This document shows, in pieces, positions 1 through 50,803 of a stretch of 50,803 nucleotides of DNA. Location of the stretch: contig NZ_JAPNKD010000018.1 in the NCBI RefSeq assembly GCF_026626585.1, positions 267,718-318,520 of the forward strand, in the 5' to 3' direction. Positions within the stretch are counted from its first letter, which is position 1. Every line of letters starts with the position of its first letter. Source of the stretch: Nannocystis sp. ILAH1 (GTDB lineage: Bacteria; Myxococcota_A; Polyangia; Nannocystales; Nannocystaceae). The notes beneath the pieces were generated by a model. It worked only from the letters and a program-made list of their open reading frames with translations, made no database searches and was not told the DNA's origin. Made by a program: the position numbers and the translations under genes.

Positions 1-2
1 CG

Positions 3-632
3 ACACCGAAGCTGAGGCGAGATCTGGTCCTGAAGACGGGGGTCGCGGCGGGGCCCGTGGCCAACCTCGACATCGACCTGAACGCGTCGTTCACGACCGA
101 GCTGACCGGGACGACGATCAAGTGGGAGGACGAGAGCTCGAGCGATCCCGAGGAGCAGACCAAGTTCAAGATGTCCTTCCTCAACGTCGGCGGCGCGAAC
201 GTCGGCGCCCTCACCATCAAGCTGGTCGGCAACCCGTGCCCCGACGTGCCGGCGACGGTGACCAAGACGGCCCGCCAGACCACCGATCCGACGGCCACCA
301 CCGGCACCGTGACCCTGCTCGACCCGGCCGACGACACCTTCGAGCGGGTGTGGCGGCAGGCGGTCAACAACTCGCGGGTCCAGGTGGTCGACAACGTGGC
401 CAAGATCGACATCCGGGCCAAGGCCGAGGCCGGCTACGTCGTGAATCAGGCCGTCGGCACGGCGACCGACAACTCCCTGATCGTCAACTACGCCTTCGTC
501 GACGCCACCGGCACCGCGGTGGTGTCGGGCAGCGTCCGCTTCGACACCTCGTCGACGGCGTCCGCGGGTTACACGCTCGGCAACGTCCGGGTCGTCGACA
601 CCGACTCCGGCGCGAGCGCCCGGCGCCGCTAG
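3..632 (+). CDS. hypothetical protein, C-terminal portion (5' end lies outside the window)
   Basis: The frame is open from position 3 with no upstream stop, so the true start is upstream of the window. The track ORF 57..632 is the same frame. Thr/Val/Asp-rich beta-like composition. TAG stop at 630-632. Confidence 0.5.
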   Translation, partial: TPKLRRDLVLKTGVAAGPVANLDIDLNASFTTELTGTTIKWEDESSSDPEEQTKFKMSFLNVGGANVGALTIKLVGNPCPDVPATVTKTARQTTDPTATTGTVTLLDPADDTFERVWRQAVNNSRVQVVDNVAKIDIRAKAEAGYVVNQAVGTATDNSLIVNYAFVDATGTAVVSGSVRFDTSSTASAGYTLGNVRVVDTDSGASARRR

Positions 633-784
633 CGTCGGCGCGGGCGGACCTCGGCGGCTGCGCGATCGGACAGGCTCCGATGCGCGGCCGCGCGATGCGT
701 CCCCCAGGGGCGGACGCGTGTCCTACCTCGGAGCTCGATCTACGCCGTCGATCGCGTCGGCCGACGCGGTGTATCCTTGACGGC

Positions 785-2398
785 ATGATCGCGGGCCCGC
801 CCTTGATTGAGCCGGCGTCGCCGCGGCTGGTGCCGGTGTGGCGCGAGCTGCTGTGCGACGGCATCACCCCCGTCGAGGTCTACGCCCGCTTGCGGGCCTA
901 CGCGCGCGGCGGCGGCTCGGGGCCGCCCGACCTGCCCGGCGTCAGCTTCCTGCTCGAGAGCGCGGGCGGGGCCGGCGAACGGTGGGCCCGCTACAGCGTG
1001 GTCGGCGTCGGCGCGCGAGCCCACGTGCGCGGGGTGTGGAACGGCTACGACCTCGACGTGACGATCACCCCGGGGCCCGGCTTCTCGCTGCCGCCCGGGG
1101 TCGAGACGAAGAGCCGCGGCCTGGCCGGCATCGCCGCGCTGCAGCGGGCCTACGAGAGCCCGCCGCGGCCCGATCTGCCGCGCTTCTGGGGCGGCCTGGT
1201 CGGCGTGTGGGGCCACGACGCGGCGCGGGTGTTCGATCCCATCCCGGCCGTACCTGGCCTTTCGGTCATGTCGAGCGATCTGCCGGCGGTCGAGCTGGTG
1301 GCGAGCGACACTCTGGTGGTGTTCGACAACTTCTCGAACCGCGTGCGCGTGCTGGCGACCGCGTGCGCCGAGAGCGAGGGCGGGGCGGAGGCGGCGGAGG
1401 CGGCCGCGCGGGCCCGCGTCGACGCGGTGGCGCGGGCGCTGCACGGACCCTCGGTGCTGGGTCCGCGGCGGGTTCCCGACGTCGCGCCGCCGGCGACCGA
1501 GGTGGCGGCGCCGTGGTCGCGCGAGAAGTACCGGGCGTCGATCGCGGCCGCGCGCGAGCACATCATGGCCGGCGACATCTTCCAGGTCGTGCTGTCGCAG
1601 CGGTTCGTGAGCCAGCGCGACGGGATCGACCTGCTCGACGTCTACCGCATGCTGCGGGTCGGCAACCCGGCGCCGTACATGTACCTGTTCGACCTGCCGG
1701 CGGCGGCGCTGACGGGCGCGTCGCCGGAGGTGCTGGTCCGCTGCGACCGCGACGCGCTGGCGCCCGCGGTGACGGGGGCCTCGAGCAGCGAGGTGGGCCC
1801 GCAGTCGGGCCTGCGCGTGACTGTGCGGCCGATCGCGGGCACCCGGCCGCGCGGGCGCGACGCGATCGAGGACGAGGCGCTGGCCAGCGAGCTGCTGGCC
1901 GATCCGAAGGAGCGCGCCGAGCACCTCATGCTGGTCGACCTCGGGCGCAACGACCTCGGGCGCGTCAGCGTGGCCGGCAGCGTGCGGGTGTCGGAGTCGT
2001 TCTCGATCGAGCGCTACAGCCGGGTGATGCACATCGTCAGCGAGGTGCAGGGCGAGCTGCGGCCGGAGCTGACGGCGCTCGACGCCCTGCGCGCGACGTT
2101 CCCCGCCGGCACGCTGAGCGGGGCGCCGAAGATCCGCGCGCTGCAGATCATCGACGCGCTCGAGCCGGCGCCGCGCGGCTGGTACGGCGGCGCCGTCGGC
2201 TACCTCGGCTACGACGGCGGGGCCGACTTCGCCATCTGCATCCGCTCGCTGGTCGCCGTCGGCGAGGAGTTCCGGGTCCAGGCCGGCGCGGGGGTCGTGT
2301 ACGACTCGTCGCCGGAGGGCGAGGACAACGAGTGCCACGTCAAGGCGAGCGCGGTGCTGCGCGCGATCGCGGCGGCGGCCGAAGGAGGTGCAGCGTGA
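785..2398 (+). CDS. trpE: anthranilate synthase component I
   Basis: Frame of track ORF 122..2398. Chorismate-binding-enzyme hallmarks are present: LMLVDLGRNDLGRV, PAGTLSGAPKIRA and GWYGGAVGYLGYDG. ATG at 785 is chosen as start (MIAGPPLIEP...), but ATG 679 is also possible. TGA stop at 2396-2398 overlaps the next gene's GTG. Confidence 0.9.
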   Translation: MIAGPPLIEPASPRLVPVWRELLCDGITPVEVYARLRAYARGGGSGPPDLPGVSFLLESAGGAGERWARYSVVGVGARAHVRGVWNGYDLDVTITPGPGFSLPPGVETKSRGLAGIAALQRAYESPPRPDLPRFWGGLVGVWGHDAARVFDPIPAVPGLSVMSSDLPAVELVASDTLVVFDNFSNRVRVLATACAESEGGAEAAEAAARARVDAVARALHGPSVLGPRRVPDVAPPATEVAAPWSREKYRASIAAAREHIMAGDIFQVVLSQRFVSQRDGIDLLDVYRMLRVGNPAPYMYLFDLPAAALTGASPEVLVRCDRDALAPAVTGASSSEVGPQSGLRVTVRPIAGTRPRGRDAIEDEALASELLADPKERAEHLMLVDLGRNDLGRVSVAGSVRVSESFSIERYSRVMHIVSEVQGELRPELTALDALRATFPAGTLSGAPKIRALQIIDALEPAPRGWYGGAVGYLGYDGGADFAICIRSLVAVGEEFRVQAGAGVVYDSSPEGEDNECHVKASAVLRAIAAAAEGGAA

Positions 2399-3102
2399 GC
2401 GCGAACGACAACCCCGCGGTCACTGCCGTCGACGCGGCCCCGCCGCTGCCCGGCGGCCAACGCCTGCGACCGGCCGGCGCGCCGCGGCCAGGCTGCCGCG
2501 TGCTGGTGATCGACAACTACGACTCGTTCACCTTCAACCTGGTGCAGTACCTGCTGCAGCTCGGCGCGGTGGTCGACGTCCACCGCAACGACGCGGTCAA
2601 GCTCGAGCAGGTGCTGGCCGACGCGCCGAGCCACATCGTCCTGTCCCCGGGGCCAGGTACGCCGGCCGAGAGCGGGGTGTGCCAGGACCTGTGCCGCCGG
2701 CTGGCCGAGGCCGACGCGCCGGCGATCCCGGTGCTCGGGGTGTGCCTCGGCCACCAGACGCTGTGCGAGGTGCTGGGCGCGCGGGTCGAGCGGGCCGGGC
2801 GGATCATGCACGGCAAGCTGTCGCCGATGCTGCACGACGCCACGGGGGTGTTCGCCGGGCTGCCGTCGCCGTTCATGGCCACGCGCTACCACAGCCTGGT
2901 CGCGGTCGAGAGCACGCTGCCGGCTTCGCTGATCCCCAACGCCCGCACCGACGCCGGCGAGCTGATGGGCGTGCGCCACGCGACGCGGCCGCTGCACGGG
3001 GTCCAGTTCCACCCCGAGTCGGTGCTCAGCGAGCACGGCCACGCGATGCTGCGCACCTTCCTCGAGATACCTGTCCCATCGAACATGGCGGTGACGACAT
3101 GA
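2395..3102 (+). CDS. trpG: anthranilate synthase component II (glutamine amidotransferase)
   Basis: GTG at 2395 overlaps the trpE stop (GTGA). A GAAGGAGG RBS lies at 2381-2388. Class-I GATase motifs are present: VLGVCLGHQ and HGVQFHPES. It is the distal part of the long artefactual ORF 838..3102. Confidence 0.9.
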   Translation: MSANDNPAVTAVDAAPPLPGGQRLRPAGAPRPGCRVLVIDNYDSFTFNLVQYLLQLGAVVDVHRNDAVKLEQVLADAPSHIVLSPGPGTPAESGVCQDLCRRLAEADAPAIPVLGVCLGHQTLCEVLGARVERAGRIMHGKLSPMLHDATGVFAGLPSPFMATRYHSLVAVESTLPASLIPNARTDAGELMGVRHATRPLHGVQFHPESVLSEHGHAMLRTFLEIPVPSNMAVTT

Positions 3103-4166
3103 CCGAAGGGGCAGACGACGAGGCGCTGCGGCGCGGGCTGGGCCGGCTGGTCCGCGCCGAGGCGCTCGACGAGGCCGAGGCGCTGGCGATCTTCCGCGAG
3201 ATCGTGGCCGGCGCGGCCGACCCGGCGCAGATCGGCGGGCTCCTGGTGGCCCTGGCGATCCGCGGCGAGACGGCGCCGGTGATCGCGGGCGCGGTGCGGG
3301 CGATGCGAGAGGCGGTGGTGCCGGTGCCGCTGCGCGAGGGCGGGGCGATCGACACCTGCGGGACCGGCGGCAGCGGGGTGGCCCGACGCAACGTGTCGAC
3401 CGCGGTGGCGATCGCGGCGGCGGCCTGCGGGGCGCGGGTGGCCAAGCACGGCAACCGCGGGATCTCGAGCCCGTGCGGCTCGGCCGACGTGCTGGCCGCC
3501 CTCGGCGTCGACATCACTGCGCCGCCCGAGCGCGTCGGCCAGTGCGTCGACGAGGTCGGCGTCGGCTTCATGTTCGCGCCCAGCCTGCACCCGGCGATGC
3601 GCCACGCGGCCGGCCCGCGCAAGGCGCTGGGGCTGCGCACCCTGTTCAACCTGGTCGGGCCGATGTGCAACCCCGCGGGGGTGCGCCGGCAGGTGATCGG
3701 CGTGTTCGACCCGGGCAAGGTCGAGGCGATGGCGGCCGCCCTGGGCGCCCTCGGCAGCGAGCGCGTGTTCGTGGTCCACGGCTTCTTCGCCGGCGCGGAC
3801 CGGCCCGGGATCGACGATCTCAGCCCCGAGGGGCCGAGCACGGTGGCCGAGTGGCACCGCGGCGCGCTGCGCACGTACACGCTGCGCCCGGCCGACGCCG
3901 AGCTGCCGGAGGTGCCGATCGCGGCGATCGCCGGCGACGACGCGGCCGGCAACGCGAGCGCGCTGCGGGCCGTCCTGGCCGGCGAGCCGGGGGCCTACCG
4001 TACAAGTGTGCAGTACAGCGGGGCGCTGGCCCTGCTGGCGGCCGGCGACGACGGCATCGAGACGCTGCCGGCCAAGGCGCGGGCGATCGGCGCCGCGCTC
4101 GAAGACGGCCGGGCCGCGGCGGTGCTCGACCGGCTCGTCGCCGCCAGCCGCGCTGCGCTACCCTGA
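3099..4166 (+). CDS. trpD: anthranilate phosphoribosyltransferase
   Basis: ATG at 3099 overlaps the trpG stop (ATGA). TrpD motifs are present: DTCGTGGSG, KHGNRGISS and LFNLVGPMCNP. It is the distal part of artefactual ORF 2388..4166. Confidence 0.92.
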   Translation: MTEGADDEALRRGLGRLVRAEALDEAEALAIFREIVAGAADPAQIGGLLVALAIRGETAPVIAGAVRAMREAVVPVPLREGGAIDTCGTGGSGVARRNVSTAVAIAAAACGARVAKHGNRGISSPCGSADVLAALGVDITAPPERVGQCVDEVGVGFMFAPSLHPAMRHAAGPRKALGLRTLFNLVGPMCNPAGVRRQVIGVFDPGKVEAMAAALGALGSERVFVVHGFFAGADRPGIDDLSPEGPSTVAEWHRGALRTYTLRPADAELPEVPIAAIAGDDAAGNASALRAVLAGEPGAYRTSVQYSGALALLAAGDDGIETLPAKARAIGAALEDGRAAAVLDRLVAASRAALP

Positions 4167-4175
4167 GGGCAGGAC

Positions 4176-4982
4176 ATGAGCGACAAAGGCAGCACGTACC
4201 TCGACAAGATCCTGGCCGCCAAGCGGGCCGAGCTCGCCGCCCCCCGGGCGACCCGCTCGGGAGCGCTGACCGACCGCGAGCTGATCGAGCTCGGCGCCCG
4301 CCTCCCGCGCCCGCGCGACTTCATCGGCGCGCTGCGCGAGGGCCCGCGCCCGGGGATCATCGCCGAGTTCAAGCGCGCGTCGCCCAGCGCCGGCGTCCTG
4401 CGCGAAGGCGCCGACGCGCGCCAGATCGCGATGCTCTACGCGGCCGGCGGCGCGACCTGCATGAGCGTGCTGTGCGACCGGCACTTCCAGGGCTCGCTCG
4501 AAGACCTCCGGACGGTGCGCCAGAGCGTGGCGCTGCCGCTCCTGGCCAAGGACTTCATCCTCGAGAAGACCCAGATCGTCGAGGCCAAGCGGGTCGGGGC
4601 CGACTGCGTGCTGCTGATCGTCGCCGCCCTGCCGGCGCCGCAGCTGCGCAACCTGATCGAGTTCTCCCACACGCTCGAGATGCAGGTGCTGTGCGAGACC
4701 CGCGACGAGGCGGAGATCGATCGCGCCATGGCAGCCGGGGCGAAGCTGATCGGGGTCAACTCGCGCGACCTGCAGACGTTCGAGCTCGACCCCGACCGCG
4801 CGGCCAAGCTGCGCAAGTACGTGCCCAAGAGCTTCACGTACGTGGCCGAGAGCGGGGTCCGGACCATCGACGACGCGCTCCGCCTGCGCGACTCGGGGGC
4901 CGACGCGCTGCTGATCGGCAGCTACTTCATGACCGCCGACCAGCCGGGCGAGGCGCTGCGCGACCTGGTGATGGCGCTGTGA
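4176..4982 (+). CDS. trpC: indole-3-glycerol-phosphate synthase
   Basis: ORF 4176..4982. IGPS motifs are present: IAEFKRASPSAG, LCDRHFQGS, LLAKDFI and GVNSRDL. Confidence 0.92.
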   Translation: MSDKGSTYLDKILAAKRAELAAPRATRSGALTDRELIELGARLPRPRDFIGALREGPRPGIIAEFKRASPSAGVLREGADARQIAMLYAAGGATCMSVLCDRHFQGSLEDLRTVRQSVALPLLAKDFILEKTQIVEAKRVGADCVLLIVAALPAPQLRNLIEFSHTLEMQVLCETRDEAEIDRAMAAGAKLIGVNSRDLQTFELDPDRAAKLRKYVPKSFTYVAESGVRTIDDALRLRDSGADALLIGSYFMTADQPGEALRDLVMAL

Positions 4983-5088
4983 GGCTGGCCTTCAGACGCG
5001 GTGCGGCGAGGCGAGGCGAGGGCGCGCAGCGCCTGGCTTCGGGGACATGTTCTTCTGGACAGGGCGAGAAGGACAGGTCGGTACCCGC

Positions 5089-5718
5089 ATGGTGGTGAAG
5101 CTCAAGGTGTGCGGGGTGACCCGCGCCGAGGATCTGGCGGCCTGCGTCGAGCTCGGAGTCGACGCGGTCGGGATCAACCTGTGGAGCGGGTCGCGCCGCG
5201 GCCTGTCGCTGGCCGAGGCAGAGGCGCTGCTGCGCGCGGTCGACCCGCCGCGCTCGCTCGAGCGCGTGGGAGTGTTCGTCGAGCCGTCGGCCGACGAGGT
5301 CCGCCGCGCGGCCGAGACGCTGGCGCTCGACCTCGTGCAGATCGTCGGCGCCGAAGAGGTGACGGGCTACGGGCTGCCGTACCTGTGGGTGGTCCGCGGC
5401 ACGCCTGCCCTGGCCGAACTGCTGCCGCCGAAGCCCCGGCCAGCGCGCGCGCTGCTCGACGCGGCGGTGCCCGGCTACGGCGGGGCAGGCCAGACGACCG
5501 ACTGGGGCTGGGCCGCGGCGGCGGTGCAGCAGCTCGCAGGGCTCGAGGTGTGGCTGGCCGGCGGGATCACGCCGGAGAACGCGGCGCAGGCGATCGCGCA
5601 GGTCCGCCCGGCCGGGCTCGACGTCGCCAGCGGGACGGAGCTGGCGGGGGCGCGCCGCGGAGAGAAGGACCGCGCGGCGATCGTGGCGCTGCTGGCGGCC
5701 TGTCGCGCGGCAACATGA
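5089..5718 (+). CDS. trpF: N-(5'-phosphoribosyl)anthranilate isomerase
   Basis: Frame of ORF 5047..5718. The protein is PRAI-like (KVCGVTRAEDLAACVELGVDAVGINLW...WLAGGITPENAAQAI). ATG 5089 (MVVKLKVCGV) is preferred as start, with GAAGGACAGG 12 nt upstream. Confidence 0.85.
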   Translation: MVVKLKVCGVTRAEDLAACVELGVDAVGINLWSGSRRGLSLAEAEALLRAVDPPRSLERVGVFVEPSADEVRRAAETLALDLVQIVGAEEVTGYGLPYLWVVRGTPALAELLPPKPRPARALLDAAVPGYGGAGQTTDWGWAAAAVQQLAGLEVWLAGGITPENAAQAIAQVRPAGLDVASGTELAGARRGEKDRAAIVALLAACRAAT

Positions 5719-5723
5719 ACGAT

Positions 5724-5792
5724 CGGGCATGCTCGGAAGGGCATGTCTGCCGGGGCATGTTTAATAGAGCATGCTCGAATGGGCATGTTGGA
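5724..5792 (+). repeat. array 1 of the 14-bp-period GGRCATGYY repeat family (5 units)
   Basis: CATG cores at 5728, 5742, 5756, 5770 and 5784, exactly 14 bp apart (gggcatgctcg / gggcatgtctg / gggcatgttta / gagcatgctcg / gggcatgttgg). It lies between the trpF stop and the next gene. Confidence 0.7.
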
Positions 5793-5849
5793 CGCCGCTG
5801 AAGCGCCCGGGAGCTGGGTCGTGGCCGCGCACGCGGGTGATGCCGCTGC

Positions 5850-7166
5850 GTGCGAGCGCTGCGCTCGGGCCTCGCGCGAGACGAGCGTCGGCGGTCCGGG
5901 TATGCTCGCCGGGTGACGAGCGTCTCGCGGCCGGTGCCGGCGGCGGCTCCGTGGGCGGAGTCGATGTTCTCGTTCGGGGTCACCGGCACCAACGGCAAGA
6001 CTTCGACGACGTGGATGCTGGCGGCGGCGGTGCGGGCGGCCGGGATGTCGGTGCTGCGGGTGTCGACGCTCGGGGTCGCGTTCGACGACGAGGCGTGGCC
6101 GCGCGGCAAGCGGTTCACCGACTTCGTGGCCACGCTCGCGCGGGCGCACGAGCGCGGGGCCAGGCACGCGGTGATCGAGACGACCAGCCACGCGCTGGCG
6201 CAGGGCTATGCGCGCAGCTGGCGGTTCGACCTCGGGGTGTTTACCAACTTGTCGGTCGATCACTTCGGCACGCACGGCAGCTGGGAGCACTACCTGGCGG
6301 CCAAGGCCCAGCTGTTCATGCACCTGGGACCCGGGCGCGTGGCGGTGCTCAACGCGGCCGACAAGCACGCGCTGTTCGTCGACCAGGCGATCCCCGCCGA
6401 CGTGGAGCGGCGGTGGTTCGCGGCGCCAGGTCGCGGGCCGCGGCTGCGCGCGGCGGACCTCGAGGCCGAGGCGATCGAGGTCGAGGCGACCGGGACGCGG
6501 GTGGTGCTGCGCCCGTCGCCGGCCGCGACTGCGCTCGGCGGGGCGCTCTTTACGAGGATGGTGGGCGAGGTGTTCGCCGAGAACGCGCTGACGGCCGCGC
6601 TCGCGGGGCTCGCGGCCGGGCTGCCGGGCGAGGCGGTGGCGCGCGGGATCGCCGAGTGCCCGATCGTGCCGGGGCGCTTCGAAGTGCTGGCCCACGGGCC
6701 TGGCCGGCCGACGATCGCGGTCGACTATGCGCACTCGCCCGACGCGCTGACGCATACGTGCGCGACGGCGCGGCGGCTGGCGGGGCCGCAGGGGCGAGTG
6801 TTGGTGGTGTTCGGCGCAGGTGGCAACTCGACGCCAGAGAAGCGCGCGCCGATGGGCGCGGCAGTCGGCGCGCTGGCCGACGTGGCGTCGGTGACGAGCG
6901 ACAACCCGCGCGACGAGGCGCCGGAGGCGATCGCGGCCGCAGTGGTGGAAGGGCTGCAGGGCGGTCGCGCGGGGTGGTCGATCGTTCTCGACCGCGGGCG
7001 GGCGATCGCCGAGGCGGTCGCGGCGGCCGGGGCTGGCGACGTGGTGGTGATCGCCGGCAAGGGCCACGAGGAGGGGCAGACGGCGCGCGGGCAGACGCGG
7101 CCGTTCTCCGACGTCGCTGAGGTGCGGCGGCTCGTCGAAGGTTGGCATGTGCCTGAAGGGACATGA
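5850..7166 (+). CDS. Mur ligase family protein, MurE-like central and C-terminal domains only (no UDP-MurNAc-binding N-terminal domain)
   Basis: ORF 5850..7166. It has the Mur ligase P-loop GVTGTNGKTSTT, a VDYAHSPDAL motif and a DNPRDE motif of the MurE/DAP-adding type. The start is uncertain: ATG 5850 or ATG 5964 (MFSFGVTGTNGKT). Either way there are at most about 40 residues before the P-loop, so the protein lacks Mur domain 1. Confidence 0.75.
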   Translation: MRALRSGLARDERRRSGYARRVTSVSRPVPAAAPWAESMFSFGVTGTNGKTSTTWMLAAAVRAAGMSVLRVSTLGVAFDDEAWPRGKRFTDFVATLARAHERGARHAVIETTSHALAQGYARSWRFDLGVFTNLSVDHFGTHGSWEHYLAAKAQLFMHLGPGRVAVLNAADKHALFVDQAIPADVERRWFAAPGRGPRLRAADLEAEAIEVEATGTRVVLRPSPAATALGGALFTRMVGEVFAENALTAALAGLAAGLPGEAVARGIAECPIVPGRFEVLAHGPGRPTIAVDYAHSPDALTHTCATARRLAGPQGRVLVVFGAGGNSTPEKRAPMGAAVGALADVASVTSDNPRDEAPEAIAAAVVEGLQGGRAGWSIVLDRGRAIAEAVAAAGAGDVVVIAGKGHEEGQTARGQTRPFSDVAEVRRLVEGWHVPEGT

Positions 7167-7240
7167 CCGAGAGGTCATGTGGATTTTCAGGTCGCCGGGG
7201 GCGGCCGCGCGGGTGACATGCCCTTTCGGGCATGTCCATA
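7143..7240 (+). repeat. array 2 of the GGRCATGYY repeat family (5 units)
   Basis: CATG cores at 7146, 7164, 7176, 7217 and 7231 (ggcatgtgcc, gggacatgacc, ggtcatgtgg, gtgacatgccc, gggcatgtcca). It lies in the convergent intergenic region 7167..7248. Confidence 0.6.
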
Positions 7241-7248
7241 CAATCATC

Positions 7249-7854
7249 TCAGCAGTCGGCCTCGTCGGCGCCGTCGGGGCAGTCGTCGGCCATGTCGCAC
7301 TTCCAGGTCGCCGGGATCTCGGTGCCGTTGGTGCAGAGGAAGGCCTCGAGGCCGCAGCCGGTGACCTCGTCGGAGTTGTCGAGGCAGTCGGGGACCTCGT
7401 CGCAGGCCCAGGTCGCGGGGATCTCCTTCTTGTCGGTGCAGGTGAAGGCCTCGAGGCCGCAGCCGCTGACCTCGTCGGAGCCGTCAGGACAGTCGGGGTT
7501 CTCGTCGCAGACCCACGCCGGGTTCTCGAGTGCGGTACCGTCGCTGCAGACGAAGCCCTCGCCGGTGGTGCCCGCGGTGGCCTCGGTGGTGCCCGCGGTG
7601 GCCTCGGTGGTGCTGGTCGGGGTTTCGGTGGTCGTCGGCGCGCTGGTGCCGGTGTCGGTGCCGTCGGTCGTCTCGCCCGCCGTGCCGGTGCTGGTCGTGT
7701 CGTCCGTGGTGCCGGCGGTGCTCTCGGTCGTGGTCGTCTCGGGGCCGATGTTGGTATCGGAGAGACCGCCGAGGTTGATCGTGCAGCCGGCTGTGGCGAC
7801 GCCCTGGCTCATGAGGGCGGCGACGGACAAAAATTTGGCGAGGTCGATGTTCAT
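7249..7854 (-). CDS. lipoprotein with three LDL-receptor class A (LDLa) cysteine-rich repeats
   Basis: Lower part of minus ORF 7249..7995. ATG at 7854 (MNIDLAKFLSVAALMSQGVATAGC) gives a lipoprotein-type signal. A Thr-rich linker follows, then three repeats of CxDGxxxxxxWxCDxxxDCxDxSDExxC (FVCSDG..WVCDENPDCPDGSDEVSGC, FTCTDK..WACDEVPDCLDNSDEVTGC, FLCTNG..WKCDMADDCPDGADEADC). Confidence 0.8.
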   Translation of the reverse strand: MNIDLAKFLSVAALMSQGVATAGCTINLGGLSDTNIGPETTTTESTAGTTDDTTSTGTAGETTDGTDTGTSAPTTTETPTSTTEATAGTTEATAGTTGEGFVCSDGTALENPAWVCDENPDCPDGSDEVSGCGLEAFTCTDKKEIPATWACDEVPDCLDNSDEVTGCGLEAFLCTNGTEIPATWKCDMADDCPDGADEADC

Positions 7855-7922
7855 CGTGCCGGCGAATGTGCCACGGGCCGGCGCGCAGGGGCGCGCGCGG
7901 CCCATGTGCCGGCGCGCGCGAT

Positions 7923-8423
7923 TCAGGTCGGCGCGAGGCGGACGGTGACCTCTGCGCTCGGATCGAAGGGCGAGCCCTTGACGTCGGCGATGCATTTGAC
8001 GACGAGCCGCACCCGCGGATCACGCGTGGCGGCGTTCGGATCGGGGAAGCCGTTGCGCGCGAGGATGCCGGCGAGGTCGACCTCGCTCACCAGCCACGGC
8101 TGGGTGATGACCTGCCCGGGCTTGAGGTCGCAGGGCATCTTGAGGCAGCTGTCCGAGTAGCTGACGTTCGGATCGGGATCCTTCTCGGCGCGGGCGAGGT
8201 TCGGCGAGTCGATGTCGTCCTTCTTGATGTACAGCCACACCTCGTACTTGGTCGCCAGCAAGGTGCACTCCTGCTGCGCGGTGATCACCATCGTGCCCTT
8301 GAGGACCGAGTCGGTGACCGGGAAGGTGGCGGTCTCCGCCGGTTGACGCTCGATGACGGTGATGGCGACGCTCGCCATGTTCTTGCCGCCGAGGAACTGC
8401 TTGGCCTTGTCGAAGAATCCCAT
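7923..8423 (-). CDS. hypothetical protein, possibly SpoOM-like
   Basis: Lower part of minus ORF 7923..8645. The start is taken as ATG 8423 (MGFFDKAKQFLGGKNMASVAITVIERQ...). The N-terminus resembles the SpoOM family as far as I can recall. The upstream part of the track ORF is Arg-rich frame noise. Confidence 0.6.
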   Translation of the reverse strand: MGFFDKAKQFLGGKNMASVAITVIERQPAETATFPVTDSVLKGTMVITAQQECTLLATKYEVWLYIKKDDIDSPNLARAEKDPDPNVSYSDSCLKMPCDLKPGQVITQPWLVSEVDLAGILARNGFPDPNAATRDPRVRLVVKCIADVKGSPFDPSAEVTVRLAPT

Positions 8424-8613
8424 GGCGACGAGAGGTACCACGTCGGTGCACGGGGCGACGATTCCGCGCAGCGATCGATGACGCCGCGAACCGGTGCGAT
8501 TCGTGGTGGTTCGTCGTGCCCGTCGGCGGCTCGCCCGGGTCGCGGGCGACGGCCGTGCGCCGCGGTAATCGACGTTCCGCGGCGACGGCCCACCTCGACC
8601 GACACGAATGATT

Positions 8614-9699
8614 TCACCCGAGGCTGACGCGGACCGGCGGGGCAAAGGCGGGCGGGCGATCGCTGACTGCGGCGCCGTGCACCGCGGCCTGGTAGCGGTC
8701 GCCGAACATCGCGTACGGGGTGGTGACGGGCGGCGCGCTGGCCTCGTCGAGGCGACGCAGGAGCTCGGGCGGGATCTGGAGGTCGAGCGCGCCGAGGTTG
8801 TCCTCGAGCTGCTCCGGCCGCGTGGCGCCGAGGATCACCGAGGTGACGCCCGGACGCGTGAGCACCCACTGCAGCGCGACCTGGGCCATGCTGCGCCCGA
8901 GCTCGCCGGCGACTGCCTCGAGCGCGCCGACGATCTGCCAGTTGCGCTCGGTGAAGAGGCTGAGCGACTTGCCGGTGCCGGTGCTGAGCCGGCCGCTGCC
9001 GCCGTCGCTGTTGGGGCGGTATTTGCCCGACAGGAGGCCGCTGGCGAGCGGACTCCAGGCGGTGATGCCCATGCCGAGGTTGGTGGCGAGCGAGGTGAAC
9101 TCGGCCTCGATGCCGCGCTCGACCAGCGAGTACTGCAGCTGCAGGTTGACGATCGGCGCGAGGGCATGAGCCTCGGCGTAGGTATGGGCCCGCGCGGCGT
9201 ACCAGGCGGGGACGTCGGACAGGCCGGCGTAGCGGATCTTGCCGGCGCGCACGAGGTCGTCGAAGGCGCGCACGACCTCCTCGGCGGGGGTGATCCGGTC
9301 CCAGGTGTGGAGCAGGTAGAGATCGAGGTAGTCGGTCCGCAGGCGCTTCAGCGAGGCCTCGAGCGCGCGGATCATGTTCTTGCGGCCGTTGCCGCCGGCG
9401 TTGGGGTCGCGCTCGGCGAGGTTGTAGCTGTACTTGCTGGTGAGCACGAGGCGATCGCGGTTGCCGTCGGCGATGAACTCGCCCAGCAGCGACTCGCTGG
9501 TGCCGCGGGTGTACAGGTCGGCGGTGTCGATGAAGTTGCCGCCGGCCGCGAGGTAGCGGTCGAACACGGCGCGCGCGGCCTGCTTGCTCGAGCCCCAGGC
9601 GCCGTACGGGCCGTCGGTGCCGAAGGTCAAGGTGCCGAGCGCGAACGGGCTGACCCGCAGGCCGGAGCGGCCGAGCAGGTAGTACTGATCGAGAGACAT
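8614..9699 (-). CDS. aldo/keto reductase family oxidoreductase
   Basis: ORF 8614..9699. AKR signatures are present (FIDTADLYTRGTSE, LDLYLLHTWD, ITAWSPLASGLLSGKY, VILGATRPEQLEDN). An AGGAG RBS lies 10 nt upstream. Confidence 0.9.
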   Translation of the reverse strand: MSLDQYYLLGRSGLRVSPFALGTLTFGTDGPYGAWGSSKQAARAVFDRYLAAGGNFIDTADLYTRGTSESLLGEFIADGNRDRLVLTSKYSYNLAERDPNAGGNGRKNMIRALEASLKRLRTDYLDLYLLHTWDRITPAEEVVRAFDDLVRAGKIRYAGLSDVPAWYAARAHTYAEAHALAPIVNLQLQYSLVERGIEAEFTSLATNLGMGITAWSPLASGLLSGKYRPNSDGGSGRLSTGTGKSLSLFTERNWQIVGALEAVAGELGRSMAQVALQWVLTRPGVTSVILGATRPEQLEDNLGALDLQIPPELLRRLDEASAPPVTTPYAMFGDRYQAAVHGAAVSDRPPAFAPPVRVSLG

Positions 9700-9713
9700 G
9701 GCGAATCACTCCT

Positions 9714-9906
9714 GTCGACGACGGCCGCCCCGGGCGGCGCGTCGCGGACTGTCACGATGGGTTGTGGACGATGCGGTCGACGACGGCCGCTCGTGCGGTG
9801 CGTCGCGGGCTGTCACGAGCGGTGAGTTGGGAACGGTGCAGTCGACGACGGCCGCTCACGCGGTGCGTCGCAGGTTGCCACGGGCGATAGGTTGTGGACT
9901 ATGTAG
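9714..9906. repeat. 3 x ~64-bp direct tandem repeat
   Basis: The copies are 9714-9775, 9776-9840 and 9841-9906. Each begins GTCGACGACGGCCGC and contains GCGTCGCGGRCTGTCACGA and GGTTGTGGAC. The array sits between the TetR stop (9907) and the AKR start (9699). Confidence 0.8.
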
Positions 9907-10509
9907 TCAAGAACTGGTGGAGGGCGGCGCGGCCCGGAGGGCGGCGATGGCGAAGCCGGCGACGGCCCGCAGGGCCTCGGGCGCGGCGCCCGTGCGGGCG
10001 CTGACCCGCAGGCCCTGCAAGGTGGAGAGGAGGAAGCGGCCGGCGCTGCGCTCGTCGACGTGCGCGCCGACCTCGCCGCGGCGCTTGGCCTCGGCGACCA
10101 TGCGCTCGAAGGCGGCCTCGCACAGGGCGGTGGCGCTGCGGGCCAGGGTCACGACCTCGGGGTCGCGCCCGGCCATCTCGATGATCGACTGGATGCCGAA
10201 ACAGCCGCGCGACCGCCCCTCGGCGGTGTCTCCGGCCACGCCGAGCAGGATGTCCTCGATCGCGCCCAGCGGCGAGGCGACGGCTCGTAGCCGCTCCAGC
10301 AGGTCGGCGCCCTGACGCGCCTGGTAGCGCTCCAGCGCGGCGAGGTAGAGGCCGTGCTTGTCGCCGAAGGCGGCGTACATGCTCTGGCGCCCGATCCCCA
10401 TGGCCTGGAGGAGCTGCTCGGTCGAGGTGCCGTCGAAGCCGTGCTCCCAGAACACGGCCATGGCCCGCTCGATGGCCTCGTCTCGATCGAACTCGCGTGG
10501 CCGGGGCAT
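9907..10509 (-). CDS. TetR/AcrR family transcriptional regulator
   Basis: Lower part of ORF 9907..10752. ATG 10509 (MPRPREFDRDEAIERAMAVFWEHGFDGTSTEQLLQAMGIGRQSMYAAFGDKHGLY) gives a TetR HTH domain. The upstream part of the track ORF runs through the repeat array and is not coding. Confidence 0.88.
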   Translation of the reverse strand: MPRPREFDRDEAIERAMAVFWEHGFDGTSTEQLLQAMGIGRQSMYAAFGDKHGLYLAALERYQARQGADLLERLRAVASPLGAIEDILLGVAGDTAEGRSRGCFGIQSIIEMAGRDPEVVTLARSATALCEAAFERMVAEAKRRGEVGAHVDERSAGRFLLSTLQGLRVSARTGAAPEALRAVAGFAIAALRAAPPSTSS

Positions 10510-10529
10510 GGCTGGAAAGCTAAGCGTTC

Positions 10530-10545
10530 TTGACTGCGCTGTCAA
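10530..10545. promoter_or_regulatory. imperfect palindrome TTGACTGCGCTGTCAA, putative TetR operator overlapping a -35-like TTGAC
   Basis: It lies 21 bp upstream of the TetR start codon in the divergent region. It is palindromic around GCGC except for one position per half-site. Confidence 0.4.
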
Positions 10546-10689
10546 AATTAAATGTGAGGGATGCGTGAATGGCGCGGAGGTCTGGAGGCCGCCATACGCA
10601 GGCGTCCACGCGTGGACGGCGGGGTGGCTCGAGCGAGGGACGTTGACGCGTCGAATCTTCGGGGCCTGCGCTGCGAAGCACGGCGATGG

Positions 10690-10741
10690 CGGGCATGTCC
10701 TCTCGAACATGTTCTCATGGACATGCTCGATCGGGCATGTC
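10690..10741 (+). repeat. array 3 of the GGRCATGYY repeat family (4-5 units)
   Basis: CATG cores at 10694, 10708, 10722 and 10736 (14-bp phase), plus an off-phase core at 10716. Confidence 0.65.
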
Positions 10742-10776
10742 CCCGAGGACAAGCTCGAGCGGAGGGGCGGGGCCAG

Positions 10777-12123
10777 TCAGCGGCCGCTGGAGACCGGGCG
10801 GAACGAATCGACGAAGCGGCGCAGCTCGTCGGCGCGCTCGCGGGCCTGCGCTCGCGGGACTTCGCCGACGATCACGCAGGTGGCGTCGGCGACGGTGACG
10901 ACGCGGACGAGGCCGTGGGCATTGTCGGTGGTGAGGGTGCCCTCGAGGCCGGCGGTGCCCTCGACGTCGAGCGCACGCACGCCCTGGAGGCGCATGGTGT
11001 CGGCGATCCCGCGCAGCTCGTCGGCGGGCGTGCGGCCGGCGATCGGCCTGGCGCGCGCGCTGCAGGTGACGAGCCGCGAGAGGTCGCCGGGCTGCTTGAG
11101 CGCGAGCATGCGGGTGGTCATGGCCACGCCGTCGGCGGTGGTGAAGCTCTGGCGCTGCGCGTTGGGCCGCCGGGGGAAGACGGCAGAGAAGCCGACGTCG
11201 GGGAAGGCCCAGCGGACCTGCGAGCCCTCGCGCCCGACCTCGACCGGCTGGAGCGCCCCGGCCGCGACCGCGGCGAGCACGGCCTCCTGCTGCTCGAGGT
11301 GCTCGCGGAGCTCTTCGGCGAGCGCGTCGACGCGCGGGTGGGGCTCGCGATCGGGGGCGAAGGCGGTGCGCAGGGCGGCGAGCTCGGCGGGGGGGACGTC
11401 GACTGCGGCGAGGCGATCGGCGAGGTCGAGGATCCGGTCGCGCTCCTCGGGGAGGAACCACGGAGCGAGGAGGTCGCCGAGCGGGCCGAAGGTGGCGACC
11501 GCGACAGCGGGATCGATGGTGTCCGGGAGGGAGAGGGCGCTGGCGAGGACGTCGTGGACGCCGCGCGCGAGGTGAAAGCGGGCCTCGACGAAGGTGCGGC
11601 GAGAGGCGTCGTCACTTGTGAGCCGGTCGATGCGAAGGGCGGACTCTTTGAAAAAGGCCGCGGCGACGGCGAGGTACTCGTGTCCGTATTCGCCGCGCGT
11701 GAGGGCCCGGGCGGCGTAGAGCTGAAGGATGTCGGCGAGGGCCAGGTGCAATGCGGTGAGCTCGTCGGGGCCGGTGGTGCTCCGGACGGCGGCCTCGATG
11801 CCGTCGAGGGCGACGAGGCGCCGGAGCCATTCGCCGTCGGGTCCGTCGAGCCGCGGCAGCAGCTCGGGGCGCTCGCGCTCGAGGCGGACGAAGGCGTCGC
11901 GGACTTTTTGATAGTCCTGCGCGGTCCAGGGGGCGTCGGCGGGCGGGAGGTCGTAGGTCCGCCGCAGCTCGCTCGTCGGCTTGTCCTGCGGGGCGTCGAC
12001 GCTGGCAGGAGCCGTGGTCTCGGTGCTGCGTCGGCAGGCCGCGAGGAGGACGAGGAGGAGCACCAGGCTTCGACCCGTGCCTTGCGAGCGACGGCGCGGC
12101 GCGAACGGGTTCGAAGCGAACAT
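10777..12123 (-). CDS. lipoprotein, function unknown
   Basis: Lower part of track ORF 10777..13752, whose upper part overlaps typA in another frame and is rejected. ATG 12123 gives MFASNPFAPRRRSQGTGRSLVLLLVLLAAC (lipobox LLAAC). About 448 aa. Confidence 0.75.
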   Translation of the reverse strand: MFASNPFAPRRRSQGTGRSLVLLLVLLAACRRSTETTAPASVDAPQDKPTSELRRTYDLPPADAPWTAQDYQKVRDAFVRLERERPELLPRLDGPDGEWLRRLVALDGIEAAVRSTTGPDELTALHLALADILQLYAARALTRGEYGHEYLAVAAAFFKESALRIDRLTSDDASRRTFVEARFHLARGVHDVLASALSLPDTIDPAVAVATFGPLGDLLAPWFLPEERDRILDLADRLAAVDVPPAELAALRTAFAPDREPHPRVDALAEELREHLEQQEAVLAAVAAGALQPVEVGREGSQVRWAFPDVGFSAVFPRRPNAQRQSFTTADGVAMTTRMLALKQPGDLSRLVTCSARARPIAGRTPADELRGIADTMRLQGVRALDVEGTAGLEGTLTTDNAHGLVRVVTVADATCVIVGEVPRAQARERADELRRFVDSFRPVSSGR

Positions 12124-12442
12124 CTGCGATGGACGATACAACGGCCGGGACGGAGGCGCACGGACGAGGCCGCGGGTCGCGGGAGGGGGCCGGACGCGGC
12201 GAATCCGGGCGCTCGCGGGGCCGACGAATCGGACGCGCTTCCGGGGCGGCAAGGTCGGCCGACATGGCGCGAGGAGCATCGGAAGGCGGCGCTCCGGCCC
12301 GCGCGGCCGGGCTGTCGAGGAGCGCTGGTGAGGCGTGGTGCTTCGCTGCGATGACGCCGTCGCTCGCTGCACGAAGAACCCGCGGCGACTTCCGGAGAGG
12401 CGCGGTGCTTCGCTGCGATGGGGTCGGCGTCGCACGCATCGC

Positions 12443-12481
12443 AAAGAAAAAGCGCGACCCCCTTTTTCAAAGGGGCCGCGC
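12443..12481 (-). terminator. rho-independent terminator downstream of typA
   Basis: On the minus strand this reads GCGCGGCCCC-tttgaaaaa-GGGGGTCGCGC followed by TTTTTCTTT. It lies 30 bp below the typA stop. Confidence 0.75.
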
Positions 12482-12509
12482 TTCGTCGCAGGCGAGGCTC
12501 GAGGTCGGC

Positions 12510-14375
<1,866 letters not shown>

Positions 14376-14477
14376 AGACGCCGTTTTGGGCGGCGGCGGG
14401 AAGTAAACCCGGCGGCGCTGCGCTGGCAAGTCGCGCCGATGTGAGCGGCGCGGGCTTATTTTCGGGCGACAGGACGG

Positions 14478-14795
14478 TCACAGGAGTGAATCGGGGGCGA
14501 ACAGGGGTCGGTTCGGTCGCCGCGCAGCCGCGAAAGCGGCCGTCCTCCGGCGATCGGCGTCGATCTGGGCCCGCATGACCGCCCATAGGTGCGGCTCGGC
14601 CCCGGTCGCGCCCAGGCAGTCGCGGGGATCGCGCGGAGGCACCGGGGCGGGCAGATCCGGCCCGCTCGGCTCGGGCGGCGCGCGCTCCGGCTCGGGCTCG
14701 GGCCGCGGCGCCACGTCCGGCAGCCCAGGGTCGTCCGGAGACGGTAGTTCACGGACCGGCGTGGGGGTGATCCGCAGTCGGCGACGGCGTTGCAT
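14478..14795 (-). CDS. hypothetical proline-rich small protein
   Basis: Part of ORF 14478..14822, with ATG at 14795 (MQRRRRLRITP...). A locally AT-rich stretch (14820-14900) lies just upstream, as expected of a promoter. There is no homology, and high-GC ORFs of this size are often spurious. Confidence 0.25.
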   Translation of the reverse strand: MQRRRRLRITPTPVRELPSPDDPGLPDVAPRPEPEPERAPPEPSGPDLPAPVPPRDPRDCLGATGAEPHLWAVMRAQIDADRRRTAAFAAARRPNRPLFAPDSLL

Positions 14796-15163
14796 GGGAT
14801 CGGATTTGTACTGAACACCCAATCAGTGTCCAGCGATCACCGAGGCTGCCCTGAACTCTTGATCAGAGGGAGACAAACTAAATCGCGCGGCGCAAAACTG
14901 CGCGGACGAGCAGATAAGCCCCTGTAGCGGCCCGTGGGCCGTTTCGGGGCCGGGGCGGAGACGCGCGTGCAACGGCGCGACCGGCGGGGCGCGGCAGCGC
15001 GCCGAGCTGGTCTTCGGGACAGGGAGATCGCCTCGTAGGGCGTTGCGGCCGCCGGGTCAGGGGCGCAGGGTTACGCGAATGGAAGCGCGGGCCGCCGCGG
15101 CTCAGCGGGCGAGCTGACGAAAGCGATGGGCGGCGCGAGCGTCGGGCCCGCTAGCAGCGCTCG

Positions 15164-15700
15164 ATGGCGATGAACAGGGTTCGGACAGGGGTGGTGGTGG
15201 CGGCGGCCTGGGCGGTGCCGGGCTGCGGCGACGACGGGCGGGGGATACCGGGGCGACTGGTTCGGCGAGCAGCCCGGCAACGCCGTCCGCGACGGCGACT
15301 ACAGCAGCGCCGACCTCGGAGCCGGGACGGTCGACTCGCTCTACACCTTCGACGCCCGGGTCAGCGCGAGCGCGCCGGTCAGCCCGGTGCACAACCTGGT
15401 GGCGCTGCTCGGGGGCGAGCTGTACCGGTTCGACGTGGTCACCCACGAGGCCGAGTTCGTGGTCGACTTGATGGCGGACGTCACGGGCCTCAGCCAGGAC
15501 GCGACGGCCACGTGTACGCGAGCCTGTCGACGCTCGAGGTGGTGCGGGTCCACCCGTTCACCGGCGCGGCCTGGTCGTTCGAGACCATGCCGGCGAAGGG
15601 TCGCGTGGCGGTCAGCCCGAGCGGGGCGCTGTGGTTCACGCGGGTGGAGTACCTGAACGTCGGGGCGCTGCAGTCGTGGCCGCTGCCGACCGGGCTGTGA
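15164..15700 (+). pseudogene. probable secreted or lipoprotein gene read in two pieces (two compensating frameshifts)
   Basis: The N-terminus MAMNRVRTGVVVAAAWAVPGCGDDG is signal-peptide-like, in frame 2 from 15164. Near 15240 the protein-like reading switches to the frame of track ORF 15387..15656 (...DGDYSSADLGAGTVDSLYTFDARVSASAPVSPVHNLVALLGGELYRFDVVTHEAEFVVDLMADVTGLSQDATAT). Near 15505 it returns to frame 2 (VYASLSTLEVVRVHPFTGAAWSFETMPAKGRVAVSPSGALWFTRVEYLNVGALQSWPLPTGL*). Between the junctions frame 2 reads only Arg-rich noise. Confidence 0.45.
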
Positions 15701-15712
15701 CGGGTGGGCGCT

Positions 15713-15781
15713 CGGGCATGTCGTGGAGGACATGTCCCGGCGGCAAGGTGCTTTGGGACATGTCGCGGAGGACATGTCCCC
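15713..15781 (+). repeat. array 4 of the GGRCATGYY repeat family (4 units, 14-bp phase)
   Basis: CATG cores at 15717, 15731, 15759 and 15773 (gggcatgtcg, gaggacatgtccc, gggacatgtcg, gaggacatgtccc). It lies in the convergent intergenic region 15701..15790. Confidence 0.7.
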
Positions 15782-15790
15782 CACGCCCTG

Positions 15791-16411
15791 TCAGGGCCGG
15801 CGGACGGTGGCGTTGGCCTTGAGGCCGCGGCCGACCAGGTACTGCTCGGTGCTGGTGGTGCGCGAGTTCTTGGCGTGGTAGGGGCGCGCCTCCTGGAAGG
15901 TGGCGCGGAAGCGCTTGAGCAGCTCGCCGAAGCCGCCGCCCTGGAACACCTTGGCGACGCAGTGGCCGCCGGGGCGCAAAACCATGCAGGCGATGTCGAG
16001 GGCGCGCTCGGCCAGGCCCTCGCTGCGGACGACGTCGGTGTGGCGGTCCCCGGTGGTGTGCGGGGCCATGTCGCTGAGGACGACGTCGAACGGCTGCAGC
16101 TCGGGGGCGGGGGTCCACTCGAACACGTCGGCGACGCGGTGCTCGACGTGCGCGGGGAAGCTGAGGACGACCGGCTTGAGGTCGATGCCGAGGACGTAGC
16201 CGGTCTCGGTCACGCGGTCGCCGGCGTACTGGATCCACGAGCCGGGCCAGCAGCCGAGGTCGAGCACCCGCGCGCCCTGGCGCAGGATGTGGAACCGCTT
16301 GTCGATCTCCTCGAGCTTGTAGACCGCGCGCGCGGCGTAGTTCTCTTGCTTGGCGCGCAGGTAGGCGGCGTCGTTGCGGTGGGCCTTGTCGCTGAGGCGG
16401 TGGCGGGTCAT
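15791..16411 (-). CDS. rlmE: 23S rRNA (uridine-2'-O)-methyltransferase RlmE/FtsJ
   Basis: ORF 15791..16411. RlmE motifs are present: ARAVYKLEEID, VLDLGCWPGSWIQY and VVLSDMAP. Confidence 0.9.
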   Translation of the reverse strand: MTRHRLSDKAHRNDAAYLRAKQENYAARAVYKLEEIDKRFHILRQGARVLDLGCWPGSWIQYAGDRVTETGYVLGIDLKPVVLSFPAHVEHRVADVFEWTPAPELQPFDVVLSDMAPHTTGDRHTDVVRSEGLAERALDIACMVLRPGGHCVAKVFQGGGFGELLKRFRATFQEARPYHAKNSRTTSTEQYLVGRGLKANATVRRP

Positions 16412-16508
16412 GACGTGGGGCTTAAGCAGCCGAGCCGGCGCGTGGCCGGCTCGAAGGATGTGGCTCCAAGAGCCTGTCCCGAAGGACAGGGCCTTCGGAA
16501 CCGGGGTT

Positions 16509-17180
16509 TCAGCCCTTGTTGTTGCCGGCCTTGATGGCGGGCTTGACGGCGGCGCGGATGGTCACGAAGCCGTTGTTGGGGCCGGGGATCGGGCCGCGCA
16601 CCAGGACCAGGCCGCGCTCGGCGTCGATCTTGACGACCTCGAGGTTCTGCAGGGTGACGCGCTCGTGGCCCATGTGGCCGGTCATGCGCTTGCCGCGGTG
16701 GACGCGGCCGGGGGTCTTGCGGCAGCCGATCGAACCGCCGTGGCGGAAGAACTCGTGCTGGCCGTGGCTGTTCTTCTCGCCCTCCATGTTGTGGCGCTTG
16801 ATGACGCCCTGGTAGCCCTTGCCCTTGGAGGTGCCGGTGATGTCGACGCGGGTGCCCTCCTTGAACAGGTCGGCGCCGAGCTGGCTGCCGACCGGGTGGG
16901 CGGCGAGCGCCGCGGCGGGGACGCGGAACTCCTTGTGGACGTAGAAGGTGCCGACCTTGGCGGCCTCGGCGGCGCCCTTCTCGGGCTTGCTGGCGCGGTT
17001 GGCCTTCTTCTCGGCGAAGCCGACCTGCAGGGCGGTGTACGTGTCGCGCTCGTCGGTACGGTGAGCGGTGACGGTGTTGCCGGTGACGTGCAGGACGGTG
17101 ACGGGGACGCGGTCGCCCTCGTCCTTGAACACCTGCGTCATTCCAAGCTTTTTGGCGATGAGACCGATCTGGAAATTCAT
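16509..17180 (-). CDS. rplC: 50S ribosomal protein L3
   Basis: ORF 16509..17180. The sequence is a canonical L3: MNFQIGLIAKKLGMTQVF...GTSKGKGYQGVIKRHN...GHMGHERVTLQNLEVVKIDAERGLVLVRGPIPG. A GGAG motif lies upstream. Confidence 0.92.
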   Translation of the reverse strand: MNFQIGLIAKKLGMTQVFKDEGDRVPVTVLHVTGNTVTAHRTDERDTYTALQVGFAEKKANRASKPEKGAAEAAKVGTFYVHKEFRVPAAALAAHPVGSQLGADLFKEGTRVDITGTSKGKGYQGVIKRHNMEGEKNSHGQHEFFRHGGSIGCRKTPGRVHRGKRMTGHMGHERVTLQNLEVVKIDAERGLVLVRGPIPGPNNGFVTIRAAVKPAIKAGNNKG

Positions 17181-17323
17181 GTGGCTCCGGAGGTCTGCAG
17201 CGCGGCTTCCTTCACGTTGGAATCAGCGAAGAGCGAGGCGCCGCAGGGACGGGGAAGGTGCCCGCGATCGCGCCGGGCGTCAACCTGCGTACGCGCCGGG
17301 GAGGGGGCGGCGGCGGATTTGCC

Positions 17324-18142
17324 TCACGCGCTGGCGGGGGCGGGCAGGCGGAAGAAGGCGCGGGCGTTGGCCCCGGCCTGCACTGCCAGAGCGGCCGGAT
17401 CTTCGCGCCGGACGCCGGCGAGGTGCGCGCAGGTGAAGGCGACGTTGGCCGGCTCGTTCTTGCGGCCGCGCACGGGCACCGGGGCGAGGTAGGGGGCGTC
17501 GGTCTCGAGCAGCAGGCGATCGGCGGGGCACAGGCGGGCCGCGTCGCGCAGGCCCTCGGCCTGGGGGAAGGTGGCGATGCCGGAGAAGGACAGGAGGTAG
17601 CCGCGCTGAAGCCACTGCTCGGCCTCGGCGGGGGTGCCGGTGAAGCAGTGGACGACGCCGCCGCGCGGGAGGGCCGGGGCGTCGTCGAGGATGGCGAGGG
17701 CGTCGGCGTGGGCGTCGCGGATGTGCAGGACCAGCGGCTTGTCGAGGTCGCGGGCGATCTCACGGTGGGCGGCCAGCGCGCGTTTCTGCGCTTCGGGGGT
17801 GCTGTTGTTGTAGTGGTAGTCGAGGCCGGTCTCGCCGACGGCGACGACCTTGGCGTCGCGGGCGAGGGCGGCGATCTCGGCCAGGGCGGCCTCGTCGGCC
17901 TCTTTGGCGTCGTGCGGGTGGATGCCGACGGCGGCGAACAGGTGGGCGTGCGGGGCGACCAGGGCGACGGCCCGCGGGGCGCTGGCACGCGAGCAGCCGA
18001 CGTGGATCATCTGCACGACGCCGGCGTCGGCGGCCCGCTGCAAGGTGGCGGCGAGGTCGTCGATCATCGGCGGGTAGTCGAGGTGGCAGTGGGTGTCGAC
18101 GAGGCCAGGGAAACGGGGCGGACGCTGCGCGGGCATGGTCAA
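17324..18142 (-). CDS. tatD: TatD family hydrolase
   Basis: ORF 17324..18142. TatD motifs are present: LVDTHCHLDY, GIHPHDA, GETGLDYHY and LLETDAPYL. Confidence 0.9.
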   Translation of the reverse strand: MTMPAQRPPRFPGLVDTHCHLDYPPMIDDLAATLQRAADAGVVQMIHVGCSRASAPRAVALVAPHAHLFAAVGIHPHDAKEADEAALAEIAALARDAKVVAVGETGLDYHYNNSTPEAQKRALAAHREIARDLDKPLVLHIRDAHADALAILDDAPALPRGGVVHCFTGTPAEAEQWLQRGYLLSFSGIATFPQAEGLRDAARLCPADRLLLETDAPYLAPVPVRGRKNEPANVAFTCAHLAGVRREDPAALAVQAGANARAFFRLPAPASA

Positions 18143-18801
18143 GGGTTCATGGCGAAGATGAGGAAGTACTGGTGCGGGAGGAAGTCCTCCTCGCGCTCGA
18201 GGGCGAAGCCGGCCTGGGCGAGCTCGGCGACGATGGCGTCGCGCGAGAGCCTGTACTTCGGGTCAGGTGCGAACTTCTCCGGCGGCTGAGCGTCGGGCCG
18301 GAAGTCGACGATAGCGAGGCGACCGCCGGGCTTGAGCGCCTGGTGGACTTTCTTGAAGTAGCGCACGCGGTCGCGCAGATAGGCGTAGGTGTTGGCGACG
18401 AACACCAGGTCGATGGCCTTCTCGGGCAGCGCCGGGTCGTCGTAGAAAGCGAGGTGCGGCTGGATGTTGGGGGTGCCCCAGCTCTCGCGCTGCGACTCGA
18501 TGTGGGACCGGAACTCGTCGTCGATGTCGACGGCGTAGACGGTGCCGGTCGGGACCTGCTGGGCCAGCCGGCGCGAGAAGTAGCCGGAGCCGGCGCCGAT
18601 GTCGGCGATCACTGCGCCCTTGTCGGGGATCGGGAGGGCGCGGACGATCCGGTCGGGCATCTCCCACGACTCGCGCCCCTCGCTCTCCATGGTGGCGATC
18701 GCCGCCTTGGGGTCGTCGTAGTCCATGTCGGCGACGACCTCGCGCTTGCGACACCCGACGGCAGCGACCACGAGCACGGCGGCGAGGAGGGGGCGGTACA
18801 T
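18139..18801 (-). CDS. class I SAM-dependent methyltransferase, predicted lipoprotein
   Basis: ORF 18139..18801. Signal MYRPLLAAVLVVAAVGC. A VIADIGAGSGYF SAM-binding motif I is present. Its stop overlaps the tatD start (ATGA). Confidence 0.85.
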   Translation of the reverse strand: MYRPLLAAVLVVAAVGCRKREVVADMDYDDPKAAIATMESEGRESWEMPDRIVRALPIPDKGAVIADIGAGSGYFSRRLAQQVPTGTVYAVDIDDEFRSHIESQRESWGTPNIQPHLAFYDDPALPEKAIDLVFVANTYAYLRDRVRYFKKVHQALKPGGRLAIVDFRPDAQPPEKFAPDPKYRLSRDAIVAELAQAGFALEREEDFLPHQYFLIFAMNP

Positions 18802-18889
18802 GTCCGTCAGCTTACGCGCGAGCCCGGCCCCGCGGGAAGTGCCCGAGGCCAGTTCGAGGACGGCCCGAGTCGGCTACACTCCGCGGCCG

Positions 18890-19693
18890 ATGGCTGAGCC
18901 TGGAACAGCGAGCGCGGCGCGCGTCCGCCAGGAAGCGAAGGGTCGCGAGCTGCTGGCCGACTCGGGCGTGCTCTGGAGCGCGCTGCCAGTAGAGTGGCCG
19001 CGCGAGGCCGAAGGCGGGTCGGCCGCGGCGCTGCCGGGCTGGGGCTGGCGGGTGCGTCGCTCGCTGGCGGCGCTGCTGCTGCGGCCGCGGCGGAGCTTTC
19101 AACACGTCCATGAACCAGTCGACCACGGAGCGGCGCTGCGGCTGCTGCTGACGGTGAGATTGCCGCTGTGGGCGGCGCTGCTGGTGACGCTGGGGATTGC
19201 AGGCCCGACAGCCGCGATCTACGAGGGGATCCCGCTGTTCGACGCGCACCTGGTCGAGGCGCTGTCGCTGTGGCTGCTGTTGATGGCGCCGGTCGGGGTG
19301 CCGCTCCTGTACGCGAGCCTGGGGATCGCCACCCACGTGGCCCTGGCGCTGACCGGCGGAGCGCCGCGCTCGATCGCCGCGACCCTGCGGGCCGTCGGCT
19401 ACGCCCTGGCGCCCGCGCTGCTGGGGGTGGCGCTGCTCGACTTGCCGCTGTACCTGGGGCAGCTGACGCTGCCGGTCTACCTCGGCGGGCTGGGGGCGCT
19501 GACCCTGCTGACGTTCGTGGTCGCCGGCAACGCGCTCACGGGGACGCACCAGATCCCGGCGATCCGCGGGTTCGTGGTCGCGCTGGTGCCAGCGGCGATG
19601 TTCGCCGCGACGCAGGTGCTCCGCGCCGTGCTCACGCTCGGCGAGCTGCCCGGGTACGCGCCGCCGCCGGGGCTGCCGTACCTGGTGCCTTGA
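18890..19693 (+). CDS. Yip1-like integral membrane protein
   Basis: Frame of ORF 18725..19693. The start is ATG 18890 (MAEPGTASAARV...). It has five or more hydrophobic helices with a Yip1-like architecture. The upstream ORF portion is Arg/Thr-rich noise. Confidence 0.65.
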   Translation: MAEPGTASAARVRQEAKGRELLADSGVLWSALPVEWPREAEGGSAAALPGWGWRVRRSLAALLLRPRRSFQHVHEPVDHGAALRLLLTVRLPLWAALLVTLGIAGPTAAIYEGIPLFDAHLVEALSLWLLLMAPVGVPLLYASLGIATHVALALTGGAPRSIAATLRAVGYALAPALLGVALLDLPLYLGQLTLPVYLGGLGALTLLTFVVAGNALTGTHQIPAIRGFVVALVPAAMFAATQVLRAVLTLGELPGYAPPPGLPYLVP

Positions 19694-19703
19694 GGCTGGC
19701 CTG

Positions 19704-19786
19704 AAGGGCATGTCGATCGGGGCATGTCCTCGGGGACATGGCGCGAGGGACATGGCACGAGGGGCATGGCGTGAGGGGCATGCTCG
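19704..19786 (+). repeat. array 5 of the GGRCATGYY repeat family (6 units, exact 14-bp phase)
   Basis: CATG cores at 19709, 19723, 19737, 19751, 19765 and 19779. The units are gaagggcatgtcga, tcggggcatgtcct, cggggacatggcgc, gagggacatggcac, gaggggcatggcgt and gaggggcatgctcg. Confidence 0.8.
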
Positions 19787-19898
19787 CAAGAGCGAGCGCG
19801 ATCTTGCGGCGACCGGCCGACGGCGGGCGTTGCGATCGGGGCGGAGGATCTCGCGGAGATGGGCCGACGGGGCGCGGTCGGAGATGCGGCCCTTTAAA

Positions 19899-19937
19899 AA
19901 GACATGTCGCCAGGGCATGGCCCGGGCGACATGTCTT
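19899..19937 (+). repeat. array 6 of the GGRCATGYY repeat family (3 units)
   Basis: CATG cores at 19903, 19916 and 19930 (agacatgtcgc, cagggcatggccc, gggcgacatgtct). Confidence 0.6.
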
Positions 19938-19959
19938 TCAGGGCAGCTCGTGCGAGCGC

Positions 19960-20661
19960 TCAGCCGGCCTTGGGGGGCTCGGCGGCGTCGGCGGGGACGC
20001 CGAGGACCTCCTGGATGGCGGTGTTGAGGCCGGAGAGGTCGGCCGGGGCGACGCCGGAGTACTTCACGGCGTTGCGGCCGTCGGCGAACATGACGGTGCG
20101 GCTCTTGGTGATGTTGTACCAGCCGTCGAAGGCGTCGTTCTTGCCGCCCTCGTCGGCCGGGACGACGACCGGGATGGTGACGCCGAGCTCGCTGCGCAGG
20201 GCCTTGACCTTGGCCTCGAGCGCCGCGCGGTCACCGGTGGGCGTGGTGGCCTTGCCGTCCTTGATGTCGGTGATGACCGCGAACGCCTTGATCTTGTCCT
20301 CGCCGTACTTCTGGACCAGGGCGTCGAGGTTCTTGATGTCGTTGCGGAAGGCCTCGTCTTCGAGGGTGCCGACGGCCATGATCTTGGGGCTGCCGCCGAA
20401 CTTGCAGACCTGGCAGTACTTCTCGCCGCTGTCGCAGTTGACGATCTCGAACGGCTTGAACTTGCCGCCGACCCCGAGGCCGCTGTCAGCGAGGACGGGC
20501 GCCTCGGCGGGCTTGGCCGGGGCGGCCTCGACGGGCTTGTCGGCGGGCGCGGGCGCGGCCGGCTTGGCGGCCTCGACGGGGGCAGGCTTGGTGGCCGCCT
20601 CGCCGCCGCAAGCAGCAGCGAGGAGCACGGCGAGGGCGAGGCTCGAACGAGTGGTGAGCAT
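19960..20661 (-). CDS. lipoprotein, function unknown (Lys/Ala/Pro-rich linker, C-terminal Cys-containing domain)
   Basis: Lower part of ORF 19960..20841. ATG 20661 gives MLTTRSSLALAVLLAAAC (lipobox LAAAC). A GGAGGAAG RBS lies 6 nt upstream. Confidence 0.8.
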   Translation of the reverse strand: MLTTRSSLALAVLLAAACGGEAATKPAPVEAAKPAAPAPADKPVEAAPAKPAEAPVLADSGLGVGGKFKPFEIVNCDSGEKYCQVCKFGGSPKIMAVGTLEDEAFRNDIKNLDALVQKYGEDKIKAFAVITDIKDGKATTPTGDRAALEAKVKALRSELGVTIPVVVPADEGGKNDAFDGWYNITKSRTVMFADGRNAVKYSGVAPADLSGLNTAIQEVLGVPADAAEPPKAG

Positions 20662-20859
20662 GGGTTCTTCCTCCGAGTGGCGGCCATATTGGCCGGGCGG
20701 GCCGCGCGGCGCCAGCCGATCGCCGGCAATTCGTCGCCCGGCGCCGTGCACGCGCGGGGGCTGGGGGCCTCGCTGACGAGGCGCTGGCGCACGGCGCTTC
20801 GTGGATGAAGGAGAGGCGAGCGAGGGCCTCGCTGTCCGCACCCGGCGAGTCCCCCGGGC

Positions 20860-21957
20860 TCACGGGCACAGCGGGCTCGACGGTTCGAGGCAGGCGAGGC
20901 CGGCGACGATCTCGACGCGATGGTTGGCGCGCCGGCCCTCCTCGCTGTCGTTGTCGGCGATCGGCTGGTCGGCGCCGCGGCTCTTCACCTCGAGGGTGTG
21001 GTGGACGAAGCCGCGATCGATCAGGGCGGCGCGCGCCTTGTCGGCCATGTCGAGGCCGAGCTGGCGCGCCTCGGCGGGCGGCATGCCGGCGGCGGTGTGG
21101 CCCTCGAGCACGAACACGCCGCGGGTGGAGAGGCGCTCGCCGAGCTGCTTGCGCCGCGCGTCGAGCTCGCGGAAGCCCTCGGGGTCGAGCTCGCGGGTGC
21201 CCGGGTCGTAGGCGAGGCGGACGACGAAGCGCCCGCAGTCGGCGATGAAGGCCTCGGGGCAGCCGTCGTCGTCCTGCTCGCCGTTGATCGTCTCGGGCTG
21301 GTCGCGACAGTCGCGGCGGTGGATGCCGCGCTCGAGCTTGCCGTCGCAGTTGACCCACTCGCTGCCGGTCCAGCGCGCGGCGTCGAGGACACCGTCGCCG
21401 TCGTTGTCGCGATCGGGGCAGCCGTCGTCGTCGGCGAAGCGGTCGTGATCCTCGGGAACGTCGCGGCAGCGATCGACGGCATCGGCGAGGCCGTCGGCGT
21501 CGCGGTCAGGGGCGAAGGGCGGGCAGACGCGCCGCAGCTGGACCCAGCTGCCGGCCCACAGATCGTCGGCGGGACCGCCCGGGACGCCGTGGACGACCAG
21601 GCCGATCCGCGCCGCAGGCCGGATCTCGGCGCGCACGCGCGCGAGCAGGTCGGCGCCGAGGGCCCGCATCTGCGCGGAGACCTGCGCTGGATCGGCGCCG
21701 GCGCGCGCGGCCGCGGCCATGTGGACGCCGAGCTCGACGCGCACCTGCGGGTCGGCGCGCAGGCGGGCGATCCACTCGTCGAGCTCGGCGGCGCCGTCGC
21801 CGTCGAGCTGCAGGGGCATCGCGGTGGCGGCGTAGGGGATCGTGACCAGGATCGCGGCGCACTCCGAGATCGGGGGCGGCTGCGGCCGCTCGGGCACTTG
21901 CGGGCCGCTGCAGGCGAAGAGCGCGGCGAGCCAGGCGGTGGCGGAGGATCGTCGCAC
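20860..21957 (-). CDS. OmpA-family lipoprotein with thrombospondin type-3 (TSP3) calcium-binding repeats
   Basis: ORF 20860..21957. Signal MRRSSATAWLAALFAC. D-rich repeats DRDADGLADAVDRCRD, DDDGCPDRDNDGDGVLD and DDDGCPE are present. The C-terminus is OmpA-like (GHTAAGMPPAEARQLGLDMADKARAALIDRGF...NHRVEIV). Confidence 0.85.
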   Translation of the reverse strand: MRRSSATAWLAALFACSGPQVPERPQPPPISECAAILVTIPYAATAMPLQLDGDGAAELDEWIARLRADPQVRVELGVHMAAAARAGADPAQVSAQMRALGADLLARVRAEIRPAARIGLVVHGVPGGPADDLWAGSWVQLRRVCPPFAPDRDADGLADAVDRCRDVPEDHDRFADDDGCPDRDNDGDGVLDAARWTGSEWVNCDGKLERGIHRRDCRDQPETINGEQDDDGCPEAFIADCGRFVVRLAYDPGTRELDPEGFRELDARRKQLGERLSTRGVFVLEGHTAAGMPPAEARQLGLDMADKARAALIDRGFVHHTLEVKSRGADQPIADNDSEEGRRANHRVEIVAGLACLEPSSPLCP

Positions 21958-22062
21958 GCTGAGGGATCAGGATAGCGCGAGGACGACGGACGAACCCGAG
22001 TTCTCGTCGCGCTCGCGTCCGCGCGGGTGGTCGGGAGGCCGGGCGGCGGATAGGGTGGACGC

Positions 22063-22746
22063 ATGCGCCGGTTGCAGGTCCTGGGGGTCGTGGTGGTGGT
22101 GGGATGTTCGGGCGGGCCGGCGTCGCCGGGGGCGAGCGAGGCGACCTCCGAGGCGACGGCTGGCACGGGCGAGACTGCGGCGACGACCGCGGGGACGAGT
22201 TCGACGACGAGCGGCGATTCGTCGACCGAGCCGGCGCCGACGACGTCGACCGGGGTGGCGTCGACGACGTCGGAGCCGGTGGTGTACTGCCAGGGGTTCG
22301 AGCGCGACGCGCCGGCGCCGTTCTTCGAGCTGGCGGTGATGGGCGGGGCGCCGCTGGTCGACGGCGCGGTGCTGCCGCTCGAGTGCGGCGGGCAGGGAGC
22401 GTGGATGTTCGGCCTGTACCCGTCGCTCGGCGGCTTCGACCCGGGCGGGTACTACCCGCACGTGTCGGTGGTGGTCGACGTCGAGGGCTACGACATCGGG
22501 CCGACCGGGCACTTCTACCAGCGCGACGGCGAGTCGTACTACATCGGCTGCGAGGAGCTCGACGGCGGGGTGACGGGAGTGGTGCCGGTGTTCCCGCCCG
22601 ACGAGCTGGCCAAGCTGTCCGAGGTCGACGGGCTGGCGGCCCAGGTGCACGTCGAGGTCGAGACGCCCGACGGACCGCTGGCGGTCGACGCCCTGGTGAC
22701 GCTGTCGGCGCCGCCCGAGCTGGTGCAGCTCGGGTGCGTGCTGTGA
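22063..22746 (+). CDS. lipoprotein, function unknown
   Basis: ORF 22063..22746. Signal MRRLQVLGVVVVVGC. A Thr/Ser-rich linker is followed by a Cys-containing globular region. Confidence 0.75.
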   Translation: MRRLQVLGVVVVVGCSGGPASPGASEATSEATAGTGETAATTAGTSSTTSGDSSTEPAPTTSTGVASTTSEPVVYCQGFERDAPAPFFELAVMGGAPLVDGAVLPLECGGQGAWMFGLYPSLGGFDPGGYYPHVSVVVDVEGYDIGPTGHFYQRDGESYYIGCEELDGGVTGVVPVFPPDELAKLSEVDGLAAQVHVEVETPDGPLAVDALVTLSAPPELVQLGCVL

Positions 22747-22756
22747 GGTGTCCTGA

Positions 22757-22824
22757 GGGACATGGCCTCAGGGGCATGTTAGTACGGGCATGCCCTCGGG
22801 GGCATGTCCATGAGGACATGTCCT
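22757..22824 (+). repeat. array 7 of the GGRCATGYY repeat family (5 units, exact 14-bp phase)
   Basis: CATG cores at 22761, 22775, 22789, 22803 and 22817 (gagggacatggcc, caggggcatgtta, tacgggcatgccc, gggggcatgtcca, gaggacatgtcct). It lies in the convergent region 22747..22825. Confidence 0.8.
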
Positions 22825-22825
22825 T

Positions 22826-23443
22826 TCAGCGGTAGAGCGCGCGCTGGTGGAGGCGGGCCTCGAGGGCCGGCCAGAAGTCGCGGCGCCAGCGGTCGGTCCA
22901 GGCCCGCTGGGCGAGGGCCCGCCGGTGCTCGGGGATCACGACCAGGAGCAGCAGGACGCTGACGAAGAAGGCGCTGGTCATGAGGCCGATGAAGGCGAGC
23001 ACCCACAGGTCGCCGGTGACGAGGAACAGGGCCAGCAGCATGGCCGCGCCGAACACGATCTCGCCCCAGAAGTAGGAGTCGTTGTGCCACCACGGGCTGT
23101 CGGCGAAATAGCCGTTGGCGGGGCGGATCTGCAGGCCCACGGAGGTGCCGCTGTCGGTCGCCACGGCGGTGACGTCGACCCAGATACCGATGTCGCTGGC
23201 GTCGAGGTGCCAGTGCAGGCCGGCGGCCGACGAGTGGTCGTGCAGCTCGAGGCTCTCGGCCAGCGACTCGAGGGCGTCCATCACCACCGGGAGCTCGGCG
23301 TCGCAGGGCCGCCACTCGCAGTCGGAGGCGCCGGGCGCGGGCGGGGCGGGACGGCCGGGCTCGTAATATGCGAGCGCGTCCTCGGGGGACCGGACGAGGG
23401 CGCTGCCCGGGCTCGGCAGCAGGGGGACGGTCTTCTTCCTCAT
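22826..23443 (-). CDS. hypothetical membrane protein
   Basis: ORF 22826..23443. Two C-terminal transmembrane helices (IVFGAAMLLALFLVTGDLWVLAFIGLMTSAFFVSVLLLLVVI). Confidence 0.65.
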   Translation of the reverse strand: MRKKTVPLLPSPGSALVRSPEDALAYYEPGRPAPPAPGASDCEWRPCDAELPVVMDALESLAESLELHDHSSAAGLHWHLDASDIGIWVDVTAVATDSGTSVGLQIRPANGYFADSPWWHNDSYFWGEIVFGAAMLLALFLVTGDLWVLAFIGLMTSAFFVSVLLLLVVIPEHRRALAQRAWTDRWRRDFWPALEARLHQRALYR

Positions 23444-23525
23444 CGCGGGCGGCGGCGAAGGGAGGTCGCAGCGCTCGCTCGAGGATAGGCGGTCCGGGGC
23501 GGCGACACGAGCGCGGGGCGGTTCA

Positions 23526-26500
23526 TCAGGCTGGCTCGGCCGCCGCGGCGGGGGCGGGGCCGTCGGCCGTGGCCGCGTCGGGGGGGATCAGGGGCAGCCA
23601 CATGCGCACGACGGTGCCGCGACCGAGCTCGCTGTCGATGCGGATGGTGCCGCCGTGGGCGCGAACGAACTTCTGCGCCATCGACAGGCCGAGGCCGGTG
23701 CCCTTGCCGGGCGGCTTGGTGGTGTAAAACGGCTCGAACACGTGCGGGAGATCGTGGGCGGCGATGCCGGCGCCGCTGTCGCGGATGACGATCTCGGCGC
23801 CCTCGCGGCCGTCGCCGCCGGGCGCGCCGCGGGCCTCGATCTCGATCGCACCGCCGGGGCCGGTGGCGTCGGCGGCGTTGCCGAACACGTTGAGGAGGGC
23901 GGACTCGAGCGAGGGGCGGTGGACCACCAGCGCGGGCAGCGAGGCGCCGGTGAACCCGGCGATCAGTCGGACGCCGCGCTCGTCGGCCTCGGGCCTCACG
24001 AGCTCGACCAGCCAGCGGAGCACCTGGGCGAGCTCGCAGCGCTCGGCGCTGGGCGGGCGCCGGCGGGTGTAGGCGAGCAGGGCGTCGACGAGGGCGGCGC
24101 AGCGCTGCGAGTGACGCTCGATCCGCTCGAGGGCGCGGCGCACGAACGGGTCGCGGGGGCTGCGGCGCAGCAGCATCTGCGCGCTCATGCGGATCACCGC
24201 GACCGGGTTGTTGAGCTCATGCGACAGGCCGGCCACGAGGGCGCCGACGGCCGCCATCTTGCTCGACTGGACCAGCTGCTCCTGGGTGTCCTGGAGGGCC
24301 TGCAGGGCCTGCTCGAGCGCCTGCTTCTGGCGCACGACCTCGAGGTGGGTGCGGTGCAGGCGGAGCGCGGCGCGGACGCGCGAGCGCAGCTCGACGGCGG
24401 CGAACGGCTTGGGCAAGTAGTCGTCGGCGCCGACGTCGAGGCCGCGCGCGGTCTCCTCGCGGCTGGCCTTGGCGCTGAGGAGGACGACGGGGACGTGGCG
24501 CAGGTCGTCGTCGCGCTTGAGCCGCGTGACGAGCTCGTAGCCGTCCATCTCCGGCATCATGACGTCGGCGAGGATGACGTCGGGCGGGCGCGCGCGGGCG
24601 GCCTGCAGGGCGTCGATGCCGTTGGCGGTCAGCTCGACGGCGTAGTCGGGGCCGAGGACCGCGGCGATGTAGGCGCGCATGTCGGGGTTGTCTTCGGCGA
24701 CGAGGAGGCGCGGCAGGTCGGGCGCGGGCTCGGGTAGGACGTCGTCGGCGACGACGTCGAAGCGGCCGCGGCGGGTGACGACGGGCTCGCGCGCGGCGGC
24801 GAGGTCGACGAGGCGATCGGCGTCGATCGGCAGGTCGACGACGAAGCAGGCGCCCTCGCCGAGGGCGCTGTGGAGCTCGACGGCGCCGCCGAGCTTCGCG
24901 GCGAACTCGCGCACGAGCGCCAGGCCGAGGCCGGTGCCCTCGTGCTTGCGGCTGATCGAGCTGTCGAGCTGTTCGAAGCGCTGGAACACCCGCTCGTGCT
25001 CGTCGGGGGCGATGCCGGGGCCGGTGTCGCGGACGGTGAGGCGCAGCCGCTTGCGATCGCCGGCGAGCGCGACGGTGACGGTGCCGCCGGCGGGGGTGAA
25101 CTTGAGGGCGTTGCCGAGGAGGTTGAGCAGGATCTTCTCGAACATGCGCCGGTCGAGCGGGACGACTCCGAGGTCGTCCGCCAGGGCGTGCTGCAGGTCG
25201 ATGCCCGCGGCCTGGGCGGCCGGCTCGGCGTCGAGGACGATGTCGAGCACGAGGCCGTGGACGTCGATTGGCTCCCAGGTGGGCCGCAGCTTGCCGGCCT
25301 CGAGCTTTTGATAGTCGAGGATGTCGTCGACGAGCCTGCCGAGCCGCGAGGCGTTGCGCCACATGCGGGTCAAGGCGGCCCGCGCCTGCTCGCCGCGCAG
25401 CTCGTCGGCGCCGGCGAGCAACGACTCGAGCGGGCCGAGGATCAGCGCGAGCGGGGTCCGCAGCTCGTGGCTGATGGTGGTGAGGAACTCGCTCTTGGCT
25501 CGCAGCGCGGCGTCGGCGGCCTCCTTGGCCCGCTGCAGCTCGAGCTCCATGCGCTTGCGCTCGGTGATGTCGACGTGAATGCCGAGGAGGCCGGTGACCT
25601 CGCCGCGGTCGTCGCGGATCGGGACCTTGCTGGTCAAGAGGTAGGTGTCGGTGCCGTCGGACAGGCGCAACGGCTCCTCGATGTTGAAGATCGGGACGCC
25701 GCTCCGCATGACCCTGTCGTCCATCATGCGGAAGAAATCGGCCTCCTCGCGCGAGGTGCAGACTTCGTAGTCAGTCTTGCCGATCACCTCCTCGAGGCTG
25801 GTGAAGCGGGTGCTCTGGAGGAAGTGCTGGTTGCAGCCGAGGTAGCGCGAGTCGCGGTCCTTCCAGAAGATCGACTGCGGGACGTTGGCCAGCACGTACT
25901 TGAACACCGCCTGCTGGCTGGCGTAGCGCGCGATGGTCTGCTCGCGCTCGGTGACGTCGAGGGCGACGCCGATGAAGCCTTGCAACTGGCCGTCGACGCG
26001 GATCGGGCTGTAGTGGGCCTCGTAGAGCACGCCGCGCAGGGGGCCGACCGCCGTCAGCGATTCGCCGGCGAGCGCCCGGCGGGCGGCGTCGACCACCCAT
26101 GGGATGTCGCCGTAGATCTCGAACAGCGAGCGGCCGACGTCGTTGCCGGGGTGCGGGCGCAGCGGGCTGAGGCCGTGGGGCTCGTTCAAGGTGATGACGC
26201 CGCGGGCGTCGCAGGCGAACAGCACGACCGGGGCCTGGCTGAGGAGCGCGCGGAGGTGCTGGTCCGACTTCAAGTCGGGAGCGACGAGCGCGGCGGGCTC
26301 GGGGCGGAGGACGATCCAGGCGCCCTCGGGACGGGGGACGACGCGCACGGCGAGCCGGGCGCCGCGGCCGTCGTCGGTGGTGAAGCGGGCCTCGACGGCG
26401 CCCCGACAGGCCTGGCCGAGCGCCGAGACGGGCAGCAGGGCGGCGAGGTCGCGGCCGATCAGGGCGGCGCGCGAGGCCCCGAGCAAACGCTCGGCCGCGG

Positions 26501-26594
26501 CGTTGGCGGCCTCGACGGCGCCGGCCGGCGAGACGACGAGGAGCGCGTCGTCCATCAGTTCGGTGAACTCGGCCCCCGGCAGCACGCTCGCCAA
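23526..26594 (-). CDS. hybrid sensor histidine kinase: multi-PAS, HisKA/HATPase, receiver, then a second HisKA/HATPase core
   Basis: ORF 23526..26594 (1022 aa). First H-box ISHELRTPL, with HATPase GTGLGLALVREFA. Receiver domain LLVAEDNPDMR...DVILADVMMPEMDGYEL...LSAKAS. Second H-box LSHELNNPVAV, with HATPase GTGLGLSMAQKFV. Confidence 0.9.
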   Translation of the reverse strand: MASVLPGAEFTELMDDALLVVSPAGAVEAANAAAERLLGASRAALIGRDLAALLPVSALGQACRGAVEARFTTDDGRGARLAVRVVPRPEGAWIVLRPEPAALVAPDLKSDQHLRALLSQAPVVLFACDARGVITLNEPHGLSPLRPHPGNDVGRSLFEIYGDIPWVVDAARRALAGESLTAVGPLRGVLYEAHYSPIRVDGQLQGFIGVALDVTEREQTIARYASQQAVFKYVLANVPQSIFWKDRDSRYLGCNQHFLQSTRFTSLEEVIGKTDYEVCTSREEADFFRMMDDRVMRSGVPIFNIEEPLRLSDGTDTYLLTSKVPIRDDRGEVTGLLGIHVDITERKRMELELQRAKEAADAALRAKSEFLTTISHELRTPLALILGPLESLLAGADELRGEQARAALTRMWRNASRLGRLVDDILDYQKLEAGKLRPTWEPIDVHGLVLDIVLDAEPAAQAAGIDLQHALADDLGVVPLDRRMFEKILLNLLGNALKFTPAGGTVTVALAGDRKRLRLTVRDTGPGIAPDEHERVFQRFEQLDSSISRKHEGTGLGLALVREFAAKLGGAVELHSALGEGACFVVDLPIDADRLVDLAAAREPVVTRRGRFDVVADDVLPEPAPDLPRLLVAEDNPDMRAYIAAVLGPDYAVELTANGIDALQAARARPPDVILADVMMPEMDGYELVTRLKRDDDLRHVPVVLLSAKASREETARGLDVGADDYLPKPFAAVELRSRVRAALRLHRTHLEVVRQKQALEQALQALQDTQEQLVQSSKMAAVGALVAGLSHELNNPVAVIRMSAQMLLRRSPRDPFVRRALERIERHSQRCAALVDALLAYTRRRPPSAERCELAQVLRWLVELVRPEADERGVRLIAGFTGASLPALVVHRPSLESALLNVFGNAADATGPGGAIEIEARGAPGGDGREGAEIVIRDSGAGIAAHDLPHVFEPFYTTKPPGKGTGLGLSMAQKFVRAHGGTIRIDSELGRGTVVRMWLPLIPPDAATADGPAPAAAAEPA

Positions 26595-26756
26595 GAATAC
26601 GTGAGGCGGGCAGGTTGTTCGAAGCGGGCAGCAGGAACGAGGCCGTCTGCGCCCGTGTCCTCGCGGGCGCGACGCCGACCGGCGGGCGGGCCCGCCGCCC
26701 CCGCCCTGACGCGACGAGGCCGGTGGCGGCGGGTCAGGATCGGGCTGGATGGTCGG

Positions 26757-26810
26757 GTGACATGTCCGAATAGACCTGTGAATAGGGACATGTCCTGAAC
26801 GGCATGTCGA
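26757..26810 (+). repeat. array 8 of the GGRCATGYY repeat family (3 units plus 1 degenerate)
   Basis: CATG cores at 26761, 26789 and 26803, with a degenerate CCTG at 26775 that keeps the 14-bp phase. Confidence 0.6.
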
Positions 26811-27104
26811 GAGGATGACGCATCATCGGTGCACCGCGGGCGCGGGGCCGCTCGACGGCGGGGCGGCGCGGGCCGCTCAGTGCGGCGTGGGGCCGAGCGC
26901 CGGGGCCTCGCGGGCAGACGCGTGCGCGCGAGCCGGGGAGGAAGTGGGTCGATGTCGGGGCCGAGGCGCCGGCGGGTCGTCCGCCGGTCGTGAGGCGGCG
27001 AGGGCGGACTGGCACGCGTGGAGAGCCTCGATAGCTTTCGCCGAGGCGCTGGCGACGTCGCGGGGCGAGGCGCGAGCGCGAGGCGGCCGGGGAGGAGGCC
27101 ACGC

Positions 27105-27485
27105 ATGGAGATTCGTCGCTGTCGTCGCGGGCTCGTGTTCGTCGGACTGCTGCCATTGATGGTGTCGCCGGGTTGCGAGGAGGTACAGACATTCGTCGAC
27201 GAGGCGGACGAATGGGACGGGGCGACGAGCGAGCTCGAGGAGGCCGAGCCGGTGGCCCCGCGCGGCGGCAGCTCGATGCAATCGCAGCACGGCATGACGT
27301 GCAGCAACCGCTGGGCCGACGATTGGGGGGCCACGAATTGCGGCGGCACGCCCGGGGTGAAGTGGCGGCTGCAGGTGCGCTGCAGGTGGCAGGGCGAGCG
27401 CCTGGGGCCGTGGCGGTCCGGTCCGGGCTCCGACCGCATCACGTGCAGCCTCGGCGCGTCGCGCTCGATGGTGGTGTGGGGCTGA
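27105..27485 (+). CDS. small Cys-rich lipoprotein, function unknown
   Basis: Frame of ORF 27018..27485. ATG 27105 (MEIRRCRRGLVFVGLLPLMVSPGC). A GGAGGAGG RBS lies 6 nt upstream. Confidence 0.7.
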   Translation: MEIRRCRRGLVFVGLLPLMVSPGCEEVQTFVDEADEWDGATSELEEAEPVAPRGGSSMQSQHGMTCSNRWADDWGATNCGGTPGVKWRLQVRCRWQGERLGPWRSGPGSDRITCSLGASRSMVVWG

Positions 27486-27560
27486 TCCGCGCGGGTCGGA
27501 GGCGTTTGCGCAGGCGCGGGCGGCCTGGTTGCGCGCCGCGCCGGCGGTTACCATGCGCCG

Positions 27561-29250
<1,690 letters not shown>

Positions 29251-29350
29251 CGGCGCGGCCACCTTAGCAGCCGGGTGCGAGCGGTGAGCGTCGGGGCGCG
29301 CCGCGAAGAACGCGGATGCGTGACGATCGCGCGACTCGGCGTGGAGTGAT

Positions 29351-29366
29351 GCGATCGCTAGCGATC
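29351..29366. promoter_or_regulatory. perfect 16-bp palindrome CGATCGCTAGCGATCG
   Basis: Read directly from the sequence. It lies in the 138-bp gap between the AAA+ gene stop (29391) and the membrane-protein start (29250). Confidence 0.35.
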
Positions 29367-29390
29367 GAGGCGGCGCGAGCGCCCGCCGGG

Positions 29391-30579
29391 TCACAGCAGT
29401 CGCGCAGACTTGAGGTAGTCCTCGACGTCGCGGTAGCTGCCGTCGCCCGCGTACTTGACCAGGTTCCTCGCGGTCCGCAACCACTCCAGGGTCGACGGCT
29501 GGACCTCCTTGGCGGCGGCCAGCAGGTCGGACTCGGCGATCGGCCGCTCGGGCCCGCCGGCGAGGATCTCTGTCAGCACCCGCTCCTTGGCCGCCTCGAT
29601 GACGCCGTCGACGTCGGCGCCCGAGCAGTGCGGCGTGGCCCGGGCGACCCGCAGGACGTCGATGGGGCCGGTCGGCGCGTCGGCCAGCTTGACGCGGAAC
29701 ATCTCGGCGCGGGCGTCGTCGTCGGGCGGCGGGACGAACACCTGGCGATCGAACCGCCCCGGCCGCTTCATCGCTGGATCGACGTCCCACGGCATGTTGG
29801 TCGCGCCGAGGACGAGGACGCCCTGATTGTCGTGGGCGACGCCGTCGAGCTGGTTGAGGAATTCGTTGACCAGGGTCCGCGTGTGATCGGTGTGGGCCTT
29901 GGAGCGCGAGAAGGCGAGCGCGTCGAGTTCGTCGAAGAACAGCACGGCGGGCCGCTGCTCGCGGGCCCGGTCGAACGCCGCGGCGAGGTTGCGCTCGCTC
30001 CGGCCGAGCCACATGTCGAGGATCTCGCTGATCCCGACGGCGATGAACGAGGCCCGACACTCCGAGGCGATCGCGCGGGCGATCATCGTCTTGCCGCAGC
30101 CGGGCGGCCCGTACAGGAGGACGCCGCCGCCGGCGCGCTTGCCGAACCGCGCGAACAGGCCGGGGCGCACGAACGGGGCGATGATCCGCACTTCGAGGGT
30201 CTTCTTCAGCGCGGCGTGCCCGATCACGTCGTCGAAGCGGACCGCGGCCGGGCGCAACGGGACGACCGCCGCCCGTGAGGACCTGCAAGGCCGGGGCGGG
30301 CCGCGCCGGCCTGATCTCGGGCGAGAAATCCTGCTTGGCCTCTGCCTCCCGCAGGCAGGCCTCGGCGCGCTCGAGGGCCCCGAGCGCGCGATGGCAGCGC
30401 ATGGCCCCGAGGAACCCCGCAGCCGAGTCGGGCTGTTGTCGGCAGACCAACTCCCATTGACGCAACGCGGCCGCCGCTTGACCGTCGTCCTCGAGCGCAC
30501 GCGCGTACTCCTTGCGGGTGGCGAGGTCGAAGGGATCTTCGGCGAGCGCCCGCTCGAGCTCGGGGCGGCTCCTGGTCAT
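29391..30579 (-). pseudogene. AAA+ ATPase with N-terminal TPR/MIT-like domain; the reading frame is broken near 30262
   Basis: The N-terminal 106 codons lie in the frame of ORF 28552..30720. They start at ATG 30579 (MTRSRPELERALAEDPFDL...QVLTGGGR), with a GGAGGGG RBS upstream. The AAA+ domain lies in the frame of ORF 29391..30500 (VPLRPAAVRFDDVIGH...LLYGPPGCGKTMIARAIA...VLFFDELDAL...GATNMPWDVDPAMKRPGRFDR). The two frames join at a single-nucleotide offset inside ggcggcggtcgtcccgttgcgcc (about 30258-30268). Confidence 0.6.
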
Positions 30580-31462
30580 CAGAATCCCCTCCAGCGCAGC
30601 CACCGGCGCAGCAGCGGCGGCCCGACGTAAGATAAGAATAGAGGAGCAGGGCGAGGTAGAGGAGGGCGAGGACGAGGAGCACGACCTCGTGGACGAACGG
30701 CCGCAGGAGGATGAGGCCAAACACCGCCACGGCCCACAGGACCGCGCTGGCGACCCACCCTCCGCGGAGGATCGGCCACAGCGGGAGCATCGACCAGTGG
30801 CTGGCGAGTCGCAGCTCGATCACCGCGTCGACCAGCCGGGGATTGTCGGGGCTCGTGCGCAGCAATTGGCGGCCGATCTCGAGTGCCTGCCGGGGATGAC
30901 CGCGCTCGCTGAGCACGAGCATCGCCGTCCACGCCACGTGCGCGGCCTCGGGGTCGGCGGCGACCAGCCGCGCGAGGCGGTCGGCGGCGGCTCGATCGTC
31001 GCCCTGGATCACGTGCAGGACGGCGTCGAGCACCTGCGCGGCCGCGTCGTCGGGAGCGCAGCGCAGGGCCTCGGCGACCAGGGCGCGGGCCTTGTCGAGC
31101 TGAAAGACGTGGAGGAGCAGCCGGGCGTAGTCGGTGAGGGCGTCCGGATCGGCCGGGTCGTCGCGCAGCCGCTCGAGCACGACGGCCTCGGCTTCGGCGT
31201 GGCGCTTGTCGGCGAGCAGGATGTCGAACAGGAGCGAGCGGGCGCCGTCGTGCCCGGGCGCCCGCGCGAGCGCCTCGTGGGCGCGCCGCTCGGCCTCTGC
31301 GCGCTGCTGCTGCGCGAGCTCGACGCGGCCCGCGAGGCAGAGGGTGTCCGGATCGGCAGGGTCGAGCGCGAGCGCCTCGCCGACCAATGCCCGCGCGCCA
31401 TGCGGCCGCCGGACCTCGAGCAGCCTGCCGATCTGGTGCTGGAGGCCGTGCAGCTCGCTCAT
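30224..31462 (-). CDS. TPR-repeat protein with C-terminal transmembrane helices; 3' end uncertain
   Basis: Frame of ORF 30224..31531. ATG 31462 (MSELHGLQHQ...). TPR-like helices are followed by transmembrane helices (VASAVLWAVAVFGLILL...VVLLVLALLYLALLLYSYL). After about 30580 this frame reads Arg/Gly-rich noise and overlaps the AAA+ gene, so the true stop is probably near 30580 and hidden by a frameshift. Confidence 0.55.
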   Translation of the reverse strand: MSELHGLQHQIGRLLEVRRPHGARALVGEALALDPADPDTLCLAGRVELAQQQRAEAERRAHEALARAPGHDGARSLLFDILLADKRHAEAEAVVLERLRDDPADPDALTDYARLLLHVFQLDKARALVAEALRCAPDDAAAQVLDAVLHVIQGDDRAAADRLARLVAADPEAAHVAWTAMLVLSERGHPRQALEIGRQLLRTSPDNPRLVDAVIELRLASHWSMLPLWPILRGGWVASAVLWAVAVFGLILLRPFVHEVVLLVLALLYLALLLYSYLTSGRRCCAGGCAGGDSDDQEPPRARAGARRRSLRPRHPQGVRACARGRRSSGGRVASMGVGLPTTARLGCGVPRGHALPSRARGPRARRGLPAGGRGQAGFLARDQAGAARPGLAGPHGRRSSRCARPRSASTT

Positions 31463-31698
31463 AGCGCCTTGAAGATCACCACGAGCGCCATCACGGCAGC
31501 GAACGAGACCACCCAGCCGACGAGCATCCACATCAGCGCCTCGCGCCAGCCCGGGAGGTGCGCGTCCTGCAGCCGCGCGGCCCGGTACTCGTCGCGCATG
31601 CGGAAGTACAGGCCGGCCCAGATGAGGAGGGCGACGAGACGGCCGGCGTAGCGAACGTACTGAGTCGGCTTGAACTCCGCGGGTAGACCGGAGAGCAC
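31459..31698 (-). CDS. small membrane protein (2 TM helices)
   Basis: ORF 31459..31698. Its stop overlaps the next gene's ATG (ATGA). Confidence 0.5.
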   Translation of the reverse strand: MLSGLPAEFKPTQYVRYAGRLVALLIWAGLYFRMRDEYRAARLQDAHLPGWREALMWMLVGWVVSFAAVMALVVIFKAL

Positions 31699-31842
31699 TT
31701 CGGGGTGGACCGCCGCGTAAGCGCGGGCAAGGCGCGTGGTCGCTGTTCGGCCGCAGGCGGCGGAGTTTCGGCCGCCTGGGCGGCGCCGCGATCGACCCGC
31801 CGAGCGGTGGCGTTGCGCGGGCTCGGCGTTGCGAATGGGCGA

Positions 31843-33288
31843 TCAGCCCGGCGGGGGGGTGACGCTCTTGAGCTGGCCGCCCGTCATGTCGCTATATACA
31901 TAGTGGTCGCCGGCGACGGGGATGTTCTGCATGGCTGGGACGTTGAGCGGGTCGATCTTCCAGGCCCAGCCGGCCTGGTCGACCAGCCACACGAAGCCGT
32001 CGACGTCGACGCTGACGCCGATCGGGGTCGAGCACTGGGCGAGGGTGTGCTGCGCGACGAGCGTGCGGGTGGGGACGTCGATCTCGACGAGGCCGCACGG
32101 GCTGTTGGAGGCGACCCAGGCGTGGTCGTCGTGGTCGATGGCCATGCCGCGGTGGCAGGCGTTGGTGCCGGCGACCGAGATCCACTGGTTGGTGGCGACG
32201 TCGTAGGTCGAGACCGGGCCGGAGCAGCCGGCGAGCCACGGGTTGCCGTTGCGGTCGACGGTCATGCCATAGGACTGGATGTTGGAGGGCTGGGGGATCC
32301 GGGTGAGGGTGATCGGGTTCTCGTTGGCGTTGACGCGCGCGAGCTCGCCGCGCAAGCCGGTGAACCAGGCGTTGCCCAGCGGGTCGAGGGCGCCGCCGTA
32401 AGGGGCGTAGCCGCTGCCGTTCCACGCGACGGCCTCGAGCGACTGCTCCATCACGCCGGTGGCGCCGTCGAGCCGGACCATGTTGGCAGAGCCGGCCTGG
32501 AGGGCGCCGAAGCCGAGCCAGACCTTCTGGTTCTTGTACGTGCAGGTGGCCTTGTCGTAGTCGCCGATGGTCCAGGTGATGCCGCGCGGACCCTCGATGT
32601 ACTGGCCCGACCAGTTGGCGTGGACGAGGGTCCACACGACGCACTCGTCGGTGCCCCACGGCTTGATGTCGGCGACGCTGGTGGAGGTGGTGATCTGGCC
32701 GTCGCCGTTGAAGTCGATGCAATCGGCGATGTTGGCGGCGACGGCGGTGGAACGCCCGGTGCCGCGCGCGTTGACGACGACGAACCGACCGTCGCCGGAG
32801 ACGGCGGTGCGCGAGACGCTCTCGGTTCCGCCGCTCGGACCGGTGAGGTAGCGCGCCTCCTCGACCATCGTGCGGGTGTTGATCTTGGAGACGAGGCCGT
32901 CGCTGGTGGCGGGGATCCAGATGAAGCTCTCGTCGATGTCCATGTCGCCCCCGCAGCCCATGCCGCCGTCAGGCGTGACGCCGAGGTCGAACTTGGGGCC
33001 GCCGTTGGTGGTCGGACTCGACATCGAACCGTTGGTGGTGGTCGGCGGGTCGCCGGTGGCGCCCTCGGTCTGACCGACGGTGCCGTCGGTGCCCTCGCTG
33101 GCGCTCATCGAACCGCCCTGCGTGGGGTCCGTCATCGTGGTCTCGGGCGGCAGGGTGAGGCTGCCGATGCTGGTCGCCACGGTGGTCGGAGCCGTGGCGC
33201 TGGCCGAGTCGGCGCGCCCGCTGTCACCGCAGGCGACGAGGAGACCAGCGACGGCCATGGATGCGACCGGAAAACGAGGGGAGACCAT
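31843..33288 (-). CDS. secreted lipoprotein with repeated beta-propeller-like segments
   Basis: ORF 31843..33288. Signal MVSPRFPVASMAVAGLLVAC. A Thr/Gly-rich linker is followed by repeats of the D-G / N-G-x-W type. Confidence 0.75.
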   Translation of the reverse strand: MVSPRFPVASMAVAGLLVACGDSGRADSASATAPTTVATSIGSLTLPPETTMTDPTQGGSMSASEGTDGTVGQTEGATGDPPTTTNGSMSSPTTNGGPKFDLGVTPDGGMGCGGDMDIDESFIWIPATSDGLVSKINTRTMVEEARYLTGPSGGTESVSRTAVSGDGRFVVVNARGTGRSTAVAANIADCIDFNGDGQITTSTSVADIKPWGTDECVVWTLVHANWSGQYIEGPRGITWTIGDYDKATCTYKNQKVWLGFGALQAGSANMVRLDGATGVMEQSLEAVAWNGSGYAPYGGALDPLGNAWFTGLRGELARVNANENPITLTRIPQPSNIQSYGMTVDRNGNPWLAGCSGPVSTYDVATNQWISVAGTNACHRGMAIDHDDHAWVASNSPCGLVEIDVPTRTLVAQHTLAQCSTPIGVSVDVDGFVWLVDQAGWAWKIDPLNVPAMQNIPVAGDHYVYSDMTGGQLKSVTPPPG

Positions 33289-33858
33289 GGGGCGATGAAC
33301 GCACGATCACCCTCATGAGGGCAAGTACCCGACCGAAGCGATCGGGACGGGGATGTTCGGATCCATCGTCGGGGGAGCGCCGAGGGGCTTCGCATGCGGG
33401 GGTCCGATGTCGCGTCGACGACGCGCTCGCTACGAGCATGTGTCCGGCACGAGGAACGAGACGAGAGGCGGGGTCGCGAGGCGACGGGCGCCATGCGAAT
33501 GCGCGGAGGCCGGGGGGGCGGGCGAATGCGAGGAGAGGCCGCGAGAGAGCGACAGGAGGACTTGTGGCGAGGTTCGCGGAGAGTCCGGGCGGCAGTGGTG
33601 ATTGCAGGGAGGGCGGAGGGTCGATGCATTGCGAACCGGCGCGGGGGACCGGCGTCGGGGGCGCGGCCGGACGCGGGGATCTCCGCAGGGGCTGCCCGCC
33701 GGCGTGGGTCGCGCGCAGGGCGAGGACCCAGGCGTCGCACGGGGGCATGGCGGAGCCGGACGACCCGGGAGCCGCCGCCGGGCAGGGGATCCTCCGCGCG
33801 GCTCAGGTCCGCGGGCGGCTGCAGGGGCGTGCATTTCGGGCGCGGCGCCGCGGGCGGG

Positions 33859-35508
33859 ATGGGTATCATCGCGCCGATGTCGAGCTCTCGCCGCTCCTTC
33901 CTCGCGCTCACGGGGCTCTGTGGGGCCGAGGCGCTGCTCCACGGCTCGCGCGCGGCGTGGGCCGGTCCGGCGCCGAGCCGGATCCCGGCGCCGAAGTCGG
34001 CGCCCGCGAGCGCAGACGCGGGCATGGCCCTGCTGGCCGCGAGCCGCTTGCTGGCCGACGAGTCGCTGCTGCGCACCGCGCTCGCGGCGGCGACGAAGGC
34101 CGGGGCGAGCTACGCCGACGCGCGCCTGGTGCTGATGCGTCGCGAGCGGGTCGGGGTGCGCGACGACCACGTGAGCGGGATCGGTCGCAGCGAGGACTAC
34201 GGGGTCGGTCTGCGGGTGATCGCGGACGGCGGCTGGGGCTTCGCGGCGACGGCGGAGCGCAGCGCGAAGGCGGTCGAGGGGATCGCCAAGGCGGCGGTGG
34301 CGATGGCTCGCCAGAGCGCGCTGCTGATGCCGCAGCCGGTGACTCTGGCGCCGGCGCCGGTGCTGCAGGGCGGCTGGGTGTCGCCGTTCCAGGTCGACCC
34401 GTTCTCGATCGCGCCGGCCGAGAAGGCGGAGCTGCTGCTGGCGGCGGCCCGCGCGGCGCTGGCGGTGCCCGGGGTGGCCCACGTGGACGCGAACGTGGCG
34501 TGCGTGCGCGAGGAGAAGCTGGTGATGACGAGCGAGGGCTCGCGGGTCCACCAGATCTTCTTCCGCGTGATTCCCGGGCTGACCGCGACGGCGATCGATC
34601 GCCGGCGCGGTCGCTTCGCGGGGCGTGATCACGAGGTGGCGCCGATGCTGGCCGGCTGGGAGCACGTGACCGCGGCGGACCTGGTCGGCAGCGCGCCGAA
34701 GATCGCCGAGGAGGCGCTGCAGAAGCTGCACGCGGCGCCGGCGGTGCCGGGCAAAAAGCACGCGATCCTGGCGCCGTCGAACCTGTGGCTGACGATCCAC
34801 GAGAGCATCGGCCACTCGACGGAGCTCGACCGGGCGCTCGGCTACGAGGCGAACTACGCCGGCACGAGCTTCCTCGGGCCCGACAGGGCGGGCAAGGTCA
34901 AGATCGGCAGCGAGATCGTGAACCTCGCGGCCGATCGCACGCAGCCGGGCGGTCTGGCGACGACCGCGTGGGACGACGAGGCGGTGGCGTCGCAGCGCTG
35001 GGACCTGGTGAAGAAGGGGACGTTCGTCGGCTGGCAGACGACGCGCGACCTGGCGGCGGCGGCCGGCGAGCAGGCGAGCCGCGGCTGCAGCTACGCCGAC
35101 AGCTACGCGAGCGTGCCGTTCCAGCGCATGCCGAACGTGAGCCTGCAGCCGGGTACCGAGGGCTACACGACGGAGGACCTGATCTCGGCGACCGACGACG
35201 GGGTGCTGATCACGGGCCGCGGCAGCTGGTCGATCGATCAGCAGCGCTACAACTTCCAGTTCTCGGGCCAGTTCTTCTGGGAGATCAAGAACGGGCGGTT
35301 GACGCGGCCGCTGCGAGACGTGGCCTATCAGGCCAACACGGTCGAATTCTGGAGCTCGTGTGACATGCTCGGAGGGACAGACACGTACCGCCTCGGCGGC
35401 AGCATGAGCGACGGCAAGGGCGAGCCGTCGCAGAGCAACGCGGTCAGCCACGGGTGCCCGCCGGCGCGCTTCGTCGTCAACATCCTCAACACCGGGGGGG
35501 ACAAGTGA
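33859..35508 (+). CDS. tldD: TldD-family metallopeptidase with twin-arginine (Tat) signal peptide
   Basis: Frame of ORF 33394..35508. ATG 33859 (MGIIAPMSSSRRSFLALTGLCGAEALLHGSRAAWA). An HESIGH zinc motif is present. The C-terminal motifs CDMLGG and GGSMSDGKGE resemble TldD-family proteins as I recall them. Confidence 0.85.
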   Translation: MGIIAPMSSSRRSFLALTGLCGAEALLHGSRAAWAGPAPSRIPAPKSAPASADAGMALLAASRLLADESLLRTALAAATKAGASYADARLVLMRRERVGVRDDHVSGIGRSEDYGVGLRVIADGGWGFAATAERSAKAVEGIAKAAVAMARQSALLMPQPVTLAPAPVLQGGWVSPFQVDPFSIAPAEKAELLLAAARAALAVPGVAHVDANVACVREEKLVMTSEGSRVHQIFFRVIPGLTATAIDRRRGRFAGRDHEVAPMLAGWEHVTAADLVGSAPKIAEEALQKLHAAPAVPGKKHAILAPSNLWLTIHESIGHSTELDRALGYEANYAGTSFLGPDRAGKVKIGSEIVNLAADRTQPGGLATTAWDDEAVASQRWDLVKKGTFVGWQTTRDLAAAAGEQASRGCSYADSYASVPFQRMPNVSLQPGTEGYTTEDLISATDDGVLITGRGSWSIDQQRYNFQFSGQFFWEIKNGRLTRPLRDVAYQANTVEFWSSCDMLGGTDTYRLGGSMSDGKGEPSQSNAVSHGCPPARFVVNILNTGGDK

Positions 35509-36854
35509 GCGCGCAGTCTCCTTTGAGCCCGGCCGAGGCGCGGGCGCTGGTCAAGTCGGCGCTGGCCGCCGCGAGCTTCGAAGACGTGAGCCTGCGAGTG
35601 ACCGCGCGGCGCACTGCGTACCTGCGGTTCGCCGCGGGCGCGCCGACGACGTCCGGCGAGGCGGCGCGCTTCGAGGTGTCGGTGACTGCGGCGAAGGACG
35701 GGCGGGTGGCGACGGTGTCAGGCACCGGGCGCGACGCGGCGTCGCTGCAGGCGCTGGTGCGCGAGGCGGAGGCGCTGGCCAAGCTGGCGCCGAAGGACCC
35801 GGAGCACGAGCCGCCGCTGGGGCCGCAGCAGTACGCGAAGGTGGCGGCCCGCGACGCGAAGACGGCGGAGGTCGGGCCCGAGGGGCGCACCGAGGTGGTG
35901 GCGCGGGTGCTGAAGGTGGCGCGCGAGGCCAAGCTGGTGGCTTCGGGGATCGTCGAGCACGAGGACGGGGTGACTGTCCTGGCCAATCGGACAGGTCTGT
36001 TCGCGCTCCACGCGGCGACCGAGGCGTCGCTGACGACGACGATGCGCACGCCCGACGGCAAGGGCAGCGGCTGGGCCGGCGGCGCGTCACACCGCCTGGC
36101 CGAGCTCGACGCGCCGGCGCTGGCGCGGCGAGCGGCCGACAAGGCGACGATGTCGAGCCAGGGCGCGGACGCGCTGGCGCCGGGGGCGTACACCGTGGTG
36201 CTCGAGGCGCAGGCGGTGGCCGACCTGCTCGGCTTCCTGGTGTCGGCGCTGCAGGCCCGCGCGGCCGACGAGGGCCGCAGCTTCTTCAGCCGCCCCGGCG
36301 GCAACGCGATCGGCGAGGCGCTGTTCGACCCGCGGGTGACGCTGCGCTCCGACCCGACCGACCCGCGCTGGCCGTCGATCCCGTTCGCGGGCGACGGGCT
36401 GCCGCTGCCGGCGACGACGTGGATCGACCGCGGGACGCTGAAGGCGCTGGCCTACAGCCGGTTCTGGGCCCACAAGCAGAGCAAGCCGCCGCTGCCGGGG
36501 CCGCGCTCGATCTTCCTCGCGCCCGCCGACCCGGCCGAGGGCAAGGACCTGCTCGAGCTGGTCCGCGGGGTCGAGCGCGGGGTGCTGGTGACGCGCTTCT
36601 TCTACAACCGCATGCTCGACCCGCGGCAGATCCTGGCGACCGGGCTGACGCGCGACGGCACGTTCCTCATCGAGCAGGGGAAGATCGCGCGGCCGGTCAA
36701 GAACATGCGCTACAACGAGAGCCCGGCGGCGCTGCTGAAGAACCTGGTGGCGATCGGCAAGCCCGAGCGCACGGCCGACGACGGGATGGTCGCGGTGGTG
36801 CCGCCGCTGGTGGCGAAGGACTTCCACTTCGCCAGCGTCAGCGACGCGGTGTGA
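35505..36854 (+). CDS. PmbA/TldE-family peptidase partner
   Basis: Frame of ORF 35454..36854. GTG 35505 overlaps the tldD stop (GTGA). It has the TldD/PmbA fold without the HExxxH motif. Confidence 0.8.
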   Translation: MSAQSPLSPAEARALVKSALAAASFEDVSLRVTARRTAYLRFAAGAPTTSGEAARFEVSVTAAKDGRVATVSGTGRDAASLQALVREAEALAKLAPKDPEHEPPLGPQQYAKVAARDAKTAEVGPEGRTEVVARVLKVAREAKLVASGIVEHEDGVTVLANRTGLFALHAATEASLTTTMRTPDGKGSGWAGGASHRLAELDAPALARRAADKATMSSQGADALAPGAYTVVLEAQAVADLLGFLVSALQARAADEGRSFFSRPGGNAIGEALFDPRVTLRSDPTDPRWPSIPFAGDGLPLPATTWIDRGTLKALAYSRFWAHKQSKPPLPGPRSIFLAPADPAEGKDLLELVRGVERGVLVTRFFYNRMLDPRQILATGLTRDGTFLIEQGKIARPVKNMRYNESPAALLKNLVAIGKPERTADDGMVAVVPPLVAKDFHFASVSDAV

Positions 36855-36873
36855 GGCGTTCTGGATGGCCTCG

Positions 36874-36926
36874 GCGACATGTCGTCGGGGACATGTCTGC
36901 CAGGACATGGCCGAGAGGGCATGCTC
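36874..36926 (+). repeat. array 9 of the GGRCATGYY repeat family (4 units, 14-bp phase)
   Basis: CATG cores at 36878, 36892, 36906 and 36920 (ggcgacatgtcg, ggggacatgtct, caggacatggcc, gagggcatgctc). Confidence 0.7.
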
Positions 36927-36972
36927 CGAGAGACCGGTGACGGGCGGCCGCCGGTGAGGTACTCTGGGCGGG

Positions 36973-38193
36973 ATGGTCGTCGCCGCGCTGGTCTCGGTCG
37001 CCCTGCTGCTGCAGCCGCCGGTGGGTCTCGAGGCGCCGGAGTCCTGTCCGGAGGGGGCGACGATGTGCGCGGGCGGCTGCATGCCGGCGGGGGAGCCGTG
37101 CCCGCCGCCCAGGGTGCCGCGGCCCGATGTCACCGTGTCGCCGCCGACGCCCACCGACGAGGAGATGGCGGCGAAGATCCAGGCGGCGTGGGGCTGCGAC
37201 GAGAGCGACGCGCAGCTGGCCCGGCGCAAGCTGAAGTGGCTCGCGGCGTTCGGGCTGCCGGGGCTCGCGCTCGCGGCCGGAGGGGTGGCCGCGGCGGTGA
37301 CGATGCGCGAGCCGGTGAGCCCGCGCGAGGACGCCGAGCTGCGCCTGACCCGTCAGGGCCTAGGGGGGAGCGTGTCGCTGCTCCGTCAGTCCGGGGCGCA
37401 GGCGCGGGCCCGGCAGCACGAGCGGCGCCGCGGGCGGCGCGATGCGGACCACCTGCAGCGTGGCGTACGCTCCTTCACCGTCTTGCAGCCGCGTCCCGGT
37501 CCGGAGCGCGCCGAGGACCTGCTCCGGCGAGGCGTCCGGGCCGACGTCGATCTGCACCCAGCGCGTGCCGTCGGCCTGGACGTCGCCGCAGGCGATCCGC
37601 AGGCCCGGCTCCGCCAGGAAGGGGGCGAGCGCCCGTTCGAGCAGCGCCGGCGTCGCAGTCAGGGCGCGCAGGGAGGCGACGCACAGCAGCGCCATCTCGG
37701 CCGTCGACACCTCCGCGCGATCCTCGGCGAGGGCGCGGGCGCGGGCGAGCAGGTGCTCCACGTCGCAGGGCTGCTGCACCCCCGAGAAGGCGGGAAAGGG
37801 GATATCGGGCGCAGGCACGGGCGGCGGAAGCGGCCACAGCTCGTACAGCGGCGCGCCCGGCTGCAGCTCGTCGTCGTCCGTCGCGAACAGTCGCCCGATC
37901 ACGCCTGCGCGCGGGGCGGTCAGCTCGGCGACGATCTTGGACAGCTCGACCTCGAGGATCGGGTCCTCGGCCGCGACGACGTCGCCGGTGCGCCGGACAA
38001 ACCGGACCCGGCCCGAAGAGTCGTCCTCGAGCGCCGGCAGGCGCACGAGCAGCGGGGGGTCCTCAGGGTCTTGCGTCACGTCCTGGCTCCGAGGTTGCGA
38101 GCGCCATCGTCACCGCTGGCAGGATGTCCTCCGCCGCGCCGGGGACGTGATGCACGAGCACCGCCGCGGCCAGGCGCGACGGCCGGCGCTTGA
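36973..38193 (+). CDS. putative small secreted Cys-rich protein; only the first ~140 codons look coding, true 3' end unknown
   Basis: ORF 36973..38193. It has a signal-like N-terminus (MVVAALVSVALLLQPPVGLEA) and one transmembrane-like segment. Beyond about 37400 it reads Arg-rich noise and is fully overlapped by the well-supported minus-strand gene 37360..38079. Confidence 0.3.
   Translation: MVVAALVSVALLLQPPVGLEAPESCPEGATMCAGGCMPAGEPCPPPRVPRPDVTVSPPTPTDEEMAAKIQAAWGCDESDAQLARRKLKWLAAFGLPGLALAAGGVAAAVTMREPVSPREDAELRLTRQGLGGSVSLLRQSGAQARARQHERRRGRRDADHLQRGVRSFTVLQPRPGPERAEDLLRRGVRADVDLHPARAVGLDVAAGDPQARLRQEGGERPFEQRRRRSQGAQGGDAQQRHLGRRHLRAILGEGAGAGEQVLHVAGLLHPREGGKGDIGRRHGRRKRPQLVQRRARLQLVVVRREQSPDHACARGGQLGDDLGQLDLEDRVLGRDDVAGAPDKPDPARRVVLERRQAHEQRGVLRVLRHVLAPRLRAPSSPLAGCPPPRRGRDARAPPRPGATAGA
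37360..38079 (-). CDS. biotin/lipoyl-attachment-domain protein with a C-terminal extension
   Basis: ORF 37360..38079. The N-terminal ~80 aa has the lipoyl/biotinyl-domain signature ...PILEVELSKIVAELTAPRAGVIGRLF...GAPLYEL, with a candidate modified Lys in ELSKIV. Confidence 0.7.
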   Translation of the reverse strand: MTQDPEDPPLLVRLPALEDDSSGRVRFVRRTGDVVAAEDPILEVELSKIVAELTAPRAGVIGRLFATDDDELQPGAPLYELWPLPPPVPAPDIPFPAFSGVQQPCDVEHLLARARALAEDRAEVSTAEMALLCVASLRALTATPALLERALAPFLAEPGLRIACGDVQADGTRWVQIDVGPDASPEQVLGALRTGTRLQDGEGAYATLQVVRIAPPAAPLVLPGPRLRPGLTEQRHAPP

Positions 38194-39361
38194 GCTCGAC
38201 GATCCGCGCCCCGGCTCGCGCGGCCACCAGCGGCAGCTCGCGCGCCGGCGAGACATCCATGGCGCAGCCGATCACGAGCAGGAGATCGGCTGCGGCTGCG
38301 TGGGCTCGCGCGGACGCCATCGCCGCGGCCGGGACCTGCTCCCCGAACAGCACCACCTCGGGGCGGAGCACGCCGCCGCAGGTGCAGCGCGGGGGCAGCG
38401 GTCGGCCGGAGGCCGCGAGCGCCTGCGCTGACGCCTCGCCGGAGCGCCCGCAGTCGAGGCAGCGTGTCCGCGACAGACTGCCGTGCAGCTCGATCACCGG
38501 CGTCGATCGCCCGGCGGCGGCGGCGGCGGCCTGGTGCAGCTCGTCGACGTTCTGCGTGACGATCGCAGCGAGGTTGGGCAGGCGCGCGAGCGCCTGATGG
38601 CCAGCGTTTGCGGGGTGCGGCCGATCGCCCCAGAACGCGCGGATCACCGACCACAGCGTCGCAGGATCGTCGCGGAAGCGGGCCATGCTGACGGCGTCGT
38701 CGCGTGTGAAGCGCTGCCACAATTGCTTGCGGGTCTCCAGCCCGCTCGCCGCCGACATGCCAGCGCCGGTCAGCGCGACGATCCGCGACGACGTGCGGAG
38801 CGCCGCGACGAGGTCCGCGAGCGACCAGGTCACGCGCCCACGCTCCCGCGGAGGGCCCGCCGGCAGCTCCGCCGGAGCTCGCGGACAAGGCAGGGGCGTC
38901 GCGCAGCGCGACCACGCGAGCGCAGGGCCGGCCTCGTCGAGCTCCCGCGCCTGCTGGAACGCCTGCAGCCATTGCAGGTCGGCGAGCGGCGGCGAGGCGT
39001 CGGGGGACGTCGCCGCCGCGAAGTGGGCGCGCGCAGTCGCGGGCTGCCCTCGTTGTACGAGGTTGACGGCCAGGGCCGCGTGCGCCGCGGCGTCGCGTGG
39101 AGCGAGCGCCAGAGCCCGACGATAGCGCGACGCGGCTCGCTCGAGATCTCCACGCAGGTGGTCGATCGATCCGAGCAGCACCCATCCGCGCGGATCGGCG
39201 GGAGCCGCGGCGACTGCGGCCTCTGCAATTTCCGTGGCCGCCGCGAGCTCGCCGCGCGCGCGCGCGGCCGCGGCTCGTTCGCCGGATGACGCCTCCACGC
39301 CCGCGATTATCGCTGCGTGGCAGTGGGCGTACAAGTTGCTCGGCATCGGGCTCGCTCGCAC
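38063..39361 (-). CDS. SIR2-family NAD-dependent protein deacylase/ADP-ribosyltransferase (sirtuin) with N-terminal TPR-like region
   Basis: ORF 38063..39361. Sirtuin motifs are present: LTGAGMSAASGL, TQNVDELH, LHGSL, the Zn ribbon CLDCG...CTCGGVLRPEVVLFGE, and LLVIGCAMDVSPA. The N-terminal ~150 aa is TPR-like. Confidence 0.85.
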   Translation of the reverse strand: MRASPMPSNLYAHCHAAIIAGVEASSGERAAAARARGELAAATEIAEAAVAAAPADPRGWVLLGSIDHLRGDLERAASRYRRALALAPRDAAAHAALAVNLVQRGQPATARAHFAAATSPDASPPLADLQWLQAFQQARELDEAGPALAWSRCATPLPCPRAPAELPAGPPRERGRVTWSLADLVAALRTSSRIVALTGAGMSAASGLETRKQLWQRFTRDDAVSMARFRDDPATLWSVIRAFWGDRPHPANAGHQALARLPNLAAIVTQNVDELHQAAAAAAGRSTPVIELHGSLSRTRCLDCGRSGEASAQALAASGRPLPPRCTCGGVLRPEVVLFGEQVPAAAMASARAHAAAADLLLVIGCAMDVSPARELPLVAARAGARIVELKRRPSRLAAAVLVHHVPGAAEDILPAVTMALATSEPGRDARP

Positions 39362-39365
39362 CTGG

Positions 39366-40028
39366 TCAGGGCGGCGGCGGCAGGTCGTCTGCGGCCTCCT
39401 GGCGCAGCTTGGACCATATGCGCAGGAGCTCCGCGCTGCGCGGGTCGAGGCTGCCGCGGGCGCGTACCGCCGCCTCGACCACGACGATCCGCGCCACCAG
39501 GGCCGGCTGCACGTCGGCGGTCGGGAGGTCGCGCAGCGTGTTGGTCGCCGCCTCGATGAAGTCGATCGGCGCGACCTCCTGCATGAATGTGAGCACCGGC
39601 TCGACCGACTCCGCCTTCGGCACCGCGCTGATCATCTCGAGGAACGTGATCACCTTCCATTGCGGCCACAGGTCGCCGAACTTGAGGATCACCTCCCAGC
39701 ACAGCGGCAAGATCGCCGGCCCGTAGTCGTTGCGGGCCTTCATCCCGTACCGGGTCCAGATCCGCGAGATGCCGGTGACCTTCCTGCCCTCGGCGGCGAC
39801 GTTGACCTGATCGAGCTCCGCGAGCACCTGACGATACAGCGCCGCGTGCTCGCTCCAGCCGCGGACGATCGCCGCCAGCGTCCGCCACAGCCAGTCGGGG
39901 TCGCCGGCGTACGCCGGCAGGTAGGTCATCACCGCCGTCGGGTCGGCGAGCACCCGGTCACGCTGGTGCGTGTAGTCCTCGCCGTGAAGCCTCCGCAGCG
40001 CCGCGAACTCTGGCCATTTCTGCGTCAT
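39366..40028 (-). CDS. hypothetical protein (220 aa), between the deiminase and the sirtuin
   Basis: Lower part of ORF 39366..40202. ATG 40028 (MTQKWPEFAALRRLHGEDYTHQ...) overlaps the upstream gene's stop by 4 nt. Confidence 0.65.
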   Translation of the reverse strand: MTQKWPEFAALRRLHGEDYTHQRDRVLADPTAVMTYLPAYAGDPDWLWRTLAAIVRGWSEHAALYRQVLAELDQVNVAAEGRKVTGISRIWTRYGMKARNDYGPAILPLCWEVILKFGDLWPQWKVITFLEMISAVPKAESVEPVLTFMQEVAPIDFIEAATNTLRDLPTADVQPALVARIVVVEAAVRARGSLDPRSAELLRIWSKLRQEAADDLPPPP

Positions 40029-41269
40029 ACCTGCTGCTCCCACCACCAGCGATCGACCGGCGGCTCCCGCTTGCTGTTCGTCCCGCAGTGGATCTCGCCG
40101 TAATTGACGTGATACGTGAAGAAATCGTCGACGAACTCGAGGTCGACGCCGGTGTCGGCCGGCGGCCCGAGCGCGGTGCGGATGTTGCTCTCGAACTGGC
40201 ACACCCCGCCGACCTCCGGCCCGAACGGCTTGGGGATCACCAGCCGCACCGTCTTGTCGGGTTTCGTCAATACCAGCATGTTGACCACCCCTGGCGTGTA
40301 CGCGACGTGAAGATTATTTTCGGTCGTCATGAACAGCACCGGCAACGGGATGAAGTCGGTCTCCGCGAGGTCGAGCTCGTCCATGAGCTTGGCCTTGATG
40401 CCATCGATGGAGCCCTGCACCGTCGTCTGCACGTTCATGAAAGACGAGTCGTCGAGCACCTCGTCGACCGTGCGCAGGTGGTAGCTGTCGTATTGGTCCT
40501 GCGGCGTCATGACATCCGGCGGATGATCGGGCAGCGGCGGCGGCGGCGTGAGCCGCAGCAGCGGCGCGGTGCCCTGCCGCGCCGCTTTGAGTCGGCGCAG
40601 GATCGACACCGCTTCCGTCGGGCTGGCGAGCGCGACCTTGAACTTCTTGGGCGCGTTCTTCACCGGCACGAACGACATCACCTCGTCGACGTGACCGACC
40701 TCCAGCCACCCGGTGTTGAGCGCGAACGGCTCCTGGACCCGCTGCGCGCGCAGGAAATCGACGACATCGCGCTGCATGTTGCGCCGGGCGGTGCCGCCGG
40801 GGTGCTCGCCGTAGATCAGGCGGCCGAACTTGTACTCCTTGCCGCGACCGCTGTGGGTGAACGGCGGCGAGCACTCGAGGTTGCCGAACGAGTCGAGGGT
40901 GCCGCCGCTCTTGCTCGGCGGCATCGCCTGGACCCACCCGAAGCCGGGCTCGAGCATCCGTTCGCGCGGGTAGCGGTCGATGGGCCCCCAGCCCAGGATT
41001 GGACGCGAGTCGTTGGCCGTCGCTTGCGCGCCAAACGCTCCAGCGGCCCCGACGCGCAGCGCCGGTGGTGCCGGCGAGGGCGAGGACGCAGTCGTGGGCA
41101 AGCGGGGCCCGCTGGCCTCCTCGAGTGCGGCAAAGTAGGCGCCGGTGCCCCAGCGTGGGAACGTCGGGGCCCGACGCTCGACCGAGCCAAACGCCCCTTG
41201 CCTGCCGGGCTTCTTGAGACGGCCGTGTTTGACGGGATGGCCGATGTAAAGCGCAGCTTGCGCGTTCAT
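40025..41269 (-). CDS. eukaryote-type protein-arginine deiminase (PAD/PADI catalytic domain) homologue
   Basis: Lower part of ORF 40025..41494. ATG 41269 ([18 protein letters not shown]...). The C-terminus [34 protein letters not shown] closely matches the PADI catalytic-Cys region (FFTYH...GEVHCGTN...WW). Also [15 protein letters not shown]. About 414 aa, with no N-terminal Ig-like domains. Confidence 0.75.
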   Translation of the reverse strand: [414 protein letters not shown]

Positions 41270-41604
41270 GCTGATTTCCGTCTGGAGATCCCGGCCGTCC
41301 GCCACCTCTGAGATGGCGACAAGGGCCTTCTTGGCAGCGGCGGTGCCTGAGAGGACAGTCTGCGTGGTGGTGGTGCGGCCACCGCCCTGGCGGCGGGCGG
41401 ACCAGGCGGTGACGCCAAGTGATCTCGCCGGCTCTCTCAAAGCGGCGCTGAGGGACGGCGCCAGAGTAACGGCGGCAGGCCGATGGATATGCAACTACCA
41501 CCACAGAACGACGGTCCGTCTGCTCGCCGCGGAAGGTCCTTTTCTGCCTCGACAAAATCCCGTCTTCGACCGAGAATATCCGTGGCACGACCGACTCTTG
41601 CGTT

Positions 41605-41626
41605 AGATTGCACATTGGGGCAATCT
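41605..41626. promoter_or_regulatory. inverted repeat AGATTGC-N8-GCAATCT immediately upstream of the 41634 start codon
   Basis: Seen directly in the sequence. It lies in a locally AT-rich divergent region between the deiminase operon and the lipoprotein gene. Confidence 0.35.
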
Positions 41627-41633
41627 CGCGCCC

Positions 41634-42416
41634 ATGAAGAGGATGAGCATCCTGAGAAGATTGGGGATCTGCCTACTTTGTGCGGCGGCATGTGGTAAGG
41701 TCGACGAAACCGGCGACGCAACTGATGGAGGAGCAACGACCACGACCGCGGCCGCGGCCGCAGACACCGGCGAGGCATGCACACCGGGGTATGAAAGCTG
41801 TGAGTGCGTCGGTGGCGAGGTATGTCTCGCGGGCTTGTCGTGTGTCTCGAAGGTATGCGTCGACCTAGGCGAGTTGACGACCTCGGGGGGCGGCAGCGCC
41901 GGCGAGACGACCGGTAAGGATACCAGCGAGGAGCCACCGCCGACAGGCACCTGCTCTGTCACGGCCGAGTGCGCCGACACGGAGATCTGCGTCGACGGTT
42001 TCTGCGGCGACACTGACCTGTATTACTTCGACGTCCGCGTGACGAGGTTCGCGCCGGACGACTGTAGCGACGGATGGGGCGCCGGCGAGGTCTACTTCGC
42101 GTTCTACTCGGGGACGGAGAGCCAGCTACAGGGAGTGTCGACCTGGTCCTACTGTCCTGCGGACTGGAGTGATTTCGAGATGCCATTATACGACTCACTG
42201 ACGCCGTTCCAGCTTGACTTCTGGGAGGATGACGAGTTTGAGGACGACTATATGGCGACGCTCTGCTGGGACGCCGACGGCAACGCCAACTCGACCGACC
42301 CGTGTAGCGTCGTACCCAAGCACTGGTTGCGCGAAGGCACAGTGACTGGCTACATCGGCTCGTCCAACCAGTACGGTATCACGGTGACGTTCACGCAGCG
42401 TCCGTGGGAAGGTTGA
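41634..42416 (+). CDS. Cys-rich lipoprotein, function unknown
   Basis: ORF 41634..42416. Signal MKRMSILRRLGICLLCAAAC. Cys-rich modules (CTPGYESCECVGGEVCLAGLSCVSKVC, CSVTAECADTEICVDGFC). The C-terminal domain is acidic. Confidence 0.8.
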   Translation: MKRMSILRRLGICLLCAAACGKVDETGDATDGGATTTTAAAAADTGEACTPGYESCECVGGEVCLAGLSCVSKVCVDLGELTTSGGGSAGETTGKDTSEEPPPTGTCSVTAECADTEICVDGFCGDTDLYYFDVRVTRFAPDDCSDGWGAGEVYFAFYSGTESQLQGVSTWSYCPADWSDFEMPLYDSLTPFQLDFWEDDEFEDDYMATLCWDADGNANSTDPCSVVPKHWLREGTVTGYIGSSNQYGITVTFTQRPWEG

Positions 42417-42425
42417 GCACCCGAC

Positions 42426-43148
42426 ATGCGTCCGGCCGTCCTCGTCCTGCTCAGTATCTCGCTTGTCGCAGCTCCCTCCGCCGCGAAGCGCCCGCCCAAG
42501 GCCAAGCCGGTCGTGTCGCGCAAAGAAGCGGCCCCGCCAGCGCCGGCAATTCCGGCGAGCTCGTGGCGCGCGTTGAAGGATGCATGGATTGAAGTGTCGC
42601 TGCGTGATGGGGGAGTGGTACAGGGGCGACTTGCTGGTTCCGACGACAGGACGGCGACGATCGTCGAGAAGTCCGGCCATGTGCGTGCGCTCGCTATCGC
42701 CGACGCTCTCGAGCTCCGACAAGTTGCTGCTCCACCGGCACCACCCCCACCAGCACCTCTGACACTTGAGGCCAAGGACGCCGCGCGTGTGGCGGCGCTC
42801 GAGAAGCAGTACGGCGCCGGCTACACCAAGCCCAAGGGCAAGAAGATGCACACCGCTGGGTCCGTCATCCTCTCGCTCGGGCTCACACAGGCGGTGCTCG
42901 GCGTGGGCTTCGGGATCGTAACCGCCCTTTCCCAAGATGACGTATTCCGCGCGACCAGCATCGGCCTCTTGATTAGCGGCGGCATCACGATCGCGGTGGG
43001 CATACCCCTTATGGTCAAAGGCAGGGAGCGGCGCCTCGATTATCACGAATGGCTTCAGCAGCAGTCCTTAGGGGGGCAAGCCCGCGTAGTTCCCGGCATC
43101 ACCCCCCTACGTGGCGGTGGCGGTGTAAATCTGCGCATTTCCTTCTAA
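42426..43148 (+). CDS. secreted protein, function unknown (C-terminal 2-TM region)
   Basis: ORF 42426..43148. Signal MRPAVLVLLSISLVAAPSAA. Confidence 0.65.
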   Translation: MRPAVLVLLSISLVAAPSAAKRPPKAKPVVSRKEAAPPAPAIPASSWRALKDAWIEVSLRDGGVVQGRLAGSDDRTATIVEKSGHVRALAIADALELRQVAAPPAPPPPAPLTLEAKDAARVAALEKQYGAGYTKPKGKKMHTAGSVILSLGLTQAVLGVGFGIVTALSQDDVFRATSIGLLISGGITIAVGIPLMVKGRERRLDYHEWLQQQSLGGQARVVPGITPLRGGGGVNLRISF

Positions 43149-43199
43149 GTGGGCCGACTTTTCTTGAGAGCGTAGACCTCCGCTCTGCGTGCGCAGTCT

Positions 43200-43994
43200 C
43201 TACCTTAAGGCATGCATGTCGAGTTGATCGACGAGAATCTCCCGCAGGCGCCTGAGTTCCCGCTCGGAGTCGGCGTCGATACTGACTGAATCGTAGGAAA
43301 CGTCGCTCGGATAGAGCATGAGCGAGGCGTCACTGCGGTTGTAGTATGCGAGCTCTCCCGTCATGTAGGGCACTGGGGCGAACCCGAGTCTTTCCGCGAG
43401 CTCCCGGAACCGGGCCATGCGCGCTGCCATGGGCGGCACGCCGGCTTTACGAGCTGTCGACCGGCGCAGCTCAGCCCGGTGCGGCAGGACTTCGGTGCGG
43501 AGGAAGCGGAACGCCTCGCAGTAGAGGAACTGCATCAGGCTGTGGCAGTGGTGGTAGATGTACACATGATGCGATCCTGGGATAGGCTGGCCTTCATCGT
43601 CAAAGCCCCACTCATAACCGACCACCGGGAACGGGGGGCTCTGAGTGGTGTCGAGGAACATCTCGGACTGTCGGTCGAGCGTCCACAGGTATACAGCTCC
43701 TGGTGGGGCAGGGACCGTGGGGGCCCCGTAGAACGTGGCGATCACGTCGATGCCGAAATCATAGTCCTCCATGAATGGAGCGGCGGCTCCGTGCGGGGTG
43801 CGACCCAGGCGTCGAAGGAAGGCCCGAAGTTCGGGCGGAAACGCGAAGCCCGCGCGCATCTCTAGGCGGCGGATATCGTCCTCGGACGCGGGTGCGAAGC
43901 GAGCGCCAAACCCTTCGACATAAACAGCGAAGTACCGGACCCACGCGTCGAGCTCGGTAGCCCAGAAGTGTTCGTCGTCCCTATTTGGCGTCAT
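43200..43994 (-). CDS. hypothetical protein, in a lower-GC island
   Basis: ORF 43200..43994. The local GC is clearly lower than the flanks. There is no recognisable motif. Confidence 0.55.
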   Translation of the reverse strand: MTPNRDDEHFWATELDAWVRYFAVYVEGFGARFAPASEDDIRRLEMRAGFAFPPELRAFLRRLGRTPHGAAAPFMEDYDFGIDVIATFYGAPTVPAPPGAVYLWTLDRQSEMFLDTTQSPPFPVVGYEWGFDDEGQPIPGSHHVYIYHHCHSLMQFLYCEAFRFLRTEVLPHRAELRRSTARKAGVPPMAARMARFRELAERLGFAPVPYMTGELAYYNRSDASLMLYPSDVSYDSVSIDADSERELRRLREILVDQLDMHALR

Positions 43995-44234
43995 GTCTTT
44001 TCCTCAGGCGATGCTGGGTTCGTACACATCATGGAAGCCAGAATTCGCTTACAGGTGTTACAGGATGGCTTGTATCTCCTGTTCCGACTCTCGGGTATTT
44101 GCTCCAGTACCCTGAGGCTCACGCTCTTGCCCGCAGGAGCAGGAAGCATCTCCGCGTGGAATGCCGCGAAGAGCGTTTTACTCGGCACAGTTACCAGGGG
44201 GATGCTTGTCGTATTGAGCGCGCGGTCGTCGAAC

Positions 44235-44617
44235 TCATGGGGCTGGGGAAAGGAGCTGGGCCAGCCAGTGGATGATCAAGGTGTCGAGCGCGCCGGACTC
44301 GCGGCAGCTCGTCGGGTCGAGGTAGACGACGGGGTCGGTGGGACGGGGCGGGCGGGCAAGGCGCCGCTCGGCGAGGATGATGGCTTTCGGGTGGACGTCG
44401 TTGCCGAAGGCGTGGGGCCGGTCGGCGAGGTAGCCGTGCATCTTGAGATAGGCGGCGCGGAGGTAGCCGAGGTCGCTGGACAGTTTAGCGTCGAGCAGGA
44501 GTTCGAACTTGCGGCGGTCGTCCTCGAAGACGAGGCGGAGGTCGGGGCGCAGGTGCGCCCTCGCATCGTAGGCGTGAAGGAGGGCTAGTGTGTAGGCGCC
44601 GCGCTCGGCCGGCTGGT
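44235..44617 (-). pseudogene. C-terminal fragment of the McrC-like gene split by the IS21 insertion
   Basis: This is track ORF 44235..44633 minus its IS-derived start. It continues in frame from the N-terminal fragment 47335..48194 once the IS and one TSD copy are removed (...LFYNQP|AERGAYTLALLHAYD...). It contains a PD-(D/E)xK-like motif, RPDLRLVF...ELLLDAK. Confidence 0.6.
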
Positions 44618-44736
44618 TGCGTATTCCGGCCATCGTGATCGCGTGGATCGGTCATCGTGATCACTCCGGAGGTCGGAGCGGAGCGACGCGGTTGCGGGCT
44701 CGGCGCGGACGGAGCGAAGCGACGCTGATGGGGTGT

Positions 44737-45441
44737 TCAGGTCTGGGAGGCGACCTCCTTGCGGCGTGATGGGCCTTTTAGCATGAGGCGGTGGCACTGG
44801 GAGAGCATGCGATCGCAAATCGCATCAGCGGTTGTGGGGTCGCCGATCTGGTCGTGCCAGAGCTCGGGCGAGCGCTGGCTGGTCAGGATGGTGGAGCGTT
44901 CACCGAATCGATCCTCCATCAGTTCGGACATGTCTCTTCGCTCGGCCGGTCCGAGCGGGGTCATGGCCCAGTCGTCGAGGATCAGGACGTCGACGCGGGC
45001 GAGCTTGGCGAGCAATCTTGCATAGGTCCCGTCGGCGCGGGCGAGCGCGAGCTCGTCGAAGAGCCGCGAGGTGCGGCGGTACATGGCGCGGTAGCGGCGG
45101 CGGAGGGCGTGCTGGGCGAGGGCGCAGGCGAGGAAGGACTTCCCGGTGCCCGTCGGGCCGGTGATGGCGATGTTCTGGTGCTAGGCGACCCAGTTGCAGG
45201 TCGCGAGCTGGCGGATCAGCGGCTTGTCGAGCTCGCGGCGGTCGTCGTAGTCGAGGTCCTCGAGGCAGGCGCTGCCGAGCTTGAGGCGCGCCTCCTTGAG
45301 GTTGCGCTTGAGGCGGGCGTTCTGCCGGCTCATCCACTCGGAGTCGACGAGGAGGCCGAGGCGCTCGTCGAAGCCGAGGCCACCGTAGTCGGGCCGCGAC
45401 TGCTGCTCGAGCCAGGCTGCGGCGAGACCGTTCAGCCGCAT
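44737..45441 (-). pseudogene. istB: IS21 helper ATPase IstB with an in-frame amber stop (TAG at 45181-45183) just before the Walker A motif
   Basis: Track ORFs 45181..45441 and 44737..45084 are in the same frame. The sequence between them reads HQNIAITGPTGTGKSFLACA (Walker A) straight after the TAG. The C-terminus is VDVLILDDWAMTPL...ERSTILTSQRSPELW. Confidence 0.8.
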
Positions 45442-45492
45442 TCTTTGAGCTTGTCCATGGTCTGCTGATTCATCATCGATGTGTCTTTTCGG

Positions 45493-47040
45493 TCAGTTGT
45501 AGTAGCGAGGGCCGCGGATGTTCTCGTGGGCCTCGGGCTTGTCGGCCGGTATGTCGGCGGGGATATCGGGCAGCGGGGCGCGGTCGAGGCCGTTCTTGAG
45601 GATCGATTCGACGTGGCGGTACGAGCGAGCGCGCACGGCCACGGCACGGGCGCAGGCGGCCTCGAGGCGCGCGTCGCCGTAGGTCTTGCCCAGGCGCAGG
45701 ATGCCGAGGCAGGCGCGGTAGCCGTGCTCGGGGTGCTTGCGGTCCTTCATGATGGCCTGGGCGAGCTCGGCGGTCTTCGGGCCGACCTGCTTCGCCTGGG
45801 CGAGGATCCGGCTCGGCGAGCGATCGGCGTGCCGCTGGTGGGCCTTCGGCATGTGCTCGGGCTTGGTGGTATGGCGACCCGCGGCGAAGCTGCGCGCGTG
45901 CGAGGTGATGCGCTTGCCGCCGTGCAGGAGCCCGACGGTCGTCGCGGTGAAGCGCGCCTCGACGGCCTCGCCGACGAGGGTGTACGGCACCGAGTAGTAG
46001 TGGCGATCGATCTCGACGTGGTAGTCGATGTTGACGCGGCACGTCTTCCACTCGCAGTACTCAAATCGCTCGACGGGGAGCGGTCGCAGTTCCGATCGCT
46101 CGATGCGCTCGAAGAGGGCGCGACGGCTGATGTTGCCGTACTTCTTCATCGGCCGGGTGTTGAGGTCCTCGAGCAGCTCGGCGACCCGCGCATTGAGCTC
46201 CGCGAGCGAGTGGAAGACCTCGTCGCGCAGGCGCGCGACGATCCACCGCTGGGCGATCAGCATGGCGTTCTCGACCTTGGCCTTGTCGCGCGGCTTGCCG
46301 GGCCTGGCCGGCATGACGGTGGTGCCGTAGTGCTCCGCGAGCGCGGCGTAGGTTCGCTGGATCTTCGGGTCGTACCAGCACGACTTCGTCACCGCGGCCT
46401 TGAGCTGGTCGGGCACCAGCGCCGCCGGCACGCCGCCGAAGTACTCGAGCATGCGCGCGTTGCTGGCGATGAAGTCGTGGCCCCGCTGCGTCAGGCTCGC
46501 CTCGGCGTAGGTGAGGTTCGAGGCCCCGAGCACGCCGACGAAGAGCTCGACCGCGATGCACTCGCCGGTCTTCGGATCGACGATGTGCAGCCTGTTACCC
46601 GAGTAGTCGACGAAGGCCTTGTCACCGGCCACGTGGTCGATCCGCATCGTCCAGCCGCGCTGCTTCAGCCAGGTTCGGTACAGCTCGCAGAATTGCGTGT
46701 AGCGATACCCGTCCCGGTTCTTCTCGAGGTACTCGACGTGCAGCAGCGCGAGCGTGACGCCCTTCCGCCGCCGCTGCGCGTGGATATGCGTGAAATCAGG
46801 CAGCGGCCTCGCCCGCGACGCCGGCTCGCCGTCGTAGACGACCCGCTCCAGTGCCTCGTCGCTGAGGGCCTGCACGGCCTCCCAGGTGAGGCCGGCCTCA
46901 CTCGCCTTGCCCACGACCTTGCCGACGACGCCGGCGCTGACGTCGAGGCTCGCAGCCACGTCCCGGTGGCTTCGCTGCAGCGCCCACTTCTGGCGCAGGA
47001 TCTCGCGGATGTTCTTCATGGTCAGTCGCTGCGTCGCCAT
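45493..47040 (-). CDS. istA: IS21-family transposase IstA
   Basis: Frame of ORF 45493..47178. ATG 47040 (MATQRLTMKNIREILRQKWALQRSHRDVAASLDVSAGVVGK), with a GGGAGG RBS 5 nt upstream. It has an HTH domain plus an integrase core (DYSGNRLHIVD...). Confidence 0.9.
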   Translation of the reverse strand: MATQRLTMKNIREILRQKWALQRSHRDVAASLDVSAGVVGKVVGKASEAGLTWEAVQALSDEALERVVYDGEPASRARPLPDFTHIHAQRRRKGVTLALLHVEYLEKNRDGYRYTQFCELYRTWLKQRGWTMRIDHVAGDKAFVDYSGNRLHIVDPKTGECIAVELFVGVLGASNLTYAEASLTQRGHDFIASNARMLEYFGGVPAALVPDQLKAAVTKSCWYDPKIQRTYAALAEHYGTTVMPARPGKPRDKAKVENAMLIAQRWIVARLRDEVFHSLAELNARVAELLEDLNTRPMKKYGNISRRALFERIERSELRPLPVERFEYCEWKTCRVNIDYHVEIDRHYYSVPYTLVGEAVEARFTATTVGLLHGGKRITSHARSFAAGRHTTKPEHMPKAHQRHADRSPSRILAQAKQVGPKTAELAQAIMKDRKHPEHGYRACLGILRLGKTYGDARLEAACARAVAVRARSYRHVESILKNGLDRAPLPDIPADIPADKPEAHENIRGPRYYN

Positions 47041-47172
47041 TTCGCCTCCCACGCGAAATGGCCGGTGATTCAGCGTCGACCTCGCCCCCTCGCGCATTCG
47101 GCTGCGCGTAACACGCGGAGGCGGCTCCGTTCCTTGGAGTCTCGGCCGCCGGCCGGCGCACTCGCCGCCGGT

Positions 47173-47315
47173 GATCACGAGGACCGATCTGGGCGATCAC
47201 GATGCCGATCGGCGCGATCACGATGCCGATCGGCGCGATCACGACGCCGACCGGCGTGATCACGATGCCGATCTACGCGATCACGAGGGACCGATCTGGG
47301 CGATCACGATGGGCC
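47173..47315. repeat. array of about 6 x 21-bp GATC-rich repeats (GATCACGATGCCGATCGGCGC) in the IS21 left terminal region
   Basis: Copies at roughly 47173, 47195, 47216, 47237, 47258, 47279 and 47304. The first and last copies are the variant GATCACGAGGRACCGATCTGGGC. Each unit carries two GATC sites. Inverted copies of the unit lie at 44632-44665 at the other end. Confidence 0.8.
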
Positions 47316-48194
47316 GTTTTCCGCAGGCTGGTTGTAGAAGAGGCGCAGAACGGCCTGGCCTTCGCGCCAGGTGGCGATGGCCCGACGGTTGGCAGCGATC
47401 AGGGTGTTCTTGCGGGTGGCCGCGGGCCAGGCGCGGTCGATGGATTCAATCAGGGTGAGCAGGATGTAGAGCTCGAAGCGCGTCTCGGGCTGATACGGGA
47501 CGAGGGAGTAGCGGGCGAGGGCGTCGCGCAGGTGCTCGAGTTTGGGGCGAGGGAGGAGGTTGGCGTGGTCGTGGGCGATGATGGCGGCGTGGCGGATCGC
47601 GGCATCGCGGCTCTGCTGGCACGCGCGGTAGGTGTCGGCAGTCGGGCGTGACTCGGGGAGGTCGCGCAGCGCGGCGTGTCGGAGGCAGGTCTCGGCGGCG
47701 TTGTGGATCCGCGAGAGGCGTCCGATCCAGAGATCGTCGCGTGCATATTCGCTCGGGCCGAGCGTCGCGGCGGCGAGGCGGATCCGCTCGACGAGCCAGC
47801 GAACGAGCAGGAGCTCCTGCGTACTGAAGGACCGGCGGAGGCTGGTGGTGATGGCACGAGCGGGATCGCGGGTCTGTTGCCGGAGGACCAGGGTACGGCC
47901 CCAGTCGATCCGGCCGCGGACATGGCCGCGGAGCTCCTCGCGGACGCGTTCACTGCGCGGGTGGATCCGGCGCAGGTAGGCCGGGAGGTCGTCGCAGACG
48001 AGGCGCTCGACGCCGCTGCCGGGGTCGAGCAGGAAGGCGAGCGCGGCGAGCTGGTGCAGGCTGTCGGCGTCGCCGGCGAGGCGGGCGAGCGCGCGGGCGA
48101 CGGCGGTAGCCGGGCGCGGGTGGCCCTCGGCGCAGCGCAGGAGGTACGCCGGGAACTGTCCTTCGAGCCAGGTCTCCCAGGAGCGCTCGGTCAT
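47304..48194 (-). pseudogene. N-terminal fragment of the McrC-like gene, partner of the McrB-like GTPase; truncated by the IS21 insertion
   Basis: ORF 47304..48194. Its last three codons plus the stop (GPS*) come from the IS tip. Its ATG overlaps the McrB-like stop (ATGA). Confidence 0.6.
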
Positions 48195-49876
48195 GGGCGG
48201 CGGAGGTGCGGGAAGTAGCTGCGCAGGCTGGTGTTCAGCTCGTGGCGGACGTCATCCTCGGTGAAGAGGCGCTCGATCCGGGAGATGGCCTCCTGGGCGT
48301 GGTTGTCCTCGGCGCCTTCGAGCTGGGGGAAGACGAGCAGCTCGACGCCCTCGCCGAGGGCCCGCTGGTGGCTGGCGCCGGGGCGCTGGGCGGCGTACTG
48401 GAGGAGGTCGAGGAGCAGCGCTGGGCCGAGATCGACGGCGCTGCCGAGGCCCTGCGCACGCGAAAGGACGCGCGCGGCAAGCTCCCAGCGGTCGGGGGCG
48501 ATCCCGTGGGATTCACCTGCCCGCTGGGCCAGGCGACGCAGGGCGTCGTCGTCGAGGCCAGGAACATGCACCGCCGCGAAGCGGCGCATGAAGGCATAGG
48601 ACAGGCGAAACAGGCTGGCCTTGTCGCGCACGTTCATGGTGGCGATCAGGCGGATGTGCGGGCCGAAGTTGTAGGGCTCGGCGCCGGGGCCGATCATAAC
48701 CTCGCGACCGTCGGCGTCGGTGTAGGCGGTGACGACGGTGCCGCCGCTGAGGACGGTGAACAGCTCGCCGAAACATTTATCGATGTCGGCACGGTTGACC
48801 TCGTCGAGGACGATCCACCGACGCTCGCGCAGGGCGCGGGTGACGATACCCTCGCGGAAGGCGAGGCGGGTGTCAGCCTGCTGGGCCCAGCCGCCGATCG
48901 TGTCATAGGTCGACCAGTCGGCCGAGGCGGTGGCGAGCTTGGCCTCGCCGCCGCAGGCGCCGTCGGCGTGGGCCTGGGAGGCGAGCGCGGCCGCAATCGT
49001 GCTTTTGCCGGTGCCCGGCGGGCCGAGCAGGAGGAGGTGCTTACCGGCGTTGAGGGCGGCGCAGCAGCGCTCGAGGACGCCGGGCGGGCACTCGAAAGCG
49101 CCCAGGCGGGCGAGGACGTTCTCGGGAGTGAGGGCGAGTGGGGTGAAGGTGGACGCGAGGAGATCCGCAAGGATAGCCACACTCGTGAGTTCGTTGGGCT
49201 CGTCGGTGACTGAGTTGTCCTCGTCGTCTGCGGGGTTGCTCAGCCCCGATCCCTCGATCTTGAAGAGGGACTCGCCGCGGATCTTCGTGCGCGCGAAGGA
49301 GTAGAAGTGGGCCTTGATCAGCGCGAGGGTGACGAAGCGGCGCAGCACCTCGCCTGGGACGGGGCTCCAAGATCGGCTTTCGAGGTCGTATGTGCCGCAC
49401 ACGATCTCAGACTTGTTGCCCAGGCCGCTCTCGCCCGCCACCTCGCGCGCCTGCTCGCCGTAGCGGCTGTTGCGCTCAGGATCGTCGTCGAGGACGCGCT
49501 CATAAAAGCTGTTGCGGACGAGCAGCCGCACCTGGCGCTGTTTGGCGCGGATCGCGTCGCGGACACCGAACTCGAGGTTGGACCAGAGGACCAGGCCGGA
49601 GCTCTTCGAGACCCATACCCCAAGGCCCGTGGCGTGGCCGCTATCCTCGGGTCGGCCCGAGCGGTTGATGTTATCTTTACGGATTCGGACCGGGAGCGCG
49701 ATTTCGCCGCCAGACCAGCGGACGAGAAGCTGGCGGCGATCGCCGTCGCGCGTGTCTTCGGCGATCTCAATGTCGCGTCGGGCGACCTTCCACGTGCGCG
49801 GCAACTCGGCGTCGAGGAGCGTCTGGAAAGCCTCGCGCGTGGTTTCCTCGGATTGTTCGAGCGATGGGAGTGCCAT
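48191..49876 (-). CDS. McrB-like AAA+ (AAA_5) GTPase subunit of a McrBC-type restriction system, with a ~280-aa N-terminal domain of unknown specificity
   Basis: ORF 48191..49876. LLLLGPPGTGKSTIA, then WIVLDEVNRADIDKCFGELFTVL (the McrB-type DEINRAN..K.FGEL motif), then RLIATMNVRDKASLFRLSYAFMRRF. A GAAGGA RBS is present. Confidence 0.8.
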   Translation of the reverse strand: MALPSLEQSEETTREAFQTLLDAELPRTWKVARRDIEIAEDTRDGDRRQLLVRWSGGEIALPVRIRKDNINRSGRPEDSGHATGLGVWVSKSSGLVLWSNLEFGVRDAIRAKQRQVRLLVRNSFYERVLDDDPERNSRYGEQAREVAGESGLGNKSEIVCGTYDLESRSWSPVPGEVLRRFVTLALIKAHFYSFARTKIRGESLFKIEGSGLSNPADDEDNSVTDEPNELTSVAILADLLASTFTPLALTPENVLARLGAFECPPGVLERCCAALNAGKHLLLLGPPGTGKSTIAAALASQAHADGACGGEAKLATASADWSTYDTIGGWAQQADTRLAFREGIVTRALRERRWIVLDEVNRADIDKCFGELFTVLSGGTVVTAYTDADGREVMIGPGAEPYNFGPHIRLIATMNVRDKASLFRLSYAFMRRFAAVHVPGLDDDALRRLAQRAGESHGIAPDRWELAARVLSRAQGLGSAVDLGPALLLDLLQYAAQRPGASHQRALGEGVELLVFPQLEGAEDNHAQEAISRIERLFTEDDVRHELNTSLRSYFPHLRRP

Positions 49877-49887
49877 GATCCTTCAGT

Positions 49888-50118
49888 TCACTGCTGTGGC
49901 GGGGCAGGCGGCGTCGGAGCCGAGTCTGGCATCAAGTGGGAGAGGTTGTGCTCGGCGAGCCGCTCGCGGATTTCCTTGCGGAAGCTCTCTAGCAGGTTGC
50001 TGAAAAAGTCCCGGCCGGCCCAAATCGGCATGTCCATTCGGACAGAACATGGCCGAATTCGGCCGCGCAGGGCACTTCTCGATGATGAGTGGGGCGGCTT
50101 CGCGGGCTCCGTCGCCAT
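49888..50118 (-). CDS. hypothetical small protein (76 aa)
   Basis: ORF 49888..50118 is tightly packed between neighbours (gaps of 12 and 4 nt). It contains two GGRCATG units (array 10), which argues against it being a real gene. Confidence 0.25.
   Translation of the reverse strand: MATEPAKPPHSSSRSALRGRIRPCSVRMDMPIWAGRDFFSNLLESFRKEIRERLAEHNLSHLMPDSAPTPPAPPQQ
50025..50055 (+). repeat. array 10 of the GGRCATGYY repeat family (2 units, weaker)
   Basis: cggcatgtcca and gaacatggcc, with CATG cores at 50029 and 50048. Confidence 0.4.
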
Positions 50119-50121
50119 TTT

Positions 50122-50803
50122 TCAGCGACCTGCTAGCGACGATCGTAGGTTCGGAGCCAGCGGAGTCTTGTGTTTGGCCGCCAATTCCTCGAGAGACTGG
50201 ACGGAGTCGATCAAGCGGGGGACAGTACGCAGCAGATCGACAAGGGCGCGGCCGGAGATATGGTCGCAGGCGTGCCTGTGCTGTTCGACCATGGGGACGC
50301 TGGCATCATTTTGCGTGCGCTTCTTGAAGTGTTCCAGTTCATTCGTTAGCCGCTCCCGCGCCTGTCCGAATCCCTGGAGCGCACGGAGGTAGACACGGAA
50401 AAGACGCAAGTTCTCTCTGGCGACCGATTCGCGCATCATGATGTCGTCTTTGCCGATGTCGCCCAGGGAGGCGAGCATCTTCACCTGCCGCTCGAACATG
50501 TCGACGCGCTCGATGAAGTTCTTGGACTGGGCCTGGGCCAGGTCGGTTGCGCTGCCCAGCGCGGTCATCGAGTCGGCCAGAAAGAACACGGCAAAGTGTC
50601 CGAACAGCGCGGCCTCTGCCTGTAACACCGCCTGGAGGGGCGTGATCCGGCCGAAGCCGAGCCTGCGCCGGACGTCCTGGAGCTGTTCGAGCGCGGGGAT
50701 CTCATAGCGCGGTTCGGCGAGGCCGCGTAGGACATGAATGGCCGCGATCACCAGGAACGCGGCCTTGAGAGCGGCGAAGTCGCCGTCTTGCCAGGTCTCA
50801 AGG
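50122..50803 (-). CDS. hypothetical protein (5' end outside the window), in the accessory island
   Basis: ORF 50122..50751 stays open upstream to the window edge (...LETWQDGDFAALKAAFLV IAAIHVLRG...). Lower GC. No recognisable motif. Confidence 0.5.
   Translation of the reverse strand, partial: LETWQDGDFAALKAAFLVIAAIHVLRGLAEPRYEIPALEQLQDVRRRLGFGRITPLQAVLQAEAALFGHFAVFFLADSMTALGSATDLAQAQSKNFIERVDMFERQVKMLASLGDIGKDDIMMRESVARENLRLFRVYLRALQGFGQARERLTNELEHFKKRTQNDASVPMVEQHRHACDHISGRALVDLLRTVPRLIDSVQSLEELAAKHKTPLAPNLRSSLAGR

Follow-up and report, generated by a model that had tools for sequence, protein, structure and literature searches.

Intergenic arrays of a short palindrome in a strict 14-bp register at gene 3' ends in Nannocystis

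Intergenic DNA in a 50,803-nt stretch of the soil bacterium Nannocystis sp. ILAH1 (contig NZ_JAPNKD010000018.1, positions 267,718 to 318,520; referred to as the window) contains short tandem arrays with a CATG core. The question is what these arrays are and what might read them. A preliminary description had listed ten arrays of a 14-bp unit, all in a single orientation. The unit was found to be a 10-bp palindrome, GGRCATGYCC, joined to a free 4-nt spacer, which gives the period of 14 bp. Many units were full palindromes (GGACATGTCC).

The arrays are real, and nine of the ten listed ones hold up (Table 1). In the window, 28 CATG pairs were found at lag 14 compared with 0.84 expected (Poisson p ~1e-32), and GGRCATG occurred 53 times compared with 13.8 +/- 3.7 in shuffles. 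Beyond the listed arrays, the window held only three CATG pairs at 14 or 28 bp, which is the chance level, and the motif was not enriched outside arrays or in genes. The phasing and most of the listed coordinates were thereby confirmed, except that array 1 starts 10 bp earlier and listed array 10 is out of phase. The latter is probably not a member, and array 8 is a weak one. Exact phasing without gaps had been claimed for arrays 1, 5, 7 and 9; their cores were in phase, with one extra core in array 7. The skipped or off-phase cores described for arrays 3, 4 and 8 were all recovered.

Table 1. Arrays of the 14-bp unit in the window, with the position of their cores and of neighbouring genes
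Array	Position	Strand	Cores	Site
1	5714..5787		six cores 5714/5728/5742/5756/5770/5784, exact 14 bp	between trpF, whose stop (TGA 5716-5718) is overlapped by the first core, and a Mur-ligase-like gene
2a	7146..7179		three cores 7146/7162/7176, spacings 16, 14; first sub-array of array 2	end of the Mur-ligase-like gene; second core plus A makes its stop (TGA 7164-7166)
2b	7217..7234		two-unit dyad GACATGCCC TTTC GGGCATGTC, cores 7217/7231; second sub-array of array 2	adjoins the stop of a minus-strand LDL-receptor-repeat gene (7249-7854)
3	10694..10739		in-phase cores 10694/10708/10722/10736, extra core 10716	38 bp past the stop of minus-strand gene 10777-12063; upstream of a TetR gene
4	15717..15776		cores 15717/15731/15759/15773, spacings 14, 28, 14; two dyads around one 'dead' unit	convergent gap beside rlmE
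5	19709..19782		six units exactly in phase, cores 19709 to 19779	starts 16 bp past the stop of plus-strand gene 18968-19693
6	19898..19941	-	cores 19903, 19916, 19930, spacings 13, 14	
7	22761..22820		five in-phase cores 22761 to 22817, extra core 22809	fills the 79-bp convergent gap between genes 22279-22746 (+) and 22826-23443 (-)
8	26761..26806		cores 26761/26789/26803, spacings 28, 14	176 bp upstream of a hybrid histidine-kinase gene; only array of the window in a divergent gap
9	36878..36923		four cores 36878 to 36920, exactly in phase	starts 24 bp past the stop of the second TldD/PmbA-like gene (35523-36854)
Listed 10	50029..50051		cores 50029 and 50048, spacing 19; minus-strand G-run	

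The register was just as sharp in a larger sample. Across 340 kb of Nannocystis sequence, cores were exactly 14 bp apart in 202 pairs, whereas spacings of 13 and 15 bp were found in 4 and 8 pairs. The 28-bp spacing was represented by 112 pairs (9 at 27 bp and 3 at 29 bp), and further peaks appeared at 42 and 56 bp. Off-by-one spacings made up less than 6% of the near-14 spacings. The 202 inter-core segments were nearly all unique and showed no tetraloop preference (GNRA 13 versus 12.9 expected). The register is far sharper than structure alone requires.

The window is part of a Nannocystis chromosome, and the same arrays were present in two NCBI assemblies and in three SRA-derived contigs of close relatives. 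Hence, an assembly artefact, which the preliminary description had allowed for, is ruled out. CRISPR was rejected as well: the arrays have a 14-bp period, a 4-nt spacer and 2-6 units at many loci, compared with repeats of 23-55 bp, and Pfam scans found no cas domains in the window. No Rfam match at or above the gathering score was obtained in the whole window, and no description of such arrays was found in the searchable literature.

The strict single orientation did not stand up. Besides the full palindromes, the two halves occur independently of each other: both half-sites were present in 62 units, compared with 63.8 expected. Intact half-sites in the window lay on the G side in 26 cases and on the C side in 10, and the counts at the flanking positions (50 G versus 36 C) were indistinguishable from the strong background GC skew of the strand (p = 0.83). 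When arrays were tallied by polarity, 18 were mixed, 26 were G-only and 11 were C-only, and both orientations were seen at other Nannocystis loci. At 31 further loci, the asymmetry of the arrays correlated with the local GC skew and took its sign (Spearman 0.54, p = 0.0017). Along the chromosomes of N. pusilla and N. punicea, the sign of the asymmetry switched together with the skew.

The preliminary description had taken the fixed orientation as a sign of an element linked to replication or chromosome polarity. Such an element would have its G-run and CATG read directionally, as KOPS or Chi are, and would be kept on the leading strand. The excess of G half-sites and the agreement with the skew are what it would produce. 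It is nevertheless highly improbable, given a palindromic consensus with independent halves, an imbalance equal to the background and the frequent mixed or opposite polarities. A correlation with replication polarity does exist, but the simplest reading of it is a passive consequence of the skew, not a function of the KOPS kind. As with KOPS and Chi, the G-rich strand, which is presumably the leading one, carries mostly the G-rich version. Unlike them, the Nannocystis motif is palindromic, its bias does not exceed that of the background, and it is limited to intergenic arrays, with no enrichment outside them or in genes; a polar motif of the KOPS/Chi kind was therefore rejected.

A G-quadruplex or other non-B structure built from phased G-runs on one strand is hardly credible. 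G-runs do recur every 14 nt on the G-rich strand of arrays 1, 5 and 9, but GGG directly before CATG was found in only ~39% of units, whereas most units had GGA. The loops would be 10-11 nt long, whereas the motif is defined by a minimum of four G-runs, each of three or more G, and by loops not exceeding 7 nt. Moreover, a quadruplex has no need of a conserved CATG.

The placement at gene 3' ends and in convergent gaps, also part of the preliminary description, was borne out. Arrays began 0-40 nt past stop codons. In the window, they occupied 5 of 8 convergent gaps, 3 of 24 tandem gaps and 1 of 7 divergent gaps. Across the loci scored, convergent gaps accounted for ~30 arrays, tandem gaps for 19 and divergent gaps for 2 (chi-square p = 4e-8), and the arrays in tandem gaps nearly always abutted the upstream stop codon. 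Relative to the direction of transcription the element is symmetric, and the G-run showed no significant trend to follow the sense strand in one-directional gaps. In 14 of 56 cases (25%), the stop codon itself fell in the register of the array, a hint that the arrays are coupled not to DNA but to translation or the transcript.

Comparison between genomes separated the conserved from the free positions. The same gaps held arrays in N. bainbridge and N. radixulma. Among Nannocystis species, CATG, GGR and the exact register were kept, the spacers were saturated with substitutions, and the number of units drifted. When orthologous arrays were pooled, CATG was invariant at 36 of 36 positions, GGR at 25 of 27 and YCC at 16 of 27, compared with 14 of 42 for spacers and dead units. 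Array 4 had an identical length in five genomes, with invariant CATG (16/16), GGR (11/12) and YCC (10/12). Its central dead unit kept the exact length too, while only 7 of its 18 positions were invariant and 11 of 18 bases varied. For array 7 in three strains, the values were 20/20 for CATG, 14/15 for GGR, 6/15 for YCC and 3/16 for the spacers. The dyad of array 2b and array 6 were both kept in the strains L114 and L115, and the DNA between 2a and 2b was non-homologous. Saturated spacers next to an invariant CATG, with so few spacings off by one base, imply purifying selection on core and register.

More distant relatives, whose RlmE was 77% and 69% identical, had single two-unit dyads only. 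The matches found outside Nannocystis were perfect microsatellites or 7-bp repeats. The arrays are long-lived, restricted to the genus and vertically persistent, with turnover of their units, and they are not copies of a master element.

This turnover was visible in several arrays. Array 5 had six units in the window, four in L114 and five in L115, although these strains are ~95% identical. The order of units in array 7 appeared to be shuffled between strains, and three identical adjacent units in L090 point to recent slippage. All of this could reflect a selfish or neutral repeat, seeded at many sites by an enzyme or a templated-mutation process, lengthened and shortened by replication slippage and tolerated at 3' ends with no host function. 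Convergent gaps are a classic safe harbour for repeats, and the low-GC island at 37-50 kb, a recent acquisition, was almost free of arrays. We consider this origin improbable, as drifting repeats would not be expected to combine saturated spacers with so few off-by-one spacings and an invariant CATG in orthologues, nor to stay put in corresponding gaps from one species to another. Neither a mobilising gene nor a terminal structure was seen.

At the RNA level, adjacent and nested units form strong hairpins because the core is palindromic with a 4-nt gap; at least two units are required. Very stable hairpins were predicted for all arrays in either transcript direction (z = -2.1 to -9.3 compared with shuffles). 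On the minus strand of array 6, a 15+4 bp hairpin (dG -32.9 kcal/mol, z = -9.3) is followed by UUUUU, and this array looks like an intrinsic terminator for gene 19960-20661. The dismissal of terminator and REP-like roles in the preliminary description was therefore too early.

A REP/BIME-like RNA element, the chief competing reading, is possible, if on the unlikely side. Units transcribed from either strand would pair with neighbouring or nested units through 10-bp arms and 4-nt loops. The resulting 3' UTR hairpins would terminate transcription bidirectionally, block 3' exonucleases or do both, and the shared sequence would reflect descent via a dedicated mobilising enzyme, as RAYT is for REPs. 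Such an element would account for the position just past stop codons, the enrichment in convergent gaps, the stop codons in register, the folding on both strands and the terminator-like array 6. A 10-nt arm and a tetraloop add up to the period of 14, and the orthologue of array 1 in N. radixulma (four units, L120 19749-19794) fills the entire gap between trpF and the Mur-ligase gene, as intra-operon REPs do. Native arrays were also ~1.2 kcal/mol more stable than half-site-permuted controls (-25.35 versus -24.12 +/- 0.48 kcal/mol, z ~-2.6).

Several results run against this RNA element. Structure alone explains neither the invariant CATG nor GGR. Pair covariation between units was not significant (p = 0.08 to 0.5), and C-A mismatches were as frequent as chance predicts. 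The loop length is held far tighter than hairpins need, without any preferred tetraloop. Strongly one-sided arrays pair poorly from unit to unit, array 5 with its strong predominance of G half-sites being an example. Array 6 apart, the arrays had no U-tract after the hairpin, and a terminator consensus scan of 5-25 kb gave no match at arrays, whereas a canonical terminator is present elsewhere in the window (12449-12484, minus strand). Finally, the spacers were not common to the copies, unlike in recently replicated REPINs.

Among known systems, the arrays share much with REP/BIME elements. Both are high-copy, lineage-specific extragenic palindromes that concentrate downstream of stop codons and in convergent gaps, are often clustered at fixed spacing and are able to fold into RNA stem-loops. 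Gyrase and IHF are among the proteins known to bind REP/BIME elements, which also stabilise the mRNA upstream of them. A REP unit, however, is an imperfect palindrome of 20-40 nt that folds alone, whereas here a 10-bp palindrome recurs with a strict 14-bp period, and only 7-10 nt are conserved between hypervariable spacers rather than the whole unit. The alternating-orientation architecture was absent from the Nannocystis arrays, and Pfam scans found no RAYT (Y1 transposase) gene in the window. The earlier view that they are not CRISPR, classical REP/BIME units or operators was supported, and we rate the arrays as a new variety of extragenic palindromic repeats.

Intrinsic and bidirectional terminators resemble them in lying after stops and in convergent gaps, in their stable GC-rich hairpins on both strands and in the U-run of array 6. 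Terminators share structure and not sequence, however, and neither a 14-bp register nor an invariant CATG is necessary for termination. Cyanobacterial STRR heptamer arrays and microsatellites, the other class of matches to the search pattern, are likewise short tandem repeats scattered in intergenic DNA. They are non-palindromic and repeat an entire 7- or 14-bp unit perfectly or almost so, whereas Nannocystis conserves the core only.

The strongest resemblance, a conserved core with a fixed period, was to the 8-bp metboxes of MetJ and the 7-bp heptads of the omega protein, which are also short boxes in an exact head-to-tail register. In tandem operators of such ribbon-helix-helix proteins, 2 to 10 boxes are each bound by one dimer, and contacts between dimers create a helical protein array. 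Those operators repress from few promoters, whereas the arrays here abut stops, avoid gaps with promoters, have a period of 14 bp and may number hundreds to thousands at 3' ends, with a reader that is only putative.

As our tentative first choice, the arrays would be a cooperative binding track for a putative dimeric protein, marking the ends of transcription units. A phased site for a multimeric DNA-binding protein had already been suggested, and it best fits the exact register, the conserved core and the free spacers. Independent half-sites and the lack of covariation are what a palindrome read by protein predicts. A sequence-specific dimer peculiar to Nannocystis would read each GGR-CATG-YCC site on double-stranded DNA, with two independently decaying half-sites flanking the invariant CATG. 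Each 14-bp step would rotate the next site by ~120 degrees, three sites making four helical turns, and bound dimers could touch their neighbours, so that 2 to 6 of them would build a short helical filament. Just past stop codons, and mostly between convergent genes, such a filament would mark where a transcription unit ends. It could stop read-through and polymerases meeting head-on, in the manner of a roadblock or insulator, or it could offer topoisomerase a landing site where positive supercoils build up. Arrays would avoid promoter-containing gaps because binding there would be harmful.

Some observations sit uneasily with such a track. With a 14-bp period, one site and the next do not lie on the same side of the helix, an arrangement seldom seen with proteins that bind cooperatively. 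We also know of no established bacterial precedent for a sequence-specific DNA-binding protein at 3' ends across a genome. The inevitable strong hairpins and the stability edge of native arrays leave room for a role at the RNA level, and array 6 resembles an ordinary intrinsic terminator.

The more specific proposal, a dedicated putative protein that polymerises on phased GGRCATGYCC sites and marks 3' boundaries of transcription units genome-wide, is doubtful. If true, it would be a DNA-encoded, protein-mediated system for termination, insulation or supercoil management with no described bacterial counterpart.

The window is 71% G+C, with 206 CATG tetramers. Two CATG at a distance of exactly 14 bp were found 28 times, compared to 0.84 pairs expected for a single lag (Poisson p ~1e-32), and the multiples 28, 42 and 56 bp had 18, 14 and 7 pairs, respectively. 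Nearly all other lags up to 100 bp had one to three pairs. GGRCATG occurred 53 times, compared to 13.8 +/- 3.7 times in dinucleotide-preserving shuffles. Tandem Repeats Finder independently reported period-14 or period-28 rows at five of the intergenic arrays (arrays 3, 4, 5, 7 and 9, numbered in window order from 5724 to 50055). Thus, the exact 14-bp phasing claimed in the preliminary description was borne out, the motif frequency was above background, and the array coordinates given there were correct to within ~10 bp. The phasing is gap-free in arrays 1, 5, 7 and 9, as had been described, and arrays 3, 4 and 8 indeed keep the phase over a skipped unit or contain an extra off-phase core. Regarding the list of ten arrays, arrays 1–9 hold, though array 2 consists of two sub-arrays, while array 10, with its 19-bp spacing, is an unconvincing member. 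The spacings of array 6 are 13 and 14 bp. Beyond the listed arrays, the window has only three chance CATG pairs at 14 or 28 bp.

The gene content of the window in Pfam scans was that of an ordinary chromosome, with the trp operon, a Mur-ligase-like gene, typA/bipA, rlmE, tatD and a hybrid histidine kinase. The RlmE protein was identical in two NCBI assemblies (CP185339.1, 12.2 Mb, and JBMPIV010000001.1) and three SRA-derived contigs, the DNA of which was ~95% identical to the window. All of these assemblies contained the same arrays, which are thus no artefact; absence from an independent assembly was not seen. The nearest named RlmE proteins were those of Nannocystis bainbridge (92%) and N. 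radixulma (91%). When one genome of each prokaryotic species was scanned for three GGRCATG copies spaced by 14 bp, two kinds of matches emerged. The first comprised Nannocystis exedens, pusilla, punicea, bainbridge and radixulma and a MAG. The second, in cyanobacteria and scattered other taxa, is unrelated, these matches being either repeats of 7 bp or perfect microsatellites of 14 bp. Within the compared loci L006–L113, many filamentous cyanobacteria had heptamer arrays of 7-bp period containing GGRCATG, which are STRR-like off-target matches. A search of viral contigs returned three matches, all unrelated. Four array-rich loci (L063, L046, L033 and L089) were checked for a mobilising enzyme, and their gene calls looked like ordinary gene-sized ORFs.

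Orthologous arrays in relatives were located from BLAST anchors. In the ~95%-identical strains, the arrays were in the same gaps, with scrambled spacers and a drifting unit number (six, four and five units for array 5 in three strains); the arrays could therefore serve as typing markers. The invariant positions of array 7 in three strains were 20 of 20 for CATG, 14 of 15 for GGR, 6 of 15 for YCC and 3 of 16 for the spacer. For array 4 in five genomes including N. bainbridge, they were 16/16, 11/12, 10/12 and 4/8, respectively. The central dead unit of array 4, a skipped in-phase position without CATG between two dyads, had only 7 of 18 invariant positions and no indel in the five genomes. Most orthologous gaps in N. 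bainbridge and N. radixulma retained arrays; N. radixulma had none after rlmE. Syntenic regions of relatives with an RlmE identity of 77% and 69% contained one two-unit dyad each and nothing more. Conserved gaps, scrambled spacers and a drifting unit number mean that the family is old in the genus, vertically inherited and rapidly remodelled. It expanded specifically in Nannocystis and, judging from these alignments, its core and register appear to be under purifying selection. A selfish or neutral repeat driven by slippage is unlikely.

In the relative with 69% RlmE identity (L122), the single perfect dyad GCCATGTCCCGAGGGACATGTCC at 7365-7382 comes directly after the stop of a CarH-like (MerR/B12-binding) gene and may represent an ancestral low-copy form of the element.

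In an alignment of 183 neighbouring core pairs, taken from the window and from 31 Nannocystis loci, the cores were separated by 10 nt reading Y-C-C-N4-G-G-R. The unit is thus a palindrome, GGR-CATG-YCC, with a spacer of 4 nt. Both half-sites were present in 62 of 235 units (63.8 expected), the G half (GGR) only in 85, the C half (YCC) only in 40 and neither in 48, meaning that the two half-sites occur independently. We give hardly any credence to a G-quadruplex. The spacers were assessed in 202 inter-core segments (the window, the 31 loci, L119, and L120 from N. radixulma). Almost every segment was unique, and no tetraloop selection was found among them (GNRA 13 vs 12.9 expected). The register was strict: 340 kb of Nannocystis DNA contained 202 pairs at 14 bp vs 4 at 13 bp and 8 at 15 bp, and 112 at 28 bp vs 9 at 27 bp and 3 at 29 bp, with further maxima at 42 and at 56 bp. 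In a variant that recurs in many Nannocystis loci, an additional CATG lies at exactly 6 bp from an in-phase core, as CATGGRCATG or CATGYCCATG. The 340 kb contained 22 such pairs vs 1–5 at neighbouring distances, and the window has examples at 10716 and 22809.

Several simple explanations of the motif were rejected. A CsrA-type GGA sponge does not fit because the base 5' of CATG is nearly as often G as A and the motif is symmetric, and a decoy of Shine-Dalgarno plus ATG does not fit because the spacing is just 1 nt. Restriction avoidance of CATG was dismissed as well, as CATG outside the arrays was near the composition value (~150 observed vs ~133 expected). The consensus RNA-polymerase pause element appears to match the array motif only partially.

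The strict single orientation proposed for the arrays was not upheld. The unit is palindromic, the two core-flanking positions in the window comprised 50 G and 36 C, a ratio equal to background (p = 0.83), and both array polarities were present in the 31 other Nannocystis loci. The plus-strand GC skew of the window is unusually strong (+0.11 to +0.15, strongest at 5000-37000). Genes on the plus strand (+0.086), genes on the minus strand (+0.117) and intergenic DNA (+0.127) all shared its sign, and thus the skew goes with the chromosome strand rather than with transcription. Minus-strand genes reached +0.33 at their third codon positions. Across the 31 loci, array asymmetry tracked the local skew outside the arrays (Spearman 0.54, p = 0.0017). 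On the N. pusilla and N. punicea chromosomes, both switched sign together (Fisher p = 0.05 for N. pusilla). In the loci of other Nannocystis chromosomes, the sign of the skew depended on chromosome position. The window is co-oriented with CP185339.1, at ~5.2 of 12.2 Mb, which would fit its G-rich plus strand being the leading strand if the origin is near position 0. Hence, of the suggested link to replication or chromosome polarity, the association with skew stood, but there was no bias beyond background. The orientation is a real statistical bias linked to the replichore, and it is fully explained by a palindrome decaying under skewed composition; a true polarity element is very improbable. 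The G-run did not significantly follow the sense strand either (37 vs 28 in one-directional gaps). More generally, strong GC skew alone can give a palindromic repeat an apparent strand polarity.

Gap types were assigned with a codon-usage gene map in the window and with gene calls in the other loci. About 30 arrays were in convergent, 19 in co-directional and 2 in divergent gaps (expected 25%, 50% and 25%; p = 4e-8). In the window, arrays were found in 5/8 convergent, 3/24 tandem and 1/7 divergent gaps, in agreement with the location at gene 3' ends and in convergent gaps described before. In co-directional gaps, the array nearly always abuts the upstream stop codon (0 to 40 nt). The stop codon was in the array register in 14/56 cases in Nannocystis loci, which is above chance (p = 3e-5), and was made up of TG, from a real or degenerate CATG, and a following A. 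The arrays seem to run right up to the stop codon or to supply it.

A reading as REP-like RNA hairpins that would terminate transcription or stabilise mRNA, possible but rather doubtful, is supported by this position, the stop-codon register, the fold stability and array 6. All arrays folded far more stably than shuffled sequence, whichever strand was read (z = -2.1 to -9.3), which is inherent in the design, since palindromic units can all pair with one another. On the minus strand, array 6 forms a 15+4 bp hairpin followed by UUUUU, which is kept in relatives and, as a predicted fold, resembles an intrinsic terminator for the gene at 19960-20661. Selection for pairing as such is weak: inter-unit pairs showed no significant covariation (p = 0.08 to 0.5), C-A mismatches were at chance rate, and native arrays were only 1.2 kcal/mol more stable than rebuilds with permuted half-sites (z ~ -2.6). 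The organism also uses ordinary terminators, since a textbook one with a 16-bp stem and a U-tract follows typA/bipA (12449-12484, minus strand). The Rfam scan of the whole window returned zero families, and no tRNA genes were found in it.

An invariant core, independent half-sites, free spacers and a base-pair register kept across dead units are the signature of a sequence-specific reader of fixed geometry. We tentatively favour a putative dimeric protein with a 3'-end function, the dimers of which would bind cooperatively along the row of sites on double-stranded DNA. With a 14-bp step of ~120 degrees rotation, four helical turns cover three sites. That the arrays lie at 3' ends could result from function or from selection against binding in promoter gaps. 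As candidate functions, the protein might serve as a roadblock or insulator where genes converge, or provide a landing site for topoisomerase. That the arrays are a DNA-written, protein-mediated 'end-of-gene' mark is a more speculative reading, to which we give a low probability.

The arrays are like REP/BIME in location and copy behaviour, but the REP definition of a unit does not apply to them, and the unit is not conserved as a whole. The architecture is like that of MetJ or omega-type tandem operators, while location and number differ. CRISPR, STRR-type repeats, microsatellites and a KOPS-like motif were rejected. No description was found in the literature on Nannocystis repeats, 14-bp myxobacterial repeats, REP in Myxococcus and relatives, or the core sequence; the exact 10-mer of the core matched the p53 half-site alone. 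If read by a protein, the arrays would provide bacteria of very large, GC-rich genomes with an 'end-of-gene' signal that is simple and programmable, and one could then test how convergent transcription is kept insulated, and supercoiling managed, in genomes of this kind. RNA hairpins would still mean a new architecture of extragenic palindromic repeats. In practice, the arrays pollute ORF calling and break alignments and assemblies.

The low-GC island of the window (37360-50802, GC 0.65-0.70) had essentially no arrays and is likely acquired or defence DNA.

Stop codons in array register and genes of the low-GC island (window coordinates)
Feature	Position	Location or remark
trpF stop codon	5716-5718	in register with array 1
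Mur-ligase stop codon	7164-7166	in register with array 2
Sir2-family protein	38063-38833	low-GC island
Protein-arginine deiminase	40025-41494	low-GC island
SUKH/SMI1 protein	43200-43994	low-GC island
IS21 istB	44737-45180	low-GC island
IS21 istA	45493-47178	low-GC island
Partner ORF of McrB-like ATPase	47304-48194	low-GC island; McrBC-like pair
McrB-like AAA_5 ATPase	48191-49876	low-GC island; McrBC-like pair

Other repeats were also found in the window. A 21-bp tandem repeat with 6.5 copies (GATCACGATGCCGATCGGCGC) at 47173-47311 adjoins the 5' end of istA and may correspond to the multiple terminal repeats that IS21 ends typically have. A 65-bp tandem repeat with 2.7 copies (9714-9886) separates the aldo-keto reductase gene from the TetR gene; overlapping BLAST alignments to close relatives suggest copy-number differences there. 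A small protein on the minus strand (7249-7854) has three LDL-receptor class A domains, which are unusual in bacteria, and is coded by 105-bp repeats (repeat at 7260-7515).

Follow-up and report, generated by a model that had tools for sequence, protein, structure and literature searches.

The gene located on the minus strand at positions 7249..7854 of the window, by which the whole analysed stretch of 50,803 nucleotides from Nannocystis sp. ILAH1 is meant, encodes a predicted lipoprotein that ends in three consecutive modules of the LDL receptor class A type (LDLa, or LA repeats). These modules are homologous to the repeats of the animal receptors, and they represent a variant in which each module retains four cysteines and follows its neighbor without a linker. 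The preliminary description of this DNA had presented the protein as a bacterial lipoprotein built from three LDLa modules with the complete six-cysteine spacing, a domain said to be unusual in bacteria. The homology is sustained by the analysis, whereas the cysteine spacing is not, and the module is not rare in this lineage.

The coding sequence comprises 201 codons and a stop codon at 7249-7251, as given by the list of open reading frames and its translation. The gene is real, and its product is 100% identical to the NCBI "hypothetical protein" OV203_41055 of Nannocystis sp. ILAH1. The ATG at 7854 is the conserved start, because the orthologues begin with M[KNQH]IDL and the sequence upstream of this point is unrelated. 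The in-frame upstream extension to 7995, which is Arg-rich and lacks conservation in other genera, was rejected as the coding start. The GC content of the gene is 0.698 and its GC3 is 0.95, compared with a GC content of 0.713 for the window and GC3 values of 0.92-0.97 for the neighboring genes. The region 7000-8100 gave no match in Rfam, and the scan for sigma-70 promoters and intrinsic terminators found none. Full-length orthologues are present in six Nannocystis species, three strains of Enhygromyxa salina, and several metagenome-assembled genomes of Nannocystaceae or Myxococcales. The copy of N. pusilla Na p29 (L001, 6001-6600) carries a frameshift near its 5′ end, and another relative (P0003) carries one after module 1.

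The identity of the domain is best described by the profile searches. The Pfam family PF00057 (Ldl_recept_a) matches the whole protein in three stretches with 85.1 bits (E 3.7e-24), so that the LDLa assignment, which the preliminary description had proposed to abandon if such a search returned no LDLa match, is upheld. Each of the modules also passes the gathering cut-off of 24.1 bits when submitted alone: module 1 (residues 100-132, 7459..7557, minus strand) reaches 32.5 bits, module 2 (residues 133-167, 7354..7458, minus strand) 38.8-39.5 bits, and module 3 (residues 168-201, 7252..7353, minus strand) 39.8 bits. The NCBIfam scan assigned no family and returned only two noise matches (E 4.1 and 8.5). 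Among the PDB sequences, phmmer retrieves the repeats of LRP2/megalin, LDLR, VLDLR, ApoER2, CD320, and complement factor I, of which those of LRP2, LDLR, and VLDLR are the best solved relatives, and the identity to individual animal LA repeats is 36-47%. An example of this relationship is the alignment of module 3 with LDLR repeat 5, which extends over 35 residues, 14 of them identical, without a single gap and pairs W184 with W193, D187 with D196, A189 with G198, D191 with D200, and D197-E198 with D206-E207. The acidic residues of the calcium cage and the Trp, both part of the earlier reading, are thus found in register; the Ca2+ ligands of LDLR repeat 5 are here taken to be those of PDB 1AJJ.

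The predicted structure leads to the same assignment. For residues 96-201, AlphaFold used 68 four-cysteine relatives and gave a model with a mean pLDDT of 87.7, in which a pattern of hairpin and short helix is repeated three times. This agrees with the LA fold, whose module begins with a hairpin and ends in a Ca2+ loop that includes one turn of helix. In the Foldseek comparison with the PDB, LA arrays (megalin, LDLR, VLDLR) occupy the top with a probability of 1.0 and a best E of 7.5e-9, and almost all of the best 50 matches are LA-repeat proteins; the TM-scores are low, as expected given the variable orientation of modules in multi-module chains. The predicted fold therefore matches LDLa arrays, and the conclusion that the modules are true LDLa homologues is sound. 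Modules 2 and 3 form, within 7260-7515, a tandem repeat of 105 nt with 80% matches. The orthologues have two, three, or four modules, and the copy number therefore appears to shift by unequal recombination.

Short acidic Cys-rich motifs can converge, and the modules might accordingly be an independent Cys/Asp-rich calcium-binding repeat, such as the thrombospondin type 3 or a myxobacterial cysteine-rich repeat, or the true gene might be the antisense ORF at 7232-7948 on the plus strand, which is longer and also high in GC3. Such a reading is essentially excluded and is the least probable of all considered here. PF00057 is the sole match, with no other repeat family found in Pfam or NCBIfam, the register with LDLR repeat 5 is gapless over its 35 residues, and the top of the fold search consists of LA arrays only. 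The plus-strand ORF has no Pfam match and was rejected as a shadow, the high GC3 of which results from the third-codon positions that it has in common with the real gene. The Pfam scan of the ORFs overlapping the gene on both strands likewise gave no match, and in the orthologue alignment the cross-genus conservation falls in the LDLa frame.

The canonical LA module consists of about 40 residues, in which six cysteines pair into three disulfides and conserved acidic residues coordinate Ca2+ octahedrally (PMC10074552). The protein encoded in the window departs from this description in its cysteines: residues 100-201 include 12 of them in 102 positions, four per module, spaced C-x12/11/11-C-x5-C-x9/9/8-C with six residues between the modules. 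This spacing is that of the canonical C2...C4-x5-C5-x8/9-C6. None of the three modules has C1 or C3, and the same holds for every orthologue, so that the full set of three disulfides (C1-C3, C2-C5, C4-C6) cannot be drawn. The C3 position is occupied by Glu or Leu, and the HMMER alignment to LRP2 places Glu144 and Glu179 there. The same program aligns the lone Cys of "GCG" to LRP2 either as the last cysteine (C6) of a module or as the first (C1) of the module that follows; the assignment of C2, C4, C5, and C6 to each module is preferred because module 1 has no cysteine at C1 and module 3 ends in a cysteine. As read from the residues, the consistent assignment would be that the C1-C3 pair is missing and the linkers are of zero length. 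In these terms module 1 contains C103, W114, C116, D117, D121, C122, D124, S126-D127-E128, and C132; module 2 contains C139, E144 (C3 position), W149, C151, D152, D156, C157, D159, S161-D162-E163, and C167; and module 3 contains C174, E179 (C3 position), W184, C186, D187, D191, C192, D194, A196-D197-E198, and C201 at the C-terminus. The pattern literally written in the preliminary description, right in spirit, matches nowhere in the protein, owing to the spacing and the lack of C3, and can be replaced with [FW]-x-C-x(9,10)-W-x-C-D-x3-D-C-x-D-x-[SA]-D-E-x(2,3)-C. For the same reasons the PROSITE-style LDLRA signature, in the form that we take it to have, fails unrelaxed; once the requirement for its first Cys is dropped, it fits modules 2 and 3.

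The calcium cage is retained throughout. The Asp after C4, the Asp before C5, the Asp-Glu pair of the SDE motif, and the preceding aromatic residue are present in all three modules (W114/D117/D121/D127/E128; W149/D152/D156/D162/E163; W184/D187/D191/D197/E198), and the acidic residues of the cage are invariant in the orthologues. Across 17 orthologues the invariant columns are the cysteines, D117, D121, D124, and S126-D127-E128, together with the equivalents in module 2, and the position of the Trp may be occupied by W, F, Y, L, or S. The residue at C4+3, the middle of the canonical Asp triad, is N, V, or A in the three modules, and the pocket for basic residues is therefore incomplete when judged by that triad (PMC11297306). 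The dN/dS of the modules within Nannocystis, about 0.6, is unreliable and uninformative because GC3 is near saturation.

The lipoprotein signal and the Thr-rich stalk, which had been recognized in the preliminary description, are both present. The signal peptide with its lipobox covers residues 1-24 (7783..7854, minus strand), and the N-terminus MNIDLAKFLSVAALMSQGVATAG-C24 agrees with the regular expression that we take to be the PROSITE PS51257 lipobox rule, applied here to the protein and its orthologues. The expression matches LMSQGVATAGC with Cys24 (7783-7785), the predicted lipidated residue, and Lys7; Cys24 falls in the range of 15-35 that the rule allows for the lipobox Cys. The rule is passed by 14 of the 17 orthologues and failed in its strict form by three; Cys24 is invariant across all 17, the cysteine total equals 4n+1 in every orthologue with Cys24 as the odd one, and the signal is conserved in the family as MKIDLKKFLAxxAxMSQG...GC. 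In the full-length AlphaFold model, a helix is located at residues 5-16. The acidic, Thr/Gly-rich, low-complexity stalk follows at residues 25-99 (7558..7782, minus strand), with Thr at 31 of 75 positions, a net charge of -12, and zero Lys or Arg. Residues 16-99 of the same model have a pLDDT of 31-38 and the stalk is without secondary structure, which supports its predicted disorder. Among the orthologues the length and acidity of the stalk are conserved and its composition is variable, Thr-rich in Nannocystis and poly-Gly-Asp in Enhygromyxa. The stalk also contains a perfect repeat of 21 nt in 2.4 copies (7563-7613), by which TEATAGT is encoded twice. The family is restricted to Nannocystaceae and is defined by a lipobox signal, an acidic disordered stalk, and two to four abutting modules.

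The function that can be proposed for such a protein is based on the animal LA repeats. In these, the Ca2+ site and a neighboring aromatic residue lie on one face of the module, and a Lys of the ligand packs on the aromatic ring and is ringed by the Ca-coordinating acidic residues (PMC11297306; PMC10074552). The binding is EDTA-sensitive, and avidity across repeats adds strength (PMC11297306; PMC10074552). In VLDLR, the side chain at C4+3 touches a second basic residue. In the Nannocystis protein, every module has the Trp as well as an Asp at both C4+1 and C4+5. We regard it as moderately probable that the protein is a membrane-tethered, Ca2+-dependent binder of basic ligands, either a protein or a polycation, and not an enzyme. 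After export, Cys24 would be lipidated and the protein anchored in a membrane, probably the outer one, because no retention-type residue follows the Cys. The acidic stalk of about 75 residues, predicted to be disordered, would carry the three abutting modules at its end. Each module would form a β-hairpin with the putative disulfides C2-C5 and C4-C6, the C1-C3 pair being lost, and would offer its Trp and an acidic cage for one Ca2+. By analogy with the animal repeats, the Ca2+-loaded acidic face and the Trp would dock Lys or Arg side chains of the partner, and the three consecutive modules would provide avidity. The protein would thereby act as a tethered module that depends on Ca2+ to capture, or adhere to, a basic ligand. 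The genomic context yields no partner, since the sole conserved neighbor is a cytoplasmic ligase. Nannocystaceae produce sterols, and for this reason, as well as for the "LDL receptor" name of the domain, a link of the protein to sterols was considered; it was rejected as unsupported, because LA modules bind basic protein residues and not lipids.

The charge of the protein suggests a different role, in which it acts as a cation sink that buffers or stores Ca2+ at the envelope, or sequesters polycationic antibiotics or peptides, and in which it has no specific partner protein. The protein is very acidic, with a net charge of -35, the mature protein ranging from -27 to -61 across the orthologues, and it combines three predicted Ca2+ cages with an acidic stalk, which in Enhygromyxa consists of poly-Gly-Asp. 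In the modules, surface residues change rapidly, fixation is limited to the cage and the cysteines, and the Lys-docking triad is incomplete. Animal megalin binds polybasic drugs through its LA repeats. Three Ca2+ sites per molecule, however, provide little buffering capacity, the Trp at the ligand-contact position is retained in all three modules, and the conserved module number (2-4) and abutting geometry suggest a defined binding surface. We therefore consider the sink unlikely, while leaving it some weight, and retain the tethered binder of basic ligands as the preferred reading.

The genomic neighborhood leads to a further alternative. The convergent neighbor of the LDLa gene (5850..7166, plus strand, with the probable start near 5964) encodes a short ligase of the MurE subfamily. 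It consists of about 400 aa with Mur_ligase_M and Mur_ligase_C only, lacks the N-terminal (UDP-MurNAc-binding) domain, and its match to TIGR01085 begins at profile position 88 of 472. The short architecture is common to all of the at least 120 ligase relatives among the matches listed; the family occurs in Nannocystaceae and Myxococcales, and its copies in cultured strains are named "Mur ligase family protein" by PGAP. This ligase is the sole neighbor kept beside the LDLa gene across genera (Nannocystis, Enhygromyxa, other Nannocystaceae), convergent in most genomes and tandem upstream in Enhygromyxa. On the metagenome contig L081, a YcaO gene, an amidohydrolase gene, and a small ORF precede the ligase. 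In a metagenome protein from JGI (P0012), a Mur-ligase N-terminus is fused in frame to the LDLa modules, a chimera arising from either a deletion or an assembly artefact.

The persistence of this neighbor in both convergent and tandem orientations is an argument for a peptidoglycan tether. Here, the Ca2+/acidic pocket would bind the amino groups of the stem peptide (diaminopimelate or lysine), the stalk anchored in the outer membrane would reach the cell wall, and the short MurE-like ligase would be coupled to it by adding or altering that residue. The extended stalk of 75 residues could span the periplasm, and the primary amines of Lys are recognized by LA modules (PMC11297306). The genes are nevertheless convergent in most genomes and so without co-transcription, their adjacency may be mere inherited synteny within one family, and the Mur-ligase gene was not found when sought beside a differently built four-cysteine LDLa lipoprotein. 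We also know of no LA module that binds peptidoglycan, and consider the tether quite improbable.

Other neighbors are kept within Nannocystis only: a 166-aa protein, an aldo/keto reductase, a TetR regulator, TrpC, and TrpF. The gene of the 166-aa protein lies directly upstream on the same strand (7923-8420, minus strand); its product begins with MGFFDKAKQFLGG, is conserved within the genus at 92-99% identity, and has no relative in Pfam, NCBIfam, or the PDB. Between the convergent ends of the LDLa and ligase genes, two inverted repeats form GACATGNCC-N4-GGNCATGTC hairpin palindromes (7160-7181 and 7215-7236). With up to three mismatches, the palindrome GACATGCCC-N4-GGGCATGTC occurs 13 times in the window against 0.06 expected, at the 22-nt sites 5726, 7160, 7215, 10720, 15757, 19707, 19749, 22759, 22787, 22801, 26787, 36876, and 36904, and those sites whose position was checked lie outside coding sequence. 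Similar palindromes among the fetched loci are nearly confined to Nannocystis (L001-L005), with one other at L026, and in other Nannocystis species the palindrome also closely follows the 3′ end of the orthologous LDLa gene. It has the appearance of a REP-like or hairpin element specific to the genus, which may act as a terminator or as a REP-like element. Elsewhere in the window, the 489-aa ORF at 40028-41494 (minus strand) matches the protein-arginine deiminase (PAD) family PF03068 with 265.9 bits, so that two domains more familiar from animals occur within this 50 kb. An IS21-type element is located at 44740-47196 (minus strand), with an IstA-like transposase (rve and Mu-transposase C-terminal domain) followed by an IstB-like ATPase; the ORF of the latter is probably disrupted, because its match to the IstB profile is limited to the last two thirds.

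The distribution of the domain among prokaryotes was approached by a scan of one genome per species, seeded with only two peptide patterns, which yielded 137 confirmed relatives (80 retained), mostly from Myxococcota and in addition from Poseidoniales archaea. Even from this one limited scan, the statement that LDLa modules are unusual in bacteria appears overstated for this lineage. A word-index search with the family profile adds 69 proteins composed of four-cysteine modules only, the named ones among them all from Myxococcota and two called "LDL receptor domain-containing protein" by NCBI; the animal matches in this search have six cysteines. Canonical six-cysteine arrays occur in Myxococcota lipoproteins as well (L022, L034, L036, L056), and a Bradymonadales protein (L028) mixes six- and four-cysteine modules. 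The exhaustive HMMER search (E<=1e-3) returned 6198 cluster representatives, mostly giant six-cysteine proteins. Among the matches listed, the protein encoded in the window was the only one to match the full-length profile, and the full-length family is small. A literature search for LDLa modules of bacteria or archaea found no relevant paper; what is already known is the Pfam annotation of the protein, precomputed in public data.

Sorting 404 prokaryotic modules by the presence of their cysteines reveals a graded series. In the bacterial modules, C3, and with it the C1-C3 pair, is absent in 205, whereas 130 have C3. In the archaeal modules, 59 of 65 have only C2 and C5, the C4-C6 pair being lost too, and the Poseidoniales sequences have Asn at the C4 position. 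The cysteines therefore vanish in canonical disulfide pairs, which is indirect support for a conserved connectivity. In the non-anchor columns, the prokaryotic modules are slightly, and weakly, closer to one another than to the animal modules. Poseidoniales (Marine Group II) loci, including L052, L064, L065, and L072, encode surface proteins of 900-1600 aa with arrays of two-cysteine LDLa-like modules of the motif F-x-C...W-V-N-D-G-x-x-D-C-x-D-G-S-D-E and a C-terminal hydrophobic anchor.

These data bear on the origin of the modules. LDLa is overwhelmingly an animal domain. Among the 150 matches listed from the exhaustive search, 119 of the 143 new ones that were classified are long six-cysteine proteins, and two cysteines are missing from each module of the Nannocystis protein. 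This might indicate that the gene was recently acquired from an animal and has become a decaying or functionless relic in which the lost cysteines reflect degeneration. The same four-cysteine pattern is, however, preserved with invariant cage residues in orthologues from three or more genera, with identities as low as 40%, the GC content and GC3 fit the host genome, the cysteines are lost as an intact pair and not randomly, and the prokaryotic modules are slightly closer to one another than to the animal ones. A recent relic is thus highly improbable and essentially excluded. A broader proposal, speculative and rather doubtful, is that the LDLa-type modules are, far from being a stray domain of animals, an old and diversified module of prokaryotic envelopes (6-, 4-, and 2-cysteine forms in Myxococcota and Marine Group II), with which the animal repeat shares ancestry or from whose pool it was acquired.

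Members of the LDL receptor family bind ligands and viruses through their LA repeats, which are regarded as an animal invention. If the proposal is true, the Nannocystaceae protein represents a minimal bacterial "receptor", consisting of a lipid anchor, a stalk, and three modules, and the simplest natural LA array in which to study its Ca2+-dependent capture of a ligand. A natural and conserved module without the first disulfide or linkers bears on minimal LA scaffolds and on folding requirements, and the graded reduced-cysteine series in prokaryotes could shed light on how the domain arose. In the biology of myxobacteria, the protein points to an unstudied class of putative Ca2+-dependent envelope binding proteins, although the practical impact is moderate.

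Among the known systems, the closest include the LA repeats of animal LDLR, VLDLR, ApoER2, LRP1, and LRP2/megalin. The similarities include a module of about 35-40 residues with a hairpin followed by a Ca2+ loop, the signature W-x-C-D-x3-D-C-x-D-x-S-D-E, the canonical spacing of C2, C4, C5, and C6, and the tandem arrangement. Unlike the animal repeats, the modules described here lack C1 and C3, and thereby the first disulfide, and abut without a linker at a period of 35 residues, so that the preceding C6 occupies the place of C1. They also have "CDE" in place of "CDG", lack the middle acid of the Lys pocket, and belong to a bacterial host, in which a lipid anchor and a disordered stalk stand in contrast to a receptor with EGF and β-propeller domains. 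Bacterial lipoproteins with a disordered tether combine a lipobox, a long low-complexity spacer, and a small folded C-terminal binding unit; the likeness to them is a general analogy of architecture only, with no sequence relationship. The Poseidoniales modules share with the glucosidase II beta/PRKCSH-type module (PF12999) and with the present protein the core F-x-C-x-D-G-x-x-I-P...D-C-x-D-G-S-D-E, and they still pass PF00057 (33.6 bits) while also matching the PRKCSH-like family; they differ in the Asn for C4, the absent C6 that leaves only C2-C5, and the large size and C-terminal membrane anchor of their proteins. The other LDLa lipoproteins of Myxococcota and Bradymonadales come from the same lineage and have lipobox N-termini and four-cysteine arrays as well (P0033, P0058, P0102, L018). 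Most of these other proteins possess an additional Cys-rich domain at the N-terminus, together with 4-10 modules, in comparison with which the Nannocystis protein is the minimal form of signal, stalk, and modules.

What the first reader, a model, noticed from the sequence alone, without database searches (positions are those of the whole stretch)
40025..41269. Eukaryote-type PADI catalytic domain in a bacterium
The C-terminus [34 protein letters not shown] closely matches the catalytic-cysteine segment I recall from vertebrate PADI enzymes (FFTYH..HGEVHCGTN...KWWNM). It does not match the bacterial agmatine-deiminase or Porphyromonas-type enzymes. Bacterial members of the animal PADI family are rare and are discussed in the context of horizontal transfer. 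This protein is about 414 aa, so it has only the catalytic domain.
Basis: partly seen in the sequence, partly recalled or inferred. Interest (0 to 1): 0.7.

Follow-up and report, generated by a model that had tools for sequence, protein, structure and literature searches.

The report
Truncated PADI gene copy with partner
The window holds a real relative of the animal citrullinating enzymes (PADI), but only a beheaded, almost certainly inactive duplicate of a full-length gene found elsewhere in the same Nannocystis genome, kept next to an intact copy of its small partner gene; related loci suggest the intact enzyme is a toxin delivered by a type VI secretion system.

Summary
The observed motif is real, and the homology goes well beyond it. 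Window 41011-40028 (-) matches Pfam PAD (PF03068, E 7.7e-79) and human PADI1-4 (E ~1e-50 to 1e-56), with His, Asp and Cys of the active site conserved.

The gene is not a "catalytic-domain-only" enzyme. Only profile positions 98-394 of 395 are present. The first catalytic Asp (PADI4 D350), most Ca sites and the PAD_M domain are missing. The first ~90 residues of the 414-aa ORF are non-homologous read-through with no codon periodicity.

The ORF is identical to Nannocystis sp. ILAH1 WP_267745890.1. The same genome carries a 643-aa full-length PADI that is identical over residues 322-643, and each copy is followed by an identical 220-aa HEAT-like partner. The window therefore holds a ~1.65-kb partial duplicate: 3' PADI fragment plus whole partner.

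Intact orthologues sit in cassettes of (PAAR/VgrG)-DUF4123-accessory-PADI-partner in several lineages that share only 40-55% PADI identity, and one PAAR-PADI fusion exists. This points to a T6SS effector-immunity pair, with the window copy as an orphan-type remnant.

Bacterial PADIs are already documented, and this one is the two-domain bacterial/fungal type.

The parts
40025..41035 (-). 3' fragment of a PADI gene. It encodes the equivalent of residues ~313/322-643 of the full-length paralogue, and the stop codon is at 40025-40027. It contains GHVDE (His codon 40693-40691, Asp codon 40687-40685) and HCGTN (Cys codon 40087-40085).
   Evidence: tblastn of Nannocystis PADIs maps residues 316-643 to 41011-40028 at 98% identity. 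It is identical to P0138 from GWGPIDRYP to the end. Pfam PAD covers profile 98-394/395. PADI3 H470/D472/C646 align to it. GC3 is 0.91.
41011..41035 (-). Junction zone. Homology to intact PADI genes ends here in patchy fashion (TAND..GWG with small indels).
   Evidence: DNA alignment with L001/L002, the protein comparison with P0001, and blastn homology from 40995.
41036..41494 (-). Non-homologous 5' extension of the ORF (annotated ATG at 41269, maximal TTG at 41494). Most likely non-coding DNA that stays open by chance in high-G+C sequence.
   Evidence: No codon periodicity in any frame. No similarity to PADI profiles or to residues 1-312 of the orthologue beyond shuffled controls. The only sigma70-like site (41549-41577) faces the + strand ORF at 41634.
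39366..40028 (-). Intact 220-aa partner gene. Its ATG overlaps the PADI stop (ATGA). The product is an all-alpha HEAT-like protein and a candidate cognate immunity or inhibitor protein.
39360..39365 (.). Downstream end of the duplicated segment, a few bases after the partner's stop codon and directly before the TPR-SIR2 gene.
   Evidence: blastn: L001 10809-12441 matches window 40995-39360, and L002 10826-12441 matches 40990-39366. Nothing else in the flanks is shared.

Best explanation
Window ~41035-39360 (-) is a ~1.65-kb partial duplicate of a PADI operon of Nannocystis sp. ILAH1. It comprises the last ~322-330 codons of a two-domain (PAD_M+PAD_C) protein-arginine deiminase gene, plus the complete translationally coupled downstream partner gene.

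SHOWN. The fragment lacks PAD_M, the first quarter of the catalytic domain and the first catalytic Asp. The annotated 414-aa ORF owes its first ~90 codons to unrelated DNA with no coding signal. A full-length 643-aa paralogue that is identical over the shared part exists in the same genome.

INFERRED (strong). The fragment cannot deiminate arginine and probably cannot fold as a five-bladed pentein propeller, so as an enzyme gene it is a young pseudogene.

INFERRED (moderate). The parent gene belongs to a PADI subclade that acts as a type VI secretion cargo effector. It would be loaded through a DUF4123 chaperone onto VgrG/PAAR and would citrullinate arginines in recipient-cell proteins. The HEAT-like partner would be its cognate immunity or inhibitor protein. 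On that reading the window copy is an orphan-type 'effector 3' remnant + immunity gene' module, in which only the partner gene can still have a function (an extra or back-up immunity copy).
For: Truncation:
- Pfam covers 98-394/395.
- tblastn and HMM scans find only residues 316-643 / HMM positions 278-598 in the whole window.
- D288 of P0138 aligns to PADI3 D350 and lies upstream of the break.
- D288, H422, D424 and C624 are invariant in 34 bacterial PADIs.

Duplicate status:
- P0137 (414 aa, ILAH1) equals the window ORF, and P0138 (643 aa, ILAH1, on another contig) is identical over residues 322-643.
- The partner P0121 has consecutive accessions next to both copies.
- Only 1.64 kb is shared with N. 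pusilla and N. bainbridge loci.

Non-coding 5' part.

T6SS link:
- PAAR-Ntox46, Tsi6+DUF4123, accessory, PADI, partner in L001-L004.
- VgrG-DUF4123-accessory-PADI-partner in L005 and L011, and DUF4123 or VgrG adjacent in L017, L020, L022 and L092.
- PAAR-PAD_M-PAD fusion P0066.
- These PADIs share only 40-55% identity.
- T6SS markers are found in 4/14 partner/accessory-positive metagenomic loci against 0/66 others.

Partner as a binding or immunity protein:
- It lies immediately downstream, often with an ATGA overlap.
- It stays intact beside a truncated PADI (window) and beside a frameshifted PADI (L004).
- It has a HEAT-like fold, and HEAT-repeat proteins are a recognised immunity class (PMC3482391).

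Orphaned 3' effector regions with immunity genes are known for T6SS/Rhs loci (PMC5361080).
Against: - No T6SS gene lies in the window, and the module is not in an array downstream of an effector locus.
- The fragment is identical to the resident full-length allele and is not a displaced older allele, so a plain recent segmental duplication explains the structure equally well.
- Several accessory-PADI-partner loci have no T6SS gene within the available flank (L006-L010, L013-15).
- Three distant partner homologues carry signal-peptide or lipobox-like N-extensions, while the Nannocystis partner does not. That is awkward for a single immunity mechanism.
- dN/dS (0.5-0.75) does not separate the fragment from intact genes or from the partner.
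- My T6SS marker HMMs were built from partner-positive loci, which is a source of bias.
- No activity, secretion or toxicity has been measured for any member.
- I could not obtain the DNA of the full-length ILAH1 locus.
Confidence: 0.65

Rival explanations
1. Neutral, recent segmental duplication with no function for either gene. A 1.65-kb piece of the PADI operon was copied by illegitimate recombination into a mobile-DNA-rich, lower-G+C region. The partner is not an immunity protein but, for example, a regulator or chaperone of an endogenous PADI.
For: The copy is identical at protein level to the resident full-length gene and partner. It lies ~3.6 kb from an IS21-like element and in a G+C trough. 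No minus-strand promoter was detected. The trio occurs without T6SS genes in L006-L010 and L013-15. RBIL2 appears to have only one partner copy.
Against: The duplicated segment ends within a few bases of the partner's stop codon and keeps that gene whole. The partner also stays intact beside a frameshifted PADI in N. pusilla Na p29. T6SS markers recur beside this PADI subclade in several divergent lineages, and there is a PAAR fusion.
Confidence: 0.25
2. One reading: a functional stand-alone catalytic-domain PADI of 414 aa that citrullinates proteins.
For: The ORF is open and is annotated by NCBI as 'protein-arginine deiminase family protein'. Cys, His and one Asp of the active site are present.
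Against: It lacks profile positions 1-97 of the catalytic domain, including the invariant Asp (PADI4 D350) and the WxQD.ME.G Ca-site segment. The N-terminal ~90 aa are unrelated, show no codon periodicity, and match no protein other than the identical ILAH1 entry P0137. All 34 aligned full-length bacterial PADIs have PAD_M plus a complete PAD_C.
Confidence: 0.04
3. The parent PADI is a tailoring enzyme for a distally encoded peptide natural product, as shown for actinobacterial PF03068 PADs that deiminate the lasso peptide citrulassin. The window holds a dead copy of such a gene.
For: This is the only experimentally supported role for a bacterial PF03068 PAD that I found (bioRxiv 10.1101/2020.07.16.207027). 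Nannocystis are prolific secondary-metabolite producers (own knowledge). The Ca-switch Gly puts this PADI with the actinobacterial/fungal type (PMC8826395).
Against: That study found no conserved gene neighbourhood for its PADs, whereas this subclade has a conserved accessory-PADI-partner trio and repeated VgrG/DUF4123/PAAR linkage. No RiPP genes were seen in the flanks of L001-L011.
Confidence: 0.05
4. Assembly artefact: a chimeric join placed part of the single real PADI operon into this contig.
For: The two copies are identical at protein level within one draft assembly.
Against: Both copies sit inside long contigs (318 kb and 1.02 Mb), each with unique flanks on both sides. The junction shows patchy sequence rather than a clean repeat boundary. 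Collapsed repeats normally break contigs and do not create extra copies.
Confidence: 0.03

Closest known systems
Two-domain bacterial/fungal PADI homologues (PAD_M PF08527 + PAD_C PF03068), as surveyed in Cummings et al. 2022 (PMC8826395)
   Same: The full-length paralogue P0138 has PAD_M+PAD_C and no PAD_N. All four catalytic residues are present, and Gly sits at the PADI2 D389 Ca-switch position. The window fragment is identical to its C-terminal half.
   Different: The window copy is 5'-truncated (no PAD_M, no D350 equivalent). The survey did not report a conserved partner gene or any T6SS linkage.
Vertebrate PADI1-4 and PADI6 (solved structures, e.g. 7d4y PADI3, 1wd8 PADI4, 4n20 PADI2)
   Same: About 40% identity over the C-terminal ~315 residues, with the GHVDE and HCGTN motifs and the C-terminal WW shared.
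   Different: No PAD_N cupredoxin domain. The Ca-switch Asp is replaced. The window copy additionally lacks PADI residues ~1-373.
Actinobacterial PF03068 PADs that deiminate the lasso peptide citrulassin (bioRxiv 10.1101/2020.07.16.207027)
   Same: Same Pfam family and the same conserved Asp350-His471-Asp473/Cys645 set in the full-length enzymes.
   Different: Those PADs show no conserved neighbourhood. This subclade has an accessory-PADI-partner trio and T6SS genes nearby.
Orphan effector-3'-fragment + immunity modules of T6SS/Rhs/CDI loci (e.g. Vibrio cholerae immunity arrays, PMC5361080)
   Same: A 3' piece of the effector gene without its 5' part, followed by an intact cognate downstream gene.
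   Different: It is not located downstream of the main effector locus, and it is identical to the resident allele rather than a displaced foreign or older allele. No array is present, apart from a weak SUKH-1 gene 3 kb away.
DUF4123 (Tap/TEC)-chaperoned T6SS cargo effectors encoded after vgrG (own knowledge of the V. cholerae Tap-1/TseL type)
   Same: The gene order VgrG-DUF4123-(accessory)-effector-immunity is seen in L005 and L011, and PAAR plus DUF4123 in Nannocystis.
   Different: The effector domain is a PADI, for which I found no described T6SS example. An extra accessory protein lies between the chaperone and the effector.
Porphyromonas PPAD / agmatine deiminase family (PF04371)
   Same: Same pentein superfamily and Cys-based guanidino chemistry (PMC8826395).
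   Different: No detectable sequence match, so it is not a member.

Membership tests
PADI (PF03068 PAD_C) | Significant match to the PAD_C profile | tested here: met
   E 7.7e-79, 265.9 bits against a cut-off of 25. PDB PADI1-4 score E 1e-49 to 1e-56.
PADI (PF03068 PAD_C) | Complete catalytic domain (whole profile / five-module pentein propeller) | tested here: not met
   Only profile positions 98-394 of 395 are matched, and only positions 278-598 of my 598-position full-length HMM. The missing part is absent from all six frames of the window.
PADI (PF03068 PAD_C) | Catalytic Cys (PADI4 C645 / PADI3 C646) | tested here: met
   C395 of the 414-aa ORF, in EIHCGTN, aligns to PADI3 C646.
PADI (PF03068 PAD_C) | Catalytic His and second Asp (PADI4 H471, D473) | tested here: met
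   H193 and D195, in GHVDE, align to PADI3 H470 and D472.
PADI (PF03068 PAD_C) | First catalytic Asp (PADI4 D350) with the adjacent Ca1/Ca2 ligand segment (Q349, E351, E353) | tested here: not met
   The equivalent is D288, in WLQDAMEIGF, of the full-length paralogue. It is invariant in 34 bacterial PADIs. It lies upstream of the breakpoint and is absent from the window.
PADI, multi-domain architecture | PAD_M domain (PF08527) N-terminal to PAD_C | tested here: not met
   There is no PAD_M hit in the window ORF. PAD_M is present in P0001/P0138 and in nearly all full-length homologues.
Animal/late-cyanobacterial three-domain PADI clade | PAD_N domain (PF08526) and the Ca-switch Asp (PADI2 D389) | tested here: not met
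   No bacterial homologue carries PF08526. P0138 starts directly at the PAD_M-equivalent region. PADI2 D389 aligns to Gly (G338 of P0138, G109 of the 414-aa ORF), which is the actinobacterial/fungal state per PMC8826395.
PADI | Ca-dependent peptidyl-arginine to citrulline activity | not testable with these tools
   This needs recombinant protein and a citrullination assay.
Porphyromonas-type PAD / agmatine deiminase (PF04371) | Match to the PAD_porph profile | tested here: not met
   PF03068 is the only Pfam family hit at E<=1.
T6SS cargo effector-immunity module | Effector gene adjacent to vgrG / PAAR / DUF4123 chaperone genes | tested here: inconclusive
   Not met in the window: no such gene was found by HMM or Pfam. 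Met for orthologues and relatives in L001-L005, L011, L017, L020, L022 and L092, and by the PAAR-PADI fusion P0066.
T6SS cargo effector-immunity module | Small cognate gene immediately downstream of the effector | tested here: met
   The partner at 39366-40028 overlaps the PADI stop (ATGA). It is conserved downstream of PADI in >=12 non-redundant metagenomic loci and in all the Nannocystis loci. Its protective function is untested.
T6SS cargo effector-immunity module | T6SS-dependent secretion, toxicity to recipient cells, and neutralisation by the immunity protein | not testable with these tools
   This needs competition, toxicity-rescue and secretion assays.
Orphan effector-fragment/immunity module | 3' effector fragment lacking its 5' delivery part, next to an intact immunity gene | tested here: met
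Orphan effector-fragment/immunity module | Position in an array downstream of the active effector locus, and/or an allele different from the resident effector | tested here: not met
   The fragment is on a different contig from the full-length gene and is identical to it. The flanks are unrelated to the cassette.

The most novel reading that the evidence does not exclude
A subclade of bacterial two-domain PADIs, including the full-length Nannocystis paralogue of this fragment, is a previously undescribed class of type VI secretion effector. It would be a protein-arginine-citrullinating toxin loaded via DUF4123/VgrG/PAAR (sometimes fused to PAAR), helped by a conserved accessory protein, and neutralised by a dedicated HEAT-like immunity protein. 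The window copy would then be an orphan immunity module that still carries the dead 3' end of the toxin gene. This would give bacterial PADIs an ecological function and supply a natural protein inhibitor of a PADI.
Probability: 0.45. Interest if true: 0.7.

Novelty: new member of a known kind. Interest (0 to 1): 0.4.

Why it matters
As an enzyme gene the window feature is ordinary: a truncated copy that automatic annotation still labels as a PAD-family protein. It should not be counted as a 'catalytic-domain-only' bacterial PADI in evolutionary surveys or HGT arguments.

The context uncovered while checking it has more value. What bacterial PADI homologues do is largely unknown, apart from citrulassin tailoring. 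A conserved accessory-PADI-partner operon that repeatedly sits beside VgrG/DUF4123/PAAR genes gives a directly testable hypothesis: a citrullinating interbacterial toxin with a cognate HEAT-like inhibitor. If true, it adds a new chemistry to T6SS effectors and offers a natural proteinaceous PADI inhibitor.

Tried and rejected
- I searched for the missing 5' half anywhere in the 50.8-kb window with tblastn of four full-length orthologues and with a PADI HMM on six-frame ORFs. Nothing was found.
- I tested whether the 5' extension keeps faint PADI homology, prompted by BLASTP's 92% coverage with P0022. The aligned stretch has almost no identities. Profile and shuffle tests are negative.
- I tried to fetch the DNA of the ILAH1/RBIL2 loci. 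It is not on record, so the two ILAH1 copies could not be compared at nucleotide level.
- The GTDB scan found only N. bainbridge and N. pusilla.
- dN/dS is 0.47-0.75 for the fragment, the intact PADIs and the partner alike, so it is not discriminating.
- The repeat search found no direct or inverted repeats flanking the duplicated segment. It only delimited the IS21-like element.
- The promoter/terminator scan found no minus-strand promoter.
- No tRNA and no Rfam family are present.
- NCBIfam and PADLOC gave no hits for the fragment or the partner. Pfam gave none for the partner or the accessory protein.
- The partner fold search returned only generic HEAT/alphaRep/ARM matches.
- The short PADI ORFs on long contigs (P0063, P0064) turned out to be frameshift-split full-length genes, not further orphan fragments.
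- Literature searches for PADI or deiminase together with T6SS, DUF4123 or polymorphic toxins returned nothing relevant. This covers only the held library.
Full report
OBSERVATION. The ATG at 41269 gives 414 aa, and the longest version, from the TTG at 41494, gives 489 aa. Against Pfam the ORF matches one family only, PF03068 PAD (E 7.7e-79). There is no hit to the Porphyromonas/agmatine-deiminase family and none in NCBIfam. Against solved structures it matches PADI3, PADI4, PADI2 and PADI1 at E 7.5e-56 to 2.6e-49 over ~315 residues. GHVDE aligns to PADI3 H470/D472 and HCGTN to C646. The similarity is therefore real and extends far beyond the C-terminal motif.

THE GENE IS BEHEADED. The Pfam alignment covers profile positions 98-394 of 395, and the PDB alignments begin at PADI residue 374-384. 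The nearest relatives are 590-643-aa PAD_M+PAD proteins of Nannocystis, and they match only 68% of the ORF. tblastn of four of them places residues 316-643 at window 41011-40028 (98% identity to Nannocystis sp. RBIL2). It finds nothing for residues 1-315 anywhere in the window, and an HMM scan of all six-frame ORFs agrees (HMM positions 278-598 only).

In the full-length protein, WLQDAMEIGF aligns to PADI3 WIQDEMELGY, so its D288 is the equivalent of catalytic D350. This Asp, with H422, D424 and C624, is invariant in 34 bacterial PADIs. It lies upstream of the breakpoint and is missing here. The Asp350-His471-Asp473/Cys645 set is the accepted catalytic apparatus of PADs (bioRxiv 10.1101/2020.07.16.207027; PMC8826395).

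The ORF upstream of ~41035 is not PADI. The profile E-value is above 1, and the local alignment score is 35 against 37.5+/-5.4 for shuffles. BLASTP's apparent extension with P0022 has almost no identities. This stretch has flat positional G+C (0.68/0.65/0.77) compared with 0.65/0.43/0.91 in the homologous part, and no other frame looks coding. The only sigma70-like site there faces the divergent + strand ORF at 41634. The '414-aa protein' is thus ~322-330 PADI codons fused to an accidental open frame in high-G+C DNA.

PROVENANCE. The 414-aa ORF is identical to WP_267745890.1/MCY0993629.1 of Nannocystis sp. ILAH1 (318-kb contig). The same genome encodes a 643-aa PADI (MCY0986641.1, 1.02-Mb contig) that is identical to the window fragment from GWGPIDRYP to the stop.

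The gene immediately downstream in the window (39366-40028) starts with an ATGA overlap on the PADI stop and encodes 220 aa. Its product is 100% identical to a protein with three accessions: two from ILAH1, numbered consecutively with the two PADIs, and one from RBIL2.

At DNA level only window 40995-39360 is shared with the N. pusilla and N. bainbridge loci (94% and 89% identity). Both flanks are unrelated. The junction at 41035-41011 is patchy, and no flanking repeats were found. So the window holds a ~1.65-kb partial duplicate: 3' PADI fragment plus the entire partner gene.

It sits in a G+C trough, directly upstream of a TPR-SIR2 gene. About 3.6 kb away lies an IS21-like element whose istB carries a nonsense codon. 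I could not retrieve the DNA of the full-length ILAH1 locus.

WHAT KIND OF PADI. Bacterial PF03068 homologues are well documented. PMC8826395 (Table 1) lists 295 bacterial species, 69 of them Proteobacteria, and bioRxiv 10.1101/2020.07.16.207027 lists 837 proteins. The Nannocystis enzyme has PAD_M and PAD_C but no PAD_N. PADI2's Ca-switch D389 aligns to Gly, the state that PMC8826395 describes for actinobacterial and fungal two-domain PADIs, not for the cyanobacterial/animal clade. 'Eukaryote-type' is therefore true only at the level of the Pfam family.

CONTEXT OF THE INTACT GENE. In N. pusilla and N. bainbridge the gene order is PAAR-Ntox46 toxin, Tsi6+DUF4123, a 259-aa accessory protein, PADI, partner. 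A metagenomic contig with a PADI only 53% identical has VgrG, DUF4123, a 255-aa accessory protein, PADI, partner. All five components are homologous across these loci. The accessory-PADI-partner trio also occurs without nearby T6SS genes (L006-L010, L013-15).

I scanned 80 metagenomic PADI loci with my own HMMs:
- 13 have the partner directly downstream (12 of the 70 with enough flank), all among the loci most similar to the Nannocystis PADI.
- VgrG or DUF4123 markers occur in 4 of 14 partner/accessory-positive loci and in 0 of 66 others.
- One caveat applies: the marker HMMs were derived from positive loci.

One homologue is a PAAR-PAD_M-PAD fusion that passes Pfam cut-offs and keeps the catalytic motifs. 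The T6SS-linked PADIs are only 40-55% identical to one another.

MECHANISM. Shown: the window copy is a truncated duplicate that lacks essential catalytic and structural parts. Inferred with high confidence: it is enzymatically dead.

Inferred with moderate confidence from conserved gene order: the parent PADI is a T6SS cargo effector that citrullinates recipient proteins, and the partner is its cognate immunity or inhibitor protein. The window then resembles the orphaned effector-3'-end plus immunity modules known from T6SS and Rhs loci (PMC5361080), and only the partner gene could still be useful. In support, the partner also stays intact next to a doubly frameshifted PADI in N. pusilla Na p29. 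Those frameshifts could, however, be long-read indels.

Points against the orphan reading:
- The copy is identical to the resident allele, lies on another contig and has no T6SS neighbours, so a neutral recent duplication explains the structure equally well.
- dN/dS (0.47-0.75 throughout) does not discriminate.
- Some distant partners have signal-peptide-like extensions and pair with LysM-PADIs, so cellular compartments may differ between lineages.

VERDICT. This is not a minimal bacterial PADI enzyme. It is a young, inactive partial paralogue of a two-domain bacterial-type PADI, annotated as if intact. Its own novelty is low. The worthwhile lead is the T6SS-associated accessory-PADI-partner cassette from which it derives.

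Noticed in passing
window 44625-47312 (-): IS21-family element. It has istA (45493-47178; rve + Mu-transposase C), 34-nt inverted repeats at 44631-44664 and 47171-47204, and iterated 21-nt terminal repeats at 47184-47311. Its istB (44737-45492) is interrupted by one in-frame stop just before the Walker A motif (..NWVA*HQNIAITGPTGTGKS), so the element is probably defective.
   Followed up: partly
window 38063-39361 (-): A TPR + SIR2-domain protein gene starts fewer than 20 nt after the partner gene's stop, so the two may be co-transcribed. It has no PADLOC defence-system match.
   Followed up: partly
window 43200-43994 (-): A 264-aa protein with a weak SUKH-1/SMI1_KNR4 match (24.1 bits, just under the 25.4 cut-off). 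This family is often used as polymorphic-toxin immunity proteins, so its presence 3 kb from the orphan-type partner gene may not be coincidental.
   Followed up: no
window 41634-43148 (+): Two co-oriented ORFs with no family match: a Cys-rich putative lipoprotein (260 aa, lipobox-like N-terminus) and a 240-aa signal-peptide/TM protein. They are preceded by the only sigma70-like promoter in the region (41549-41577). G+C is lower here (0.62-0.66) than in the rest of the window (~0.72).
   Followed up: no
window 47304-49876 (-): A 561-aa AAA_5 (dynein-related/McrB-like) ATPase and a 296-aa ORF with no family match, overlapping by 4 nt. This may be a McrBC-like restriction pair. PADLOC gives only a weak mad8 hit.
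   Followed up: partly
L004 10013-11833 (Nannocystis pusilla Na p29): The PADI gene is split by two frameshifts, and the upstream accessory gene by one, while the partner gene is intact. This is either a second independent decay of the PADI or indel errors in a long-read assembly.
   Followed up: partly
P0066; L006-L008; P0035; P0131/P0133/P0136: Architectural variants of the module: a PAAR-PAD_M-PAD fusion, and LysM-bearing PADIs (N-terminal LysM-like segment in L006-L008 by eye; Pfam LysM hit in P0035) whose partner proteins carry signal-peptide or lipobox-like N-terminal extensions. These suggest different delivery routes or compartments in different lineages.
   Followed up: partly
L001 9135-9914; L005 5867-6634 and 9784-10137; L006 2370-2825; L009 9247-10011: The conserved accessory protein upstream of PADI is a tandem duplication of a ~100-aa domain with no family match. 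Single-domain versions (117-151 aa) exist. Its role (adaptor, co-effector or second immunity) is unknown.
   Followed up: partly
window 33319-36854 (+): Two adjacent TldD/PmbA-family metallopeptidase genes (729 and 496 aa), the usual heterodimer pair.
   Followed up: no

Follow-up and report, generated by a model that had tools for sequence, protein, structure and literature searches.

A probable McrBC-type restriction module in Nannocystis sp. ILAH1, its nuclease gene interrupted by an IS21-family insertion

A stretch of 50,803 nt from the genome of the myxobacterium Nannocystis sp. ILAH1 (hereafter the window) very probably carries an anti-phage restriction module of the McrBC type, Type IV-like and consisting of two genes, the nuclease gene of which was recently split by an IS21-family insertion sequence (Table 1). 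Removal of the element and of one copy of its target duplication restored an open reading frame with close, intact orthologues, and comparison of both gene products with solved McrBC proteins indicated a McrB-type motor and a McrC-like partner.

Table 1 Features of the split module and its surroundings, in window coordinates
Feature	Coordinates	Strand	Remarks
SMI1/KNR4 immunity gene	43200..43994		Follows toxin fragment; Pfam SMI1_KNR4 sub-threshold; NCBI name SMI1/KNR4 family
Module breakpoint	44015..44215	-	Homology switches ~20 nt past the McrC-like stop
McrC-like gene, 3' part	44235..44617	-	Codons ~288-414; whole predicted PD-(D/E)xK catalytic core
Target-site duplication copy GGCTGGT	44611..44617	.	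istB-proximal side of the IS
IS21-family insertion sequence	44618..47325	-	2708 bp; TG...CA termini, imperfect terminal inverted repeats
istB helper ATPase gene	44737..45441	-	In-frame TAG at 45181-45183; Pfam IstB_IS21
istA transposase ORF	45493..47178	-	561 aa listed from GTG; NF033546 transpos_IS21 match
Six tandem repeats, ~21 bp each	47173..47311	.	Core GCGATCACGATG; istA-proximal IS end
Target-site duplication copy GGCTGGT	47326..47332	.	istA-proximal side of the IS
McrC-like gene, 5' part	47333..48194	-	Codons 1 to ~287 plus first duplicated-target copy
McrB-like AAA+ gene (predicted GTPase)	48191..49876	-	561 aa, intact
McrB-like protein domains			N-terminal ~208 aa; disordered linker ~209-242; AAA+ ~250-561
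Gene upstream of the McrB-like gene, 3' part	50122..50803	-	Runs past the window edge

An IS21-family element with a true target-site duplication

TG at 44618 and CA at 47325 mark the ends of the insertion sequence, so the element does not reach 47327, as a preliminary description of this DNA had it; the assignment to the IS21 family made there stood. IstA scored 252.9 bits (E = 4.4e-75) against the NCBIfam transpos_IS21 profile, which has a cutoff of 160 bits, and matched Pfam rve and Mu-transpos_C_2. As the NCBIfam match starts at residue 62, the true istA start is probably downstream of the listed GTG. Translated in a single frame, istB contained one stop, immediately before the Walker A motif, and its two fragments matched the Pfam IstB_IS21 profile at positions 6–89 and 125–235. 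A copy of the element in Nannocystis pusilla Na p29 has CAG where ILAH1 istB has TAG. With this nonsense codon, the ILAH1 element probably needs the helper protein of another copy.

The 7-bp direct repeat GGCTGGT described earlier was found directly at both ends; identity of random 7-mers at fixed positions, given the local base composition, has p ~2e-4. The N. pusilla copy is 93.6% identical, has the same TGCG...CGCA ends and lies at a different site within its own 6-bp repeat, GCCACG, which supports the termini independently. The empty site was also recovered, since in the related loci L003, L012 and L013 the gene is uninterrupted and ACCAGCC (the reverse complement of GGCTGGT) occurs once, at the identical codon position. 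These observations support the reading that an IS21 element inserted here and duplicated its target site.

Like other members of the family (IS21, IS408, IS1162 and IS5376 type), the element has consecutive istA (DDE transposase) and istB (AAA+ helper) genes, TG...CA termini, several short repeats within both ends and a short target duplication (7 bp in ILAH1, 6 bp in the N. pusilla copy); the ILAH1 copy is set apart from them by the nonsense codon that interrupts istB. Two inverted copies of the GCGATCACGATG repeat lie at the end opposite the tandem array (44631–44664), and the core had eight matches against 0.82 expected by chance. These repeats are presumably bound by the transposase.

Excision restores an intact McrC-like gene

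The interrupted 5' ORF runs into the element and ends at 47304 (47304..48194, 296 aa; hypothetical protein OV203_41240 in the NCBI annotation), and the 3' part is annotated as a 132-aa ORF, OV203_41225, with its ATG within the IS end. Excising the element and one GGCTGGT copy fused ORFs 47304..48194 and 44235..44617 in frame, as had been proposed, to a protein of 414 rather than ~417 aa. This restored protein aligned without gaps over 413 residues to an uninterrupted protein, likewise of 414 aa, from the sister strain Nannocystis sp. RBIL2, with 98% identity and an identical junction peptide (LFYNQPAERGAYTLAL), and was 94% identical to a second intact protein, P0001. Such alignments support the reconstruction as correct. 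Neither half has acquired a stop codon, dN/dS against L012 is 0.15 and 0.11 for the two, and on these points the insertion is probably recent.

The second-gene ATG (start 48194) overlaps the TGA of the ATPase gene (CCCATGACC), confirming the ATGA overlap reported before. Wherever both genes were intact (L001, L003, L009, L012/L013 and a 76.9-kb JGI contig) the pair overlapped by 4–8 bp, and at the Minicystis locus L011 a 147-aa ORF lies between the two.

The upstream gene encodes a McrB-type AAA+ protein

The product of the ATPase gene contains VLDEVNRADIDKCFGELFTVL and is 100% identical to the database entry 'AAA family ATPase, Nannocystis sp. ILAH1'. The profile of its family aligned by hhalign with E. 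coli McrB (probability 98.5%, E = 3.8e-15), pairing GPPGxGK, DExNRA, MNxxD(R/K) and RRF; Walker A GPPGTGKS, Walker B D358 and E359, the NxxD residues N415 and D418, and R431 and R432 are invariant in the family. PDB sequence matches included McrB of Thermococcus gammatolerans (1.9e-10) and of E. coli (6.5e-8), and the best NCBIfam match was McrB. Judged by the motifs that define McrB (PMC7680126; PMC11090510), this is a genuine McrB-type AAA+ protein. The preliminary description had said as much, although the motif named there as diagnostic is the Walker B region and the signature is NxxD, which is present.

In structure comparisons, the AAA+ domain of the ATPase model (AF2, pLDDT 83.5) matched the MoxR-type proteins NorQ and CbbQ as well as McrB, the top Foldseek matches being NorQ and CbbQ (E ~2e-11), slightly above McrB (3e-10). 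Many relatives are named 'MoxR-like ATPase' by JGI, and Pfam gives only the generic AAA_5 (E = 3.8e-19). The protein might on these grounds be a MoxR/NorQ-type chaperone or remodeller with an unrelated adaptor as partner and no nuclease-based defence. We regard this as highly improbable: the invariant MNxxD(K) and RRF align with the McrB signature, an EVE reader domain occurs in relatives (one of them 45% identical over an aligned 56% of the ATPase, essentially the AAA+ half), and the genomic context is that of a defence island. Moreover, the partner is without a VWA domain and carries a conserved PD..DxK on a predicted restriction-endonuclease fold, with McrC chains as its best Foldseek matches.

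In the model of the McrB-type protein, the N-terminal part described earlier as a ~280-aa domain consists of a folded domain of ~208 aa and, after it, a disordered linker. The folded domain, in which the earlier account saw no recognisable motif, has no known relatives and differs from the E. coli and T. gammatolerans proteins in being unrelated in sequence to DUF3578/ADAM, EVE and YTH. Its distribution is very narrow, and it appears to have been swapped by recombination.

The partner is McrC-like and is broken within its predicted nuclease core

The AF2 model of the restored partner (pLDDT 88.4) found chains of E. coli and T. gammatolerans McrC at Foldseek PDB ranks 1–3 (6ut7_G, 6hz4_M and 6ut6_G; E 2.8e-6 to 1.2e-4). 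In the model, the 5' part comprises N-terminal helices, a beta-stalk with a tip helix (residues 80–122) and a helical bundle, and the C-terminal nuclease domain has a PD-(D/E)xK, restriction-endonuclease fold with the catalytic residues RPD313 ... D330-A-K332. The motif pointed out before (RPDLRLVF...ELLLDAK) is present, and its key residues are conserved among 22 family members, R311 and P312 being invariant and D313, D330, A331 and K332 kept in at least 90%.

Searches with the restored sequence gave nothing at E ≤ 0.1 in Pfam or PADLOC and a sole, irrelevant, sub-threshold match in NCBIfam; the family profile had no PDB sequence match, and hhalign against E. coli McrC was negative (probability 0.3%). 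Sub-threshold DUF2357 matches, collinear with residues ~105–175, occurred in 5 of the 22 family members. The McrC identity first proposed for the partner is borne out by fold and PD..DxK motif, but not by any above-threshold sequence match. The models support a McrC-like protein with a nuclease-like fold.

Like E. coli K-12 McrBC (EcoKMcrBC) and T. gammatolerans McrBC (PDB 6HZ4, 6UT6, 6UT5 and 6UT7), the module has two overlapping genes, motor first. The motor shares Walker A and B, the NxxD signature, the tandem arginine pair and a separate N-terminal domain linked to it, and the partner has, as in those systems, a stalk and helical region at its N terminus and a PD-(D/E)xK nuclease (PD...DxK) at its C terminus. 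The ILAH1 partner differs in having ~75 additional N-terminal helical residues, shows no significant sequence similarity to E. coli McrC and falls short of the Pfam DUF2357 and McrBC thresholds.

The insertion point, after codon 289 with GGCTGGT duplicated, falls between the first strand (281–287) and the first helix (295–304) of the predicted nuclease core. As this precedes the catalytic residues, the upstream product would keep the stalk and helical bundle and lack the catalytic residues, and the catalytic 3' part would be left without a translation start of its own. That the insertion is not inactivating, the two halves being made separately and reassembling, is very unlikely. The 132-aa ORF, with its ATG in the IS terminal repeat, shares the reading frame of the nuclease core, neither half has stops, and the element points the same way as the mcrBC-like genes, so that read-through transcripts are possible. 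However, no Shine–Dalgarno-like sequence could be seen directly upstream of the IS-end ATG, the break would part strand 281–287 from the remaining nuclease domain, and a recent insertion, in a gene whose product is still so close to its RBIL2 orthologue, explains the lack of decay equally well.

Genomic neighbourhood and the link to DISARM

The lower-GC island described earlier was seen in the window as a GC fraction of 0.664 at 40000–50803 against 0.726 at 1–39999, but the McrBC genes themselves are only mildly lower (0.685–0.717); the lowest stretch is 41500–44234 (0.622). Past the breakpoint, the homology is to a Tox-PAAR-like toxin gene, a 3'-terminal fragment of which adjoins the module. 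On the other side, the gene at the window edge is homologous to two paralogous 479- and 489-aa proteins that precede McrB in related DISARM–McrBC operons, with tblastn identities of 41% (223 aa aligned, E = 6.5e-43) and 38% (243 aa aligned, E = 7.9e-34). Neighbourhoods of the related loci are defence islands, with DISARM, HNH, UvrD-PDDEXK and AAA_15/21 genes.

At L012/L013, which share 87–90% DNA identity with the window genes, and at L009, the order is SNF2, PglX/DrmMI-like methyltransferase, McrB, McrC, YprA-like helicase (DrmA) and DUF1998 (DrmB). The pair there lies between DrmMI and DrmA–DrmB (DISARM class 1; PADLOC E = 0 for DrmMI and DrmA, 3.6e-81 for DrmB), with the SNF2 (DrmD-like) helicase upstream, a setting that the preliminary description had not recognised. 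This operon content is like that of a branch of McrBC systems for which a frequent association with DISARM-like cassettes has been described (Bell et al. 2024, eLife, PMC11090510; Bell et al. 2025 preprint, bioRxiv 10.1101/2025.09.15.676423). DrmA and DrmB are absent from the ILAH1 window, which differs from that branch in this respect, and homology ends ~20 nt past the McrC stop; the gene directly upstream of McrB is common to the window and L012.

The pair could accordingly be an effector or accessory module of DISARM class 1 and not an autonomous Type IV enzyme, with ILAH1 holding an orphaned, decaying remnant in which DrmA and DrmB were lost and the nuclease gene was hit by the element. 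We consider this possible but doubtful. Other relatives of the ILAH1 pair stand alone, L001, L011 and the 76.9-kb contig carry the pair without DISARM genes, and canonical McrBC functions on its own. A shared defence island does not prove functional dependence, and the missing DrmA and DrmB were judged within a window that ends inside the gene upstream of McrB.

Discussion

For the McrBC-type module that we favour, a working model of the intact system can be based on the McrBC complexes whose structures have been solved, those of E. coli and Thermococcus. The 561-aa McrB-like protein would form a nucleotide-driven AAA+ hexamer, probably using GTP, whose N-terminal ~208-aa domains would read target DNA. 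The 414-aa McrC-like protein would enter the pore of the ring with its N-terminal stalk and stimulate hydrolysis, and its C-terminal PD-(D/E)xK domain would cut DNA last. By analogy with these complexes, the target is likely to be DNA rather than RNA, and cleavage may depend on modification.

The module is a divergent member of the known McrBC family, from a poorly annotated branch, and there is nothing unusual in the splitting of its nuclease gene by an insertion sequence. In ILAH1, the split module should no longer cleave DNA, despite its intact ATPase gene.

The interrupted gene and its restoration

All genes treated here lie on the minus strand. The McrB-like gene encodes a 561-residue ATPase (the motor) and is directly followed by the gene for its partner, a McrC-like protein, the two sharing an ATGA overlap. 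The motor is 100% identical to the public entry 'AAA family ATPase [Nannocystis sp. ILAH1]', while the partner is annotated in the ILAH1 record as two separate hypothetical proteins (OV203_41240, 296 aa, 47304-48194, and OV203_41225, 132 aa, 44235-44633), neither of which is marked as a pseudogene.

Features of the disrupted locus and its surroundings, with positions in the window
Feature	Position	Strand	Order of transcription	Remark
Tail of upstream gene	50122..>50803	minus	first	
McrB-like gene	49876..48191	minus	second	
McrC-like gene, 5' part	48194..47333	minus	third	
Insertion element, istA then istB	47325..44618	minus	fourth	
istB	44737..45441	minus		in-frame TAG at 45181-45183
McrC-like gene, 3' part	44617..44235	minus	fifth	
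Toxin-gene fragment (3' end)	44015-44215	minus	last, followed by the immunity gene	92% identical, with the immunity gene, to the complete pair in L014
SMI1/KNR4 immunity gene	43994..43200	minus	last	
PF03068-matching ORF	40025-41494	minus		489 aa

The insertion element inside the partner gene begins with TG at 44618 and ends with CA at 47325, and GGCTGGT stands directly outside both termini (44611-17 and 47326-32), a 7-mer match whose probability by chance at fixed positions is about 2e-4 in this base composition. Together these ends and repeats define an element of 2708 bp; the limits proposed in the preliminary description (44618..47327) were correct at the start and two bases too long at the end. 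Removal of 44618..47332, that is, the element and one copy of the repeat, gave a 1245-nt ORF of 414 codons without a frameshift, so that the in-frame fusion foreseen earlier was recovered at 414 rather than about 417 aa.

A database search with the restored protein returned 23 relatives, mostly full length (406–434 aa), the best of which was 94% identical over 100% of the 414 aa. Clustered at 90%, the truncated ORF falls together with five intact 414-aa proteins, one of them from RBIL2, a cultured Nannocystis sp. sister strain (accessions at its locus, MCY1071183 and MCY1071184); to this protein the restored one aligns without gaps at 98% identity (403/413) and with an identical junction peptide, LFYNQPAERGAYTLAL. 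In the uninterrupted contigs of related loci, L003 (92% DNA identity) and L012/L013 (87–90%), the site reads TTCTA(C/T)AACCAGCCAGCCGAGCGC, with ACCAGCC, the reverse complement of the repeat, present singly and at the same codon. As the 7-mer occurs once in relatives that lack the element, and was not doubled in these element-free contigs, the flanking repeats are a true target-site duplication.

The ATPase is a McrB-type motor

Pfam recognizes AAA_5 alone in the motor (E 3.8e-19), McrB leads the NCBIfam matches with 26.9 bits (cutoff 637), and PADLOC gives one weak match, to mad8. We compared an alignment of 22 family members with E. coli McrB by hhalign, which gave a probability of 98.5% (E 3.8e-15, 247 columns) and paired the E. 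coli motifs LQGPPGVGKT, IIDEINRANLSKVFGEV and LMNTADRSLAVVDYALRRRF with LLGPPGTGKS, VLDEVNRADIDKCFGEL and TMNVRDKASLFRLSYAFMRRF, respectively, in the motor family. Walker A (GPPGTGKS, residues 285–292) and Walker B (LDEVN, with D358 and E359) are invariant in the 22 members, as are N415 and D418 of the NxxD signature in ATMNVRDKA, which hhalign pairs with MNTADRS of E. coli McrB, and the tandem arginines R431 and R432 with the following F433, which align with E. coli YALRRRF. The tandem arginine pair of McrB acts in trans (R348/R349 in E. coli). NxxD, within the consensus loop MNxxDR, is the signature of McrB-like GTPases and is needed for hydrolysis, and the tandem arginines serve as sensor 2 and arginine finger (PMC7680126, PMC11090510).

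Searching PDB sequences with the motor (phmmer) returned midasin AAA modules first, followed by McrB of T. gammatolerans (1.9e-10) and of E. coli (6.5e-8). Foldseek placed the MoxR-class proteins NorQ and CbbQ (~2e-11) slightly above McrB (3e-10) for the motor model, the full-length model finding AAA+ matches alone; the predicted structure by itself does not separate McrB from the MoxR class. On the invariant Walker A and B motifs, NxxD and tandem arginines, we conclude that the motor is McrB-type, as had been proposed, and we infer that it is specific for GTP. McrB proteins habitually swap reader domains, and a relative with 45% identity over an aligned 56% of the motor, essentially its AAA+ half, fits this habit in having an N-terminal EVE domain (Pfam).

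The partner resembles McrC in its predicted fold and motif

The restored partner matched no Pfam or PADLOC family at E<=0.1 and no PHROG, and the sole NCBIfam match was an irrelevant, sub-threshold one to PqqD_rel_X (E 0.021, 15.7 bits versus a cutoff of 35). Among PDB sequences neither the single sequence nor the family profile found a match, and hhalign scored the partner family and E. coli McrC at a probability of 0.3%, the only stretch aligned (RGRIDWxRT in the partner, KGRIEFAKT in McrC) being suggestive only. With no supporting sequence-family match, the membership of the partner rests on its model and Foldseek matches, a conserved motif and sub-threshold similarity to DUF2357.

The AlphaFold2 model, built from a 22-sequence alignment, had a pLDDT of 88.4 and a pTM of 0.79. 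Its first three Foldseek matches in the PDB were McrC chains (6ut7_G, 2.8e-6; 6hz4_M, 1.1e-5; 6ut6_G, 1.2e-4), followed by FokI, BamHI and MunI. The alignments to McrC run over ~390–440 columns with a TM score of 0.23, a low value that would be expected for an elongated multi-domain protein, yet limits the McrC claim. Every family member has R311 and P312, at least 90% have D313, D330, A331 and K332, and D313 and D330-A-K332 lie on adjacent strands of the model (314–319 and 324–332), which bears out the PD-(D/E)xK motif previously suggested for the C-terminal part. As to the expected kinship with McrC/DUF2357, a Pfam scan found DUF2357 in 5 of the 22 members, below threshold (best E 3.1e-4, bits under the cutoff of 23.3) and collinear (residues ~104–177 against profile positions 144–224), and one weak McrBC match among the 22, but no match rose above threshold and the window protein itself had no Pfam match to DUF2357.

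McrC reshapes the McrB active site with a conserved basic residue (R263 in T. gammatolerans, K157 in E. coli); the bundle of the partner has invariant arginines (R121, R132), which are at most candidates for such a residue. The partner model has a long beta hairpin (80–89/113–122) with a helix (98–108) at its tip and further helices after it, and the invariant residues R93, W98, T101, D110 and R121 are found at the hairpin and tip helix. This arrangement resembles the McrC stalk, described with a loop-helix-loop tip (PMC7680126), and may be its equivalent. Motor and partner genes overlap by 4–8 bp wherever both are intact (related loci L001, L003, L009 and L012/L013, and a 76.9-kb JGI contig). 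At locus L011, from Minicystis, the two genes are separated by a 147-aa ORF, and the partner, at 376 aa, is shorter.

An IS21-family element splits the predicted nuclease core

The large ORF of the element is an IS21 transposase, IstA (NF033546, 252.9 bits, cutoff 160), and istB lies downstream, matched by Pfam IstB_IS21 on two fragments; the earlier assignment to the IS21 family is thereby upheld. Its ends carry imperfect inverted repeats (TGCGTATTCCGGCCATCGTGATCGC versus TGCGGAAAACGGCCCATCGTGATCGC) with units of ~21 bp reiterated inside them, six copies at one end and two at the other; 8 occurrences of the core motif of these units compare with 0.82 expected. The window copy is defective in that a nonsense codon breaks istB just before the Walker A motif; Nannocystis pusilla Na p29 has a copy with 93.6% identity that reads CAG there. 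The window copy is therefore probably unable to make a helper ATPase of its own. The N. pusilla copy came from scanning one genome per species for exact matches; it sits at an unrelated site, shares the TGCG...CGCA termini and has a 6-bp direct repeat of its own (GCCACG), so that the limits of the element are fixed independently of the window. Rearranged pieces of the same element, 80–96% identical to the window copy, are also present in L012 (17122–18845) just downstream of drmB, and the element thus inhabits the defence island of that relative as well.

Within the partner gene, the element is placed after codon 289, between a strand (281–287) and a helix (295–304) of the predicted nuclease core. 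The upstream product would consist of 289 native and 7 element-encoded residues and contains no catalytic residue, and the 132-aa downstream ORF starts at an ATG within the terminal repeat of the element, ahead of which no ribosome-binding site is evident in the sequence. From these features we infer that loss of cleavage activity is the most likely outcome of the insertion. Neither half has gained a stop or a frameshift, and their dN/dS values against L012 are 0.15 and 0.11; with both halves open and dN/dS low, the event looks recent.

The N-terminal domain of the motor is narrowly distributed and divergent

Residues 1 to ~208 of the motor are predicted with confidence as a mixed alpha/beta fold (pLDDT mostly >90), followed by a disordered linker (209–242, pLDDT <50). 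This N-domain showed no Pfam, PDB-sequence or PHROG similarity, and its profile showed none to the EVE-containing relative; matches of the profile to gpW, UDG and VWA_3_C among PDB sequences and Pfam (E > 0.03) were set aside as noise. A homologue search with the N-terminal 279 aa alone came back empty, although full-length and exhaustive searches did recover homologues, and across 1.84 billion cluster representatives, searched exhaustively with HMMER, only 17 proteins had the domain. The full-length ones are McrB-like (552–556, 588, ~708–751 or 1012 aa), six shorter entries (168–320 aa) hold little beyond the domain, and every named source among the 17 is a member of the Myxococcota.

The AAA+ half of the motor hardly differs between ILAH1 and RBIL2, whereas about one-third of positions differ in the N-terminal 250 residues. 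Against L012, dS was 0.79 for the N-domain (codons 1–208, window 49252–49876 versus L012 8316–8940), 0.21 for the AAA+ domain and 0.19 for the partner, with an N-domain dN/dS of 0.28. Such a raised dS points, beyond positive selection alone, to recombination in which a more distant allele replaced the N-domain segment, as is typical of specificity modules.

Relatives of the pair are embedded in DISARM operons

DISARM class 1 combines the DrmA helicase and DrmB (DUF1998) with the DrmMI methyltransferase. DISARM class 1 operons enclose the motor/partner pair in L009 (1–14928) and in a 44-kb metagenome contig that comprises L012 (1–16887) and L014 (7570–15524). On the 44-kb contig an SNF2 helicase (DrmD) comes first, then DrmMI, three genes (345, 479 and 489 aa), McrB, McrC, DrmA and DrmB, with PADLOC support for DrmMI (E = 0), DrmA (E = 0) and DrmB (3.6e-81). 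The three intervening genes are missing from L009, and Pfam, PADLOC and PHROG matched none of them in L012. A McrBC branch often tied to DISARM-like cassettes is noted in published censuses without further description (PMC11090510; bioRxiv 10.1101/2025.09.15.676423).

Searching the window by tblastn with the L012 proteins revealed none of DrmA, DrmB, DrmD or DrmMI. The gene tail upstream of the motor, which runs past the window end, encodes ~225 C-terminal residues whose homologues (41% and 38% identity) are the 489- and 479-aa paralogues that in L012/L013 lie between DrmMI and the McrB-like gene. A 209-aa ORF within it (50122..50751) was compared with the gene of equal length that follows McrC in L001 and proved unrelated; the ORF is the tail of the longer gene leaving the window. 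On the other side, homology to L012 stops 22 nt past the stop codon of the partner, at 44213, and from 44215 onwards switches to a Tox-PAAR-like toxin gene, of which the last ~70 codons are present, and then to the associated SMI1/KNR4 immunity gene; the complete toxin–immunity pair on the 44-kb contig lies upstream of the SNF2 gene and the DISARM operon. The segment 43200-44215 looks like either a breakpoint left by rearrangement or an orphan cassette of toxin tip and immunity gene.

The switch in homology and the absence of DrmA and DrmB indicate that the ILAH1 locus is a rearranged mosaic of conflict systems, in which the disrupted pair may be a remnant of a larger DISARM–McrBC array. The embedding seen in L009 and on the 44-kb contig could also be read as dependence of the pair on DISARM, but other relatives are stand-alone pairs beside other defence genes, which leaves dependence a rival reading and not our conclusion. 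It is conceivable, though in our view improbable, that the N-domain is an undescribed, fast-exchanged target reader and that this McrBC lineage, with the 345-, 479- and 489-aa genes, serves DISARM class 1 as an integrated effector arm instead of being a classical methyl-dependent Type IV enzyme.

GC content is 0.664 in the last 10.8 kb and 0.726 in the first 40 kb, with 0.685–0.717 in the McrBC genes and the lowest value, 0.622, in the toxin/immunity region; no tRNA gene was found in the window. To speak of an accessory region, as the preliminary description did, is thus reasonable, but 'lower-GC' fits the module itself weakly. At the start of the lower-GC stretch, one ORF matches the protein-arginine deiminase catalytic domain PF03068 (PAD; E 7.7e-79), an animal-type PAD family that is uncommon in bacteria.

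Discussion

The preliminary description of this locus is essentially right. The module is McrBC-type, divergent and at present without annotation, and was most likely inactivated by the apparently recent insertion of an IS21-family element. The system is of a known kind and its disruption is routine decay of defence genes; what is mildly new is the unrecognized McrC lineage, the narrowly distributed and recombining N-domain, and the embedding of the lineage in DISARM operons. PADLOC and Pfam do not see the partner, and the public record lists its halves as separate hypothetical proteins and the motor as a generic AAA ATPase; censuses of defence systems therefore miss this myxobacterial McrBC lineage. 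The in-silico repair and the intact RBIL2 orthologue provide a ready construct for testing a McrBC with an unfamiliar putative recognition domain, and the mosaic N-domain, together with the DISARM placement in relatives, provides useful data on how McrBC modules may cooperate with DISARM-like systems.

Follow-up and report, generated by a model that had tools for sequence, protein, structure and literature searches.

An IS21-family insertion sequence with a disrupted istB gene and repeated terminal units in Nannocystis sp. ILAH1

The 50,803-nucleotide stretch of Nannocystis sp. ILAH1 DNA analysed here (the window, whose own coordinates are used throughout) contains an IS21-like element in which the helper gene istB is interrupted by an amber codon and the ends carry GATC-rich repeats of about 21 bp. 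The locus raises the question of what this element is, whether it can still move, and what its repeats are for. We conclude with high confidence that it is one representative of a group of IS21-family insertion sequences circulating among Nannocystis and related Myxococcota, and that this copy has a broken istB and is non-autonomous. The element appears to be an unnamed new member of this known family, with ends made up of what are putatively the family's usual transposase-binding sites (Table 1).

Table 1. Coordinates of the insertion sequence, its parts, and the host gene that it interrupts
Feature	Position	Strand	Description
Host ORF, 3' part	44235..44617	-	From reconstruction of the restored ORF
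Target-site duplication GGCTGGT, right side	44611..44617	.	Perfect 7-bp match to left copy
Complete IS21-family insertion sequence	44618..47325	-	2708 bp; tips 5'-TGCGG...ACGCA-3'
Right tip	44618-44629		TGCGTATTCCGG; outside units R1/R2
Right-end units R1, R2	44630..44672	+	Inverted relative to L1-L7
Two 27-nt direct repeats	44671..44733	+	GG(T/A)CGGAGCG(G/A)AGCGACGC...; 36 bp apart, between istB stop and R2
istB pseudogene	44737..45476	-	246 codons in intact relatives; aligned with 17 relatives
Nonsense codon in istB	45181..45183	-	TAG for CAG (Gln98), 9 codons upstream of Walker A GPTGTGKS
1-bp deletion in istB	45442..45443	-	GAAATG to GAATG (A3 to A2); frameshift after codon 12
istA	45493..47040	-	Intact, 515 aa; Met1 and Met8; DDE triad D145/D211/E257
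Left-end array, units L1-L7	47163..47312	-	7 tandem ~21-bp units, consensus nCATCGTGATCGCnnnGATCG; proposed IstA-binding sites
Left tip	47325-47314		TGCGGAAAACGG; 12 bp, outside units L1-L7
Target-site duplication GGCTGGT, left (istA-proximal) side	47326..47332	.	Same 7-mer at both junctions
Host ORF, 5' part	47333..48194	-	Start overlaps stop of McrB-like AAA_5 gene 48191-49876

Both boundaries of the element coincide exactly with the start and stop of homology to a copy in Nannocystis pusilla (L001; 94% nucleotide identity), and the interval proposed in the initial annotation, 44618-47327, departs from these ends by no more than 2 bp. The terminal inverted repeats are of the TG...CA type seen in IS21 (TGCGGAAAACGG... 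and ...CCGGAATACGCA). Members of the IS21 family generate short target-site duplications, given as 4-8 bp in ISfinder descriptions; the duplication here is 7 bp, and the related copies L088 and L091 also have a 7-bp duplication, GCCAGGG. Excision of the element in silico restores exactly a 414-aa host ORF, the product of which has no match in Pfam, PADLOC or PDB sequences, and for which 'McrC-like' is a guess. The insertion into this chromosomal gene, which lies downstream of the McrB-like ATPase, is recent and has knocked the gene out. A sigma-70 consensus scan across the insertion sequence identified no promoter-like site. As regards the two 27-nt direct repeats, many relatives have a GGAGCG(A/G)AGCG motif directly adjoining their innermost right unit.

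The transposase gene istA is intact, and its product has the properties of an IS21-type DDE transposase. It passes the NCBIfam model NF033546 (253 bits; cutoff 160) and matches Mu-transpos_C_2 in Pfam (4e-21), with a match to rve of 24.7 bits, which is under the 32.6-bit Pfam gathering cut-off. The catalytic residues D145/D211/E257 align with D124/D187/E233 of the solved IS5376 IstA (8b4h). Comparison with the N. pusilla copy gives dN/dS values of 0.14 for istA and 0.03 for istB, and both genes were therefore under purifying selection until recently. A further ORF on the forward strand across the array (47171-47458) was rejected as spurious, being merely a translation of the repeat.

The istB gene begins 16 nt past the istA stop codon and corresponds to the AAA+ helper ATPase of the family, although in this copy it is a pseudogene. 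Its read-through translation matches Pfam IstB_IS21 (PF01695; 208 bits, 1.6e-61), which together with the NF033546 match confirms the family assignment made initially, and the intact ortholog in L001 passes NF038214 (233 bits; cutoff 200). The in-frame TAG described at the outset is present at 45183-45181 on the minus strand (...CNWVA(stop)HQNIAITGPTGTGKSF...), but it had been taken for a single lesion, and the 1-bp deletion near 45442-45443 was missed. This deletion is missing from L001 and L098, and the N-terminus MMNQQTMDKLKE-MRLNGL is unbroken in all relatives. Neither lesion occurs in any relative; in L001, L081-84 and L088-98 the encoded IstB is intact at 246 aa, and the position of the TAG is occupied by a Gln codon in close relatives and by CAG or another sense codon in every relative inspected. 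There is no start codon between the TAG and the Walker A motif, and the next Met lies downstream of Walker A. The copy cannot make IstB and is therefore non-autonomous, with its family membership unaffected. For the initial description of the element as probably immobile, non-autonomous is the better term, as the ends and IstA are intact; the element could move only with IstB supplied by a sibling copy.

Sibling copies at 87-98% nucleotide identity are present in N. pusilla Na p29, in Nannocystis sp. ILAH1 and RBIL2, and in metagenomes, where they are annotated merely as 'IS21-like element helper ATPase IstB'. They have the same tips but different insertion sites. The initial annotation proposed looking among other copies for an intact istB, and these close relatives do have one (246 aa), the N. 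pusilla copy instead carrying a CAG to TAG change at istA codon 17. At least 147 contigs carry one and the same IstB variant.

The istB defects could alternatively be sequencing or assembly errors in a copy that is really intact and autonomous. The frameshift stems from an A3 run that is short of one A, the kind of indel error typical of long reads, the istA gene is only 4 nt different from that of the intact copy L098, and the perfect target duplication and undecayed host ORF indicate a young insertion. We nonetheless consider errors very unlikely, because consensus errors are not typically C to T substitutions, one 740-bp gene contains two independent defects, and IstB fragments truncated to 115 and 125 aa exist in databases; single copies have also decayed elsewhere, the N. 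pusilla element having its own TAG. That second in-frame TAG in a Nannocystis copy might instead be counted, together with the programmed frameshifting that other IS families, IS1 and IS3 among them, commonly use, in favor of programmed recoding, with read-through, ribosomal frameshifting or both tuning IstB dosage. The N. pusilla TAG is in istA, however, and neither the TAG nor the frameshift of istB is conserved, given the sense codon and continuous N-terminus of every relative inspected. Moreover, TAG is an ordinary stop codon in the window, ending three of 30 likely genes, and no suppressor tRNA, nor any tRNA gene at all, was found there; recoding is accordingly so improbable as to be nearly negligible. 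Of the 58 single transitions that could create a stop codon in these genes, 24 are CAG to TAG, which makes two such events unremarkable, and a special shared mechanism for them was rejected on these numbers.

The terminal repeats are organized as a long array at the left end and a short inverted one at the right. Tandem Repeats Finder reports 6.5 copies with a period of 21 at 47173-47311 (84% matches, score 174, consensus GATCACGATGCCGATCGGCGC), and counting by the core TCGTGATC gives seven units, L1-L7 (47312-47163), spaced by 23, 21, 21, 21, 21 and 22 bp; the left array recognized initially is thus real, but has seven units rather than about six. The two inverted copies reported at the right end are confirmed at 44630-44672, such that both ends have multiple direct repeats, as in IS21. 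Matches to GATCACGATG with no more than one mismatch number 12 in the window versus 3.6 +/- 1.8 expected, and nine of the 12 are in the two ends of the element, which excludes a chance origin of the repeats. Corresponding arrays are present in every sibling copy examined, with 6-7 left and 2 right units. An additional 44 more distant relatives, extending down to 46% IstA identity, have 3-7 left units with a period of 21-24 bp and usually 1-3 inverted right units, and the core motif of the units changes with lineage at the equivalent position, which fits IstA-binding sites. These comparisons support the earlier reading of the repeats as probable terminal IstA-binding sites, and we regard the ~21-bp units as putative sites of this kind from their position, inverted symmetry, co-variation, and analogy with characterized elements. 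The five extra left units L3-L7 are a conserved trait of this IS21 subgroup, and may serve to load additional IstA or to allow autoregulation upstream of istA.

Unit number differs among close copies (six versus seven), so slippage or unequal exchange does happen, and the array could be viewed as a minisatellite formed by slippage with no role in transposition. This is very unlikely, because inverted units are present at the opposite end at an equal distance from the tip, and relatives at 46-95% IstA identity keep the array in the same position, with a sequence that changes along with the lineage. A separate proposal concerns the GATC content. The left end has 12 GATC sites within 145 bp (47171-47315) and the right end has three; after the left end, the densest 145-bp stretch of the window contains five, and the mean is 1.1. 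A dense cluster was correctly noted in the initial annotation, but with about 13 sites and two in every unit, whereas only five of the seven left units have two, L3 and L7 having one each. In IS10, IS50 and IS903, whose ends are Dam-regulated, one or two GATC sites are conserved and have been shown to have an effect in a Dam+ host, and the present arrays are similar in that GATC lies within end sequences that bind transposase, putatively so here. A switch in the style of IS10 and IS50, with sensitivity to methylation tying transposition or istA expression to replication, would be consistent with the location of all 15 sites inside presumed IstA sites, and with the recurrence of GATC-rich arrays (5-14 sites) in most relatives of the myxobacterial clade. 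Partial GATC m6A modification, at 31.9% of sites, has been reported for Myxococcus hansupus (PMC4765838), which also counts in its favor. Unlike in IS10, IS50 and IS903, however, the GATC sites are not conserved: 20 of the 44 relatives have none in the array, leaving the idea of methylation raised initially without support from the family, and each of the two GATC-bearing half-sites is replaced independently, the first by CGTGAAC or CGTGACC and the second by TTTCGC or ATTCCG. The GATC excess is window-wide (402 versus 279 expected), and a scan of 31 window ORFs and gene products, the restored host ORF among them, detected no DNA adenine methyltransferase. We therefore think such a switch very unlikely, and the GATC density is a by-product of this lineage's unit sequence.

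The element resembles the prototypes IS21 (plasmid R68.45) and IS5376 (Geobacillus stearothermophilus) in its istA-istB order and TG...CA tips, and in having an IstA with HTH, DDE and beta-barrel parts and an IstB that is an AAA+ helper. The IS21 prototype has 2-3 units per end and IS5376 has two, compared with seven left and two right in the Nannocystis element. Its IstA is also longer (515 aa versus about 400 aa in the prototypes), and its sequence can be matched to the IS5376 protein only across the DDE region (E 6e-11). Among the named IS21-family elements of annotated plasmids, those of the ISBmu3 and ISEc12 families come closest; they are in the same subgroup and align over the full length of IstA, with 45% and 41% identity, respectively; the best plasmid match of any kind is 49%, and a megablast of the insertion sequence against plasmids gives only partial istA matches of ~71%. 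The ISBmu3-family element has four left and three right units with a 23-bp period and a GAAGGTGATC core, and the same layout of a tip plus tandem units is common to it and to a Pseudomonas aeruginosa plasmid element annotated only as IS21 family. In the ISBmu3 and ISEc12 elements the units are fewer and the period is longer than in the Nannocystis element. Multiple transposase-binding repeats, unequal in number per end, are also characteristic of Tn7, with its adjacent 22-bp TnsB sites, and of phage Mu. Both are different elements with more genes than the Nannocystis insertion sequence, although the Mu-transpos_C_2 domain of IstA is shared with Mu, and the IstA tetramer resembles TnsB and MuA assemblies (PMC10122671).

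The IS21 terminal inverted repeats consist of at least two direct repeats (L1/L2 and R1/R2) bound by IstA HTH domains, two complete repeats are required by IstA with its HTH domains engaging R1 and R2, and donor fragments containing the terminal inverted repeat alone are functional when combined with purified proteins (PMC10122671, PMC11208146). Neither IstB nor its Walker A motif is dispensable (PMC11208146). The direct repeats described here are putative equivalents of those bound by IstA in IS21 and IS5376 (PMC10122671, PMC11208146). By analogy with these systems, IstA would recognize the ~21-bp repeat units of both ends through its two N-terminal HTH domains and, as a tetramer, would synapse the two outermost units of each end and cleave at the terminal CA, and the IstB assembled on bent target DNA would be needed for strand transfer. 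It is this last component that the present copy lacks, istB having been inactivated twice, by the deletion after codon 12 and by the CAG to TAG change just before Walker A. A more elaborate proposal is that the asymmetric array, with 5-7 contiguous istA-proximal sites and 2-3 distal ones, defines a mechanistically distinct IS21 subgroup in which IstA assembles on the left end into an oligomer that exceeds the L1/L2-R1/R2 tetramer in size; this oligomer might then sequester new transposase, repress istA or set end polarity as in Tn7, and in the GATC-rich myxobacterial clade might be sensitive to adenine methylation. We consider this unlikely.

For the most part these findings matter little beyond annotation: an unnamed IS21-family element, common both in Nannocystis genomes and in metagenomes of soil type, now has its ends precisely defined, along with its target duplication and lesions. 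The survey may nevertheless aid studies of the IS21 transpososome, as many members have 5-7 contiguous sites at one end, and structural work so far has used two.

The sequence and open reading frames of 44400-47600 show two neighbouring minus-strand genes, istA and the helper gene istB, of an insertion sequence. Alignment with the copy in Nannocystis pusilla Na p29 (L001) gives 94% DNA identity over the whole element, and because the homology stops exactly at coordinates 47325 and 44618 and the flanks of the two copies are unrelated, these positions are taken as its limits. Excising the element with one copy of the flanking GGCTGGT repeat joins both flanking ORF pieces as an uninterrupted 414-codon minus-strand ORF; the repeat and the restored ORF therefore confirm the ends, and the insertion is recent.

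Coordinates of the element, its components and neighbouring genes
Feature	Coordinates	Strand	Description
Element	44618-47325	-	2708 bp; tips 5'-TGCGG...ACGCA-3'
Target duplication	44611-44617 and 47326-47332		perfect 7-bp direct repeat GGCTGGT flanking the element
istA product	47040-45493	-	515 aa, upstream gene of the element
L1-L7	47312-47163		seven left-end (istA-proximal) units
R1, R2	44630-44672		two units, inverted relative to the left units
27-nt direct repeats	44671-44697 and 44707-44733		36 bp apart, between the istB stop and R2
Interrupted host ORF	44235-44617 and 47333-48194	-	414 aa
AAA_5 ATPase gene	48191-49876	-	561 aa, upstream of the host ORF
SMI1/KNR4-like ORF	43200-43994	-	264 aa, directly downstream of the interrupted gene
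Deiminase-domain ORF	40025-41494	-	PF03068

The ATG of the interrupted host ORF overlaps the stop codon of the gene for the AAA_5, weakly McrB-like ATPase, and this overlap suggests a two-gene McrBC-like module that has been inactivated by the insertion. The host protein has no matches in Pfam, PADLOC or PDB sequences; a PD-(D/E)xK-like stretch ('RPDL...ELLLDAKL') was spotted by eye in its C-terminal part. The SMI1/KNR4-like ORF has a weak match to SUKH-1 immunity proteins, just under the Pfam cutoff, and a further ORF strongly matches the vertebrate-type protein-arginine deiminase domain (E 8e-79), which is uncommon among bacteria. The rest of the window is ordinary chromosome (71% G+C) with trp genes and genes for a Mur ligase, TypA/BipA, TldD/PmbA and a hybrid histidine kinase.

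The initial annotation had assigned the element to the IS21 family, and all of the sequence-testable features of that family are present: the istA-istB order, an IS21-type DDE transposase, an AAA+ helper gene, TG/CA tips, multiple terminal repeats and a short target duplication. The istA product passes the NCBIfam 'IS21 family transposase' model NF033546 (253 bits, cutoff 160). In Pfam it matches Mu-transpos_C_2 (4e-21) and, more weakly, rve, whose 24.7 bits fall short of the 32.6-bit gathering cut-off; istB read through its stop matches Pfam IstB_IS21 with 208 bits. The closest named elements are ISBmu3 and ISEc12 (45% and 41% IstA identity), and the best match of whatever kind among annotated plasmids reaches 49%. 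Since even the closest named elements are this distant and NCBI annotation of the Nannocystis proteins is only generic, this is most likely an IS21-family member without an existing name. IstA looks intact, as D145, D211 and E257 align over the catalytic domain with the catalytic residues D124, D187 and E233 of the solved IS5376 IstA (8b4h; PMC10122671). Its N-terminus (47040-47017, minus strand) reads MATQRLTMKNIREIL; a second Met occupies codon 8, reminiscent of the 'cointegrase' isoform of IS21, from which the first 8 residues are missing (PMC10122671).

In istB, a single in-frame TAG just before the Walker A motif had been reported, and translation of 45468-44737 (...LATCNWVA*HQNIAITGPTGTGKSFLACA...) places this stop at 45183-45181 with Walker A nine codons further on, but a second lesion had been overlooked. 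A GAAATG run near 45442-45443 is one A short, such that the first 12 codons (ATG at 45476) are out of frame with MRLNGL... (ATG at 45441); all relatives share the continuous N-terminus MMNQQTM(D/E)KLKE-MRLNGLA. The window istB thus has two disabling lesions. The stretch from the TAG to Walker A has no start codon, and the next Met yields a 115-aa product without Walker A. Because IS21 strand transfer cannot proceed without IstB and the Walker A motif of this protein (PMC11208146, PMC10122671), this copy cannot supply its own helper. Comparison with L001 gives dN/dS values of 0.14 for istA and 0.03 for istB, which point to purifying selection on both genes during nearly all of their divergence, and the lesions are thus recent.

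Suppression of the istB stop, which the initial annotation had allowed as a route to mobility, is unlikely, and so is recoding: the lesions are absent from every relative, TAG normally ends three of the window's 30 likely genes, no tRNA genes were found in the window, and L001 carries a separate TAG of its own. The dominant stop codon in the window is TGA (27 of the 30). At the position of the istB TAG, L001, which encodes an intact 246-aa IstB, has CAG (Gln), and the 17 aligned relatives (64-98% identity) have Gln or, in the more distant of them, Glu, His or Asn. The defect of L001 is the opposite one, a CAG to TAG change at codon 17 of istA (3001-4548; ILR*KW), making it the second amber mutation to arise independently in this element family. 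Of the 58 single transitions that could create a stop codon in istA and istB, 24 are CAG to TAG, and we therefore read the two events as coincidental decay of solitary copies.

Siblings with intact genes are common. A scan of species-representative genomes gave 418 relatives, the best being L001 with 95% IstA identity, and the 90%-identity cluster of IstB includes Nannocystis sp. ILAH1, sp. RBIL2 and N. pusilla, with one sequence under several accessions on 7 contigs and one variant on at least 147 contigs. A Logan contig copy (L098), 98% identical to the window element, encodes both IstA and IstB intact. Over 44737-47040 it differs at 4 nt in istA and at ~36 nt in istB, mostly at third codon positions, and this identity mosaic suggests recombination between IS variants. 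Metagenome contigs (L088-L097) carry a 2695-bp variant with ~91.5% nucleotide identity, whose IstB is found on at least 147 contigs and 188 collection blocks, one of them binned as an Actinomycetota MAG; the variant appears to be an IS that is both abundant and active. The IS21-family reaction proceeds in vitro when donor DNA carrying only the TIRs is combined with proteins purified separately (PMC10122671), so the window copy, with its ends intact, could be mobilised in trans. It is better called non-autonomous than, as first suggested, probably immobile.

Tandem Repeats Finder reports the left array at 47173-47311 (period 21, 6.5 copies, 84% matches, score 174) with the consensus GATCACGATGCCGATCGGCGC, exactly the unit first described; about six copies had been counted, but the core TCGTGATC identifies seven, at spacings of 23, 21, 21, 21, 21 and 22 bp. 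The two inverted right-end copies were likewise recovered. Each end consists of a 12-bp tip (TGCGGAAAACGG left, TGCGTATTCCGG right) followed directly by units with the consensus nCATCGTGATCGCnnnGATCG. The 10-mer GATCACGATG occurs 12 times in the window with at most one mismatch, versus 3.6 +/- 1.8 expected, and nine of these lie within the two element ends. A GGAGCG(A/G)AGCG motif related to the 27-nt direct repeats lies next to the innermost of the right-end units in many relatives. No promoter-like site turned up in a sigma-70 scan of the element.

The left end is indeed dense in GATC, with 12 sites in 47171-47315 (about 13 had been claimed) and 3 at the right end; other 145-bp stretches of the window have at most 5 (mean 1.1). 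Two sites are present in five of the seven left units rather than in every one, L3 and L7 having one each. The density is real, yet it comes from the repetition of a unit in which GATC happens to occur twice. Arrays in 20 of 44 relatives have no GATC, and the two GATC-bearing half-sites have each been replaced independently in different lineages; GATC is not conserved across the family. GATC also exceeds expectation window-wide (402 sites, versus 279 +/- 14 for dinucleotide-shuffled sequence). Scanning 31 ORFs and gene products of the window, the restored host ORF among them, turned up no DNA adenine methyltransferase, a result that says little of the whole genome. Myxococcus hansupus is reported to have partial GATC m6A (31.9% of sites; PMC4765838), and GATC methylation may occur in the element's host.

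Every other copy or close relative that reaches the end has an array, with seven left units in N. pusilla, six in a copy from a JGI metagenome as well as in the widespread 2695-bp variant, and two right units in each. Absence of the array from other copies, which would have counted against the initial annotation, was therefore not observed. In the 44 distinct relatives whose array could be detected (46-95% IstA identity), there are 3-7 contiguous left units (7 in 4 loci, 6 in 11, 5 in 10, 4 in 10 and 3 in 9) with a mean period of 21.3-24 bp. Most relatives with an available right end have 1-3 inverted units there, and a few have none by simple 10-mer search. The core varies by lineage (CATCGTGATC, CATCGTGAAC, CATCGTGACC, ATTGTGACC, CAAACTGGAC, CAAATCGGCC), as does the second half-site (GATCGG, TTTCGC, ATTCCG, TTCCAC). 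An annotated ISBmu3-family element similarly carries four units on the left and three on the right, and an element of the IS21 family from a P. aeruginosa plasmid carries five and three, both at a 23-bp period. The terminal-unit layout is thus a family trait, and seven left units is at the top of the subgroup range but within it.

The conserved position of the units, the mutual inversion of the ends, the bipartite unit and its co-variation with lineage argue for putative IstA sites, as first proposed, and the units match what would be expected for the tandem HTH domains of IstA (PMC10122671, PMC11208146). Structural work used two repeats per end and leaves open what further repeats do in related systems (PMC10122671). 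A mechanistically distinct mode of IstA assembly in this subgroup, defined by the long asymmetric arrays and possibly sensitive to methylation, is in our view improbable. No feature of the element departs from the known IS21 kind, and the extra units L3-L7 upstream of istA may serve in autoregulation or sequestration of IstA.
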